Of a stretch of 64,000 nt of DNA, positions 1 to 64,000 are shown one piece after another. The translations under genes and the position numbers were made by a program. The notes below the pieces were generated by a model. The model did no database searches. It was not told the DNA's origin and was given only the letters and a program-made list of their open reading frames with translations. How positions within the stretch are numbered: position 1 is the first letter of the stretch; each line of letters starts with the position of its first letter. The stretch is from positions 144,090,001-144,154,000 of the forward strand of contig CM059431.1 in assembly GCA_030390025.1 (NCBI GenBank), written 5' to 3'. This stretch comes from Squalus acanthias (taxonomy: Eukaryota).

Positions 1-284
1 TTTAAACCTCTCACAACATATAGCTACAAATCGGTCAAATGTGAACGAGACTGTGAACCACACCGACAAATACAGGGCGACACATTGCAGGTATATAATG
101 ATCTTACAAACGACAGTGTAGGACAGAAAGGAAAGTGGAAAGTGATAACGTAAAATGCGATTCACTAATATATTAACGATCATGACCAGTAGATCTGCTG
201 TTGACATGGCCACCATGTACACAGAGATACATTTTGAAAGGCCGCAGTTTCCTCTGGAGAGAATCACGATCGTCAGTCGGTTCG
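1..284 (-). CDS. GPR139/GPR142-like class A GPCR copy 1, coding exon 2 (partial, runs off window edge)
   Basis: Acceptor ...tctcacAG at 286-285; reads (A)NRLTIVILSRGNCGLSKCISVYMVAMSTADLLVMIVN...VCKIIIYLQCVALYLSVWFTVSFTFDRFVAICCERFK with no stop; TM2 ADL and TM3 DRF motifs. Confidence 0.88.
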
Positions 285-1034
285 CTGTGAGAAGGAGGGA
301 GAAGAGGCCAGTAATTGGGTCATTGAGATAAATCTCACAGATTATTCTGGGGAAATGATCAGATGTGGTCCTATTCAGCGTTATGCGGACGGGTTTTTTC
401 ATTAATTTAGGCGATGGTGAAGACATTTTATTTAAAGGAATGAAATCACTGAACATTCAATATCGAGGGACTGAAAATCCGCCGTCCGTCCAGCAAACTT
501 CATTCAAGTATTAAATATAATTCCACAGCAATTAAAGGAAAGATATAATTCAAATAAAACATTGAACTCCGACAAAAAAAACTTTCAAATTATACTCAAA
601 CGCTGCCGAGAGGAGGGGAGCACCTTCCTGAGTGAAAATTATTTCGTAAAATACCTTTCAAAATCCCCTGTTGGGTGGAGATTTCTGCAGTCCGAATCAT
701 TATCTACTTAATGTAGAAAGGGAACAACGGCACATATGAGGTGATTGTTATGGGCACTGAGCAGCACATTCTTTAGTGAGCTATGTGTTGTTGGAGGGGC
801 CGGGGAATCAGCCTCGCCCTCCCTCAGTATAAGGAGGAACATTGAGCGTCCGGTGCCCGCGACCTAGCGACCAGAACAGTGCCTCGGCGGTCGCGCGGAC
901 GACTGGGATTGCCGCTAATATTCAACGACAGATCCCGGTGAATAAATGACTCTGCAATGTGGACATTCTCGGACTCTCTTACATTAACACTGAGATAGTC
1001 AACAGGTATTAGGCAACAGGATACATTGACTTAC

Positions 1035-1104
1035 CGGGAATGCCAAATGCTGCGAGTATATGGTAGTAAATGTCCAGTATCTGTAAAATTATTGGCCGTA
1101 CCAT
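1035..1104 (-). CDS. GPR139-like GPCR copy 1, coding exon 1 (MVRPIILQILDIYYHILAAFGIP-)
   Basis: ATG at 1104, 70 nt, donor CCG|GTAAG at 1034, phase 1; same layout in all four copies. Confidence 0.85.
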
Positions 1105-1183
1105 TGTTTTGAAGATTTGTGTGAATTCTGCGCTGCTTTACGATTCCGAGTAGAGTGTTTCTGAGATCCGTAAATGCTCCCCC

Positions 1184-1250
1184 TTTATAGAACAATCGGT
1201 GGCCCGGTGAGATAATCAGGTTGCACAATAATTGGCGTTAGTTACAGTCA
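1184..1250 (-). promoter_or_regulatory. GPCR copy 1 proximal promoter: conserved 37-bp motif plus TATAAA
   Basis: TGACTGTAACTAACGCCAATTATTGTGCAACCTGATT (1250-1214) then TATAAA (1189-1184), 85 bp before ATG. Confidence 0.6.
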
Positions 1251-1536
1251 CTTAACAAACAAGCGGCGAATTTCAACCTCAGTGCGCCCAGGGCGCCAAT
1301 GGGGAAATTGAACAGCTTAGTCCATGAAACATCGTCCTTTACATTCAATGAACGGAAAGTAATCGCAGAGGAAATGGACTCTGCGCATGTCCAGTAAACC
1401 TTGAAGGATAAAGCAAACGTCCCTCCGGACACTGCGTTGATTTCTTGGAGCCTCATCTTAATTTGGTGAAATCGTCACTCATCCATTGCTTAATTAAATT
1501 TGTTTTGTACTGTGATGATGAATAATTTGAATCGGA

Positions 1537-2725
1537 TCTAACATTAATGGTGGTGACCCTACTCTAACATTACTGGTGGTGACCCTACTCTAACATTACT
1601 GGTGGTGACGCTACTCTAACATTACTGGTGGTGACCCCACTCTAACATTACTGGTGGTGACTCTACTCTAACATTACTGGTGGTGACCCTACTCTAACAT
1701 TACTGGTGGTGAGTCTACTCAAACATTACTGGTGGTGACGCTACTCCAACTATACTGCTGGTGATTCTGCTCTTACATTACTGGTGCTGACCCTACTCTA
1801 ACATTATTGGTGGTGACACTACTCTGACATTATTGGTGGTGACCCTACACTAACATTACTGGTGGTGACCCTACACTAACATTACTGGTGATGATTCTAC
1901 TCTAACTACACTGGTGGCGACCCTACTCTAACATTACTGGTGGTGACCCTACTCTAACATTATTGATGGTGAACCTACACTAACATTATTGGTGGTGATT
2001 CTACTCTACCATTACTGGTAGTGACTCTACTGTATCATTACTGGTGGTGACTCTACTCTGACAACACTGATGGTGACACTACTCTAACCTTACTGGTGGT
2101 AACCCTACTCTAACATTATTGGTGGTGACCCTACTCTAACATAACTGGTGGTGACCCTACTGTAACATTAATGGTGGTGCCCCTACTCTAACATTACTGG
2201 TGGTGACCCTACTCTAACATTACTGGTGGTAACTCTACTCTAACATTACTGGTGTTGGCTCCACGCTAACTTTACTGGTGGTGATTCTACTCTAACCTTA
2301 TTGGTGTTCACTCTACCCTTACATTACTGGTGGTGAACCTGCTCTAACATTACTGGTGTTGCCCCTATTCTAACAAACTGGTCATGACCCTACTCTAACA
2401 TTACTGCTCGTGCCTGGACACTAACATGACTGGGGGTGACACTACTCAAACATTATTGGTGGTGACCCTACTTTTACATGACTGGGGGTGACCCTACTCT
2501 AACATTAATGGCTTTGGTCCTACTGTTACATTACTTCTGGTGACTCTACGACCATATTACTGGTGCACACATAGCTCTAATATTACTGTAGGTGAACCTA
2601 ATCTAACATTATTCGTGGTGATCGGTCTCTAATATTGCTGGTAGTGACTGTTCCCAAAAGTTACTGCTGGTAATACTCTAAGTTAATGGGTGGTAACTCC
2701 TCTCCAAAATTACTGCTGTTGACAT
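1537..2725. repeat. 26-bp minisatellite upstream of GPCR copy 1
   Basis: Unit ACTCTAACATTACTGGTGGTGACCCT, about 45 copies, degenerating distally. Confidence 0.95.
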
Positions 2726-2734
2726 GTTTTTTTT

Positions 2735-5690
2735 ATTTGTTCATGGCATGTTGTTGTCGCTGTCAAGGCCAGCCTTTATTGCCCATCCCTTTTTGCTCTT
2801 GAAAATTTGGTGGTGAGCCGCCTTCTTAAACCACTGCAGTCCATTTGTTGAAGGTCCTCCCACAGTGCTGTTGGGGAGGGATTTCCAGGATTTTGACTGA
2901 ACGACGACGAAGGAACGGTGATATATTTCGAAGTCTGGATGGTGTGTAACTTGGAGGGGAACTTGCAGGTGGCGGTGTTCCCAATAAGCCTGCTGCTCTT
3001 GTTCTTCCAGGCGGCAGAGGTTGCATGTTTGGGAGGTGCTGTCGAAGAAACTTACATCTTGTAGATGGTACATACTGCAGTCACAATGCACCGGTGGTGG
3101 ACGGAGTGAATGGTTAAAGTGATGGATCGGTGCCAATCAAGCGGTCTGCTTTGTCCTGGATGGTGTTTAGCTTCTTGAGTGTTGTTGGAGCCCCACTCAT
3201 CCAGGCAAGTGGCGAGTATTCTCTCACACTCCTGAATTGTGCCTTGTAGATGGGAGAAAGGATTAGGAGAGTCACCAGATGGGATACTCGCCGCAGAATA
3301 CCCGATCTCTGATCTGGTTTTGCAGCCACATTATTTATGTGGCTCATACTGTTAAGATTCTGGTCATTGGTGTCCCCTACGATGTTTGTGGTGGAGGTTT
3401 CGATGATGGTAATGTCGTTGAATGTCAAGGGGAGGTGTTTGCACTCTCTCTTTATTGAGTTTGTCATTTCCTGGCACATGTCTGTCAGCAATGGTTTCAG
3501 CCCAAGCCTGCAAGTTGTCCTGGTCTCGCTGCATGTGGGCTTCATTGTCCCAGGAACTGCGAATAGAACAGAACACTCTGCAATCAGCAGCGAACATCCT
3601 GACTCTTCTGTTCTTATGATTGCCGGACTTCAATGATGAAGCTGCTGAAGATGTTCGGGTCTCGGACACTGCCCTGAGGAAATCTTGAGCGATGCTCTGA
3701 GACTGATATGACTGACCTGCAACAATCTTCCTTTTTGCTCGGTATGACTCCAGCCAGTGAACTCCTTTCCACCTGAACCCCATTTACATCAATTTTACCA
3801 GGGCTGATGGATGTCACACTCGGTCAAATGCTTGTTGATGTCTGGGCAATCACTGTTCCCTCACCTCTGGACTTCTGATCCTTTGTCCATTTTTGGACAA
3901 AGCTGTAATGAGAACTGGAGCCATGTGATCCTGGCTGAACAAAACTGAACATCGGTTAGCAGGTTATTGATCAGCAAGGGATGCTTGATAGAAATGACGA
4001 CGACACCTTCCATCACTTTGTTGATAATTGTGAGTAAGGTGATGAGACGGTAATTGGCCGAATTTGATTTGTCCTGTTTTTTGTGGACAGGACATTCCGG
4101 GGTAATTGTTCACTATGTCGGTAGATGCCATTGTTGTAGTTGCACTGAAACAGCTTGGCTAGAAGAGCAGCTGGATCTGGAGCACAAATTTGCAGCACCA
4201 CAGCCGAGATGGTGTCGGGCCACAGCCTTTGCCGTATCTAGTGCGCTCAGTCGTTTTTTGATGTTACGTGGGTGTGAATCGAATAGACTGAAAATGACAT
4301 TATGAAGGTGGCGACCTCAGGAGGAAGCCGAGATGGATCATCAACTCGGCAATACTGGCTGAAGATGGTTGCGAACGCTTCTGCATTGTTCTTTGCACTC
4401 CCATGCTTGGCTCCGTCGTCATCATTAAGGATGGGGATATTAATTGACCCTCCTCCTCCTATTATTTGTTTAATTATTCACCGCCATTAACGACAGGATG
4501 TGGCAGGACTGCAGAACTTTATCTGATGCGTTAGGTGTGGGATCGCGGAGCTCTGTCTATAGCATGGTGCCTCCGTTGTTAACATGCATGTTGTCCTGTG
4601 TTTCAGCTTCCCCAGGTTGGAAGCTTATTTTTAAGATACGCCTGGTGCTGCTCCTGGCATGCTCTTCTACACTCTTCATTGAACCAGTGTTGGTCCCCTG
4701 GCTTGATGGTAACAGCAGAGTGAGTGATATGCCGCACCATGTGTTTACAGATTCAGGTGGAATACAATGCTGCTGCTGATGGCCCACAGCGCCTCACGGA
4801 GCCCAGCTTTGAGCTGCTAGATCTTTTCTGAATCTATCCCATTTAGCACGGGATTCCAAATCCAGAAGGACTGTGCGCTGGTCACTGCTACCAATGCTGT
4901 CATGGTCAGATGCATCTGCAACAGGTAAATGGTGAGGACGAGGTCAAGTAGTTTTTACCCTCGTGATTGTTCTCTCACCACCTGTCAAAAGCTCAGTCCG
5001 GCAGCCAACGTCCAAGGCTCCTCCATCACTATTTCTGGGTAGGTGCTGTCCCACCAGCAGGACAGACCTCCAATAGGTGCCAGCACAGTGGTATACAGTC
5101 GTGAAGGTGTTGTACTGGGAGTACTCAACATTGACATCGGACCTCATGAATTCTCTTGCCATCAGGTCAAATATGGGAAAGGAATCCTCTTGCTGATTGC
5201 CACCTACCGGGCTCCGTCAGTGATGAATCAGTACTCTTTCATGTTGAACACCACTTGGAAGAAGCACTGAGGGCACAGAGTGTTCTCTGGAAGGCGGACT
5301 TAATTGTCCAAAACCAATACTGTCTCAGTAGCACCACTACTGACCGAGTTGGCCGACTCCAGAAGTACAAAGCTGCCAGACTGAGCTTGGGGCCGGTGGT
5401 GAGAGAAATAACACGAGGGAAAACCTACTTGACCTTGTCCTCAACAATCTACCTGTCTAAAGGCATCTGTTCATGGCAGTATATTTAGGAGAGACCACCG
5501 CACAGTTCTTGTCGAGACGAAGTGCCGTCTATACACTGCGGGCAACCTCCAACGTGTTGTGTGGCACTACCACCTTGCTAAATGATTCAGAACAGATTTA
5601 GCAGCTCAAAACGTAGCCTCTACGAGGCACTGTGGGCCATCAGCAGCAACAAAATTGTATACCACCACAATCTGTAAAGTCATGGTGCAA
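2735..5690 (-). mobile_element. CR1/L2-group LINE remnant (endonuclease + RT fragments, 3' tail at left)
   Basis: Broken ORFs with MFAAD/FADD-like RT motif, EYSPLAWM...LNTIQDKA C-terminal block; A-rich tail near 2735; 4860-5690 looks like an inverted (+) endonuclease segment. Confidence 0.8.
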
Positions 5691-5756
5691 GAATATCATG
5701 CATTAATTGGATTTTAGAATATTGATTTAATATCTTATAATAATAAATATTTAAAA

Positions 5757-6790
5757 TCATAGAATCATAGAATGGTTACAGCACGGAAGGAGGCCATTCG
5801 GCCCGTCGAGCCCGTGCTGGCTCTCTGCAAGCGCACTTCAGCTAGTCCCTCTCTCCCGTCCTTTCATTGTAGCCCTGCAATTGTTTTCCTTCAGGTACTT
5901 ATCCAATTCCCTTTTGAAAGCCCCGATTGATTCTGCCTCCACCAGCCTTTCAGGCAGTGCATTCCATATCCTAACCACTCGCTGCATAAAAAAGTTATTT
6001 CTCATGTCGCTTTTGTTTCTTTTGCCAATCACCTTAAATCTGTGTCTTCTGGTTCTCGACCCTTAAGCCAATGGGAACAGTTTCTCTCTATCTACTCTGT
6101 CTAGACACCTCATAATTTTGAATATATCTGTCAAATCTCCTTTCAACCTTCTCTGCTGTAAGGAGAACAACCCCAGTGTTTCTAGTCTATCCACGTAACT
6201 GAAGTCCCTCGTCACTGGATCATTCACGGAATTATTTTCTGCAACATCTCTGAGGCCTTCACAATCTTGCTGAAGTGCGGCACCCAGAATTGGACAAATA
6301 CTCCAGTTCATGCCGAACCAGTGTTTTATAAAGTTTCATTATAACTTCATTGCTATTGTACTCTATGCCTCTATTTATGAAGCCCAGGATTCCGTATGTT
6401 TCTTTAACCGCTTTCTCAACCTGCCCTGCCAGCTTCAACTATTTGAGCACATATACCCTCAGGACTCTCTATTCATGCACCCACTTTAGAATTGTACCCT
6501 TTAGTTTATATTGCCTCTCCTCGTTCTTCCTAACAAAATGTAACACTTTGCACTTTTCTGCGTTAAATTTCAACTGCCACGTTCCCGCACATTTCATCAG
6601 CCTGTCTATGTCTTCCACAAGTCTCTATCCTCCTCACTGTTCACTATACCTGAAAGTTTAGTGTCAGCTGCAAATTTTGAAATTGTTCCCTGTATACCCA
6701 AGTTCAAGTCATTAATATATATCAAGAAAAGCAGTGATCCTAGTACCGACCTCTGGGGAACACCACTGTATAACTGCCTCCAGACCAATC
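5757..6790 (-). mobile_element. CR1 LINE 3' fragment
   Basis: SGVPQRSVLGSLLFLIYINDL...SKFAADTKL, FFMQRVVRIWNALP; (TTCTATGA)n-type tail at 5757-5775. Confidence 0.9.
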
Positions 6791-6891
6791 ATCTGTAATG
6801 AGGTTATAATCGTGTGTATGAATTAAATGTAGAAATCTGTTATCATCATATTTATGCAATGGTAACCCGAATTATATATTACATGTAATCA

Positions 6892-7272
6892 TGACCCGCT
6901 TCTCAATCTAACAATGGCAGCCACGCTTCTTGATACACTTCCAAAAGCCATAACATACAAAACTCAGCACAGTCATCACATCATAAGCGACTCGTATGGT
7001 CTCTAAAAACAACTTGTTTAGAATTTTACAATGTTAGCGAAACTTATCCTTTACTTCTGCTTTTTGTTGGGCATCTGCACTGTGAGGTTTCATTCTTACA
7101 AATATCTATACTGCAGCCTAAGCAGTTGGTCTTTATCTAATTATACCCCTGTCTCCATGCCTTCGGGAGACACTTTGACCTTTACTATAGTCCTTTAATC
7201 AGTTCAACTAATCTTAAACATTACAACTTATTTGCCCTTACATTATTACAATTATATTTTTCAACTCTTACT
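6892..7272 (-). repeat. ERV 3' LTR (truncated at its 3' end)
   Basis: Aligns by eye with 12740-13176; preceded on the minus strand by purine-rich AATAGGAGGGAC (7273-7284). Confidence 0.85.
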
Positions 7273-7790
7273 GTCCCTCCTATTGGTCCCTGGCCAAAGC
7301 TTGATTTGTCCTGGGGATCATCATACCATGGTTATAACGGCGGCACTCAGTTTCTTATGCTCTGTTGACGAGATCTTTGACGATGTTATTGTTTCACAGT
7401 CCAATGTAATTGAGAACGCGCTCGGGAGAACGAGAGAGAAAGACACCCCGGAAGAGGTTGAGCTGCACAGTCCAGTCACATCATGACTGTTGAGCTATTC
7501 GTACCATTTAGGTTAGGTTCTTCCGCTCCTCTTCCGGCTTTTTTCCTCTATCCTCCATCCTCCGCCTGACTTGTCATGAACATGTCCTTCTCTTTGAAAT
7601 ATCGATGATCCATTTCTTCCGTGTGTAGATGTATTCCTTGTAGTTTAAAGTTGTTCCCTTCTTCATCTGTTTGTCTGTTTCTTCTTGTGTCATATGCAAC
7701 AAACAATGGTTTGTCCCTATTGTACTCTATCTCTAAAGTTTTACAAATGCATTAATACAAACGTTACCCGCACGTAAGCATTTTCCTTTC

Positions 7791-8300
7791 TTAGAATAAC
7801 AGAGATCTATCTTTTATGTTACGATACACCTGCCCCACTGTTGCTGCTGGAACGACATATTTTGCCATTTGGGCGCAGCAACATTTCAACAATAAAACCA
7901 GACCATACATCACTAATATTATAACAAAGAACAAAATCAATCCTTGTACTACTGATGTCCCGAGTGATCCCAAACATCCAGTTGTCCAGCCCCAAAGGGT
8001 GGATGCCGGAGGTTGTTTTAACTTTTTTCTTTTCCCTGTATGTGTTCTGCCAAGTTAGTTATTTCTTCTGAGCTGTCTGGTATGTAGGTACAACATTCTG
8101 TACCTATTAGGGCACAGGTTCCTCCTTTTTCTGCCAACACATAGTCAAGGGCCATGTTAATGGATTCCCTTGCCAATTTAACCATAACTCTCTTTTGGCC
8201 CGTGGGGGTACTCTAGCCTGAGTCCTCCCGAGGCTACATATTATGTTTACACAAACAAGCAAACTACACATGATATCGCGTAACAAGTTCATCTTATCAA
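7791..8300 (-). pseudogene. env: ERV env remnant, gamma-type TM
   Basis: RAKR furin site, then across a frameshift MALDYVLAEKGGTCALIGTECCTYIPD (immunosuppressive domain + CX6CC), then hydrophobic anchor GLILFFVIILVMYGLVLLLKCCC. Confidence 0.85.
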
Positions 8301-8716
8301 TTTATGCTAACAATGTCCCAAAGGCTATATCGCAATCCTAACCACTTTGTTGCTTGTAAATTCTATTTTCCTGTGGGGTTGAATGGAATATTGTTATTAA
8401 TTTGGTTCCTCAATCACAAACATTTGGATTCCATCCTCCTGCTCGACTGGTTGGAGTTGACGGGACCATACCCATACATATTTCAGGATATATCCCAAGG
8501 TATATCCTATCAAGATAATACATATAATCCAAACCAGTGTTTGTGTCAGCGTCCATTCCCATTCGTAATATTATCTAGCATATTCTTCACTTTCTACAAA
8601 AGGTAATTGTTCTGGTGTAGCCAATTTAAATTGGTGAAGGGTCATAGGCTTTCAGCTGTGTCCAGTGCATCCATCGTCCCAAGCCTTTTATATTAATGCA
8701 AGCACACGTATCCCGA

Positions 8717-10130
8717 CTAATTAAAATCTGATATGGTCCCGACCATTTTTGGGGCGAACCCGGGTTTTCGTGGTAGACTCTTAACCTTTACCTTGGTCCC
8801 CGCTGGAGCGATATATGGAAATACGGTCAATTCCAAATCTGTATCTCTTTCTTCCTGTCTTTCCCTAGTTTGCTGTTTCATTTCTTTTAATTGGTTACTC
8901 TTTTCCAGGACATATCTGCGGAGTTTATCCTTTAGGGGACCCACATCTTCTCCTCCAGTCATTATACCATGGGGGAGCTGCATTGCCCTCCCCGTCGTTC
9001 GCTCATATGGTGATAGGCCCGTGGTTCGATTTGGGGTGGCTCTTAGTTTCATTAATACTGTGGGTAGCACATCCACCCACCGTTGCTGTTGTTCCCCCAA
9101 TGCTTTGGCTACCGCTGTTTTTAAGGTGCGATTCATTCTTTCTACCATGCCAGGACTTTGAGGATGGTATGGGATGTGGAATTTCTGTTTTATTGACCCC
9201 CTTCCTGTATGGGCACTTCCATGATGTAGTTCTAAAAGTATCTGTCTGATGCACGCGGGGGCTATCACCTTTCCATTCTTTCGCCATATTGCCTCTTCAT
9301 CTGGTCTACCCCCTACTCGGTACCATTCCTGTCTTTCGTCTTCTGGGGCGTCTGCATGCAATTTACTGATATCTGTTCCCTCTACCTGTGCACTAGCTAC
9401 GTTCCCTTCAACCATTTCTTGTTCAAGAGCTCGCTGTGCTGCTAGATCAGCAGCCTGGTTCCCTTTTGCTCCTGATTCTGTATCTTCTGGTGCATTTTTA
9501 TTTTTATTACTGCAGCTTGTTCTGGGGCTTTTGTGCCTTCCAAGAGGGCCTCTATTCGCTGCTGGTGTTTTATGTGATCCCCTCCGGTTGTCACAAACCC
9601 CCTTCTCCCCCAAGCTGTCATATAATCGTGTACCACTCCGAATGCATATCTACTATCCATGTAGATGTTTACTGTCTTTCCCCTTGCTAATTCTAGCTCC
9701 TTTGTTAACGCTACTATCTCGGCTACTTGTGCCGACAAGCCTCCGTCTAACCTTCCCGACATTTCTGTTTCCAACTGATCATTAACTACTGCCCATCCTG
9801 GCCGGGGAGATCCCTCTACATATTTCCAGGACTCGTCTACGTATAGTGTCATCTGAGCTTCCTCCAGCGGTTCGTCATGCACGAGGGTTTCGTCTAGTCC
9901 CCTCTGTCTCTGAGCACTGATGGGGGCTTCCCTCACTCAGGATGCCTTCCGCGGGGTTTTCCCCTGTATCTCGAATTACCTTAACTGGCTGGTCTATCGG
10001 CAGCAGGACTGCTTCCCATCGAGCTCGCAGCAAATTGGAAACTGACCGTAGTTTCCCGGTATTCAACATCTCTACCAGTGTATGCCGAGTGTGTAAGACG
10101 ATATCCCCTGTCATCACAGTTGGTTCGTTA
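8717..10130 (-). pseudogene. pol: ERV pol remnant: connection domain, RNase H and deleted integrase
   Basis: YVDES...SAQVAEIVAL...NIYMDSRYAFGVVHD; KGNQAADLAA; HHGSAH; FHIPYHPQSPGMVERMNRTLK; frameshifts and internal deletion. Confidence 0.9.
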
Positions 10131-10139
10131 CTCTAACTC

Positions 10140-10712
10140 TGCATCTCTGTCCTACATTATTCTTAGCGCATATTATACAACGGTGACAATATTTCGCCAC
10201 CTCTCGACCCATCTTTGACCACTACCAGTGTGTGTCACGAGGGGCAACATGTTACTTCTGACGGTATGTGTTACACCATGGTACAGCCCCATCAGTTGTT
10301 GTCTGCAACATTCCGGTGCCACCACCTGGTTTCCTGGGCCCCATCTCCAAATTCCATCTCGTAACTGTGCGCCAGCTTGTTTTTATCTCTCTTTTTTCCT
10401 CTTTACTAGTATTTTCTTGTACCTCCACTATATTCGCTTCCTGTACCCCACTGGCTGTCATGACCATATTTATCTCGTGTTTAAACGCGGCTTCTGGTTT
10501 AAGTTCCTCCGTGGCTAGTTTTGCGGCCAAATCTGCATACCGATTTCCAATGGGAGCCTGATCCTGAGGCTCCTATGAGTCCATGTCTATCTTCGTGTGG
10601 GCCTTTATTTTAATTACCGCGGTTTCTAAAGGTGCCTGTGTCGCCTTAACTAGCCTTTCTATTAGCTTTCCATGTTTTACTACCTTTCAGTGGAGGTCAT
10701 ATAACTCCTTCT
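10140..10712 (-). pseudogene. Second, divergent RNase H C-terminus and integrase N-terminus remnant
   Basis: KHGKLIERLVKATQAPLETAVIKIKAHTK...GNRYADLAAKLA, then GIWRWGPGNQVVAPECCRQQLMGLYHGVTH. Confidence 0.75.
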
Positions 10713-12615
10713 GTTAATATTCCGGATGCTGGGTTTATTCCAGTATGTTTTTGTATTAATACTGATCCATCTCTTGGTCAGAGGATTGTTTCCCACTTTG
10801 CTTTTCGGCTATCTGATATAGTTCTGTTTAAGAGCCCAAGGGGTTAATTTATCAAATCTTAATGTTCCTTCCATCACTGAGGGGAAACACTAACTTAAAA
10901 TTAGGACACTTAAATTTAATAATGTCCAATATCTTTAAATTTCGTTCAGCCATACTAAAGTTCTTGCTTACAACTGGAGAAAAATTAGTTTTTTCACTTT
11001 TAAACAAATTGCTTCGGAGGATTCCACCATAGCAACCGCAACTCCAAGGTTAAATCTTAGACTGAAACTTAATCTTTTATTAACCAAACTTTATGTTTTT
11101 CTTCTCAGTTTTTATACACCAGCTTAACTTAAATTGTAGTTTGAAGTTTTGTTTCAATTCTGGGTGCACAATCTTATTCACAAATTTACAACAACCAGAA
11201 TTTCACCGTGGCCACAATGAAAGTCTGGTTTTAATAGGTTAATTCACCTCTAACTCCAATTCAATCCAGATCAGTTATTTTAAACTAACCAGTATCACTT
11301 GGAAAAGAAATAAACCACATTAACAAAGAAACAATTACTCATGCCTTGCAAACATTCAAATTCATTTTCACCCAGGCACATTGGCAACTGTGACTTCAAG
11401 GCTGAAGCTTATCTTTTGTAAAACAATTAACAAACTTAAAACAACACACACTTGTCCGTCATTCAAGACAGGTCTTCAAAGGGTTAAACAGCTTTTAGCT
11501 CTCTGTGCAAAAGAGTGGGTGGAGCTAAAACAAAAATTACTTCCACTTTTTTTTTTAAACAGACTTTCAGTCAAAAGAAATACTCTAACTTCTTAAAAAT
11601 TCACAGTCAGTGAAACTTTTAAATTTAACACACACTTTCACACAAACTGAGAACCCAGCATTTTTTAAGGTTCCTGTCACTTAGCAAATCTTGAGTTTTA
11701 TTTTTCTCGGCACAAATATTAATAACTTCCATGTCGTTTTGTTTCCTGACTAATACCCTTTCTTAATCATCTTCCCTTGGTTAATTGTTGTCAGAGGAAT
11801 GTCTCTTCCTTACTCCTGCAGATTGAGACCGTACTTGCAACCTCCTTTGTATAATAATAGCTCTTGTTCTAATTCAAGAATACTTTCAATTTTACTTGCA
11901 AGTTTAGTGTGGAGTCGCTGCACCTTGTTTGTTAATGCGACTAATTGGTTTACTAGTATTACCCTCGCCTTTTTCCTCTTTTTCTGTTTTTGATCCTCTA
12001 CCACTCTCTTTTACCTTCCGATTCAGGAGCGGGTCCCAGCCCTCCTTTATCATCTTATCAACTAAACCCTTCTGGTCGTCTATATAGAACCTAGTAAGGG
12101 CACCATTCGTCCCTATTCTATTTATTTCCCCAACGCGAAATATAGTCCAACTTACAGTCTTATCAAATGCTGAGTTCCTCTACCCAGATTTTTGTTGATA
12201 CTTTAAAGACTTTCAAGCGGTTACATAGTCACATTACACACACACATATATTAATTGACTTCACAATCCCAGGGTACTTTGGTTCTCTACGCCTACTTGA
12301 TCCTGGCCATTACGTGGGGCCCAATCGCAATCTTGATTCCAGCTCAGGCTAGGTGTGTGAGACAGGCAGACTCCTTGTCCGTGTCGAACAGTCAATTACT
12401 CATACCTTCGTGACATTTATCGCTACACAGTGTTCCCTTAGTACACGCGATCCACGCTCACACAACTGTGTTCTCCTACCTCTAACAGACTTTCACTTGA
12501 TTTGTGATGCTATGGCACTGTCTCTCCGCCGTCCCAAGCGATTCATTTTCTGGACGGGTAAAATTTGACTTCTCGTCCGGCTTCACTGGTATGGGCGGTC
12601 TTTCTGTCCCAGAGC

Positions 12616-12633
12616 ATCCTGCCGACTATGCCA
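12616..12633 (-). other. ERV primer-binding site, tRNA-Ser
   Basis: TGGCATAGTCGGCAGGAT 2 nt after the LTR end; complementary to the tRNA-Ser 3' end ATCCTGCCGACTACGCCA with one mismatch. Confidence 0.85.
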
Positions 12634-12635
12634 AT

Positions 12636-13176
12636 TGTTGGTGAAAAATTAATTCACTTGAGTCTTTCTTAAAGCAAAAGATCACAGTTTATTATTCAGA
12701 GCGCTCTGGGAGAAAGGTCACAGCCTGCGGCCAAGTGACCAGCTTCTCAATCTAACAGTGGTCGCCCAAGCTTCTTTATACACTTCCAGAAGCCAGAAAA
12801 TACAAACCTCAGCACAGTTATTACATCATATGCGACCCTTATGGTCTCTAAAAACAACTTGTTTAGAATCTTACAATGTTAGAGAAACTCCTTTATACTT
12901 CTGCTTTTGGTTAGCAAACTGCGCTGCAGGGTTCCATTCTTACTCCTATTTCAGGTTAGTTTATAGAAAACAATGATTCACATTTTTGTTCTGCAGTGTC
13001 TGCATTATCTACACTACAGCCTAAGCAAGTTGGTCTTTTATCTAATTATACCCTGTCTCCATGCCTAAGGGAGATACTCTGACCTTTACTATAGCCCTTT
13101 AAGCAGTTCAACTAATCTTAAACATTACAACTGATTTGCCCTTACATTATTACAATTATATTTTTTTACTCTTACA
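12636..13176 (-). repeat. ERV 5' LTR (541 bp)
   Basis: TG...CA ends on minus strand, TATAAA at 12780-12775, AATAAA at 12693-12688. Confidence 0.88.
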
Positions 13177-13560
13177 CTGGCATTGCAGGGGGTACAGCAC
13201 TGAGTCAGCAGAATGTTAACGGGGCTTAGAAGATTAAATTATGATGACAGATTGCAATAACCTGAATTCCATTCCTGTGAGTATAGAAGATTCATCGGTT
13301 ATTTCGTCAATTTGTTAAAATGTAAAATGAATTGTTAGGGCAGATATACGGAGAAAGAATTTACTCTGTTGGGGGGAAACAGAAACAAGGGAACATTATC
13401 TTAAAATTAGATTTAGGTCATTTAGGAGCGAACTCATGAAGAACCTTTTCACACAAATAAATCCGGATTCCAGTCCTCAGAAATAATGAGGAAGCCAGGA
13501 CAGTTGTAGCTATCAAGACTGAGGAAACAAATTCACGCTTTCTTGCAACGAATCGAAATA
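13177..13560 (+). mobile_element. Degraded CR1 3' fragment
   Basis: Similar to 15050-15400 and to other CR1 3' ends in the window. Confidence 0.6.
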
Positions 13561-13564
13561 TATT

Positions 13565-14268
13565 GGCCCAGAAATCGCCTCTCTGGCTTGCCCCGGGGGT
13601 AAGGATCACGCGCGCTCTTACCTACCGTGCCTGCCGTTGTGTTTTGGGCCCACGGGAATTTCAGCTCCTGGTCCTGCTCCAAGAGCCAGCGCGCAGTGCT
13701 TGTGTGTCCCAGGGGCGCAGTTAGTGCGATGCTTCCCCTGGGATCACGTGGGCCATGGAGAGCCAATGGCAGCAGACCTGTCAAATATGTGAATTGAAAT
13801 CGGCCCCAAAGGAACAGCTAAACTTAAAATATATTTTTTTAATAACATCACATTTATAAAATAACTATAGTTAAATAAATTAACCACTTTAAAGAAAAAT
13901 TTAAATTTTTGAAAAAATTTAAATACTTTTTAAAAGTGATAAAAATAACCTTACCTTTCTTTAAAGTATCTAAAAAAGATAAACCTGTTGAAATTTTTTT
14001 TAAATTATACTTAATTAACCACTTACATTTTAATAGCGTACTTTCTTCAATACATACCCTCGCATAGAAACCTGAAAAAAAATCTAAGTTTGCTGCGTGC
14101 GTGCAGCCTCTAACGCGCACGCGGTTCACGAGGAACCGCCCCCTTCACCATAGCGGAGGTTCCGGTTTCCAGCGCATGCGCAGTGCATGCAGGAAACCGG
14201 TACTTCGGGACGTATTACGGGCGAGTACGGAGTGTGTACACACCCTGGAAGGGCCGAATTTTTGGCCC
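13565..14268. mobile_element. Non-autonomous DNA transposon (MITE, PIF/Harbinger-like)
   Basis: Imperfect TIR GGCCCAGAAAT / ATTTTTGGCCC, 3-bp ATT duplication, AT-rich core; empty site visible in the sister tandem unit near 15400. Confidence 0.7.
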
Positions 14269-14370
14269 ATTAATCTGCATTGTTGAGACGGCAGAAATGC
14301 GCATTGCGAATTGCTCTTGTTTTATGGGGATGCATGAAAGTAGGAATTGAGAACCTTGATATCGAAGCAG

Positions 14371-14442
14371 CGCCCCATCAAGAACATGAACCTTGGACCC
14401 TCAGAGTAAAAGTTGATGCTGGGTCGACTGAGCAATCCGGGC
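14371..14442 (-). tRNA. tRNA-Lys(UUU) pseudogene, degenerate
   Basis: GCCCGGATTGCTCAGTCGACCCAGCATCAACTTTTACTCTGAGGGTCCAAGGTTCATGTTCTTGATGGGGCG versus canonical vertebrate tRNA-Lys-TTT; broken D and T arms. Confidence 0.75.
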
Positions 14443-14629
14443 TCTTACGGGCAAACGTGAAACAGCGACCTTCATTGGCGGACATGGAACATTACTCACT
14501 CCACATTTCACATGTCTTTCTGCAGTAATTGAGCCTGTGCATTGATTTGTATCACACACACTCAAACTGACTGGCTCCCACTGGCGTCACATCACAAATA
14601 CTCTCACTCCCACCAACTACACGCTCTTT

Positions 14630-15370
14630 AACAGCGGTCTCTGGTGTGAAATGTGCTGATTCCCAGGGTTGTGCACTGGGGCCTCAAATTTTCACTATAT
14701 TTATTAGTGACTTGGATGAAGCAATAGGGAGCTTTATTGCCAAGTTTGAAAACGACACTAAGTTAGGACCGACAGGAAGTAGTAGTAATGAGAACAGGAA
14801 GTTATAAAGGGACACAGAAAGATTAAGTGAGTTGACAAAACTATATCAACTGGAGTTCATTGTCGGCAAGTCTGAGGTCAGCCACTTTGAAACAAAGAAT
14901 GATAAACCGGAGTATTTTCTAAATGGTGGGACGCCACACACTGTGGCACTGGAATACAATGTATGTGAGGTTCCAGTTGTATAGAACCTCCATAAGTCCC
15001 ATCGGGTGTATTGCATTGAATTTTGGGCACCACATCTCAGGAAGGATATAACGGCCGTGTAGGGGGTGCTGCACAGATTCAGCAAAATAATACTGGGCTT
15101 AGCGGGTTAAATTATGAGGCATCAACCTGCTCTTATTCCATTGGGTATAGAATATTGTTTGATGATCAGATAGCAGTGTTAAAATGTTTAATTTTTTTGA
15201 TATACGGAGAAACTATTCCCTCTGGCGGGGAATCAAAAGCAGGGGAAATAATCTTAAAGTTAGTTCTAGGCCATTCTGGAGCGAGATTTTGAAGCACTTT
15301 ATCACACAAAGGGTAATTAGAAATCTGGATCTCAGTCCTCAAAAAGACTGGAATCTAGGATACTTTGAGC
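14630..15370 (+). mobile_element. Degraded CR1 fragment in tandem unit
   Basis: PQG..LGPQIF..FISDL, KFENDTKL-like remnants. Confidence 0.7.
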
Positions 15371-15502
15371 TTTAAAGACTGAGAAAGAATCAGGAATGTA
15401 TTAATCTGGTTGTTTGAGCCAGCGGGAAAGATCATCGTGAATTGCTCGTTCTTTATGGGCCTGCATGAAAGTGGAAATTGAGAATATTGACTAAAAAAGC
15501 AT

Positions 15503-15575
15503 CGCCCGAACACGGACTTGAATCCTGGACCTGAGATCAAAAGTCTGATGCTCTACCGACTCAGCAGTTTCGGTC
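15503..15575 (-). tRNA. tRNA-Lys(UUU)-derived copy, probably a pseudogene
   Basis: GACCGAAACTGCTGAGTCGGTAGAGCATCAGACTTTTGATCTCAGGTCCAGGATTCAAGTCCGTGTTCGGGCG followed by a T6 Pol III terminator; mismatches in acceptor stem, T arm and position 37. Confidence 0.8.
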
Positions 15576-15749
15576 ATAACAGTGACAGTAACTGGCTGAC
15601 ACGCAACATTACACCGGCTACATTTTACATTCCCTTCTGCAGTAATCCCGTCTGTACAGTGCATTTCGATCACGCACCCAGACTGGCTACATCCAACCGG
15701 CTTCACTAAACAAACACTCGCCCTCCCAATTATTGCATGCTCTTGAACA

Positions 15750-16275
15750 GCTGCCTCTGATACGATTAGTGCTATTTCCCAGGGATCTGTACTGGGGACT
15801 CAAATTTTCATCATATCGATTAATTACTTGGATGAAGCAATCGGAAGTTGCATATCCAAGTTTGAAGATGACCCTAAGTTAGGAGGGACAGTGATTAGTG
15901 AAAATGGGTATGGGTAGTTATAAGAGACACAGTCAGATTAAGTTAGTGGGTAAAACGATATCAAATAGAGCAAGCGTGATATCAACCACTTTGAAACCAA
16001 GACAGAACATTCATTGTAGTTTCTAAATATTGGAAACCCAGAATCTGTAGAGAAGCAAAGAGATTTGGAAGTCCAAGTTCTTAAATCATTAAAACCATTA
16101 GAAATGTAGAGAAACAATGTAAAATGTTAATGGATTGTAGTCCTTTTTCTCAAAGCCGGTGGAGTACAATGGATGTAATGCATCAGTTGTATAGAACTTT
16201 GCTCAGTCCCATCTGATGCATTGCGTTCAGCTTTGTTCACCACATCTCAAGAAGGATATATGCATCCAGCACGAG
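15750..16275 (+). mobile_element. Degraded CR1 fragment, second tandem copy
   Basis: Parallels 14630-15050 at about 1.13-kb offset. Confidence 0.7.
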
Positions 16276-16395
16276 TACCAGATACTTTCCGCACCACGAT
16301 TCCATAAAACAGTCTAAGTAGTGAACCGCTAAATCATACTGCGCAATAATGTCGCAGGTTCGACCTGGGCTTAAAATTCCTTGAGGGGAAAAACG

Positions 16396-16840
16396 GGAGA
16401 GCCGTGGCTCAGTTGGTCGCAGTTTCGCCTTTGAGTCAGGAGGTTGTGGGTTCAAGTCATGTTCCATAGAGATTTGAGCACAAATTTCCGGACTGACACT
16501 CCAGTGCAGTATAGAGGGAACGCATCACTGTTGGAGGTGCTGTCTTTCGAATGAGATGTTAAACCAAAGCCTTGTCTGTTCTCTGAGGTGGAGGAAAAGT
16601 ATCCATGACAATATTGTCCTGGCAAATATTTATGCCTCGATCCACATCACTAAACTGAGATTATCAGGTTACTATCACATTAATGATTGTGGTATCTTGC
16701 TGTGCGCAAATTGGCTGCCACGTTTTCTACTTTACAACAGTGACTACACTTCACTTCAAAAGTACTTCAGTGGCTGTAAAGTGCTTCGGGAATTCCTGAG
16801 ATCGTGAAAAGCGTTATATAAATGCAAGTCTTTCTTTTTT
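16396..16840 (+). mobile_element. tRNA-headed DeuSINE (SacSINE1-like)
   Basis: A/B boxes TGGCTCAGTTGG and GGTTCAAGTC, Deu core GATGTTAAACCAAAGCC, tail ATAAATGCAAGTCTTTCTTT. Confidence 0.8.
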
Positions 16841-17254
16841 TTATCGCCATGCTCCTCAAATTCTGGCAACTTGCTCATACCCGATTTCCTAGGTTCTAAA
16901 TTTTGAAATACCTTTCCCGAACTTCTCCAACTCTCTCTCTCTACTTTATGGCGCGAGTTAATCCCTAAGCCTTTGCCCGATCACAGGGACAGCTGGGTAA
17001 CTGTTCTCTACTAATAGAACCTAAACTAACGAGTTTACCACGTTAGGCAGGGCTCGGTCTGTGCTGTGGAGATGTTGGAAAATGGCAGCTCCGAAAGGGG
17101 TTGCGTTAATGGTAATAGAGCGAGGGTGTGACGCCTCACTTTATTATCCCACTGTCTAGATTATCTACCTTGCTGAAGGAGAATAAACCCTTGATTGCCC
17201 GCCGGAACAATGAGAGGACTGACCACTAACGGGAGCGTGATGGTAAGCATCCAG

Positions 17255-18490
17255 ATGTGCAGAACACTCCCCCTTTCATGGGAGGGATCAAGATGTGGAG
17301 AACACTGCCCCTTTAATGGGAAGGATCCAGATGCGGAGAACACTGCCCTTTGATGGGAAGGATCCAGATATGGAGAACAATTCACCTTTACTAGGATGAA
17401 TACAGATGTGGTGAACACTGCCTGTTTGATGGGAATGAAACAGATGGTGAGCACACTGCACCTTTAATCCTAAGGATCCAGATGTGCAGAATACTCCCAC
17501 TTTGATGGGAAGGATCCAGATATGAAGAACATTCCGCCTTTGATGGGAAGTATCCAGATGTGTAGAACACTCCCCCTTTGGTGGGTAGGATCCAGATGTG
17601 AGAACACTGCCCCTTTGATGGGAAGGATGCAGATGTGGAGAACACTGCCCCTTTGATGGGTAGGATCCAGATGTGAGAGCACTGCCTCTTTGATGGGAAG
17701 GATCCAGATATGGAGAACACTGCCCATTTGGGGAGAAGGATCCAGATGAGTGGAACACTGCCCCTTTGATGGGAAGGATCCAGATGTGGAGAACACTCAC
17801 ACTTTGGTGGGAAGGATCCGCATTTGGAGGAAACTCCCCCTTTGGTGGGTAGGATCCAGATGTGGAGAACACTCACCCTTTGAGGGGAAGCATCCAGATG
17901 TGGTTAACACTCACCCTTTGATGGGAAGGATACAGATGTGGAGAATATTCGCCCTTTGATGGGAAGGATTCAGATGTGGAGAACACTATCGCTTTAATGG
18001 GAAGAATACTGATGCATAGAACACTGCCTGTTTGATGGGAAGAATCCAGATCTGGAGAACACTCCCCCTTTTATGGGAAGGATTCAGATGTGAAAAACAC
18101 TATCCCTTTGATGGGAAGGATTCAGATGTGGAGAACACTGTCCCTTTAATGGGGAGGATCCAGATGTGGAGAACACCACCCCTTTGATGGGAAGGATCCA
18201 GATGTGGAGAACATTCCGCCTTTGATACGAAGGATCCTGATATGGAGAACACTATCCCTTTAATGGGGAGGATCCAGATGTGGAGAACATTCCACCTTTG
18301 ATGCGAAGGATCCAGATGTGGAGAACACTATCCCTTTGATTGGAAGGATCCAGATGTGGAGAACACTCCCCCTTTGATGAGAAGGAGTCAGATGATGAGA
18401 ACACTCCACCTTTGATGCGAAGGATCCAGATATGGTGAATACTCCCACTTCGATGGGAAGGATCCAGACGTGGAGCACACTCCCCCTAAT
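17255..18490. repeat. 38-bp minisatellite
   Basis: Unit GATGGGAAGGATCCAGATGTGGAGAACACTGCCCCTTT, about 32 copies. Confidence 0.95.
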
Positions 18491-18899
18491 GGATGAGGCC
18501 AGTTCAAGCTCGCACTGATATGCTGAATATCGGAGTGCTCTGTACAAGTAGCGCATGGGCTTCACCTGCCAAGGCAAAATAACGACTTTACACTGAAACC
18601 CCGCCTGGTGGTTAGAAAACCGAGAGACCCCGATTTCTTGGTCAAACTCTCTATCTCCCTCTCCTTATATAAGACGCTCCATAACATCTACAAAATTGAT
18701 CAAGCTTTTGGTTACTTGTCCGAATATCTCCTTATGTGGCTCAGTTTCAATTCTTTTCTGCTCTCACTCCTTTGAAGCGGCCAGGTCCAGTCACATTCGG
18801 CTGCGAGAAATGAAATACTTGGACTGCCGCAAGATGAAAAAATAGTGAAAGCATTTACCACAAATATTCTCATTAATCAAGAATTAAAGTCGGAAGTTC

Positions 18900-19625
18900 A
18901 AAAGCAACAAGTGACATTTATATAGCGCCTATAACACAATAAAACATCTACTGGCGCTTCACAGAAACCTGGTCCGATGAATATCGAGCCCGATCCAAAG
19001 AGCACTTCTCGTGGGAGGTGAGGACGGTGGGAGCGTTGGGAAAGAGTTTAAAGAGTTTCAGTTCGCATTGGAGACAATAAGCTCGGGGGTAACTTGGCTC
19101 TCCAGGGTGACCCTGGAAAAATGAACAGCGGAGAGCAGGGCCCGATAGTGCTTGATGTGGTCCAAGGAGACCTGCCGATGGATGGCTGAACCAGGTGTGC
19201 GCCGGATATGTTTAATCCGGTCGGCTAGGAATTGACTGAGTGAAGATGGGGCCATGCCAGAACGAATGACGTCTGTAGGAGAGAGTAAGGATTTTACTGT
19301 GGGCCAGGTCATCAAACGAGCAGGAGCATATCGAAAGCAACAGAAGGATCGTGGCGAATGAGGAGCCAACGGCTGGAACGTTGGCAGCCTGAAAGTGCAA
19401 TTATAAATTATTTAGCAGAGAGTTGGTTGTAGCGGCAGAGACATAACAGAAGCGACTGAGGAATGTGGGTTGTCAGGGATGCGTGGAAGTGATTGGGGAT
19501 GACCAAGTCAGTTATAGAGCCAATAAGAGCTAAGCGGCCAGTAAAATGGCAAAGTCGAGATGTTGGTCGTCAATATGGATAGAAGACTTTATAGGAGAAA
19601 CATTGAGGGATAGCAGGAGGGCAGT
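18900..19625 (-). mobile_element. L2-like LINE fragments
   Basis: L2-type 3' end (CATTTATATAGCGCCT...) and degenerate ORF (DHIKHYRALLSA...HFSRV.LESQ..P). Confidence 0.55.
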
Positions 19626-19639
19626 TGGAATAGGATCAC

Positions 19640-20345
19640 CACAAGTAACATTCGATTAGGGTCACCACAAATACTGTTAGAATGGAGTCACCATGAACAA
19701 TGTTAGTGTAAGGTCGACACCAGTAATGTTAGAATAGAGTCACCACCAGTAATGTTAGTGTATGGCCAACACCAGTAATGTTAGAGTAGAGTCACAAACA
19801 GTAATGTTAGAGTAGAGTCACCACCAGTAATGTAAGAGTAGAGTCACAACCGGTAATGTTAGAGTAGAGTCACCACCAGTAATGTTAGAGTAGAGTCACC
19901 ACCAGTAATGTTAGAGTAGAGTCACCACCAGTAATGTTAGAGTAGAGTCACCACCAGTAATTTTAGAGCAGAGTCACAACCAGTAATGTTAGAGTAGGGC
20001 CACCACCAATAATGTTAGCATAGGTTCACCACCAGTATTGTTTGAGTAGGGTCAGCATCAGTAATGTTAGTGAAGAGGGTAGGATCACCAACAGTAATGT
20101 TACAGTGAGTCGCCACCAATAATGTTAGAGTAGGTTCAACACCAGTAATGTTAGAGTAGAGTCAACACCAGTAATGTTAGTGTAGGGTCACCAGCAATAA
20201 TGTTTGAGTAGGGTCACCACCAGTAATAGTAGATTAGAATCTCCAAAAATAATATTAGAATAATGTAAGAATAAAGTGACCAAAACTAATTTTAGAATAT
20301 TATTACAACGAGCAAATTTCGAGAGGGGTCATCGACACTCATGTT
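19640..20345. repeat. 26-bp minisatellite, distal part of the gene 2 array
   Basis: Unit AGAGTCACCACCAGTAATGTTAGAGT, reverse complement of the array at 1537. Confidence 0.9.
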
Positions 20346-21315
20346 AGTGTCCTAGGCCCAATCATCTTCAGCTGCTTCATAAATGACGTTCCCTCTAACA
20401 TAAGGTCAGAAATGGGAATGTTCGCTAATGACTGCAGTGTTCAGCGCCATTCACAAATTCTCAGATAATGAAGCAGTCCATGCCCGCATGCAACAAGACC
20501 TGGACGATGTTCCGGCTTGTGCTGATAAGTGGCAGGTAACATTCGCGCCACAGAAGTGCCAGGCAATAACTATCTCCAACAAGCGAGGGGCTAACCACCT
20601 CCACTTGACATTCAATGGCATTGCAATCGCCGAATCCCCCACTATCAACATCCTGGGGGGTCCAGAAACTTAACTGGACCAGCCACATAAATACTGTGGC
20701 TACAAGAGCAGGTCAGAGGCTAGGTTTTCTGCGGCGAGTGTCTCACCTCTGACTCTCCAAAGCATTTCCACCATCCACAAGGTACAAGTAAGGAGTGTGA
20801 AGGAATACTCTCCACTTGCCTGGATGAGTGCAGCTCCAACAACAGTCAATAAGCTCGACACCATCCAGGACAAAGCAGCCCGCTTGATTGGCACCCCATC
20901 CACCACCTTAAATATTCACTCCCTGCACCACCGGCGTACCGTGGCTGCAGTGTGTACCATCTACAACAGGCACCGCAGCAACTCGCCAAGTCTTCATCGG
21001 CAGCACCTCCCAAATCCGCGACCTCTTCCATCTAGAAGGACAAGAGCAGCAGGCGCATTTGAACACCACTACCTCCAAGTGCCCCTCCAAGGCACACACC
21101 ATCCTGACTTAGAAGTATATCGCCGATGCTTCATCGTCGCTGGGTCAAAATCCTGGAACTCCCTACCTAACAGCACTGTGGGAGTACCATCACCACACGG
21201 ACTGCAGTGGTTCAAGACGTCGGCTCACCACCACCTTCTCAAGGGCAACTAGGGGTGACCAGTAAATGCTGGCCTTGCCAGCGACGCCCAGATCCCATAA
21301 ACGAATATATGTTTT
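20346..21315 (+). mobile_element. 5'-truncated CR1/L2-group LINE inserted in the minisatellite
   Basis: Same family as 2735-5690; ORF 20797-21252 EYSPLAWMSAAPTT...HHHLLKGN. Confidence 0.85.
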
Positions 21316-21324
21316 TTTAATATT

Positions 21325-22450
21325 CTTCATCAGTAATGCTAAATTAGGGATACTACCAATAATGAAAGAATCTGGTCAAGAACAATAATTTTCGATAGAT
21401 TCATCAACGGTAATGTTATTGGAAAGTCAACACCAGTAATATTAGCGTACGTTCACCACCAGTATTGGTACATTAGGATCCCCAACAGTAACGTTAGAGT
21501 AGAGTCAAGGGCTGTAATGTTAAAATAGGGACACACTAGAATCGTTAGAGTATGGTCACCACCAGTAATGAGAGGGTAGAATCACAAACAGTACTGTTAG
21601 GGCACGGTTATCAGCAGTAATGTTAGATTAGGGTCAACAGCTTTAATGTTGTGTAGCGGCCTCACCAGTAATGTTAGTGTAGAGTCACCACCAGTAAGGC
21701 TAGTGTAGTGTCACCAGCAGTAATATAAGAGTAGAGACACCACCTGCAATGTTATTGTAGTGTCACCACCAGTAATGTTATTGTAGAGTCACCAACAATA
21801 TTGTTAGAATAGGGTTACCACCAGTAATGTTAGAGTAGGGTCACCATCAGTAATGTTACAGTAGATTCACCACCAGTAATAGTAAAGTAGGGTCACCAGT
21901 AGTACCGTTAGAGTTGGGTCAACAGCATTAATGTTAGTGTAGCGGCCTCACCAGTAATGTTAGGGTAGAGCCACCACCAAAAATGTTAGAGTAGGATCAC
22001 CACCAGTAATGTTAGAGTAGTGTCACTACAAGTAATGTTAGAGTAGGGTCACACCAGTTATGTTAGAGTAATGTCACTGCCAATAATGTTAGAGTAAGGT
22101 TACCTTCTGTAATGTTAGAATAGCGTCACTACCGTTAATGTTCAAGTAGAATCACCTCGAGTACTCTTACAATAGACTGACCACCAGTAATGTTACAGTT
22201 GGATCACCAGCAGTAATGTTAGTGTAGTGTCAACACCAGTAATGTTACAGTAGAGTCATCTTCACTATGAATGTTACAATATGGTCATCTTTGTTAATGT
22301 TAGTATGCTGTCATCACCAGTAATGTTAGAGCGGCGCCATCACCAGTAGTTTTAGAAAGGAGCCATCACCATTAATTTAGCAAGAAGCCATCACCAGTAA
22401 TGTTAGAGAGGAGCCATCCTCAATAATGTTAGACCCGAATATCACCAATT
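21325..22450. repeat. 26-bp minisatellite, proximal part of the gene 2 array
   Basis: GGTCACCACCAGTAATGTTAGAGTAG repeats. Confidence 0.92.
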
Positions 22451-22656
22451 CTCAGTATGAAACAAATTTAAATTATCCAATGGATTAGTGAAGATTTCTG
22501 AAGTTCTCTTAAGCCTTCAGGTGACATGCGCATTCCCTCTGCGATTACTTTCCCTTCACTGATATTAATGGACGGTGTTTCATGAAATGAGCTGCTCAAT
22601 TTCCCCATTAGCGGCCTGGGCGCACTGAACCGGAAAATCGCCCCTTGTTTTTTAAG

Positions 22657-22723
22657 TGACTGTAAATAACGCCAATTATTGTGTAACCTGATTTTCTCAC
22701 AGGAGCACCGATTGTTCTATAAA
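22657..22723 (+). promoter_or_regulatory. GPCR copy 2 proximal promoter motif plus TATAAA
   Basis: TGACTGTAAATAACGCCAATTATTGTGTAACCTGATT 22657-22693, TATAAA 22718. Confidence 0.6.
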
Positions 22724-22798
22724 GGGGGCGCATTTGCGGATCTCAGATGCATTTCATTTGGAACCATAAAGCTGAACTGAATTTACAGTCTTCAAAAA

Positions 22799-24596
22799 AT
22801 GTGGCGGCCAACAATTCTACAGATAACGGCCATTTACTACCCAGTTCTCGCAGCCTTTGGGGCTCCCGGTAAGTCAATGTATCATGTTGTCTCATAGTTG
22901 TTAACTATCTCAGTGTTAATGTCACAGGTTCCTAGAATTTCCTCACTGCAGAGTCACTTTTCCACCGGGATCAGTCGGTGAATATCAACGGGAATTGTAG
23001 CAGTCCGCGCGGCCGCTGAGGCGCTGTTCTATCGGAAGATCGCGGGCACCGGAAGCTCAACGTTACTCCCTATACTGAGGGAGGGCGAGGCTGATTCCCC
23101 GGCCCCTCCAATTGTATATAGATTACTAAATAATGTGTTGCATTGTATCCCTGGTAATCAGCTCATTTATTGCGTTTTCCTGTCTACTTTAAGTTGATAA
23201 TTCCTTGTATTGCAGAGTCCTCCGCCCATCAGAGGACTGTGAAAGATATTTGGAGCAATAAATCCCGCTCAGGCAGCTGCTCCCCTCCCCTCGGCTGCAA
23301 ATAACCTTCGCGGCTCCACCAGCTCCCGCTCTGTTATCGAACAGCTTCCTCGGGGCCATTAGAAGTAGAAAAAGCGCAGAGTTTCGACCTATATCGAATG
23401 TTTGTGTTTCAGCTGAATGTAGTATTTGAATTCATATCTTTCCAGTAATTGTTTGTAAATTATATTTATTAGTTCACGATGTCTGACTGAAGTATGCTGG
23501 AAGGACGGCGGATTTTCAGCCGCTCTATAGCCAATGTTTGATGTTTTCTTTCTTTTAATCAAACTATCGTCACCGCTCGCCTAAATTATAAAGAAATAAT
23601 CCGTGTCTATAACCCTATGTAGGGGCACATCCGAACATTGCCCACAAAAAGCTATGAGATTTATCTCAGTGAACCCGTTACTGACCTCTTGTCTCTCTTT
23701 CTCACAGCGAACGTACTGACAATGGTTATTCTCTGCAAAGGAAATTGCGGCCTTTCCAAATGTATCTGTCTACATGGTGGCCATGGCAACAGCAGATCTA
23801 CTGGTCATTGTCTTACATGTAATAATGTATCATATTTTCAGTCATCACTTTCCATATCATTCCTGAACTACACTGCCGTTTGTAAGTTAAATCTGTATAT
23901 GAATCCTGCTACCCTGGATATGTCGGTGTGGTTCACATTTGACCGATTTGTAGCTATATGTTGTCAGAAGTTTAAAACAAAGTATTGCACAGTGAGAACT
24001 GCGGCCGCGGTTATAACAACGGTCTCTGCCCTGATCTGTTCAGAGAACATCCCCTTTGATTTGCTTATGAACCTGAGCGAATAATTAACAACGTTCCCTT
24101 GGGTTGCAGTTACACTGCGACCTTTTTTACATCGCCTGCAGGTGTAGCGTACACCTGGATCAAAAGTATTTTAGTTGCTTGGCTTGCTTTTGCATTAATA
24201 TTACTTTTTAATTGTTTGACAGTCAGACGTATTTTAATGGCCAGTAGAGCCCGCAGGGGACTCTGGGGTCACAGCAGTGAGAATCATAGCGATCCAGAGA
24301 TGGAGAAGCGAAGGAAATCCATCATTTTACTGTTCACTGTATCGGGCAGTTTTATATTATTGTGATTGACAGCTATCGTTAGTTTTTTGAATAGCAGACT
24401 GACAAACAGCGAACACTACCAACCCGATTATACATCTCCTCCATACATCACCACTGAAACCGGATATATGCTCATGTATTTGAGCTCCTGCATAAACACA
24501 TGTATTTATGCAGCTACACAAACTAAATTCAGGAAAGAGCTGAAAAGGGTGATGAAATCTCCTTGGACATTGATTCTGACATTGATTAAAACATGA
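22799..24596 (+). pseudogene. GPR139-like GPCR copy 2, pseudogene (exons 22799-22868, 23708-24596)
   Basis: Exon 1 MWRPTILQITAIYYPVLAAFGAP, GT/AG intact; exon 2 has a 2-bp deletion near 23767, 1-bp deletions near 23855 and 24058, a 12-bp deletion before DRF and TGG>TGA at 24363. Confidence 0.9.
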
Positions 24597-27269
24597 AGAA
24601 TTAAACAAAAGCTTCCTGTCTTAACTAGAGTTAAATTACAGCCCGTGCGCTATTTTAGGAATAAACAGTATCAGAGGATAATTCTCCCACTTTGTGCCGT
24701 GTGTTTGATGTCTGCTGCTTTCCCCGGGGGAACATAATCGATTCCCGGTAAAACAGTGCACTTCCCGCTCAAGATTCAAAGAGAACAGTCATGACTGAGC
24801 TTCAGCAGTGGAGTAGAACATGTGGGCATCAGCGATAACTGCCTTACACCGCAGGCAAAGGAAACATTTTCCCATTTTAAATAATAGTTAAAGTTTCCTT
24901 TAGTGTAGAAACAATGTGTTACAATGGTGGTTATCTGTAATTCTGTAATCTCGGTGTGAATATTGCAGGCGCTGGTCTCTCCATCAGACTCCGCCCCCCA
25001 TTGTCTCCTGGACCAATAGAACGGGGCCCTGTCTCCTGATCAGTGTCTGATGATGGAGACAGTAGGAACTTGACTCGTCAATGTGACATAAGACATCTTT
25101 GTTCACAGATGTTTACTGAAAATCTCAACTGGTCATCAAAATGTCGGAATGTTATAACAGTGGACAGTCCATTCGACCCAATCAGTTCTTGTCGGCGTTT
25201 ACCCCCCAAAAGATCAAATAGTTCCAATCACTTTACCCGCCCATCCCAACATCCCGTCACCCGATTCTATTCATCCATCTATACAATTTAGTCTTCAACG
25301 TTGATATAATTTCAAGCTCTCTGAATTCCATAGCTTCAGAACTTTCCATGTAAAGATGTTTCTTCTCCACTCAGTTCTAAATCTATTACCTTTTAAAATC
25401 TATGGCCGTTACTTTCAGATCCCCAAACTAATGGAAGCAGTCTGCTTCTATCTATCCTGTCCCGTCTCTTTTTAACTGAAATCACCTGGGCACGAGGCAC
25501 CAAAATAGATCAATCTGGTATCAATACACAGCTTAGTGAAAGTCTGCACAGTGTAGTTAATATAATTGAAAGCTTTCTCTTAGAGATGGTTGTGTCCTTG
25601 CTTATTCTGAACAATGAGAATAATGTATTTTACAGCTTGAACACTAATCGAAACATCGGGAGTGAGCAGGGGCGCATCTAATCAAAAACCTCCAGACCCC
25701 CCGATTTTTTGATATAGTCAGAAAGAGCAGGAATAGCTTGTATCGGATATCTTGTGCTGCACGATCTGACGATATATCCGTATGCACAGAGGTGACTTAT
25801 TGCACGTGAAGCAACCAGCATGCGATACACATGAAGCAGATACCCTGAAGAATGGGTCCAAGATATGGTCAGTCACGCTGACATCACCACTACATGAAAT
25901 GGCAAATGTGGCTCTGGAGAGTGAGATCATGGGTAAAACCAAAGGGTAGAGATCTGTGCCATAGAATCGGTCCAGATACTTATATGATGCTAATGAAATG
26001 TTGCTTAATGTTTCCCTTAAATACTCTAACGCCAGTAGAGGGGTTAATATGAGGAAAGCGTTAATCAGACTGCCCTGATGTCTGCTAATGTAATATTTTC
26101 TTGGTTTCTCTTTATATTTTGTTAATGTTAATCTTTAGCCTTTGCTTGTTAAGCAAGGAATTACAAGTCAATTTAAAGCACCACTGAGTTGTTGGGCCAG
26201 GGCTGACTCAGCAACAAAGGTCAGTTTCGGAATGAAGTAATCAGAGATTTAATTAAAAACATGCTATTTTATATTGATTATACATTTTAGATTTCATTAA
26301 TCATTTGATAACGTGTGGGAAGGTGTTAGTTCTACAAAGAGAAATATCTGGCCATATATCATCATTTTTAATTGACATCAATGATACATAAACAAAGCAA
26401 AACATATCATTCACGGTTTCACTTGGTAGAATTGCAATTAACTGGATCAAGAGTGAAACTATCGATAAGATAATGAAATACTTGTTTGCTCAATGGGAAA
26501 ACAGCACGTTCAGCAAGGAAAACTGTCGTTATTGATCAAGGATAACCTAATTACATTTTCCTTATATGAAGCTGAATAATAATTTTAATATAATTATATT
26601 ATACAGAATTGTGTGCATTTCCATGTAGAGAACGTGAAGAAAATGTACGGAATCGAGCTGTTTTTAATGATTATTGGATTTTCTTAAATAAACAATAAGC
26701 TCAGAACTGCAAAACTTTTGAATCCCCAACCAACCATCATCAGATGTGGCTATAATTTGCACCGTTTAATTGTATGCTTACGCACTATTTTGTGTATAAT
26801 GCGCTTAATAAACCAATAATATCTCAATTGAATGTTCAAGAAACGTATTGAAAACCTGCCGCTAACAATAACCTTGGTATCTTAAATGTGCATGGGGTTC
26901 ATTTACTAATTGTTATTAAATACGCCCTTTACACGTCACTCTCTAATCTTTCACTTCATCCTGAGCTTCTCCGAAACCCAAACTCCAAACGGCTTCAGGT
27001 CCCCCTGGAGCCCAGACTCTGCCGATCCGGCTGGCATTCAGCTTTTGTGGGAAGTGGTGATTAATTCCGGGCTGTCAGTGTAATAGGCATATTCTCATTT
27101 AAATGGATTCAGAAGACCAACAATATTTAAGGCAATTGTTAGGCAGCAGGCAGCGATTTTAATTCCATTGGTCAGCGATGTATCTGCACGCAGCTTCGAT
27201 CGTGAAAAGCCGATATGTAATCAAGCCGATCAACTAATAACAACAATTAAAATAGGGAGCAAAAGCATG

Positions 27270-28065
27270 AACAAGTGAGGTGCGAGTGACTGCCGTTGAC
27301 AGCAAGGCAGCATTTCACCGAGTGTGGCATCAAGGAGCCCCTATAAAACTGAAGTCAATGGAAATCAGGGGGAAAAATTTCGACTGGCTGGAGTCATACC
27401 TAGCACAAAGGAAGATGGTTGTGGTTGTCACAGCCCTAGGAAATCGCGGCAGGGGTTCCTTAGGACAGTGTCCTAGGCCCAACCATCTTCAGCTGATTCA
27501 TCAATAACCGTCCCTCCAACATAAGGTCAGAAGTGGGGATGTTCACTGATGCTTGCACAGTTTTCAGTGCCATTCTCAACTCCTCAGGCAATGAAGCAGT
27601 TCATGGCCGCATGCAACAAGACCTGGACAACATTCAGGTTTGGGTTGATAAGTGACAGGTAATATTCGGGCCTCACAAGTGCCAGGCAATGACTATCTCC
27701 AACAAGCGAGGATGTAACCATCGCCCCTTGACATTCAACGGCAATACCATCGCCAAATCCTCCACCATCAACATCCTGGGGGTCACCATTGACCAGAAAC
27801 GTAACTGGACCATCCACATAAATATTATAGCAACAAGAGCAGGTCAGATGCTAGGTATTCTGTGGCACGTGTCTCACCTCCTGACTCCCCAAAGCCTTTC
27901 TACCATCTACGAGGCACAAGTAAGCAGTGTGATGGAATATTCTCCACTTGCCTGCATGACTGCAGCTGCAATAACAGTCAAGAAGCTCGACACGATCCAG
28001 GACAAAGCAGCCCGCTTGATGGATACCCCATCCACCATCTCACATATTCAGTCCCTCCACCACCG
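27270..28065 (+). mobile_element. CR1/L2-group LINE RT fragment
   Basis: DSKAAFHRVWHQG...WLESYL; EYSPLAC...LDTIQDKAARL. Confidence 0.85.
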
Positions 28066-28649
28066 GGGGTGTGGCGGGAAATCTGGCGCTAAACTCGCTG
28101 CAGCAATGACATGGCCAAGGCAGACTGTGGTTTGTGAAACTGTCTGGATTACAGCAGTGTCTCGGGATGCTGGTTCCTCACACACTGAGCCCTCACATTC
28201 ACACACTCTTCACTTTGTTCTTACTGTGTGAAATACAACAAAGGACTCCCCGGATTCGAGGTTCTGAGGGCAGGAGGCCCGCGGAGGGCACGGTACAGAC
28301 CCGCGGGGGAGGGGGTGAGGAGTTTGATCTTGGCAGTGAGTGTGATCTCCAGCAATTCCTGCTTTCTGCTGAAAGGCGGCAGAAGTGAACTCATAGGAGC
28401 AGACAAGGTAACAGGAGTCAGTGCCTCATCTAACAGTGCGCTATATAACCATGTTCACCACTTCCAGTCCCTGGCCTCATTGCATTGATCACCAGACAGC
28501 TGGATAGCAAAGTGCAGGAGGGGCCTCAATAATCTTCACGCCACCCCATCCTTTCCCAACAGGCCTTCCTTCAATCAGAACGACATTTCAGAAATCTGTG
28601 GAAGACTCACATGACGCTTATTATCTGCTTTCTGTTCCGGTTATCACCT

Positions 28650-28738
28650 AAAATGGGAAGTCGCACAACACCAGGTTATAGTCCAACCGTTTTATTTGAA
28701 ATTACGAGCTTTCGGAGCTCTGCTCCTTCGTCAGGTAC
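28650..28738 (-). mobile_element. Penelope terminal-repeat fragment
   Basis: Matches the terminus of the Penelope copy at 42516-42642 (AAGTCGCACAACACCAGGTTATAGTCCAAC). Confidence 0.8.
28703..28737 (-). ncRNA. Minimal type I hammerhead ribozyme motif
   Basis: TAC CTGACGA A GGAGC-AGA-GCTCC GAAA GCTC GTA: core, stem II, stem I TAC/GTA, palindromic AGCT stem III, CUC triplet. Confidence 0.75.
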
Positions 28739-29049
28739 AGTGAGCGATTAAGGACCGCTTTCTGGCCCCTGGGTTATATTCCATATAAAGCCAAACGGAG
28801 CGGCTTCACACTCTGCACTTTCTTCTGATGGTGGAAACAACCCACCAACCATTCTAAGGAAGTGTCGCCTCAGTCCCACAAGAAACGTGCTGGACAGCAT
28901 CAGTCAATTAGGTCTGAACCGCCTGGTACTGATGGCCCACTGAGGAGAGGGGAGAGACTGGGATGAACGGACCTATAATTGTAGGAATCGGCAGGGGCAC
29001 CGGGGGTTATCAAAAGAGGGAAGCACAGAGAATGGTTTCCTTTCATTAT

Positions 29050-29615
29050 TATTGGGATTTGGGAATATGATTTGGGCAAGGTAGTGTATTCCGGTGAGAA
29101 AGACATGTTACAAAAAGGATGCAGAGTCACTGGACAAGGTGCAGAAGATATTTACAAGAACGATACCAGAACTGAGAAGTTATAACTTTCAGGAAACAAT
29201 GAACAGGCTGATTCTTTTCACCGGAAAAGAGAAGGCTGATGTTCACTTGATATAGGTCCTTCCGATTCTGAAGTGATTTGATAGGTTGGACGGAGATAGA
29301 TGTTTCCTCTTGTGGGGAATCGAAACGCTATGGCCCATAAATATAAGAGAGTCACAATTATATCCAATAGGGAATTCAGGAGACACATCTTTATTCAGAG
29401 AGTGGTTAGAATGTGAAACTCGCTACCATATGGAGTAGTTGAGGCGAATATTATAGATGCATTTAAGGGGAAGCTAGATAAACACTTGAGGGAGAATGAA
29501 TATGCTGACAGGATCAGATGAAATAGGGTGGGAGGAGGTACCTGTGGAGTTCAAACACCAGCCAGTTCAGATGTCGCGAATGGTCTGTTTCAGTGTTGTA
29601 GGTTCCATGTAATTG
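29050..29615 (+). mobile_element. CR1 3' fragment
   Basis: TCAGAGAGTGGTTAGAATGTG...GCATTTAAGGGGAAGCTAGATA CR1 3' hallmark. Confidence 0.8.
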
Positions 29616-30229
29616 TTTGTAAAACGAGAATCAGGATGTTTTCCGATGGGAGCCTCGGTAGTTATGTAGCACAGCTCCGTGATAGCGGGACTGGTATATT
29701 TTTCAGACGTCACTGATCTTATTCCTGCTCTGGTGCCACCTCTGACCTGCGGTCACAGATATCTGACAGCGGGCACTGGGCTCTCCTGGGCGACTTCTTA
29801 TTTAAACGAGTCTCCAGCTGCCTGCAAGCGCTGCTGCTCCTCATCATTTCCATATTCCTGCTCTCCATAGACACGAGTACAGGGGAAGGTCCAAAATATC
29901 CCACAGCACCGGTGGTGATGGAGAAACCTTTCTCAGCTGGAAATAGCTAAAAGGCCAAAAATAGGGACTCTTCCGAATGAAAGATTCCTCAATTACATAA
30001 TCCGAATAAAATTGATCCATAATGAATCGCTCCTGACAACCGCCACCGAGCAACAAGCAGCATCACTTCGGTGGGGATTTGTCAGTCGGACTACGGACGG
30101 TAGAGACGGTAATTCCCACATTATTTACTCCCATTTTTATGCAGCGAGCAGGACGGGTGTTGCCAATTTTGGACCGTCGGAAGATCAGCGCCAGGCACTT
30201 CCACTGCACGTTCCGCACGGTCAAATCTT

Positions 30230-33200
30230 GTATAAGTGTCGTGTTCCTTTAGTACCGGAGAAGAACGGTGAACTTTACTGTAGTTGTCGGGTATCAATAG
30301 TTCCGAAGAAGCAAGTTCAGTTCTGGTATAATTGTAGGGTAAGAGTAGTACTGGAAGAGCATTGACAACTCTAGTGAAGTGTAGGTTACCACAAGTATCG
30401 AAGGCGCACGTTCACCTATAATGCAATTTTATTGATGCAAATAGTAACGGATTTGCACTTCAACTATGGTGTAAGTGTAGGGTTACCACTAGTACAGGAG
30501 GAGGATGGTCACATTTAGCGTAACTCTAGGATACCACAAACACTGGAACATGGTCACTTGTAATGCATGTGTAGGGGTTCCACTAGAAAAGGAGGAGCAC
30601 TGTCATACCAATGCAAGTGTAGCGGTACCATTGGTACTGGAGGAGGAATATAAGGCAGTAGGACATAACAATTAGGAGCACCAGTAGGGCATAAGGCCCC
30701 TCGAGCCTGCACCAACATTGAGTAAGATCTTGGCTTATTGTCGGCCTCAACTCCACTTTCCCGCCCGTTCCCCATATCCTTGCATTCCCCTAGAGTCCTA
30801 AAATCTATCTATCTTAGCCATGAATATACTCAACGATTCAGCATCCACAGCTTTTTGGGGTAGAGAATTCCAAAAATTCACATCCGTCTGAGTGAGGAAA
30901 TTCCTCCTCATCGCACTCTGAAAATGCCGAGCCCTTATCCCGTGACTATGACCCCTAGTTCTATACACTCCAGTGAGGGGAAATATGCTCTCAGGATCTT
31001 AAATGTTTCAAGATACCACATCTCATTCTTCTAAACTCCAGAGTGTATAGTCCCAATCTACTCAATATCTCATCATAGGACAAGCCTCAAATCCCAGGAA
31101 TCAATCTAGTGAACATTCGTTGCACCGCCTCTAAGACAAGTATTTCCTTTCTTAGATAAGGAGACCAAAACTGTGCATAGTAAGCCAGGTGTGGTCTCGC
31201 CAAAGCCCTGTAAAATTGTAGCATGACCTCCTTACTCTTGTACACCAAACCGCTAGAAATCAAGGCCAACTCGCCATTTGCCTTCCTAATTGCTTGTTAT
31301 ACCTGCATGCTAACTTTCTGTGTTTTTGTAGTAGAACACCTAAATCTCTTTTAACACCAACATTTAGTTTCTCACCATTTAAAAATGTTCTGCTTTTCTA
31401 TCCTTCCAAACAAAGTGAGTAAGCTCACATTTCCCCACATTATACTCCATCTGCCACCATTTTGCCTTCGCCCTTGACTTGTCTATAGCCCTTTGTAGTC
31501 TCTTTGCGTCCTCCTCACAACTTATTGTCCCACATAGCTTTGAATCTTCAGCAAATATGGATATATTGCAATCGGTCCCTTCATCCAAGTCATTAATATA
31601 GAAGGTAAATAGTTGAGGCCCAAGCAATGAACTTGAGGCACTCTGATAAGTTACAGCCTGCCAATCTGAAAAGGATCCGTTTATCCCTACTCACGCTTTT
31701 CTGTCTGTTAACCAATCCTCTATTCATGCGAAAACATTACCCCTAAACCCATGTGCCCTTATCTTGCGTAACAACATTTGATGTGGCGAGTTATCGAATC
31801 TCTTTTGGAAATACAAATATCCTACATCCAGTTGTTGCCCTTTATCTACCCTGCTAGTTATATCCTCAAAGAACTCTAATAAATTGTTCAACCAAACATT
31901 TCACTTTCAAAATAGCATGCTGTCTGTCTCTTATCATATTAAAATGTAACATGAGTGCTGTTACCACTGGAGCACGGACAATTACAATTAAAGTGTAGAG
32001 TGCCACTATGGCAGGAGTAGAACTCTCAGATTTAGTACTTGTGTCGGGTACCACTCGTACCAGAGGAGCAAGATCACATCTAGTGTAAGTGTAGGAACCA
32101 CTAGTACCGGAGGAGCCCCGTCACCTCCAGTATATGTGTAGGGGCACTGCCAGTACTGGAGGAGCCCGGTTACCTATAGTTTCAGTTTAGGGGTACCACT
32201 AGTACCGGAGGAGCCCGGTCACCTCTAGTGTCAGTGTAGGAACCACTAGTACCGGAGGAGCCCGGTCACCTCTAGTGTAGAGTAGGGGTACCACTAGTAC
32301 CGGAGGAGCCCGGTCACCTCTAGTGTAACTGTAGGATACCACTCATACCGGAGGAGCCCGATCAACTCTAGTTTATGTGTAGGGGCACCACCAGTACTGT
32401 TGGAGCCCGGTCACCTCTCGTGTAAGTGTAGGCTACCACTAGTACAGGAGGAGCCCGTTTAGCTCTAGTGTAAGTGTAGGATACCACTAGTACCGGAGGA
32501 GCCCGGTCACCTCTAGTGTAACTGTAGGATACCACTCCCACCGGAGGAGCCCGGTCACCTCTAGTGTAAGTGTAGAGAACCACTAGTATCGGAGGAGCCC
32601 GGTCACCTCTAGTGTAAGTGCAGGGAACCACTTGTATGGTGGAGCCCGGTCAGCGCTAGTGTAAGTGCAGGGGTACCACTAGTACAAGAGGAGCCCGGTC
32701 ACCTCTAGTGTAAGTGTAGGGAACCACTCGTACCGGAGGGGCGCAATCACCTCTTGTATAAGTGTAAGGAACCATTAGTACAAGAGGAACCCGTCACCTC
32801 TCGTGTAAGTGGAAGACTAACACTCGTGCCGGAGGTGCCCGGTCACCTCTAGTGTAAGTGTAAGAAACCACTAGTACCGGAGGAGCCCGGTCACCTCTAG
32901 TATAGGTGTAAGGAACCATTCGTACTGGAGGAGCCCGGTCACCTCTAGTGTAAGTGTAGGGAACCACTGGTACCAGAGGAGCCCGGTCACCTCCAGTATA
33001 TGTGTAGGGGCACTACCAGTACTGGAAGAGCCCGGTTACCTCTAGTGTCAGTTTAGGGGTACCACTAGTACCGGAGGAGCCCGGTCACCTCTAGTGTCAG
33101 TGTAGGAACCACGATTACAGGAGGACCCCGTTCAAATCTAGAATATGTGTACGGGCACTACCAGTACAGGAGGAGCCCGGTCACCTCTAGTGTAAGTGTA

Positions 33201-34285
33201 GGAACCACTAGTACCAGAGGAGCCCGATCAACTCTAGTTTATGTGTAGGGGCACCACCAGTACTGTAGGAGCCCGGTCACCTCTAGTGTAAGTGTAGGCT
33301 AACACTACAGGAGGTTCCCGTTCAGCTCTAGTGTAAGTGTAGGATACCACTAGTACCGGAGGAGCCCCGTCACCTATCGTGTAACTGTAGGATACCACTC
33401 CCACCGGAGGAGCCCGGTCACCTCTAGTGTAAGTGTAGAGAACCACTAGTATCGGAGGAGCCCGGTCACCTCTAGTGTAAGTGCAGGAAACCACTTGTAT
33501 GGTGGAGCCCGGTCAGCGCTAGTGTAAGTGCAGGGGTACCACTAGTACAAGAGGAGCCCGGTCACCTCTAGTGTAAGTGTAGGGAACCACTAGTACCGGA
33601 GGAGCCCGATCACCTCTAGTGTAGGTGTAAGGAACCATTCGTATCGAGGAGCCCGGTCACCTCTAGTGTAAGTGTAGGGAACCATTAGCACAAGAGGAAC
33701 CCGTCACCTCTCGTGTAATTGTAAGACTAACACTCGTGCCGGAGGTGCCCGGTCACCTCTAGTGTAAGTGTAAGGAACCACTACTACCGGAGGAGCCCGG
33801 TCACCTCTAGTGTAGGTGTAAGGAACCATTCGTATCGAGGAGCCCGGTCACCTCTAGTGTAAGTGTAGGGAACCACTAGTACCGGATGATCCCGGTCACC
33901 TCTAGTGTAAGTAGAGGGAACCACACGCAGCGGAGGAGCCCGCTCACCTCCAGTGTAAGTGTAGGGAACAAATAGTATCGGAGGAAACGGTCACGTCTAG
34001 TGTAAGTGTAGGATACCACTAGTACCAGAGGAGTACAATCACCTCTATTGTAAGTGTAGGATACCATTAGTTACAGAGGAGCCCGGTCACCTCAGTGTAA
34101 ATGTACGGAACCACTTGTACAGAAGGAGCCCGGCCACCTCTAGTCTAAGTGTAGGGAACCACTAGTACCGGAGGAGCCCGGTCACCTCTAGTGTAAATGT
34201 ACGGAACAACTAGTACCGAAGAAGCCCGGTCATCTCTAGTGTAAGTGTAGGGAACCACTAGACCGGAGGAGCACGTTCACATCCA
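30230..34285. repeat. ~48-bp minisatellite upstream of GPCR copy 3 (degenerate 30230-30650, homogeneous 32040-34285)
   Basis: Unit GTACCGGAGGAGCCCGGTCACCTCTAGTGTAAGTGTAGGGAACCACTA; split by a CR1 insertion. Confidence 0.92.
30657..31945 (-). mobile_element. CR1 fragment inserted in the 48-bp array
   Basis: LGPQLFTFYINDLDEG...FAEDSKL; RPHLAYYAQFWSPYLRK. Confidence 0.88.
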
Positions 34286-34572
34286 GTGCTGCTGGACTGT
34301 GTTCATCATCAGTATTGCAGGTTGTGTTTCACTGCCGGTTCTGGAGAAGTTGAGGCATTAGGAATGAATCAAAGGCAGGGTCAAGACGGTTAGTGCCTGG
34401 GGAGCTGCCTTCACCATTGCTGTGAATAGGGTCAGCACTGGTACTGCGCTATTACACTTCCCACTTCTGAACAATGCTTTATCTTTGGAAACTGTCCAAA
34501 AATAACTTCACATCTTTCTATTAATCTGACGATTCAGACAAATAAACAACTTTTCTGAGTCTATTTGTTAAA

Positions 34573-34643
34573 TGACTGTAACTAATTCTAATTAAGAGTT
34601 AACCTGATTGACTCGCTGGAGGATTGATGTGTGGATAAATATA
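34573..34643 (+). promoter_or_regulatory. GPCR copy 3 proximal promoter motif plus TATA-like box
   Basis: TGACTGTAACTAATTCTAATTAAGAGTTAACCTGATT 34573-34609, GATAAATATA 34634. Confidence 0.6.
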
Positions 34644-34720
34644 GGTTCCCTTCCATTGCCTCAGCCGTGCGCCAGTCAGAGGCTTTCAGCTTCGACAGAA
34701 TTCATCCATTCTCACAGAAA

Positions 34721-36127
34721 ATGGGGCGACCAACTATTCTGCTGATCAAAGAGATTTACTACCCGATTCTCGCGGCCGTCGGTGTCCCCGGTGAGCCACT
34801 GTAAACTGTTTGTTGTTAATCGGGGTTAACTGTAACCCAGTTCATAACGCATGTTGGATCAGGTAACGTGATGGGAACCAACTCGTGAACCACGTGTCCT
34901 CACTTTCCGCGTTACCCTTAATCCGATAACATTACTGGTGTTTCAATGTTCTTTGAAGCTCTAACACAAGATGTTCGTGGATTTTCGGAACGCTTTGTCA
35001 CCCCGTGCAGAGGGAGCGCTGCCGCTGCTCATTAACATATGGGGGGGGGGGGGTTCCCAGGTAATGGCTCCAAAACTAATCCTGTTCTCACATTGCTCCG
35101 TGTTGATAATCACACTGAATGGAGTAAAATCCTGTCAACAGGGATCTCCATATATATTTCAATCAGACACGGGAAAATTATTTTTCTCCTCCTCCTTTCT
35201 CTTACAGCGAACTTGTTGACAATGGTGATTCTCTCCCGAGGAAACTGCGGCCTTTCCAAATGTATCTCTGTCTACATGGTGGCCATGGCAACAGCAGATC
35301 TACTGGTCATGACCTTCAATGTAATAATGTATTATATTTTCAGTTATCACTTTCCACTTTCCTTCCTGTCCCACACTCCCGTGTGTAAGTTCATTATATA
35401 AATGGTTATTTTCACCCTAGATTTGTCTGTGTGGTTCACTGTTTCCTTCACATTTGACCGATTTGTAGTTATCTGCTGCCACAAGTTTAAAACAAAGTAT
35501 TGCACCGAGAGATCTGCGGTCGCGGTTGTAACAACTTTCTCGCTCCTGATCTTGTCGAAGAACATCCCCCTTTTGTTTGCATATGAACCTCAGCAAATAA
35601 TTAACAAGGTGCAGTGGGGCTGCGGGTCAAGTGTAGCTTTTTTTTCCTCACCTCCAGGTGCAGCGTTCTCCTGGTTTCACATCGCCTGTCTCCTTTGCCT
35701 TCCTTCTAATTTAATCGCCTTGTTTAATTCTTTGACAATCAGACGTATTTTAGTGGCCAGCAGAGCCCGCAGGGGACTCCGGGGTCAGAGCAGTGAGAAT
35801 CAGAGCGATTCAGAGATGGATAACCGAAGGAAATCCATCATTTTGCTCTTCACTATATCGGGCAGCTTTATAGTGTTGTGGTTGACAGCTGTCGTTAGTT
35901 TTGCAACGACCAGACTGACAAACCCCAATTATTACCGAGGTGACCGCACAAACCCTGGATATATCGCCACTGAAACCGGAGCCATGCTGAAGCTTTTAAG
36001 CTCCTGTCCCAACACGTGTATTTATGCAGCGACCCAGAGAAAATTCAGAGAAGAGCTGAAGAAGGTGCTGAAATCTCCCATGACAGTGATTCTAAGATTG
36101 GTTAAACATGAAATAAATATGAACTAG
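34721..36127 (+). pseudogene. GPR139-like GPCR copy 3 (exons 34721-34790, 35208-36127), one in-frame nonsense codon
   Basis: 329-codon spliced frame with 7TM motifs (GVPAN, ADL, DRF, NTCIY); TAA at 35399-35401 where paralogs have TAC/TAT. Confidence 0.88.
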
Positions 36128-37199
36128 AGCTCGCTTTGGAACATAAACATTCACTTTTAGCTCTTATTTTAGCTTAGACTGGGTTTCTCAATCCTTACAG
36201 CTGCACCAAGTTAACGTTGTGTATATGGACTTTCAAAAGTCTTTCGACAAAGTACTACATGATAGACCTGTTAGCAAAATTGAAACAAAATTGAATTCAA
36301 AATTGATAACAGCAAAAAGGAAGCATAAGATAAATGTTAGCTAAATAATTCAGTGGAGCACCAAGCTGAACACAAATTAGACAGGGTGTGATAAGGTAAA
36401 TATGAAGAAATTGTTTCCAGGGGCAGACTGCTCGGTAACCAGAAGACACAGATTTAAGGTAATTGGCACAAAAACCAGCGGGCACATTAGGAAAGAAAAA
36501 TGCTAAAAATCTAGCAGAGGGGCGGGACTTATTTGTTATCTCTCTCTTTCAAAGAGCTGGGACTTGCACAATGGGCCTAATGGCCTCCCTCTGTACTGCA
36601 TAATTATATGCTTCTACGATTCAATGATCCCCGTGCAGTTGTTCTTAGTGAGTGGCAGTTTAGGGTGTAAATTTAACAAATGCTGCACAAAGAAAGCGGA
36701 GAGACTGATTGTGGGAAGCGGATATGGAATCTTGAAATAACTTTGGGAGATGTGGGTTCACAGTGAAGAGCTCAGACAGCACAGTAAGACACAAATTCAC
36801 GTGAACCCTCCGCGAGACCTTTCTCACCAATTAGCACTAACAGATAAGTAGGGGTTATTTCCTTTAACAGAAATTGGACTCAATCTGAAAAGTATATGAA
36901 TTATTGTATTATTGCTAGTGGTTCAATGTAAGCGCATCACGCACTGTATCCAATCGTTACAATACATTAGTAATGGTAATAAATTCCAAAAAAATCATTT
37001 AGCTTTGGAATTGAACCTAAACATTCGGAGCTGCTCAGCAATTATCTGTCAGAAATGCCTCCTGTAGTTTCACCCCAATCTTGCATCTCTTTCTGGAGCC
37101 GGATCCTTATATTTTGCTAAAATTTCAGAATCAAGATACCCAGCCAAATACCGGACTCCCATAATGCCTCAGTTCATTTTGAATCTCTGTCACGGGTGG

Positions 37200-37285
37200 A
37201 CTACAACTCCCAGAATGCAGCAGCGTATTTATGCTCGCTAGTCTGTTTAACTCCCAATACTGCAATGGAGAAAACCCCGCCCCTC
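37200..37285 (+). promoter_or_regulatory. ZNF143/STAF-type site plus GC box
   Basis: ACTACAACTCCCAGAATGCA at 37200-37219 matches the extended SBS consensus; CCCCGCCCC at 37275-37283. Confidence 0.6.
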
Positions 37286-37857
37286 CTCCTCTTTAGTCCA
37301 ATTCCTCAGTGAGGAGTTAAAGGAGTGAATGAAGGATTCGTCTGTTTCCTCAGCTTATATCTTTCAGGAAAATAAAGTCCAGCTTTTCAGCAATGGGATC
37401 CCCAAGACGTGGGAAGATACTTGGATTCACAACACAGGACATTCCGTGCACTGTATGCTGTTTAGGGCCCCTTCAACACAACACAACAGAATTCCTCTGT
37501 GTGTAATTCAATACAGCGCATATAACTTGGATTCCAGATCTGGATTTGTTACAGTCGGAACAGACACCACAGAATATCCCATTAATAACTGTGACGATGA
37601 TTAGGATATATCGGCAACTTAACAACATAAAGTTAATTAATAGTGTTCCTATTATTGCCTCCTAAACTGCAGTAATTATAGTGACAGGTGTACTCCATTT
37701 AAGGTATGTTTTTGATGTTATTCGCTTCTTTCAAGATAATTTTCTTGCGTTCTTCGTTGTTTATCGATTGTTAAGCTCCTCAGGTTGAGATTCATCAGTT
37801 TAACTTTGCCTGTGTTACGCACCATGTGGATGTTGCAGTTTGTTTACAGAAGTTTAT

Positions 37858-38542
37858 CGCAAGTATTTTCCGATCGGAGGCTTCCTGCGTGTGGAGGCCT
37901 CCCATCTGGAAAAAAATCAATGCCTTTACCTGAGGTCAGCTGAGGTCCGGACACTTCCGATCCTGGGCCGTTCCACTACGAAATGCGCAGGGCCCAGGTA
38001 TCCCAGGTATCCAGGGGCGCATGCGGTTCACGTGAGCCATGGGGAACCAATGAAAGAAGGGAATCCCCCTTCATGCCTTTGACAGTTCGACCACGTCAAA
38101 AGTATGAATGGAGATCACTCCAAAAACACATCAAAACATTAAAAAAAAATGTTTAAATCAGGCTTTTAAAATTAGTTAAACTTACGCTAAATTAATATTT
38201 TAAACACAAATTAATTATTTGAAAAAAATTAAAGCTTTTTACGGGGCTAAAAATAAACTTACCTTTTTAAAATTATTTTTAAATTATAAATTCGTAAATT
38301 TCTTTTTAACTTTTTAAAACTCTTATGCTGGTAAAAGCAGGCCTCACGCCTTTTACCAGGTGTAAGACTTTTAAACGTTTTCTGCAGAAAGCGGAACAAT
38401 CCACCCGCAGAGGCCCTTCTCCCGGGAAGGTCGGTGGATCTGTCCAGACGATTGTTGACAGATCGGAAGGGCCTGTTTCTAGCACATGCGCTTCGCACCT
38501 ACACAAGGCATACACAGCTGTATGCATCGGAAAGTACGGGCC
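37858..38542. mobile_element. MITE of the same family as 13565 and 54168
   Basis: Terminal GTATTTTCCGAT / ATCGGAAAGTAC inverted repeat; shared core AAAATAAACTTACCTTTT and GCTGGTAAAAGCAG. Confidence 0.7.
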
Positions 38543-39244
38543 GATGTTTGTATTGTGATCAACTTTCGTTAACATAGTTGTCAACTTCAGAAGCAGATAA
38601 ATAGGTTTGTGCCGAATGACCCTCCTGGTAATTTAGTAAATAACATACAGAATACAGTTACCCGGTGAGTTGAAATTTTTCCACCCGGCTTCCCGTCTAA
38701 CTTTTGATTTCACATTTTGAACTTGTAGATCTTTATGACTGAACTCCTTGCCACAGTGAAGAATTAGAGCAATTTATGCATTATCCTTGTAACATTAAAA
38801 CTGACATATGATCATCTAGGGGTTTCCTCTTTATAAAGACAGAAAGCAGGATTTTACATAGATGGGATGTACAGCACAGAAACAGGCCATTCAGCCCAAC
38901 TGGTCCATGCCGGTGTTTATGCTCCACACGAGCCTCCTTTCCCCCTATTTCATCTAACCCAATCAACATATCCATATTTCCTTACACACTCATGTGGCTT
39001 CCCCTGAAATTAATCAAGTTTCTATAATTTCTTTAAAAGCTGGAATTGCCAATCCCTATAATCTCTGGGACTGAGCTGTGTGACATATAAAGTGCAGAAA
39101 TATCCTTTCTATGTTTAGATTGACAGTAGTGTCCCCACAGTCCAAATGAGGTAAGCCCAACAATTCTTGTGACAACAATAACAGGTTTCATTGTAACTCT
39201 TTCCCTCTGATATTCGAGGGGCCATTCTCGAACAAAGGGGAGAT

Positions 39245-40185
39245 CGGGAACTGGCATAGTGCAGGAACCCGTGTGACTGGGATCTCGCAGAGTGTGGGAA
39301 CCCGTGGGAATGGGAACTGGCAGAGTGTGGGAACCCGTGGGAATGGGAACTGGCAGAGTGTGGGAACCCGTGGGACTGGGAACTGGCAGAGTGCGTGAAC
39401 ACGTGGGACTGGGAACTGGCAGAGTGCGTGAACATGTGGGACTTAGATCTGGCAGAGTGCGGGAACACTTGGGACTGGGATCTGGCAGAGTGAGGGAACC
39501 CGTGAGACTGGGGACTGGCAGAGTGCGGGAACCCGTGGGACTGGGATCTGGCAAAATGTGGGAACCCGTGGGACTGGGATCTGGCAGAGTGTGGTAACCC
39601 GTGGGACTGGGAACTGCCAGAGTGCGTGAACCCGTGGGACTGGGATCTGGCAGAGTGCGGGAAGCCTTCGGACTGCAATCTGGCAGAGTGCGGGAACTCG
39701 TGCGACTGGGAACTGGCAGAGTGCGGGAACTCATGGGAATGGGAATTGGCAGAGTGTGGGATTCCGTGGGACTGGGATCTGGCAGAGTGTGGGAACCCCT
39801 GGGACTGGGATATGCAGAGTGCTTGAACCCGTGGGACTGGGATCTGGCAGAGTGTGGGAACCCATGGGACTGGGATCTGGCAGATTGCGGGAACACGTGG
39901 GACTGGGATCTGACAGAGTGTGACCCGTGGGACTGGGATCTGGCAGAGTGTGGGAACCCGTGGGACTGGGATCTGGCAGAGTGCGGGAACCCGTGGGACT
40001 GGGAACTGGCAGAGTGTGGGAATCCGTGGGACTGGGAACTGGCAGAGTGCGGGAACCCGTGGGACTGGGAACTGGCAGAGTGTGGGATTCCGTGGGACTG
40101 GGATCTGGCAGAGTGTGGGAATACCTGGGACTTGGATCCTGCAGAGTGTTTGAACCCGTGGGACTGGGATCTGGCAGAGTGTGTG
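39245..40185. repeat. 33-bp G-rich minisatellite
   Basis: Unit GGGAACCCGTGGGACTGGGATCTGGCAGAGTGT, about 28 copies. Confidence 0.95.
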
Positions 40186-40719
40186 ATCCGACAGAACGGA
40201 AGGGAACCAGCAGAGCGGGGCCATGATGAGAAGGAGAGCGGGAAGAGTCCAACAAATCAATAGATGATGAGGGCTCTACTTTGAATTAATAAAATATCAA
40301 TTGCTTTTAAATTTCGATTGGTGTAATGATATTAACAGCGATTTGATAAAATCGTTAAAAGAAGAGATTGGATCAGTTTCAAAAATAAATTGGTTAACAT
40401 ACTTGGCGTAAGAAAACTACTAGGCACTTGGTCTAAGCGTTAAACAAAGATTTAATCAACTGTTTTTCAACATGGAGGTCTAGTTGTGTCCTTCATTAGT
40501 TCCTGTTCAGAATGTCCTGCGCAAGCTGGGCCCGTGACAGATTATTTATACTCTCCCTGGACAGCGCAACCCGCAGGCCACTCAGTATTATTTCATAAAT
40601 CTTGAATGACAGATTCATGTCAATATGTATAATGTATTTTGCTTCAACTTAAATTGTTCATTATACAGAACAATGAAAGAATAATCTTCCAAACTGAGCA
40701 AGAAAGAGATCAATGTGAA

Positions 40720-41650
40720 ACTGGATGTACCCGGATGTGAGGTGTCGGGCGGGGCCTTCACCACAGCGGGTGAAAGACCTGAAAACGGTCGACATGGCCA
40801 GAAACAGGGATCGTTCTCCATTGAGCAGAGAATGTTCCGGTGAGATTTGTCCAAAATTATGAGGGGTTTTGACTAAATAAGAAAGCATTGTTTCCACTGG
40901 CAGGAGTGTTGGTAATCACGCCCATAATTTAAGGAAATTGGCAAATGAAACAGCGAGGAGATGAGGTGTTTTTTTTTACATAACCAGCTGTTATGATCTG
41001 GAATGAATTGCCTGAAAGGGTAACGTGAGCACATTACAGCTCCTTTCACGATCTAAGGATGTCCCAAAGCGTTTTACGTTCATTGAAGTACTTTTTGAAG
41101 TGTAGTTACTGTTGTAATGTAGGAAGCGGGACAGTCAATTTGAGCACAGAAAGCTCCCACAAACAGCATTGAGATAATGACCAGATAATCTGTTTTAGTG
41201 ATGTTGTTTGAGGGATGGCTAGGACTCTGTGGTGATCTCCCCTACTATTCTTTGAAATAGTGCTGTGGGATCTTTTATGTTCTCCTGACAGAGCATTCGG
41301 TGCCTCGATTTAACGTCCATCCGAAAGACGGCACCTCCGACAGTGCAGCACACACTCTGTACTGCATTGAAGTGTCAGCATAGATTTTGAGTTCACGTCT
41401 CTGGAGCGGTCTATAACCCACTACCATCTGATGCAGAGGCGAGAATGCTGCGATAGAGCCACTGCAGACATCCTAATAAATATAGTAACTTTAAAATGGA
41501 ATTGGATATATATTGAAAATGCGAGGATTGCTAGGCTGTGGGGAAACGGCAGCGGAGTTGGACTAATTGGACACCTAGTTCAAAGAGCAGAGAGAGGCAT
41601 GATAGTCCGCATGGTCTCCTTATGGGCTTTCTCATTCTAGGATTCTATGT
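40720..41650 (+). mobile_element. CR1 3' fragment interrupted by a SINE
   Basis: CR1 3' sequence resumes near 41470 and ends in TTCTAGGATTCTATG. Confidence 0.65.
41035..41470 (-). mobile_element. DeuSINE (SacSINE1-like)
   Basis: Reverse complement of the 16396-16840 family. Confidence 0.75.
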
Positions 41651-42515
41651 CGCTTGCGTTGCCCGTGATCTTCAGCCAATAATGAAAATGGAATGTAAGC
41701 TGAGGAAGCGCATCTATAATTTTCCAATAATCCACCCGCGTGCGTGCGAGACTCCGGCAGTAGTGCAGGTCTGGGAGATCCGAAAGCTAGATTAGACAAG
41801 TGGAAAGTAGTTAATGAGGAGCTAGTGGTTGTGGATTTAAGTGGTATTATTCCATTTAAAAGAGAATGGACCCTCATCGAGGGTCCACGTCATTATGTCG
41901 GGAGCAATATTTAGAATTAAGAAAAAGCTTTTTCATTATCCAGCGAATCTAGCACGTAGATAGTAAGGACCAGCAAAGGCTCTTTGGTAAATATTCGGAG
42001 TAGAACACAAGTGAATCATTGAAGGCTTGTATGAGAGGCAGGGATCAATAGTTATTTTTAATATAGTTACAGTGTTCAACCACATAACATGGGATTCTGG
42101 AATCCAGGGACCCGGACACCGCGAGATAAAGGAATGGGGACTGACGGGAGTGACGGTTTACTGACATTGTTACAAGTTTCCTCAATTAGAGAAGAATCCT
42201 GAGGATCCGACAATGGCTGAAATAATCCCAGTGTTTAAAATAAGGCCAGGAGAAATCGAGTGGGTGAGCACCTGGGAGAGGAGCAATGTAACAGGGAATT
42301 ATATTGGTTTGAGGGACGATGTGTTATCTTTAACTAACCTGCTGGAGTTTCTGAAACACATCACTGGCCTGTAGGGCAGGGGAAATGCAGTGGGAATGAC
42401 CCAGTCTGATTTTAAGGAAGCAGCGGACAAGGTTCCACATCTACAAATGGTGAGGAATTATGGGATGGGGTGGGAGATCTGGCACTGCACAGACAGCTCA
42501 TTACAAAATGAAAGT

Positions 42516-43901
42516 ATGATGTGGAGATGCCGGCGTTGGACTGGGGTGGACAAAAATGAGAAGTCGCACAACACCAGGTTATAGTCCAACAGATTTATTA
42601 AATTTTACAAGCTTTCGGAGCGAATCCCTCCTTCCTCAGGTAGGGTAGCAGTGAGAGAATCTCCCAGAATTCACAATATAGACACAGACAAAATCTATTC
42701 AAATCTTTCCCTACATCAAAGACACACTAAGAGCACAGCCAAGACAATGAGATGTGTCCCAGGGGGTCCAACGTGTCAAAACACCTGCTGGCTGCATATC
42801 CTGTCAATTTGTGTTGGTTCTTGTGTTAGTCTTTTTTAAAAAAAACACCTGGAAAGACCGGCCATGATGTCAAGTCACGTTCTGTATCGTGACATGAACC
42901 CGATATCGCGATTGAGGCCATCCTCATGAGTGCGGAACTTGGCTATCAGTTTCTGCTCTATGATTTTGCGCTGTCGTGTATCCCGAAGGCCGCCTTGGAG
43001 AACGCTTACCCGCAGATCCGAGGCTGAATGCCCCTGGCTGCTGAAGTGTTCCCCGACTGGGAGGCAACCCTCCTGCCTGGCGATTGTTGCGCGGTGTCCG
43101 TTCATACGTTGTCTCAGTTTCTGCATGGTCTCGCCGATATACCATGCTCTGGAGCATCCTTTACTGCAACGTATCAGGTAGACAACGTTGGCCGAGTCAC
43201 ATGAGTATGTACCGTGTACCTGGTGGGTAGTGTCCTCACGTGTGATGATGGTATCTGTGTCCATGATTTGGCATGTCTTGCAGAGGTTGCCGTGGCAAGG
43301 TTGTGTGGTGTCGTGGTTGCTGTTCTCCTGAAAGATGGGTAATCTGCTGCGAACGATGGTACTTTTGAGGTTAGGCGGCTGCTTGAAGGCGAGTAGTGGA
43401 GGCGTGGGGCTGGCCTTAGCAAGGTGTTCGTCGTCATCGATGACATGTTGAAGGCTGCGAAGAACATGGCGTAGTTTTTCCGCTCCGGGGAAGTACTGGA
43501 CGACGTAGGGTACTCTGTTGGTTGTGTCCCGTGTTCATCTTCTGAGGAGGTCTATGCGGTTTTTCGCTGTGGCCCGTCGGAACTGTCGATCGACGAGTCG
43601 AGCGTCATATCCCGTTCTTACGAGGGCGTCTTTCAGTGTCCGTAGGTGTCCATCGCGTTCCTCCTCGTCTGAGCAGATCCTGTGTATTCGCAGGGCTTGT
43701 CCGTAGGGGATGGCTTCTTTTACGTGGTTAGGGTGGAAGCTGGAGAATTGGAGCATCGTGAGGTTGTCCGTGGGCTTGCGGTAGAGTGAAGTGCTGAGGC
43801 GTCCGTCTTTGATGGAGTTTCGTGTGTCCAAGAATGAAACCGATTCTGAGGAGTAGTCCATGGTGAGTTTGATGGTGGGATGGAACCTGTTGATGCTATC
43901 G
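42516..43901 (-). mobile_element. Penelope-like element, Neptune type, 5'-truncated (RT C-terminus + GIY-YIG endonuclease + terminal repeat)
   Basis: One frame 42875-43900 with a single TGA at 43535-43537: VSFLD...LYRKPTD...IPYGQALRIHRICS, linker CHGNLCKTC, NVVYLIRC...YIGET...RMNGHR. Confidence 0.92.
42606..42642 (-). ncRNA. Minimal type I hammerhead ribozyme motif in Penelope terminal repeat
   Basis: TAC CTGAGGA A GGAG-GGATTCG-CTCC GAAA GCTT GTA. Confidence 0.7.
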
Positions 43902-44189
43902 TCTAATTAAAGTAGATTAACGACAAATAGGAACCTGTAAGGGACGGGTGACTATTGAACCTCTGGGAGCTTCCTTGTTAGCTGTTTTATTTTAATGCTT
44001 TGTTTAATAGAATCTCAACAGCGACGAGGGTATCTTAGAAACAAAAACAATGAAAATGATAGCAACACAGGGAACACAATAAAACCATAGACATTTGCTC
44101 TGTGAGTAGGTCGTGTGACCCATTCTATCTGTACCGGGTCCTTTGATACCACAGTCAAAAACTATCCGCACTGACTTCTTCTCTCTCAA

Positions 44190-44830
44190 CAGCCATTTAA
44201 TTCATCTGCATCAATATTAAACTAACTTTCCCTTCACTATTCCCTGAGGCAAAACATTCCAGCTGAAGCAAGCCTTTGAATAAAGAAATATCTGCTAACC
44301 TCTCTGCTCATTCCCTTTGTGATCACGTGAAGTCGATCACCATTTATTGCTCGCTCCCCAACTAGACAGAATAATCTCTCCCTCTTCACTCTGTCGAAAC
44401 TGTTCCGAATTTTTGAAACCTCTATTAAATCTTCACTTAGCTTTCGCTGCTCCAGTGCAAATAGTCCCATTATCTTGACCCTCATCATCAGTATAGTTCT
44501 GATCCATGGCACCATCTTGGTGTCTCTACACTGCCCGCTCTCAGTGGATTTAATGTCCTTTCTACAATGAGGGGCCGAATCTGTACCTGCTGTTCTAATG
44601 GTGGCCTCACCAGTATTGTGTAAAGATTCATCATCACTTGTTTATTCTTGTGGTCTACGCCCATATATATAAACACAAATTTCTCATCCAGTTTTCACAT
44701 GGAATTATCCACCTGCAAACACACTTTCGAGGAATTAAGTATTTGGATCCCTATCGCTCGCTGTCCATCCACACCCTTCAGCTCTTTTCCATTGAGAAAC
44801 GTCTTCCATTCCTTTTCGTTTCTCGCAGAT
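44190..44830 (-). mobile_element. Degraded CR1 fragment
   Basis: NLYTILVRPPLE...; GLFALEQRKLSEDLIEVSKI. Confidence 0.75.
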
Positions 44831-46519
44831 TGAAGCGAGATCAGGGATGAACAATTTGTAACTGATTCAAAGTTGCTGGTATTTTTCAATGATTATTTAA
44901 GACTATGTGTAACCGAATAATAAGACGGTAATGACCAAAGATTCTTTCTGACCGTCCGCAAATGTTCAGCCAACCAGAGGCTACTTAATATCAGTTTTAT
45001 TTCAGCTGAATTTCTAGCAACTTTTTTTTACAGATAAGTTGCATGAAAAGTAATAGTTAATAACTTTATGAATAATCATTCATGTTTACATTCCTTTACT
45101 ATTTTGTTTGCGAGACTGGTTGAGAAAGAATTACAATAATATTACTCAAGATACTTTTATCGACAGCACAAAACAAGAACAGACTCCATCTTTGTGCTGA
45201 GTGAGAGACACCAGTCAGCGCACAATCGAGATTTTAAGTCAGTACCTGGGACAAAAGAGGTGAAAGGTCTCATCGATGAGCCGAATTCCGACTGTGTCCG
45301 CCATTCGAACACTGATCACGTGAAAAGATCCGGCTCCATTTGTCAATGAGGAATGGAGTGCGATAGAGAGACCCGCGCCTGCAAGATTCACACCAAACTT
45401 CCAGGAAATTAACAGTATCAGCGATCGCAGGACCTTTGATAGTTTTCATGATGCGGAGATGCCGGTGTTGGACTGGGGTGGACAAAAATGAGAAGTCGCA
45501 CAACACCAGGTTATAGCCTCAGCAGCCAGGAGAAGGAGAGTGAGGAGCAGCAGCAGCAGCAGCAGCAGAGGCAGAGTGGTGGTCTCTGTGACCAGGAAGA
45601 GGAGAAGGAGACCAGACAGCAGACCACCACCAACAACCAACAACCACAACAACTGAGGTGCCTGGAGAGAGAGGACAGGAGAGGAGAAAGAAAAGAAAAG
45701 AAGGCCAAGGCCATCAACACCAGAGGAGAGGCCTTTCCATCACTGCCTCCTCAATTGGCCTCCATTTTAGGAGAGGGAGAGAGGGGAGAAAACATCACAA
45801 CAAACATCATCTGTTTGGAAGGAGGAAGAAGGAAGGAAAGAACATCTACAGGTGGGTGTCTATTTGGTGCACTCTCCCAGAGACTTTGTTTTGTAGGTGG
45901 GGGGAGGAAAGAAGAAAAGAAGAAGCCCGGAACATCCAAGGGGTGTATGTGTGTGTGTGGCTTCTGTAAAAACTAGGACGCACACACCATATTAAACGTC
46001 CCTTTCCCATTGCCTGGCCTGGGACAGCTGGAGCTGCCTAGGTGAAGTTCCCCAATTTAAGTTCATCTAATTGGGCATCGTTAAGACCTGGTGCAGGACT
46101 GAGCCTGGGCATCTCCAGCTTTCCCAGGTGAAGACATCTTCTCCCCCCACCAGAAGACCACCACCAAAGACTTTTATTTACATCGGAGAGTGCACCCCCT
46201 GCCAACACCCACCCACCCACCATCCTGAGTGGCGACCCTGCCCTTGCTGCTTCCCTCCTTCCCACCCCCTCTCTCTCTCTCTTTGTCTCTTGTCTCTCTC
46301 TGCCTCTCTCTCCAAGAGGCACCTCAATTTACTTTTAATTAAGTACCCATTGAGCAGAGGGAGAAGGCCCCTCTCCTAATTAATTCATATAAAGGGAGAG
46401 GTGTGCCTACAATTTAAGAGCTCCCTCTGCTCAGGGGAAAAAAAAATACAAAACCGAAGCCATTAACACCTTCAGAGCTGTGACTTGGGGTGAGAGTAGC
46501 CCTTAAAGACCCGTCCATT

Positions 46520-48671
46520 ATGGCGAGCACATCTTCGTCGGTGGCGGGGGCAGCGAGGACGCATGCGAGCGTGGCAGCCGCGGCCACGGCCGCAGCCACG
46601 AGTCCTCCTGTTACCCCGTCAACTTTTACCCTCCTTACGAGGAAGAATGGGGTCAAGAGCTACACTCACCCCAATATGACAATAGAGGCGTGCGTGAAGG
46701 CCATGGCTGGGGTTGTCGGCCCTTCAGCCATCGTCGCCGCCTCTAAAATGTACGGCAAGGCTGTGTTCTTCCTGGGGTCGGAGCGGGCGGTGTCCCTGGC
46801 CATCGAGAAGGGGCTCACCGTGGGCGGGACCTTCCTGCCGGTGGACCCCCTTGAGGCCACCGTGCAAAGGATTGTTGTTTCCAACGTCCCGCCCTTTGTT
46901 CCGGGTGAGCTCTCCTCCCCCACCTACGTCAACTGGGGGAGGTGAGGTCGGGGATCACACCCATCCCGCTCGGCTTCCGGGAAGCCAGCCTTCGGCACGT
47001 CTTCTCCTTCCGGCGCCAGCTTTTCGTCCGGCTGGCGCGGGAGGAGGACGTGGACGGCGCGTTCACGGTGCTCCACGGGGGGACCGCCCACCGCGTCTTC
47101 TGGACCTCGGACGGCGTGCGGTGCTACGCCTGTAAGGAGGTGGGGCACGTCCGCAAAAACTGCCCCGCCTCCAAGGCCGCCACGACACCTAGCGCGGCCA
47201 GGGCTGGCGCCGCCGCCCCCCTCCCCCTGATACTGTCCGCGCGTCGAAGACAACGGATGCGCGGTCAACGTCGGGGGCCAACACCATCACGGCCTCCGGC
47301 GGGGGGGAGGGAGAGCGTCCGAGGGGAAGGAAGGCGCTTAGAAAGACTAAACACCTAAGGGCGGATCCCCTCGTGGACAAAACCACCGATTTGCCCGAAC
47401 TCACGCCCGCGTACATCGCGGAGTTGACCGGGACGCGTGAGGCTGGGGGGGTCCTCGTGCCCGGGCCCGTGACCGTGACCGCAACTGCCAAGGCAGCTAA
47501 ATCAAGACCTGCGGCCGGGCTCGGTCCCGAGGGGCCCAAGAAACCCAGTCATCGGAAGGGGGCAGAGAGGGAGGCCCCAGCAGACATGGAGGCCTCCCCC
47601 TCTCCGGGCCCCAATATGTTAAAAAGGAAGCTCCACCCCCAGGAGGAGGACTGCGAGGAGGAAGGTCCCTCCGCAGAAGGGGAGTCGTCGCCCGCCACGG
47701 GTACTGCGCCCCACCCCACCACCGTCATCGTCGCGCGCGAGCGGCAGGGGTCGCCTGTCCCTCGGGAAGGTGAGACAGCCGAGTCTGTCCGACCTGTGCC
47801 TCCCGGGGATGGGGAAGAGACCCTGCCCGTGGGGGGGGGCGCGGAACAACCCGCGGATATTAATAAAAATCCAGAACCGTTGCTCCTCGCCGGGTAGGGC
47901 GTCCTGGGGACTGGGGCGGGCGAGGCCAAAGAGGCTGAAGCCGAGCCCGCCTTTTACAACCCAGATATCTCCCAGGGACTGCTCGACCTGGTGGAGGAGT
48001 ACAACAATCCCCAGCCCGCTGGGTCGGAGGTTGGTGGCGGGGAGACAGAAAGCCCCCTGACTCCGTCTCTGATGTTGGCGCCGGACGTACTGGAGGACTT
48101 TGAAATTATTTTCTCCCCGGTTTCTCCGGTCGCTCCGGCGCCTGAGGCGGGGGGGAGGCCTGAGCCGCCGCCGCCTCCCGGCCCGGCGCCCCTGAAGGAG
48201 CCCAGGGTGGACTCCTCTGCCACCGATCCTGGGGGTGGGATCGTGAAGGAGGCGGGGCCGGCCGGCGCGGCCGAGCCGTTCGCTGCACCCCGTGCGACGG
48301 ACGGGTTGGTCGCCGGTGACGACCTCCCGGAGGAGGACGGGGACTCGGTGTTGGGCACCGAGGACGATTTGGAGTCCATCGGCAGCGAGGCGATGGACGC
48401 CCTCGTGCCCTTCACCGACTCTCCCCTCATCCCCGTAGGGGAACTCCGGGATTTTATGGCCACGAGCCAGGGTCGTCACAAGAAGATCCGGCTGGCCCTC
48501 GACAAGTGGTCGGAGCTGGCGCTGCTCGTCGTGTCCGTCCGCGCCGCCATTAAAATCATGGGCGTGGACAAGGACATTGGCCGGCTCGAGCTGCGTCGGC
48601 TCAAGAGTTTCCACACTGGGCTGCTGAGGGAGTGGCGGTCGTCAGTGACCGCGCTCCCTCCCCTCCGTTAG
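46520..48671 (+). pseudogene. Tx1 ORF1 (gag-like, CCHC zinc knuckle), frameshifted
   Basis: LTRKNGVK...IVAASKMYGKAVFFL...IVVSNVPPF; CYACKEVGHVRKNC; long Pro/Glu-rich region; several breaks. Confidence 0.85.
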
Positions 48672-48696
48672 GTAGAGGTTGCACTATGCTTCTGAG

Positions 48697-51600
48697 ATGA
48701 AGATAACCATAGCCAGCCTCAACATCAACGGCAGCAGGGAGGCGCGCCGTAGATTCAATAACTTCTCGGTCCTACAGGACGGGAAATATGCGGTGTGCTT
48801 CCTGCAAGAAACCCACACCGTTCCGGGAGACGAGGCCACGTGGCTCCTGGAGTGGCAAGGAGGGGTCAGCATGAGTCACCTCTCCAACAATTCCTGCGGG
48901 GTGGCTGTCTTGCTGGCCCCGCATTTTCAGCCGGAGATCTTGAGGGTCAAGGAGCACGTGCCGGGCCGCTTGCTCCAGGTCACTGTTCGCCTGGGAGGCA
49001 TGCCGCTCCATTTAGTGAACGTGTACGCCCCCCGGACCGGTGCGCAGCAAGTGCGCTTCTTCGGAGAAGTGTCCGCTCTTCTGGGCTCCCTCAACGTGGG
49101 CGAGTGCGTCATCCTCAGGGGGGATTTCAATTGTACCCTCGAGGCGCGGGACCGGTCGGGTCCCCCGCGAAGCCCGGCGGCGATGGAGAAGTTGCGGGAC
49201 CTGGTCGGGTCCTTCGACTTGGTGGACGTCTGGCGAAATCTCCATCCCGACTCCAGCGCCTTCACGAGCGTGAGGTCTGGAGGAGGAAGGTCCAGAATCG
49301 ACCGCCTTTACATTTCCCGGGCATACGTCTCCTGCGTTCCGGCGGCTTCCATGCGGCCGGTGCCGTGCACGGACCACCACCTGGTGTGGGCGGAGCTCGC
49401 TCCGCTGCGCGCGCGGGGGGGTGTCCACGTACTGGCATTTTAACAACCTGCTGCTGGAGGACGCGCCATTCCGGGATTCGTTTCGCCGGTTCTGGGCCGA
49501 CTGGAGAAGGAAGCGGGGAGGCTTCCCCTCCTTTAGGCTATGGTGGGACGTGGGAAAGGCTCACGTCCGCGTCTTCTGTCAGGAGTACGCGAAAGGGGTC
49601 GACCAAGAGGCGGGAGGCCCGGGTCGGGCGATTGGAGAAAGAAGTGCTCGACCTGGAGTCCCGTCTCGGTCAAGTCGTCGAGGACCCGACCCTGCGGAAG
49701 GTGTACGAAGAGAAGAAGGGCGCGCTGAAGGAACTGCAGCTGGTCGGGTCCCGAGGCGCGTACGTGAGGTCGCGGATCCAGTTCCTGCGGGACCTGGACC
49801 GCGGTTCCCCCTTCTTCTACTCGCTGGAAAAAAGACGGGGGGTCCGTAAGCAGCTCTTGGGGCTGCTGGCCGACGACGGATCTCTGGTCTCGGATCCGGA
49901 GGGCATCAGCGCGGAGGCCCGGGCCTATTACGGGGCTCTGTTCTCTTCGGATCCGTCCAGCGAGGATGCGCGCAGAGTTTTGTGGGAGGACCTGCCGAAG
50001 GTCGGCCCGGAGGACGCCGAGAATTTAGAAGCTCCGCTAAGCTTGGCGGAGCTGACCGGCGCCCTGCGCCAGCTCTCGAGGGGCAAGTCCCCGGGGCTGG
50101 ACGGGCTAACCGTGGAGTTCCACAGGGCGTTCTGGGACGTCTTGGGGGAAGACTACGCGCGGGTCCTGGGGGAAAGTCTGGCGACCGGGGAGATGCCCCT
50201 CTCTTGGCGCGGGGCGGTCATCGTCCTGCTGCCCAAGAAGGGCGATCTCCGCCTACTTAAGAACTGGCGCCCGGTCTCCCTCCTCAGCACGGACTACAAA
50301 ATTTTCGCCAGGGCTATGTCTGCTCGCCTTGGCACCGTGCTGGCCCACATGATCCACGCCGACCAGTCCTACACGGTCCCGGGCCGGACAATCCACGACA
50401 ACATCCATCTGGACCGGGACCTGGTCCACCATTCCCAGAGGGCTGGTCTGTCGGTCGCCTTCCTTTCCCTAGATCAGGAGAAGGCGTTCGACAGGGTGGA
50501 TCACGAGTATCTTTTCGGGACTCTGCGCGCATTCAGGTTTGGGACGCATTTCGTCGCCCGGATCCGACTTCTGTACGCTGCCGCGGAGTGTCTAATTAAA
50601 GTTAACGGGTCTTTGACGGCGCCCCTTCGCTTCGGGAGGGGGGTGCGTCAGGGATGCCCCATGTCCGGTCAGTTATACGCCGTTTGCGTGGAGCCTTTCC
50701 TGCGCCTCTTGCGGAAGAGGTTGACGGGACTGGCTCTGCAAGGGCCGGGCGTGGAGGTGGTCCTCTCGGCTTACGCCGATGACATGCTCCTCGCGGTCAC
50801 GGATCCCGTCGACTTGCGGAGGATGCGAGAATGCCAACAGATTTAATCGGACACATCCTCCGCCAAGATCAACTGGGAGAAATGTTCTGGACTCCTGGTG
50901 GGCCCATGGCAGGTGGACTCCCTGCCAGAGGAGAACGGGCCTTTCGCCTGGAGCACCACGCACCTCCTCTACCTGGGAGTCTACCTCAGCCCGGCCGAGG
51001 ACGCCTGGCCGGCGAACTGGCAAGAGCTGGAGACCAAGGTCACCGCTCGCCTAGGGCGCTGGACAGGACTGCTCCGAGTGTTGTCCTACAGGGGTCGAGC
51101 GCTGGTCATAAACCAGCTGGTGGCCGCCATGTTGTGGTACCGGTTGGTCACTTTGATCCCTCCCCCTGCGTTTGTCGCCAAGATGCAGAAGAAGCTCGTC
51201 GACTTCTTCTGGGACAAAAGAAAGCACTGGGTCTCTGCCACGGTTTTGAGTCTCCCGCTTAGGGAGTGCGGTCAGGCGCTGGTGTGCCTTCGCACCCAGG
51301 CGGCGACTTTCCGTCTTCAGACGCTGCAGAGATACCTGTACGTGGAGAATCCTCCTAGGTGGCGTGCGCTGGCGACGTATTTCTTCCGCCAGCTGCACGG
51401 CCTCAATTACGACACGCAGCTCCTGTTTGTGAGAGTGGGTGGCACGCGTGCCAGCCTGCGGGAGCTGCCTGTCTTCTACCAGGAACTGCTATGGGTTTGG
51501 AACAGCGTCGCCTCCGGGCGCAGTTCTCCCCCGTCAGGAGCGGTGGCCGTCCTTCGGGAGCCGCTGTTCAGGAATCCGCACCTCCACGACCGTGGGTTCG

Positions 51601-52598
51601 GCTGGCTGGCGGATGGCAGGGCTGTGCCTGGTAAGGTGACCAGAGTCGGGGACCTGCTCAATGGCGGAGTAGCGGGCGGGATGGCGCCGGAGGAGTTGGC
51701 GAGGCGCATGTCCTGGGTGAACGTCCGGCTCGCGGTCAAAGCCATCGAGTCGCTAAAAGTGGCACTGGGCCCCGTCTCCACTAGGTGTTTCGAGGAGGCT
51801 CCAGCACGTGGGACGATCCCGTCCGAACTGACCCCCGTTCGGACGGAATTCCTTATCGGCGCCCGGCCCCGAATCCTCCCTCGGGAGCCGCCGCCTCACC
51901 ACTTGAGCCTTCTCGGAGAAATGCCCTCCGTGCCCTTTCAATCCGCACGGAGGCGTTTCCTGTACGGGCTGCTGCTGCACACTCTCTACTTTGCCATCTT
52001 CGTCTGCCGTCCGGACACGCCTTGGCGTACCATCCTGCCGTCCGGCGGAGGCGGAGATCCCCATTGGAAGGCTGTCTACGCGGGAGTCTTCCCTTGTTCT
52101 ATTGGGGACTTGGCCTGGAGGGTGTTGCACGGAGCAGTCCCGTGCAATGGGATTTTAAATAGGTTTACGGACTCCCAGGCTGCTTGCCATTTCTGCGGCC
52201 TGGAGGAGTCCGTCTTTCACATTTATATTGAATGTGAGAGGTTGCAGACCCTCTTTCATTATTTGAAGGGGCTGCTCCTCAATTTCTGGTTGCACTTCAG
52301 CCCCACGCTCCTGATCTACGGTCACCCGGTGCGGAGGGGAGTGGGTAGGTCGGAGGACCTCCTCGTAGGACTGCTCCTGGGCCTGGCCAAGAAAGCCATT
52401 AATTGGTCCAGGCAGCGGGCGGTAGAGGGGGTCGTTCGGCCCGATTGCCTGCCTCTCTTCCGCGGCCATGTTCGCGCCCGGGTCGCCCTGGAGATGGAGC
52501 ATGCGGTGTCCGCCGGCACGCTTGAGTTTTTCCGCGACCGGTGGGCGCCGTGGGGATTGGAGTGCATCTTCACCCCGGACTTCCAAATTTTAATTTGA
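48697..52598 (+). pseudogene. Tx1 ORF2 (APE endonuclease, reverse transcriptase, C-terminal zinc motif), disrupted
   Basis: SLNING, FLQETH, GDFNC, SRIDR, TDH; KSPGLDG, WRPVSLL, DQEKAFDRV, GVRQGCPMS, YADD; CHFC..H...C; frameshifts near 49420 and 49595, TAA at 50844. Confidence 0.92.
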
Positions 52599-52702
52599 TT
52601 TATTAAGTTTCATTTAAAGTTTTAATTGATTTACAGTAAATTTGGGTTCTGTCCAACCAAAAAGAGGAACACCAGGTTATAGTCCAACAGTTTTATTTGA
52701 AA

Positions 52703-52740
52703 TCACAAGCTTTCGGAGCGGCTGCTCCTTCGTCAGGTGA
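52703..52740 (-). ncRNA. Minimal type I hammerhead ribozyme motif
   Basis: TCAC CTGACGA A GGAGC-AGCC-GCTCC GAAA GCTT GTGA. Confidence 0.75.
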
Positions 52741-54167
52741 AGGAGGAGCAGCCGCTCCGAAAGCATGTGATTTCAAATAAAACTGTTGGACTATAACCTG
52801 GTGTTGTTCGACTTCTCACTTTTGATAGTTTCGGCACCGAATAAAACATTATTGATGATTTGAAAGTGGCGCGCCCGATCCCAGTACTTGCAGTGTAAGG
52901 TGGATTCCTCTGTTGCCTACATGCCCACTGCTGAATCACATCATTGTTATCTTTGATCCCTGAACATGAAATGTGCTGAAATTTCCGGAATAGGTAATGT
53001 TAACTTAGTGAAAGAAGCGAGAAAAACTAAAGTAAAGCAGACATCAAACGCATGCTATAAAATCGAATCAATGTTCACACATGAACTCTCCCACTTCTCA
53101 CATTTTCAGAAAGAAGGACGTTCTACGGTGGAAAAGGAGTTGAAATTGAGCTTCAGTTACGAGGAAGCTTTTGTTTGACTTGATTACTTTTAATCTCATT
53201 TTCTAACGAATCTCAGAATGAGTGTCCAGGGATATTTCACCACAGTCTTCAGCTCTTCTCTGAATTTCCTCTGGGTGGCTGCATAAATACACGGGTTTTG
53301 AAAGCCACTCAAAAACTTCAGCATGGCTCAGGTTTCTGTGGCGATATATCCAGGGTCTGTGCGGTCGCCTCGGTAATAAGTGGTGTTTCCCAGTCTGGTA
53401 GTTAACAAACTCACGGCATTTGTCAGCCACAACAGTATAAAACTGCCCGATATAGTGAAGAGTAAAATGATAGATTTCCTTCGGTTCTACATCTCCGGAT
53501 CACACTGATTCTCAGTCCTGTGACCCCGGAGTTCCCTGCGCGCTCTGCTGGCCACTAATATACGACGGACTGTCAAAGAATTAAACAAGACAATTAAACT
53601 GAAAGGAAGCCAAACAACCCAGGCGCTGTGAAACCAGAGGTAGGCAACACCTGCAGGTGAGGAAAAAAAAGCCACACTTGGACGGCAGCCCCACTGCACC
53701 TTGTTAATTATTTGCTGATGTTCAAATCCAAACAATACGGGGATGTCTTTAAATAAGGTCAGGACCGAGAAGGTTGTTATAATCGCGGCCGCAGTTCTCT
53801 TGGTGCAATATTTTGTCTTAAACTTCTGGCAGCAGAGAACTACAAATCGGTCAAATGTAAATGAGACGGTGAACCAAACAGACAAGTCGAGGGTGACACC
53901 AGTCATGTATAAAATGAATTTACACACCAGCGTGTGAGACAGCAATGAAAGTGGAAAGTGATAACTGTAAATATGATATACTACTACGTTGATGACCATG
54001 ACCAGTAGATCTGCTGTTGCCATGGACACCATGTAGACAGAGATACACTTGGAAAGGCCGCAGTTTCCTCGGGAGAGAATCATAATTGTCATCAAGTTCG
54101 CTGTAAGAAAGAGAAAGGAAATAAATAATTTTACAGTGTCTGCTTGAAATATCAATGGAGATTTATT

Positions 54168-55073
54168 GGCCCTGAATTTCCGATCGGAGGCTTCCTGCGT
54201 GCACACAAAAATCTAGGCTGACACTCCAGTGCAGGACTGAGGGAGCTCCGCACTGTCAGATGTGCCGTCTTTCAGGTGATACGTTAAACCGAGGCACCGT
54301 CTGCTCTCTCAGGTGTACGTAAACGATCACATGATAATATTTCGAAGAAGAGCAGGGGAGTTACCCCCGGTGTCCTGGCCAATATTTATCCCTCAATCAA
54401 CATAACAAACAGATTATCTGGTCATTATTACATTGCTGTTTGTGGGACCTTGCTGTGCGGAAATTGGCTGCTGTGTTTCCCACATTACAACAGTGACTTC
54501 ACTCCAAAAATACTGGCTGCAAAGCACTTTGAGAGGTCCGGTGGCCGTTAAATGCGCTATATAAATGCACGTCTTTCTTTCACACTTTTGACAGATCTCT
54601 AAGCACAGATCTGTCAAAAGTATGAATGGGGATCGCATTTAAAAACACAGTTAAACATTAAATATCTATTTTTAATCACGTATTTAAAATTAGTTAAAAT
54701 TACATTAAATTAAATATTTTAAACGTGGCTTAAAATAAACTTACCTTTTTCGAAAGTATTTTTAAATTAAATATGAGTGAAAAAAAGTATATTTTATTTT
54801 TTTTAAACACTTATGCTGGTAAAAGCAGATCTCACGCCTGCTTTTACCAGTGATAATATTTTGAAAGGTTTTCAGTGGGCGGGAGTTGTGCAGAAAGCGC
54901 AACTACCTGCCCGCGGAGGCACTTTTCCCGTCAGTCGGCTGATCTGTCCAGAGAATTCTTGACAGGTCGCAAGTGCCGGGTTTTAGCGCATGCGCTTCGC
55001 ATGCCTGAACCCAGCAATTGCGCGGCCGCTACACACCTCGTACGCACCTGTGGGGGTCAGAAAATTCCGGCCC
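54168..55073. mobile_element. MITE in the intron of GPCR copy 4
   Basis: TIR GGCCCTGAATTTCC / GAAAATTCCGGCCC; absent from the paralogous intron of copy 3. Confidence 0.75.
54204..54581 (+). mobile_element. 5'-truncated DeuSINE nested in the MITE
   Basis: GCTGACACTCCAGTGCAG...GATACGTTAAACCGAGGC...ATAAATGCACGTCTTTCTTT. Confidence 0.8.
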
Positions 55074-55582
55074 TTTCATTATGGTTATCAACATGGAGCA
55101 GTCTGAGAAAATGATTAGTATTATGACCATTACCTGGGAAACCCACCCACACATTGTAATGAGCTGCTGCAGCGCTCACTCTGCACGGGAGGGCAAGACG
55201 CTCCGGAAATCCGCTCAAATCCTCGTGTTGGAGTTTCAAAGACCATTGTAACTTCAGTAAGGTTATCGGATTAAGGGGACTGCGGAAAGTGCAGACACGT
55301 GGTTCATGAGTTGGTTCCAGTCACTACCAGCTATGTAATGCAGACATCTGGGAGAGACGTCACCTTATCCAGCATGCTGTATGTACATGGATACAGTTAA
55401 CCCCGATTAACAACAAGCAGATTACAATGGCTCACCGGGAACACCGACGGCTGCGAGAAACGGGTAGTAAATCTCTTTGATCAGCAGAATAGCTGGTTGC
55501 CACATTCTCTGTGAGAATAGATGAATTCTGTCGGAGGTAAAGAACTCTGACTGGTGCAAGGCTGAGGCAATGGACGTAAACC

Positions 55583-55653
55583 TATATTTATCCACACATC
55601 AATCCTCCAGGGAGTCAATCAGGTTAAAATATAATTAGCATTAGTTACAGTCA
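55583..55653 (-). promoter_or_regulatory. GPCR copy 4 proximal promoter motif plus TATA-like box
   Basis: TGACTGTAACTAATGCTAATTATATTTTAACCTGATT 55653-55617, GATAAATATA starting at 55592. Confidence 0.6.
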
Positions 55654-55954
55654 TTTAACAAATCGACTCAGCAAGTTGTTTTTCTTACCTGATACGTCAG
55701 ATTAAGAGAAATAAGTGAAATTGTTGTTGGACAGTTTTATAAAATACACAATTAAAAGATTGTTTACGAGTCGGAATTGCAATCTCCCAGTACTGATGCT
55801 GGCCCTATTCTTACGGTCCTGGTGAATGCAGCTCCCCAGGCAATAACCGTCATGACCCTGCCCATGATTCACTCCTAGTGCAGCAACTCCTCCAGAACAG
55901 GCAGTGAATCAAATCCTGCAATACTGGTGATGAGCCCAGTCTGGCAGTATAAGA

Positions 55955-58360
55955 GGAGACAGTGCTCCTCCTGTAATAATGACCCCATACACTTATGCTA
56001 GATGTGTCCGTGCTAGTTCCATGCCTAAACTAGAATTGAACGGGCTGCTATGCTTATAGTGGCAGCAGTACACTAACACTGCTATTTACAGTGCTCCTCG
56101 TGTACTAGTGGAAACCGCCTTCATACACGAGTTGTGAGTGTGTCCCTCCTGTTCAATGCTCCTCCTACACTGACACTAGATGTGACCTTGCTCCTCCTGT
56201 ATAATTGGTACCTTACACTTGCACTATCGGTGACCGTGCTCCTCGGGTACCAATGGTACCCCTATATTGACATTAAGTTTGACAGTGCTCCTTCGGTACT
56301 AGTGGTACCCCTACACTTACACCAGATGTAACCGTGCTCCTCCCGTACTTGTGGTCCCCAAAACATACACTTGATGTGAACGTGCTGCTAAAAAACCGGC
56401 ACATGCACTCTATGTGACCGTGCTTCTCAGGTCCCCGAAACTGACACTATATGTTATTTTGCTCCTCTGGTATTTTTGTACATACACTTATACTAGAGGT
56501 GAGCATTCACTAGTGGAATGTCTACAGTTAAACTTACAGTACACATGCTCCTCTAGTGCTAGTGGTATCAGTACACTAACAATAGAGCAGATATTGCTCA
56601 TCTAGTACTAGTGGTACTCTACAATTACACTAGCGGGAACCCTGCAATTACACTAGATTGGCGCCTGCTGCACCTGTAATAGTAGTTTCAATAAAATTGC
56701 ACAAGCGATCACCGTGCTCCTCCTACACTACTGGTGACCGTGCTCCTCCTACATTAGTGGTACCCTTGCACTTACACTAGAATTGACAGCGCTGCTCCTA
56801 CACTAGTGGTACCCTTACACTAAATATAGTGGTGACCGTGCTCATCCTAAATTAGTGGTAATCTAAATTAAGACTAGAGGTAACCCTGCTCCGCGGTACA
56901 AGTAGTAACGCTACAAATAAATTAGGCGTGAGCACATTACTTTTGTATTAGCGGTACCCCTACAATTACACTAGAGATAATAGTGATACTGCCATATTTA
57001 CACTAGTAGTGACCGTGCCCCTTCAGTACCTGTAGAACACTACACATACAATAGTGTGTACCTGCTCCTCCGGTACGAGTGTTACTCCTACACTTACACT
57101 AGTGGTTAACAAGCTCGTCCTGTACTCGTGGTTCCCAACACTTACACTAGCGATGATGCTGAATCTATGGTACTAGTGGTAGCCTTACTCTTAACAACTA
57201 CAATAACTTGATTTTTTATAGTGCCTTTAACGTCGTAAAACTTCCCAACGCGCTTCACAGGAGCGTTATCAAACAATAATTGACAACAAGATACATAGGA
57301 AAATGTTAGTTTAGATAACCAAAATCGGGCAGCAGCGTTTTTGATGACCTCAAGTTAACAGAAAGTAGAACGTGGAAGACCGGCCAGGAGTGCGTTGGGA
57401 TAGATAAGTCGAGAGGGATGTTCCAGAGGTGGAATTAGGCGGTCTTAGTGATGGTGCAGTTATGTGGTCAGAAGATCATCTCGGGGTCAAATATGACACC
57501 AGGTTTACAAACCATCTGGATCAGCCTCAGACATTTGCCAGGGTGAGGGATGGAGTCTGGTGCTAGGGAACGGTGTTCGTGGTGAGGACCAAAGAAAATG
57601 GTTTTGGTCTTCCATATATTTAGTTCGAGGAAATTTCTGCTCATCCAGTAATGGATGTCGGACAGTTTAGAGATAGATTGGACTTCGACCTCTGTGTGTG
57701 CGCAGAGGTAAGTGTCGTCTGCATACTGTAATTCGACGACAGAGAATGGAGCTGTCCAGAGTGGTGTATGTGTGAAAACTGATGATGTGAATTCGGATGG
57801 GGCACATGTACGCTGACGACACCCAGCTCTACCTCACTACCACATCTCCCGACACCTCCACTACCTCTAAATTGTCATGCTGCTTATCCGACATCAAGAA
57901 TTAGATCAGCAGAACTTTCCTCCAAATCAAGGTTGGGAACACCGAAGCCATTGTCTTCGGTCCCCACCACATACCCCGTTCCCTAGCCACCGACTCAATT
58001 TCTCCCTACATTAAATGTGAGCGTTCTGCTCCTTTAGTACTGGTATCCTACACTTACACTAGATGTGAGCGTTCTCCTCCGTTACTAGTGGCACCTACAC
58101 TTACACTAAATGTGAGCGTTCTCCTCCGTCACTAGTGGCACCTACACTTACACGAAATGTGAGCATTCTCCTCCGTTACTAGTGGAACCTACACTTACAT
58201 GAGAATTGAATGCGCTACTCCGGTATTTCTCGCACCAGAACCTTTACACTAGAGGTGACCGCGTTCCTCCGGTACTAGTGCAACCACTGCACTTCCACCA
58301 GATGTGATCCCGCTCCTCCAATACTGGTGATACACGACACTTACTCAAGAGGTGATCCAT
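55955..58360. repeat. Degenerate ~48-bp minisatellite upstream of GPCR copy 4, split by L2 fragments
   Basis: CACTTACACTAGAGGTGACCGTGCTCCTCCGGTACTAGTGG-like units, reverse complement of the array at 32040. Confidence 0.85.
57195..58005. mobile_element. L2 LINE fragments, partly inverted
   Basis: L2 3' end at 57195 (-); MYADDTQLYL...KTEAIVFG-like segment on + at 57805-57990. Confidence 0.7.
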
Positions 58361-58964
58361 GTGGATCGTGTGGTGGAAATGTCTGGCACTGATTTTCCGA
58401 CGGTCCAAAATATCCAGCACCCGCTCTGCCCGCTGGATGAAAATAGGAATTAAAACGATTGGAATTTCACCCTCTACTGGCCGTATTGCGACTCACAAAC
58501 CTGCACCAAAGAGATGCTGCTTGTTGCTCGGTGGCGGTTGTCAGGAGCGATTGCTATTGGAGCCACTTTATTTGGATTGTGTACTTGGGGAACATTCTTT
58601 CTGAAGAGTCCATGTTTTTTGCCTTTTACTATCTCCAGCTCGTGAACGGTTTCTACATCACCACCGGCGCGGAGGGATTCATTTGGACCCCCCTCTGCAC
58701 CTGTGTCTATGGAGAGCAGGAAGAGGGAAATGATGAGGAGCAGCAGGGCAAACAGGCAGCTGGAGACTCCCTTCAGGAAGAAGTCGCCCAGGAGAGCCCA
58801 GTGCCCGCTGTCAGATATCTGCGACCGCAGATCAGAGGGGGCACCGGAACACAACTAAGATCAGAGACATCTGAAAAATAAAGCAGTCCCGCTATCACGG
58901 AGCTCTCCACCACAACTAACGAGGCTCCCAGCGGAAATCAACCTGATTTTTTTAATACAAACAG

Positions 58965-59230
58965 TTACATAGAAGCTACAGCACAGAAACAGACCATTCG
59001 GCCCCAATGCTCCAGGCCGGTGTTTATGCTCCACAAGAGACTCATCCCACCATACTTCATGTCAACCTATCAGCATATCCTTCTATTCCTTTCTCCCTCA
59101 TGTACCTATCCAGCTTCTGCTTAAATGCATCAAAGCTATTTACCTCAACTAGTCGATATGGTATCGAGTTTCACATTCTCACAACTCTCTGAGTAAATAA
59201 GTTTCTCCTGAATTCCCAATTGGGTTTACT
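58965..59230 (-). mobile_element. CR1 3' end
   Basis: Paralogous to 29350-29615. Confidence 0.75.
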
Positions 59231-60605
59231 GGATAATAATAGGAACCAGCATCCTCAGGCACTGCTGTGATCCAGATAGTTTCACAAACTAAAGCCTGCA
59301 GTTCCCATCCCATTGCTGCATCGAGTTCGTCACCAAATTTCATGCTCCTCCCCAACCCGAGGCGGGGTCCCAATATCGGGCGGCAAATGAGCCATGTGAC
59401 TCCGCTAGCTATTTGATTGGGGAAACCGGGGAAAGCTCTTCCGGCGTCACAGCGGGGTCACTCAGATGGGTGTAATTTCCGGTCACAGTGCACTCGGGAT
59501 GTTTATGAGCCAGGAATGAAATCCAGCCCCCGGGACAAATGTTTGTCTTTCCGTACTCGAGAGTAAAGTAGAGGTTACACAGAGTGCGCAGAGCAAAACA
59601 GGGCGAGGAGGATTCGCATGGAGCAAGAAATCTCGCCCAATGTTCCGTCCATTCATTTTCCTCTCTGTGCACCGCCCAGGCGATCCTTTACTCCCCAGCG
59701 CTATGAGGGCTCATCCGCCCTCAGGGTCTTTCCCTGCCGGTGGGTCACTGTACATGACTAGGGCTGGCGCGTGGCTCTGACGCCCGCTTCTGCACCTGTA
59801 TATTGTAAGATTGATACTTAAGAGCCCTTATTTCACGCTCATCATATCCTCCGAGTCCGACGGCCACCGACTCAATGCTCATTCCATTGTATTTTTTGGA
59901 CTACAGGAAACCCTATGATGCTTTGCTCTGAGTTTTATGGATCCACTGCCAGTGGACTGGGTTCTAGTGACTGAATTGGGCACGTTCATCACTGCATATG
60001 ATTGACCAATAAACCGGGCTCTCTCGAATTTCTAATGACCAGGCGGGGTTTTAGTGTCAACTCCTTCTTCCCCACTGGCCGGTGAATCGCATGCGCTCTT
60101 TATGTGTAACGGTGCGATATTCCGTGTAACACCGCGAGCTGGAGCTGGCCTCATCCACAGGGTAGAGTGTTCTCCACATCTGGATTCTTTCCATCACGCT
60201 CCCGTTCATGGTCAGAGCTATCGTTGCTCCGGTGATCAGTCAATAGGTTATTCTCTTGCTGCAAGGTAGATAATCTGCAACGTGGGATATTAAAGTGAGG
60301 CGTCACTACACCTCCTTTCGTTTTTATCATTATAAGAACATTATAAGAACACTTTCGGTGCCGTTACTTTCCGTCTTCTGTACAGCACAGACCGATTCCG
60401 GCCTGACAAGGTGAACTCTGTAGGGAGTAGTTAAGGGTCCATTAGTTGAGAACAGTCACTGAGCTGTGAGACTCTGGCCCACTGCTAATTACAGGTGAGC
60501 ACGCTGTGAATCGGGATTGGATTCATTTCCTGTACTGAACCAGTAGACTGTGCTGGTCAGCTATTCAGCACAATTAATGGATTCAGTACAACCCAATCCC
60601 ACTGA

Positions 60606-63600
60606 CAGATAGAGTTCTCTGCAGCCGAGAGCGAGATTCCCGTAGGCTGTGTTGCCTGCCCAGTGCCAGGGTTAAGGACATCTCCTCTGGGCTGGATAAG
60701 AAACTTGCAGTGGGAGGGGGTGGATCCAGTTGTCGTGGTCCATGTTGGTACAAACGACGTAGATAGGACAAGGACGCAGGTTCTGTTAAAGGAGAATGAG
60801 CAGCTAGGGGTCAAATTAAAAAACAGAACCTCAAGGGTATTACCTGGATTATTACCTGAGCCACGAGCCAATTTTGCTAGGACAAATAAAATTACAGAGT
60901 TAAATGAGTGGCTCAAAGACTGGTGTGGGAGAAATGGGTTTTGCTTCCTGGTACACTGGCACCAGTACTGGGGCAGGAGGGAGCTGTTCCGTTGGGACGG
61001 GCTTCAGTTGGCCAGTGCTGGGACTAGAGTCCTGGCCGATCATATAACTAGGGCTGTAGAGAGGGCTTTAAACTAACTAGTAGGGGGGAGGTTCCTAGAG
61101 AGCCAATAATAAAAATGACAACAGAGAAGGTCATAGACTTAGGTAGCAGTGGGGAATTTAAAAACCAGAGTGTGTCAGGAAGGGGCAGAAGGTATGGATT
61201 AAAAGGTAAAGTAATAAAAAGGGCAAAAGCAGGAACTAAATGTCACAAAACATATTTGAAAGTTCTCTATCTGAATGCACGTAGCATTCGTAACAAAATA
61301 GACGAGTTAATGGCACAAATAACTACATATGGGTATGATCTTGTGGCCATTACAGAAACATGGCTGCAGGGGGACAATGCCTGGGAATTAAACATACCAG
61401 GTTATTTAACGATCAGGAAGGACAGGCAGGAAGTAAGGGGAGGTGGGGTGGCTATGTTAATAAAGGAAGGAATAACTGTAATACAGAGAAATGATATTGG
61501 GTCAAAAGATCAGGATAATGAAAAAGTTTGGGTGGAGATAAGGAATAATAAGGGGAAAAAAACACTAGTGGGCATAGTCTATAGGCCTCCGAACAGTTGC
61601 AACTCTGATGGACGGAGTCTCAATCAGGAAATAGCTGAGGCTTGTAATAAGGGAACACCTTTAATTATGGGGGATTTTAACTATCATATTAATTGTACAA
61701 ATCAAATTGGGCAGGGCTGCCTTGAGGATGAGTTCATTGAGTGTATTAGGGATGGGTTTCTTGAGTAGTATGTAACTGAACCGAACAGGGGGCAAGGAAC
61801 CTTAGATCTGGTCCTGTGTAAAGAGACAGGATTAATTAAAAATGTCCTAGTGAAGGATCCCCTTGAAATGAGTGACCATAACATGGTTGAAATCCATATT
61901 CAATTAGAGGGTGAGAAGGTTGGATCTCAAACAAGCATGCTAAGCTTGAATAAAGGAGACTATGAAGGTATGCAGGTGGAATTGAGTAGAGTGGATTGGG
62001 AAAATAGATTAAAGGGTAAGACGATACATGATCAGTGGTGTACATTTAAGGAGTTATTTTACAACTTCCAAAAAATATTTATTCCACTGAGAAGAAAATG
62101 GTGTTAAAGAAAAGACAGTCATCCGTGGCTAAGTAAAGAAATTAAGGATAGTATTCGACTAAAAACAGGTAGCCAAATCTGGTGGGAGGATAGAGGATTG
62201 GGAAAACTTTAAGAGACAGCAAAAAATAACAAAAAGATTGATTAAGAAAGGGAAGATAGATTATGAAAGTAAATTAGCAAAAAATATAAAAACAGAAAGA
62301 AGGAGGTTTTATAGTTATATAAAAATAAAAAGGGTGGCTAAAGTAAATGTTGGTCCCTTAGAGGAGGAGACCGGGAAATTAATGGTGGGAAATATGGAGA
62401 TGGCAAATACACTGAATGGATATTTTGTATCAGTCTTTACAGTAGATGACACTAAGAATATAGCAACACTGGACAAACAGGGGGCTATAGGGGGCGGGGG
62501 GAGGAGCTAAACACGATCAAAATCACTAAGGAAGTGTTACTCGGTAGAATAATGGGACTGAAGGCGGATAAATCACCTGGACCTGATGGCTTACATCCTA
62601 GGATCTTGAGGGAAGTGGCGGTAGGGATTGTGGATGCATTGGTAATAATTTTCCAAAACTCCCTGGACTCAGCAAAGATCCCGGCAGACTGGAAAACTGT
62701 TAATGCAACACCCTTATTTAAAAAGGGTAGTAGACAGAAGGATGGAAGCTATAGACCGGTTAGCCTAACATCTGTGGTAGGTAAAATTTTGGAGTCCATT
62801 ATTAAGGAGAGAGTAACGGGACATTTGGATAATCATAATTTAATAGGACAAAGTCAGCATGGTTTTATGAAGGGGAAGTCATGTTTGACAAATTTGCTGG
62901 AGTTCTTTGAGGAAGTAACATACAGGGTGGATAAAGGGCAACCAGTGGATGTGGTGTATTTAGACTTCCAAAAGGCATTTGACAAGGTGCCACACAAAAG
63001 ATTATTGCTTTAGATAAAAAATCACGGCATTGGGGGTAATATTCTGGCATGGATAGAGGATTGGCTATCTAACAGAAGGCAGAGAGTTGGGATAAATGGT
63101 TCATTCTCAGACTGGCAATCAGTAACTAGTGGTGTTCTGCAGGGGTCAGTGCTGGGTCCCCAACTCTTTACAATCTATATTAACGATTTGGAGGAGGGGT
63201 ACGAGAGTAACATATCAAAGTTTGCAGATGATACTAAGATGGGAGGGAAAGTAGTGAGTGAGGAGGACATACAAAATCTGCAAGGCGGCATAGACAGGCT
63301 AACTAAGTGGGCAGAGATTTGGCAAATGGAAAACAATACTGGAAAGTGTGAGGTTATGCACTTTGGCAGGAAAAATAGTAGAGCAAGTTATTATCTTAAT
63401 GGCAAGAAACTGGAAAGTACTGAAGTACAAAGGGATCTGGGGCTCCTGGTGCACGAAACTCAAAAGGTTAGTATGCAGGTGCAGCAAGTGAGTAAGAAGG
63501 CCAATGGAATGTTGGCTTTCATTGCTAGGGTGATAGAATATAAAAATAGGGAGGTATTGCTTCAGTTGTACAGGGTATTGTTGAGACAGCACCTGGAATA

Positions 63601-64000
63601 CTGCATACAGTTTTGGTGTCCATACTTAAGAAAAGACATACTTGCTCTTGAGTCAGTACAAAGAAGGTACACTCGGTTAATCCCGGGGATGAGGGGATGG
63701 ACATACGTGGAGAGGTTGGGAAGATTGGGACTCTACTCATTGGAGTTCAGAAGAATGAGAGGCGATCTTATTGAAATATTAAAGATTGTGAAGGGGTTGG
63801 ATCGGGTGGATGCGTGGAGGATGTTCCTGATGATGGGAGAAACTAGAACTAGGGGGCATAGTCTTAGAATAAGGGGCTGCTATTTCAAAACTGAGATGAG
63901 AAGGAACTACTTCACTCAGAGGGTGGTAGGTTCATGGAATATGCTGCCCCAAAAAGCTGCAGAAGCTACATCATTACATAAATTTAAAACAGAAATGGAC
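60606..64000 (+). mobile_element. CR1 LINE: ORF1 SGNH-esterase C-terminus and ORF2 (APE + RT), multiple stops, runs off window edge
   Basis: VVVVHVGTND; YLNARSIRNK, AITETWL, YRPP, GDFN; KSPGPDGLHPRIL, YRPVSLTSV, YLDFQKAFDKVPH, FADD. Confidence 0.93.

Follow-up and report, generated by a model that had tools for sequence, protein, structure and literature searches.

The window analyzed here, a 64-kb stretch of Squalus acanthias DNA, lies, judging from the comparisons below, within a cluster of genes that belong to a receptor repertoire of cartilaginous fishes, one that keeps duplicating and dying. The family has multiplied into many subfamilies in these fishes, and it is almost certainly an expanded family with a diversified ligand pocket; its copies vary most at the would-be ligand site, like receptors for smell, taste and pathogen sensing. 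External ligands are probable for the family. The fuller reading, i.e., a pocket-diversified chondrichthyan repertoire for external ligands that would most likely operate in a chemosensory epithelium, is given an even chance.

Four receptor genes, three of them broken

Four two-exon class A GPCR genes (copies A–D) were located in the window by tblastn, blastn and a six-frame profile search, all in agreement, and a fifth copy was sought there by the same searches and not found. Assembly duplicates were rejected as the source of the four copies, which differ at dS 0.22–0.67. The original prediction described four diverged paralogs, three of them disabled at different stages of decay, with one phase-1 intron each, and the gene models bear this out. 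In all four copies a first exon of 70 nt (23 codons plus one base) is followed by a phase-1 intron between GxP and AN, presumably the intron position of human GPR139, with GT donors and CAG acceptors; the introns measure 750, 839, 417 and 1335 nt in A, B, C and D, respectively.

Copy A, on the reverse strand, has exon 1 at 1035–1104, an intron at 285–1034 and exon 2, covering the end of TM1 to ICL2, at 1–284, where it is cut by the window edge; the frame is open over the 118 visible codons. Directly after N1.50 it carries an arginine (position 1.51) that occurs in none of 198 aligned relatives, and for this reason copy A may also be damaged. The remaining copies carry distinct lesions. Copy B, on the forward strand (exon 1, 22799–22868; intron, 22869–23707; exon 2, 23708–24596), is a pseudogene with deletions of 2, 1, 12 and 1 nt, all but the 12-nt deletion causing frameshifts, and a stop at W6.48 (24363–24365). 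Copy C, also forward (exon 1, 34721–34790; intron, 34791–35207; exon 2, 35208–36127), has a single premature stop at codon 88 (35399–35401), and copy D, on the reverse strand (exon 1, 55436–55505; intron, 54101–55435; exon 2, 53196–54100), has premature stops at codons 228 (53489–53487) and 281 (53330–53328).

Assignment to class A is based on seven helices, Pfam 7tm_1 matches above the cut-off (E 3e-16 for copy C and 2e-20 for copy D) and the N1.50, D2.50, DRx, P5.50, W6.48 and N7.49–Y7.53 motifs. The predicted structure model has a pLDDT of 67, and the fold search, which returned many peptide receptors with near-equal scores and GPR139 at rank 9, supports the fold only. N1.50 is residue 25, and the first helix is predicted from residue 5 in an intact relative. 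The short N-terminus singled out earlier is present, but it is not particular to the expansion because conserved sister clades have it too.

Each copy is preceded by a conserved promoter block on its own strand, at 1214–1259 for A (TATA-like site at 1189), 22648–22705 for B (TATAAA at 22718), 34564–34621 for C (TATA-like site near 34634) and 55605–55662 for D (TATA-like site near 55592). A minisatellite also lies upstream of each of the four copies, with a 26-bp unit for A (1537–2648) and B (21426–22433, with a further piece at 19636–20259), a related 48-bp unit for C (32041–34288) and a decayed 48/49-bp array for D (55950–57193, with a further piece at 58007–58355). Retrotransposon pieces are abundant throughout the window.

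The family in cartilaginous fishes and its nearest relatives

Among 3197 candidates, 2024 pass E 0.001. The best 120 of these 2024 are all elasmobranch, come from 12 species at 61–79% identity and include many full-length sequences; at least 33 are from Pristiophorus, at least 29 from Heterodontus, at least 25 from Heptranchias and at least 11 from S. canicula, and 115 of them carry the automatic name 'probable/putative GPR139'. The 20 deeper representatives that were looked up are likewise all chondrichthyan, rays and the chimaera Callorhinchus among them. Single-species clades of 17, 11, 10 and 10 sequences are seen in the tree of relatives, on which species changes number 34 versus at least 65 in 500 shuffles. 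Contigs of equal size hold all 11 S. canicula matches and 17 of the 29 Heterodontus matches, which were counted towards clustering. These blooms and the turnover among relatives uphold the proposal of a lineage-expanded birth-and-death repertoire, and the low copy number named in advance as evidence against it was not what relatives in other sharks revealed. Clustered paralogues, lineage-specific blooms and pseudogenes, as expected of a chemosensory repertoire, are found together.

The nearest relative found of the chondrichthyan family is a separate orphan gene, S2, which is conserved in amphibians and sturgeon and joins the expansion with support of 100/99. A further sister clade, S1, ranges over sharks, bony fishes, coelacanth, amphibians, turtles and squamates, with one match in each of three sharks. 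Both clades seem to have about one gene per species, their pockets are conserved, and both resemble the expansion in their short N-terminus; S2 also shares the disulfide. The S2 pocket is GPR139-like (F3.33, W6.48, N7.39 and a basic residue at 6.51). A link between S2 and electroreception was rejected because S2 is present in many frogs, animals that are not known to have ampullary organs. As orphan receptors, S1 and S2 lend themselves to work in frog and fish, and they are possibly identical with GPR210A/B or with the unnamed gar/coelacanth set, the GPR139-related sets described in PMC6504862, in the available part of which sharks are unmentioned.

Among solved structures, GPR139 is the best profile match (68.6 bits versus 48.2 for the next), also with a wider profile (141 versus 116 bits). 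With one and the same profile, scores above that of GPR139 are reached by S2 (up to 202 bits), S1 (up to 197), amphioxus (126–141) and mollusc-type receptors (105–111). The nearest solved relative and the nearest invertebrate clusters fall in the GPR139/FMRFamide/sex-peptide receptor group, broadly defined, which places the family in this wide group as well. The family is similar to GPR139 in the TM1 pattern, W6.48, an acid at 7.36 and, often, H5x43. The Trp/Phe pocket of GPR139 is formed by F109, H187, W241 and N271, according to the available part of PMC5430874. When these residues are mapped by alignment onto the best 120 relatives, the histidine is present in 59%, the tryptophan in 99% and the asparagine in 3% (N7x38 is lost), and F3x33 is not kept (A27/T23/V16/S10/C9 percent at 3.33). 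Furthermore, human GPR139 has Asp at 3.25 and lacks the ECL2 cysteine, whereas in the family C3.25 occurs in every sequence (100%) and 98% carry the ECL2 cysteine, so that it keeps a TM3–ECL2 disulfide that is absent from GPR139; P6.50 is replaced by Thr in the window's subfamily, unlike in GPR139. Profile scores and residues set GPR139 apart, and by these measures the window genes are not copies of mammalian GPR139. Our data do not lend support to the suggestion of descent from GPR139/GPR142 with L-Trp/L-Phe chemistry, given the loss of F3x33 and N7x38 and the nearer amphibian/sturgeon orphan, in a comparison that covers GPR139.

Variation at the putative ligand pocket

Pocket positions, which we take to be the generic class A list, were placed by motif anchors on the alignment and not measured on the structure model. 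The ratio of pocket to other-helix entropy is 1.94 (p 1.5e-4) in the best 120 relatives and 2.12 (p 7e-9) in 78 broad representatives, but it falls to 0.83 (p 0.31) for the 120 orthologues of S1 and to 0.15 for the 21 of S2, p values here and below being optimistic because related sequences are not independent. The excess persists when the comparison is with non-pocket positions of the outer half (p 0.003). Among single species, it is found in Pristiophorus (p 3e-4), Heptranchias (p 0.011) and S. canicula (p 0.018), and is below significance in Heterodontus (p 0.081). Distinct seven-site pocket signatures number 92 in 120 expansion sequences, 21 in 120 S1 and 1 in 21 S2 sequences. Expansion copies retain the activation core and the intracellular loops, while pocket-facing positions vary; a variable pocket combined with a conserved signalling face, as in chemosensory repertoires, is seen, except for significance within Heterodontus. 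The relatives in other sharks did not display the uniform pocket that the original prediction had named as contrary evidence. Variability of this kind marks a repertoire directed at many ligands.

Overall dN/dS is 0.23–0.54 in five of the six window pairs, with intervals below 1 in those five, and 0.92 (interval 0.48–2.04) in the A–B pair; the outer half has the higher dN in all six. These values bear on the possibility of largely neutral amplification, in which minisatellites and retrotransposons would drive unequal crossing-over and most copies would be redundant and decaying. The three broken copies in the window and its repeats are compatible with such a process; however, neutral decay would not focus change on the pocket and at the same time spare the intracellular loops and the other helix positions, and the five intervals below 1 and the many full-length relatives in 12 species also argue against it, which makes it the least probable of the explanations considered.

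Under the preferred reading, a chemosensory repertoire, every intact copy would recognise an external ligand of its own in the TM2/3/5/6/7 pocket, and the copies would have one G protein for signalling in common. The ligands would most likely be peptides, amino acids or their derivatives, since the S2 pocket is GPR139-like and the receptors of the wider group are neuronal ones for peptides and amino acids (PMC12208981, available part). The likeliest site would be a chemosensory epithelium, i.e., the olfactory rosette, the taste buds or the solitary chemosensory cells of skin, gill and gut.

A spliced paralogue contig joined at the predicted exon 1/exon 2 junction was found in one probable RNA run of unrecorded tissue. 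Family contigs are present in all three probable RNA runs (tissue unrecorded), some short ones at a depth of 40–180, together with intron-like pieces; a contig at least 95% alike to copy C was sought in these runs and not found, and no RNA run with copy C was among those listed, a result that has no bearing on its expression. Contigs in all three runs would likewise be expected if expression were broad or in blood cells, or if DNA of a multicopy family had been carried over.

Mammalian formyl-peptide receptors and MRGPRs detect microbial, parasite or damage peptides, and the family could, with a chance that we rate as rather low, comprise comparable sensors of innate immunity or of barriers, carried by leukocytes, mast-like cells or nociceptors. 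Immune receptor families share the sequence signature of clusters, turnover and a variable pocket, which counts against the chemosensory reading, and the contigs in all three runs agree with immune use. In addition, cartilaginous fishes are reported to be without MAS1 and its relatives (PMC8455134, available part), so that a MAS1-type role would be vacant. On the other hand, the neuronal character of the wider group speaks against immune sensors, as does the window itself, among whose open frames no immune genes were noticed. Chemosensory use would be the likeliest, about twice as likely as immune sensing, its main rival.

Kinship with sex-peptide/MIP and FMRFamide receptors would also suit receptors for diversified peptides of the animal's own (reproductive, seminal or neuroendocrine), an explanation that we consider improbable. 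The relatives are peptide receptors, the family retains the disulfide together with a long ECL2, and in catshark testis or rectal gland shows enrichment of some V2Rs (PMC11979771, available part), so that expanded shark receptors are not necessarily olfactory. However, receptors for endogenous ligands are usually stable, like S1 and S2, whereas the expansion has blooms and frequent loss.

Comparison with known receptor families

No description of the shark expansion was found in the literature searched, which left most subscription papers outside its coverage, so an earlier description is possible; the available parts of PMC8455134, PMC7677710, PMC10116579, PMC12208981 and 10.1101/2024.11.25.625254 contain no link between GPR139 and sharks. 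Cartilaginous fishes are described as GPCR-poor in the portion available of PMC8455134, and that of PMC10116579 leaves a restricted odour space open. The latter holds V2Rs to be dominant in catshark olfactory neurons, which are all of the Go/TRPC2 microvillous type; this, the death of three of the four window copies and the dN/dS of 0.92 in the A–B pair stand against a chemosensory reading. Catshark chemosensory counts comprise only OR, TAAR, V1R/ORA, V2R, T1R and T2R, 65 genes in all (PMC6368271, available part), and surveys querying with these six known families would miss the chondrichthyan family. One subfamily has at least 33 clusters in one shark among the best 120 of 2024 relatives, a number similar to that of the V2Rs in catshark. 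We tentatively suggest, while regarding it as somewhat doubtful, that the family is a further vertebrate chemosensory one, restricted to sharks, rays and chimaeras, at least as large as the V2R set, derived from the GPR139/FMRFamide-receptor group independently of srw and hidden by one automatic name. If true, this would help to account for keen smell and taste in animals with about eight ORs.

The six known families yielded no sequence match (PF00001 was the sole Pfam family reached with E up to 0.01), and none of their members is among the listed relatives or solved-structure matches. The likeness to them lies in birth-and-death clusters, a variable pocket and, for ORs, the short N-terminus that ORs have. 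Nematode srw receptors are likewise expanded and clustered, with fast gain and loss and one conserved disulfide. Atlas neighbours of the window proteins carry PF10324 in 17–87% of members and Pfam Srw/Srx in part of members; the window proteins differ from srw in matching only 7tm_1 in Pfam, without PF10324. Described as kin of the myosuppressin/FMRFamide receptors, as rapid in gain and loss and as proposed sensors of environmental peptides (PMC2576165, available part), srw is an independent expansion in another phylum, and its function is itself a proposal. The chondrichthyan family would be a parallel to srw, whose origin lies in related neuropeptide receptors.

Receptor genes, repeats and probable transcripts

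Sequence and profile searches of the window recover exactly four related two-exon receptor genes, in keeping with the original prediction: copy A on the minus strand (exon 1 1104–1035; exon 2 from 284, running past the window edge), copies B (22799–22868 and 23708–24596) and C (34721–34790 and 35208–36127) on the plus strand, and copy D on the minus strand (55505–55436 and 54100–53196). In all four the first exon measures 70 nt and is followed by a phase-1 intron at GxP|AN with canonical splice sites. Three copies are indeed disabled to different degrees: a single premature stop interrupts C and two interrupt D; B has a stop together with three deletions that shift the frame and a further deletion of 12 nt. 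Copy A is open across its 118 visible codons and has an Arg directly after N1.50, seen there in 0 of 198 aligned relatives. dS among the copies is 0.22–0.67, and dN/dS values of 0.23–0.54 in five pairs (0.92 for A–B, over 88 codons) indicate constraint before the copies broke.

The copies fall into two subtypes, A/B and C/D, with common flanks within each; introns do not align between the subtypes. Common to both is a conserved block of 31–58 nt, ~100–155 nt before the start codon (best E 6e-9), which contains a TAATT core, presumably a homeodomain-type site, and is followed by a TATA-like site. Upstream of every gene, beginning ~370–450 nt away, lies a minisatellite of 1–2 kb (1537–2648, 21426–22433, 32041–34288 and 55950–57193); these are related and share place and orientation, and the likeness of their 26-bp and 48-bp units, in the same orientation, was reached in 0 of 2000 shuffles. 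The arrays might promote unequal crossing-over or play a regulatory part. The 33-bp and 38-bp tandem arrays (39246–40183; 17238–18487) are unrelated to the receptor units, and the long open frames of repeated peptide at 39246–40183 are probably due to chance.

Between C and D sits a GC- and CpG-rich LINE (46484–52595, plus strand), which we take to be of Tx1/L1 type; its ORF1 and endonuclease/reverse-transcriptase frames have few breaks, and the insertion looks young. At 60606–64000 (plus) lies a CR1-like LINE whose ORF1 piece is esterase-like and whose ORF2 frames are long, with further CR1-like fragments at about 2700–3800, 20340–21250, 27300–28200 and 30830–31940. A reverse-transcriptase end with a GIY-YIG-like frame (42878–43906, minus) presumably resembles Penelope elements, and broken RNase H and integrase-like frames (8720–10572, minus) belong to an LTR element or endogenous retrovirus.

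Three probable RNA runs under the same species label, tissue unrecorded, were compared with copy C at 80% likeness. All three contain paralogue contigs (26, 17 and 18), some of them repeat-derived at the right end, and none is ≥95% like copy C. In one contig of 171 letters, exon 1 runs directly into exon 2 where the splice was predicted; this lends support to the gene model and to transcription of a family member, although the contig could also come from a retrocopy. Short contigs from a more distant subfamily reach depths of 40–180. Because intron-like pieces also matched copy C, DNA carry-over may contribute.

A chondrichthyan expansion and its relatives

Copies C and D match only 7tm_1 in Pfam, and the structure that AlphaFold predicts for an intact relative (pLDDT 67) shows seven helices, its fold matching peptide-type class A receptors. 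A search with D gave 2024 matches among 3197 candidates; the best 120 of these are all elasmobranch (12 species, identity 61–79%), and 115 of the 120 are named 'probable' or 'putative GPR139'. The same word-based search gave 145 and 25 matches for S1 and S2, two conserved orphan sister clades. When representatives at 50% identity were searched with a profile, 133 matched with E values no higher than 1e-30, many being fragments, and 20/20 in-group representatives picked across the tree are chondrichthyan (sharks, skates, rays, Callorhinchus). The tree of the best 120 with C and D holds single-species clades of 17, 11, 10 and 10 and 34 species changes, versus at least 65 in 500 shuffles. The expansion is real, and the lineage-expanded repertoire with turnover proposed earlier is borne out; among relatives in other sharks, copies are not few. 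Copy A has rare pocket features (Tyr at 3.37) in common with three Pristiophorus proteins, therefore some subtypes were kept across species.

The proposed GPR139 descent and Trp/Phe chemistry are not supported as worded, given the profile scores, cysteines and pocket residues. It is the best profile match among solved structures, at 68.6 bits, and S2, S1, amphioxus and mollusc-type receptors all score above it. GPR139 lacks the cysteines at 3.25 and in extracellular loop 2, whereas the expansion has both; of the four GPR139 pocket residues tested in PMC5430874, the expansion has W6x48 and often H5x43, but F3x33 and N7x38 are not kept.

S1 and S2 were defined from two queries among ten more distant matches. 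S1 is represented roughly once in each species; it covers sharks, sturgeon, teleosts, coelacanth, amphibians, turtles and squamates, and in the 120 matches listed no named row is a mammal or bird. Two S1 predictions are labelled TMEM183A isoforms, which hints at a conserved gene neighbourhood. S2 turned up in 20 amphibian clusters and one sturgeon. In a maximum-likelihood tree of 57 hand-picked rows, the 34 chondrichthyan rows group with S2 in a single clade (support 100/99); taken by themselves the chondrichthyan rows are weakly supported (86/43). Since the chimaera row nests inside them, with weak support, an origin before the chimaera–shark split is likely but not firm. The S2 pocket is almost invariant (identity 97%) and keeps F3.33, W6.48, N7.39 and a basic 6.51, which suggests that the ancestral pocket may have been of GPR139 type. 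At 2.50, S2 has Asn in place of Asp. Orphan sets related to GPR139, to which S1 or S2 possibly correspond, are named in fish, gar and coelacanth in PMC6504862.

Pocket variability and candidate roles

Entropy was scored at 24 generic class A pocket positions, placed by motif anchors, against other helix positions. The pocket/other-helix ratio is 1.94 for the 120 close relatives and 2.12 for 78 broader representatives, versus 0.83 for 120 S1 and 0.15 for 21 S2 sequences. A lack of pocket diversification, which would have spoken against the original prediction, is not what these relatives show. Identity outside the pocket is 0.68 in the close relatives versus 0.67 in S1, and inside it 0.50 versus 0.73. 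The intracellular loops vary less in the expansion (0.70) than in S1 (1.16). The effect persists when the comparison is limited to outer helix halves (p 0.003) and within 3/4 species tested (Heterodontus p 0.081), p values that are optimistic because the sequences are related; how the expansion differs from S1 and S2 carries more weight. This is a clustered receptor family with turnover, a variable pocket and a conserved core; its amplification as a neutral process is improbable.

Different copies would bind different ligands and have their G protein in common. The ligands may be peptides, amino acids or derivatives and would originate outside the body; endogenous peptides as ligands are unlikely, if somewhat less so than neutral amplification. 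Chemosensory cells are our first guess for the site, at even odds, because the nematode srw chemoreceptors originated among related neuropeptide receptors and show the same dynamics (PMC2576165). Against the nose, V2Rs are reported to dominate catshark olfactory neurons (PMC10116579). Immune or barrier sensing is a doubtful yet more plausible alternative than endogenous ligands.

Automatic annotations already list the family proteins, under a name taken from another receptor. No description of the expansion was found in the accessible portions of the literature, shark genome and chemoreceptor papers included, and subscription papers or the PMC11979771 supplement could mention it or carry expression data. 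The expansion is apparently undescribed. Cartilaginous fishes are described as having a paucity of GPCRs (PMC8455134) and the catshark as having 65 chemosensory genes (PMC6368271). Expanded receptor repertoires are already known; the lineage from which this one arose lies outside the known vertebrate chemosensory families.

Follow-up and report, generated by a model that had tools for sequence, protein, structure and literature searches.

A LINE of the Tx1 clade stands inside the terminal repeat of a Penelope-like element in the 64-kb stretch of DNA analysed here (the window), and the locus raises the question of whether its family targets that repeat and, if so, how it came to do so. As described in the original prediction, two pairs of duplications are nested here. 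The outer 11-mer TTTGATAGTTT has just two occurrences in the window, at 45435 and 52821, and the inner 15-mer AACACCAGGTTATAG flanks the Tx1 element with copies at 45502 and 52668; the element (45517-52667) measures 7151 bp, as predicted, and the Penelope cassette without it 209 bp, where about 210 bp had been given. The 15-mer is uninterrupted at 28667 and 42570, in the two other Penelope termini that had been named (the second at 42572), and a minus-strand copy lies at 52791 in an inverted arm (Table 1). The description of the element as CpG-rich fits its coding part, with an observed/expected ratio of 0.90 versus 0.57-0.58 in the flanks, but not its 5′ UTR (0.12).

Table 1. Features of the Tx1 insertion and of the Penelope copies in the window
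Feature	Position	Strand	Remark
Empty Penelope tail, target uninterrupted	28650..28736	-	
Longer empty Penelope copy	42516..43906	-	End of RT region, GIY-YIG ORF (42875-43534), hammerhead, intact target at 42570
Outer 11-bp duplication of Penelope cassette, left copy	45435..45445	.	11-mer unique to here and 52821
Penelope-like element 3′ end (target, upstream side)	45446..45516	-	97% identity to 42516-42584
Inner 15-bp duplication, 5′ copy	45502..45516	+	
Tx1-clade LINE, full length, Penelope-targeting lineage	45517..52667	+	Broken coding frames
Harbinger-derived vestige at element 5′ end	45517..45536	+	16/20 identical to Harbinger position ~300, in register
5′ UTR	45517..46519	+	CpG-poor, simple-repeat-rich
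ORF1, gag-like	46520..48671	+	PF00098, E 3.8e-05; frameshifts and a stop inside
ORF2 apurinic-type endonuclease domain	48697..49422	+	PF03372, E 1.4e-10; L1 endonuclease structures, E ~2e-20
Endonuclease codon 113, Arg (Harbinger lineage: Gln)	49033..49035	+	Aligned to human L1 Asn118
Reverse transcriptase core	50232..50828	+	PF00078, E 2.1e-33
ORF2 C-terminal zinc-binding region	52059..52244	+	PF13966, E 1.4e-05, slightly below curated cut-off
3′ UTR, 69 bp	52599..52667	+	Without poly(A) tail
Inner 15-bp duplication, 3′ copy	52668..52682	+	Putative first-strand nick at 52667/52668
Remainder of Penelope cassette, 68-bp hairpin	52683..52820	-	Arms 52668-52735 and 52738-52805
Minimal type I hammerhead motif of Penelope tail	52703..52741	-	20 bases from end of inner duplication
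Second, empty target 15-mer within hairpin	52791-52805	-	AACACCAGGTTATAG on minus strand
Outer 11-bp duplication, right copy	52821..52831	.	

The coding content agrees with the predicted assignment to the Tx1 clade. ORF1 has a CCHC zinc knuckle near 47119-47166, and ORF2, whose stop codon is 52596-52598, shows the domain order of the clade: N-terminal apurinic-type endonuclease, reverse transcriptase (RT) and C-terminal zinc region. A tblastn search with the Tx1L ORF2 covered residues 1-1293 in three pieces, and the RT is 60% identical to the Xenopus Tx1L ORF2 over a 419-aa query. A tree of both endonuclease and RT had been suggested; the RT tree that was run (midpoint-rooted with no L1 outgroup, 32 of the 120 matches listed) places the element in a clade of 10 rows with support 99/97, together with stingray, sturgeon, Tx1L and turtles.

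By the rule of Kojima, as given in the available portion of PMC4494074, a family counts as target-specific when >20% of its flanks are of one type. Of the 108 exact 3′ ends the first 100 were classified, and 64 of these lie at the Penelope site (64/100), against a chance expectation of 0.001 of 100. All 64 belong to the 77 non-T-type ends (64/77), the others being 4 at another AACACC, on the opposite strand of the tail, and 9 at unique sites, whereas the T-type ends contribute 0/23 (Fisher p 9e-14), so that the threshold is exceeded overall and among the non-T-type ends. Exact junctions at the Penelope site number 989 versus 94,441 empty sites, and independent 5′-truncated copies there each have their own duplication. 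Duplications span 11-16 bp, insertion is antisense to Penelope, copies stack in tandem, and rare off-target insertions fall at C|AACA. The insertion site of the family is a single position within the 3′ tail of a Penelope-like element of high abundance, and the flanks of other copies, which the original prediction had proposed to tabulate, are mostly this site and not random. In 3 of 4 off-target copies the expected 5′ window was empty because the copies are truncated. When 5′ parts were compared for signs that tandem truncated units copy theirs from a neighbour, with one baseline pair misoriented, neighbouring units and unrelated copies were equally alike. Since ~850,000 genomic sites carry the 7-mer, it is unable to explain 83% on target, and determinants beyond a 7-mer exist. 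Part of the stretch is present in runs of organisms A to E; that the junction is common to other species is only hinted at, as a DNA contig of organism C (X11) extends 30 letters past it, one below the bar of 31.

The target itself is Penelope-like, with RT followed by a GIY-YIG endonuclease in one ORF region. Two occupied tails (L012 and L013) continue into the GIY-YIG ORF, and RVT_1 lies upstream in sister Penelope copies (E 6e-10). For the GIY-YIG piece, Atlas clusters score 0.96-0.97 with the GIY-YIG family on 18-27% of cluster members; a Pfam search of this piece gave no match, and the Penelope RT had no match among PDB sequences. A descriptor of the minimal hammerhead matches 21/47 distinct Penelope tails. 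These matches vary at N7 and have no G at H17; in 20 of the 21, stem II has at least 4 pairs. An Rfam search found no hammerhead, and folding of the single motif was not significant (z -1.56). By the descriptor, the Penelope terminal repeat carries a putative minimal hammerhead, on the minus strand and at the predicted distance of about 20 bp from the insertion. A role of the hammerhead in targeting has no support here, because it lies on the opposite strand and off-target insertions occur without one.

The original prediction had pictured a single family with a Penelope target. The target stood, but a sister Tx1 lineage and the traces of a target switch, the more telling feature, lay outside its view. 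This lineage has 119 junctions in a Harbinger DNA transposon versus 1,543 target motifs, and its endonucleases are about 98% (97-99%) identical to those of the Penelope lineage. It inserts at T|TACA, ~165 bp away from the 5′ end of Harbinger, has Harbinger offset 300 at the junction on its 5′ side, and has the core WACACY of its target in common with the Penelope target. In one copy of the Harbinger element, Myb_DNA-bind_5 and DDE_Tnp_4 are encoded on opposite strands, the DDE_Tnp_4 transposase and Myb/SANT-like gene of PIF/Harbinger. A search of 4.5 kb for terminal inverted repeats gave no convincing counterpart of its 5′ end (best match 13/20), and the far end possibly lies beyond or is lost.

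The Harbinger lineage is the older sister and the more diverged, with an endonuclease diversity of 2.98% versus 0.77% in the Penelope lineage; the Penelope types are nested in the DNA tree, with low support (SH-aLRT 82). At the start of Penelope-type copies ~29 bp of Harbinger still stand, and in one sister copy (L032) the vestige matches 23/29 in register, with 0 of 200,000 shuffles as good. This vestige points to a switch from Harbinger to Penelope. Because there was a single switch, every change that arose on its branch goes together with the target. L129 was at first a candidate for transport of a Harbinger leader to an unrelated site but was rejected, since the 3′ end of this copy is itself a Harbinger junction (C11:123009007); L134 is the remaining candidate, on its 5′ side alone.

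Within the endonuclease, residue 113 is the only diagnostic residue of 242 in a codon alignment of 25 copies, being Gln in 11/12 Harbinger-type and Arg in 13/13 Penelope-type copies (p 2.7e-6). The exception, H_C17, is one unit of a Harbinger array with Arg, and 2 of 14 Harbinger-type fetches (L173 and L174) were left out, as the endonuclease was absent at the expected place. This alignment overturned an earlier result from two Harbinger-type copies, where a frameshift had masked residue 113 and no residue appeared diagnostic. Codon 113 also holds the best-separating single nucleotide of 725, which is non-synonymous, and background CpG decay is only 56/811. The position is variable among Tx1 relatives (Thr in Tx1L), and its unambiguous counterpart in the sequence alignment is Asn118 of human L1, for which a contact to the major groove has been reported (PMC8565326). 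Beyond the endonuclease, the two lineages show 3 fixed and 2 near-fixed amino-acid differences in the C-terminal half of ORF2, in a comparison within ORF2 of 4 Harbinger-type with 18 Penelope-side copies, the latter GG-type only.

Off-target sites, assigned to lineages by internal SNPs, follow lineage. The first duplicated base is A at 7/8 Penelope-lineage versus 0/6 Harbinger-lineage sites (p 0.005) and the base before the duplication is C at 7/8 versus 1/6 (p 0.026), tests that are partly ambiguous since junction bases at 9/14 sites are assignable to either the duplication or the RNA. One copy with Penelope-lineage SNPs (L151) is an exception, at a TT site. Residue 113 is a candidate cause of the target switch, although the L1 endonuclease has been argued to read mostly DNA shape (PMC8565326).

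We propose that this is a young Tx1 family specific for the Penelope tail and recently derived from a Harbinger-targeting lineage, an account to which we assign a probability of about 0.78. The LINE would insert antisense into the Penelope 3′ tail by target-primed reverse transcription, from a nick placed by the duplications alone. The Penelope-targeting family would have arisen recently from the Harbinger-targeting one, and Gln-to-Arg at residue 113, most likely needed for the switch, would have made the enzyme read G instead of A immediately beyond the nick on the strand that is cut. The RNA, which lacks a poly(A) tail, may have assisted by pairing through its 3′ end with the nicked strand, and the switch would have gained ~60 times more landing sites, harmless to the host. 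That Gln-to-Arg at this major-groove residue alone redirected the LINE from insertion in a DNA transposon to insertion in the tail of a retroelement is a more tentative proposition, somewhat short of even odds. If true, residue 113 (L1 Asn118) would be a simple base reader, with Gln/Asn for A and Arg for G, and would retune the targets of LINEs throughout the L1/Tx1 group.

It is also possible, though we lean against it, that the RNA drove the switch: a transcript tail derived from the flank would pair with the nicked strand, a chance insertion in a look-alike Penelope site would have made a new donor with a Penelope-selecting tail, and residue 113 would be a mere branch marker. Consistent with this, the element has no poly(A) tail, and the two bases before the duplication differ by subfamily (GC, TC, TG, GG) and are in part non-target, so the 3′ end has apparently absorbed and mutated flank bases. 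In three full-length copies the 5′ 15-mer carries a variant that is common to other loci and missing from the copy's own 3′ duplicate (L047/L094, L060/L104, L034), and the 5′ 15-mer of full-length copies may be partly RNA-carried rather than copied from the local target. The core common to both targets and the 97-99% identity of the endonucleases fit as well. However, the base just outside the duplication follows lineage: at G-type unique sites it is C in 6/6, with G as the element's own base, and a base in this place could not be selected by an RNA tail. The best-separating nucleotide, moreover, is non-synonymous and at a reported DNA-contact position, and no RNA 3′ end was seen, the data being contigs. 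A protein determinant elsewhere, in ORF1 or in the C-terminal changes of ORF2, whether or not residue 113 contributes, seems unlikely: the five C-terminal differences and the insufficiency of the 7-mer for the observed precision speak for it, but those positions have no citable target-reading role and the Penelope-side sample is GG-type only. Amplification of one Penelope::Tx1 composite by Penelope retrotransposition or segmental duplication, with no targeting at all, is very improbable even though near-identical arrays exist (C19 units) and L006 and L069 have one flank in common, being refuted by truncated copies of many lengths that end at the same base with separate duplications, and countered by flanking Penelope tails of different subfamilies and hairpin forms, adjacent array units with different 3′ variants, and the motif kept at unique-site insertions.

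How apurinic-type LINEs gain or change target specificity is still an open question, since structures show few base contacts (PMC8565326) and grafting of a Tx1L loop failed to transfer specificity (available portion of PMC1950540). Among the Tx1 families already known to be target-specific, divergence is too great for the cause to be pinned down. The two lineages here are ~98% alike in the endonuclease, and their hundreds of copies, together with the off-target sites, reduce the field of candidates to a single endonuclease residue, a handful of C-terminal changes and the tail of the RNA; with both lineages in one genome the change of target is open to testing. Its cause would bear on tools for site-specific retrotransposon insertion, and a retroelement tail is added to the safe landing sites used by Tx1.

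The arrangement of a parasite of a parasite, which the original prediction took to be undescribed, has precedents: the accessible text of PMC4494074 reports Tx1L in Tx1D, Tx1-Mar in Mariner, Tx1-9_AMi in Harbinger and two families in LTR retrotransposons. In our literature search, with Repbase outside its scope, no report of Tx1 insertion into Penelope came up, and the words ‘Penelope’ and ‘shark’ are absent from the main text of PMC4494074 as far as it was accessible. Penelope is thus a target class that we did not find in print, while transposon targeting by Tx1 is already known.

Among known systems, Tx1L of Xenopus laevis (UniRef YTX2_XENLA, P0026) belongs to the same RT sub-lineage, has two ORFs and likewise directs a sequence-specific apurinic-type endonuclease to another transposon, the DNA transposon Tx1D (PMC1950540 and PMC4494074, each in part), whereas the present family targets the tail of a retroelement and its sister lineage Harbinger. 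According to the same portion of PMC4494074, the crocodilian Tx1-9_AMi inserts ~300 bp from Harbinger 5′ ends, which by description alone resembles the junction of our sister lineage at offset 300; Tx1-Mar, Tx1-8_Crp and Tx1-4_AMi also prefer transposons (Mariner and LTR targets), and SINEU shows tandem insertions around the duplication and target-derived 5′ extensions. For the crocodilian families that portion ties no target switch to a residue. The Penelope-like target resembles Xena, Poseidon and Neptune (PMC4209133) in its RT and C-terminal GIY-YIG ORF and in the putative minimal type I hammerhead of its terminal repeat, with a bulge between 9 and 10.1, a G10.1-C11.1 pair and a palindromic loop 3 in common; here it figures as the insertion target. 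Single residues of the DNA-binding face, TRAS1 Asp-130 and R1Bm Tyr98, are reported to affect recognition (PMC2868851, in part), but the studies of TRAS1, R1Bm and SART1 concern engineered mutants of distant families, whereas the present case offers natural sister lineages, ~98% alike, with different targets.

An outer 11-bp duplication around a Penelope cassette of about 210 bp, and an inner 15-bp duplication around a 7151-bp insert whose target 15-mer is uninterrupted in two other Penelope termini, had been described in the original prediction, and motif positions and lengths bear this nested structure out (see table). The cassette itself lies within an older repeat, as its left flank has an inverted match elsewhere in the window. 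Pfam places a CCHC knuckle in ORF1 of the insert; in ORF2 it detects three domains, namely an apurinic-type endonuclease, a reverse transcriptase (RT) and a zinc region. These ORF2 domains, together with 60% identity to Xenopus Tx1L ORF2 over a 419-aa query and an RT that groups with Tx1L (clade support 99/97, tree from 32 of 120 listed hits), identify it as a Tx1 element; its closest match is a stingray protein. The copy is dead, given its frameshifts, a stop and further breaks in ORF1, and its 3′ end has no poly(A) tail.

Coordinates of features in the window and at genomic loci
Feature	Position	Remarks
Outer 11-mer	45435; 52821	only two copies by motif count
Inner 15-mer	45502; 52668	around insert
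15-mer, uninterrupted	28667; 42570	
15-mer, minus strand	52791	
Tx1 insert	45517-52667	7151 bp
Penelope cassette		209 bp; right part a 68-bp hairpin
Insert frameshifts	near 49422; 49594	
Insert stop	50844	
Cassette left flank	45344-45411	78% inverted match to 24938-25003
Penelope ORF	42878-43534	
G-rich stretch	39033-40285	strongly skewed; several long overlapping open frames; probably a tandem repeat
Facing Tx1 3′ ends	G000:C2:164562548(+)/164562686(-)	
Facing Tx1 3′ ends	C2:164776943/164777081	
Facing Tx1 3′ ends	C4:152277722/152277820	
Facing Tx1 3′ ends	C6:54005633/54005826	L008
Mixed array in one Harbinger	G000:C17:26542113-26577814	old, young and truncated units; sole Arg-bearing endonuclease of Harbinger type; a natural recombinant
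Array in one Harbinger	G000:C19:33340289-33383500	7 near-identical full-length starts, probably amplified after insertion; endonuclease frameshifted in examined unit
Harbinger-lineage copy within Penelope element	G000:C20:54788854	L150/L091; TTACA site resembling Harbinger target; nearby Penelope site not used

The family targets the Penelope terminus, as had been suspected. AACACC comes directly after the 3′ end in all 30 fetched best matches (of 40 scored, from 2017 candidates). In a flank-blind sample, defined by an exact 27-letter 3′ pattern with 108 matches of which the first 100 were listed, the exact 15-mer follows the 3′ end in 55 of the 100; the other 45 comprise 9 variant Penelope sites, 4 at a second AACACC, 9 unique sites and 23 ends of T-type, the 3′-end class of a sister lineage. 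Tabulated in the way that had been proposed, the flanks are not random: among the matches listed, 64 of 77 non-T ends lie at the Penelope site, whereas none of the 23 T-type ends does, with a chance expectation of 0.001 of 100. Across the 3.71-Gb genome, exact junctions number 989, alongside 94,441 empty 27-mers (reversed controls, 0). It is thus virtually certain that the insert belongs to a real target-specific Tx1 family. Different 3′ variants are mixed within arrays of ~7.2 kb period, which fits repeated independent insertion, and hitch-hiking of one composite is ruled out by 5′-truncated copies that each bear their own 11-16 bp duplication, unique sites included.

A minor site (4/77; loci L025, L065, L078 and L081) is the second AACACC in the Penelope tail, which lies on the other strand ~9 bp from the element's end. 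Pairs of Tx1 3′ ends also lie opposed at distances of 100-200 bp, as though insertion had occurred in both arms of a single Penelope hairpin (sequence read at L008), and look commoner than chance given that ~1% of sites are occupied. Tandem 5′-truncated units (L002, L008, L009, L021 and L025) share a truncation point and differ in 3′ variant; cDNA of a new insertion may have switched onto a resident copy.

Another repeat hosts eight T-type ends, in two arrays, and its Myb/SANT-like domain (E 3e-05) and DDE_Tnp_4 transposase (E 2e-20) on opposite strands identify it as a Harbinger element; a search for its far inverted repeat within 4.5 kb found none. The remaining T ends among the matches listed have Harbinger-like spacers (3) or lie at other sites (12). 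For the Harbinger target, 119 exact junctions compare with 1,543 occurrences of the target motif (0 and 12 in the controls). Upstream of the 19 5′ junctions fetched, which were selected with a Harbinger-plus-Tx1 query, lies the Harbinger 5′ part in 12, a preceding Tx1 in 5 and another flank in 2. Insertion duplicates ~136 bp of target, and because its two copies match at 99-100% within a locus versus 84-93% between loci (3 loci), the duplication was copied from the local target; a Harbinger-derived cDNA end would anneal downstream of the nick. The T-type ends mark a lineage rather than just a class of site, since T-type off-target copies share internal SNPs with old Harbinger-type copies (both diagnostic SNPs in 7/11, one each in L146 and L163, neither in L151 and L152).

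The best explanation of the two lineages is a switch from Harbinger to Penelope, which, direction included, we hold at a probability of roughly 0.9. Penelope-type copies start exactly at the end of the 136-bp Harbinger duplication, and their first 29 bases retain a Harbinger vestige (23/29 in register, next best 17, 0 of 200,000 shuffles; 16/20 identical in the window copy), while no Penelope remnant was seen in Harbinger-type copies. Endonuclease DNA diversity is 2.98% among Harbinger types versus 0.77% among Penelope types, and the tree nests the latter within the former with weak support. From these sequences, the Harbinger target would have preceded the Penelope target. The 5′ junction of the sister lineage, at Harbinger offset 300, is comparable to that of crocodilian Tx1-9_AMi in section 15 of PMC4494074, a hint that Harbinger may be an old target. 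In one subfamily (L040, L044, L052, L053, L057, L058 and L059), ~45 bp of extra Penelope tail is joined to the 5′ end via microhomology resembling GAGGAGCAGC, which repeats on a small scale the leader capture seen with Harbinger.

Residue 113 of the ORF2 endonuclease is the only majority difference among 25 copies (Gln in 11/12 Harbinger-type, Arg in 13/13 Penelope-type), and of 725 nucleotides, the one changed here separates the two lineages best, well in excess of the CpG decay background (56 of 811). The inferred nick is followed, on the cut strand, by G at the Penelope target and by A at the Harbinger target. Arginine typically pairs with G and glutamine with A, a rule that these bases fit. 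At off-target sites, the first duplicated base is A in 7/8 Penelope-lineage versus 0/6 Harbinger-lineage cases, and the preceding base is C in 7/8 versus 1/6. In 56 relatives with the motif, position 113 is occupied by Gln, Thr, Asn, Ser, Val, Cys or Ile. Its counterpart in the alignment with human L1 is Asn118, which PMC8565326 names as a major-groove contact while describing such contacts as insufficient for the whole preference. With ~850,000 genomic 7-mers matching the target core (scaled from the window), more than this contact must be read. Pairing of the RNA tail with the target is a live rival determinant, given the lack of poly(A) in this Tx1 family, junction bases that differ between subfamilies, and three full-length copies whose 5′ 15-mer variants are missing from their own 3′ copies. 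Against residue 113, the switch happened once and was accompanied by further changes, three fixed and two near-fixed, in the C-terminal half of ORF2; there are also two exceptions, H_C17 (a Harbinger-array unit with Arg) and L151 (an off-target copy with Penelope-lineage SNPs at a TT site). That residue 113 was a main cause of the target switch is accordingly a tentative reading, slightly short of even odds.

At L012 and L013 the occupied tails continue into an ORF that shares 91-97% identity with the Penelope ORF of the window. The latter resembles GIY-YIG clusters in Atlas (score 0.96-0.97; 18-27% of cluster members carry the family) and gave no Pfam match for that domain; RVT_1 lies upstream in sister Penelope copies. 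At L190 and L193 the Penelope 3′ part is inverted, head to head with the RT region, like the short hairpin cassettes. Tx1 is oriented antisense to the Penelope element. A minimal hammerhead descriptor is matched by 21 of 47 distinct Penelope tails, Rfam found no hammerhead, and the data gathered show no link between ribozyme and targeting.

The parasite-of-a-parasite arrangement, of which the original prediction knew no description, is not new in kind: the portion of PMC4494074 consulted describes Tx1 families aimed at piggyBac-type, Mariner, Harbinger and LTR elements, and its supplements may list more targets. In literature searches outside Repbase, Dfam and subscription papers, which covered titles, abstract openings and passages of PMC4494074, PMC4209133, PMC8565326, PMC1950540, PMC2868851, PMC7265360 and PMC8869645, neither a Penelope-targeting Tx1 nor such a target switch appears. 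A recent switch that points to one candidate residue brings an open question within reach of a direct test. A minimal hammerhead is known from Penelope-like elements (PMC4209133, in part), and the tail targeted here carries, by sequence, the same kind of motif.
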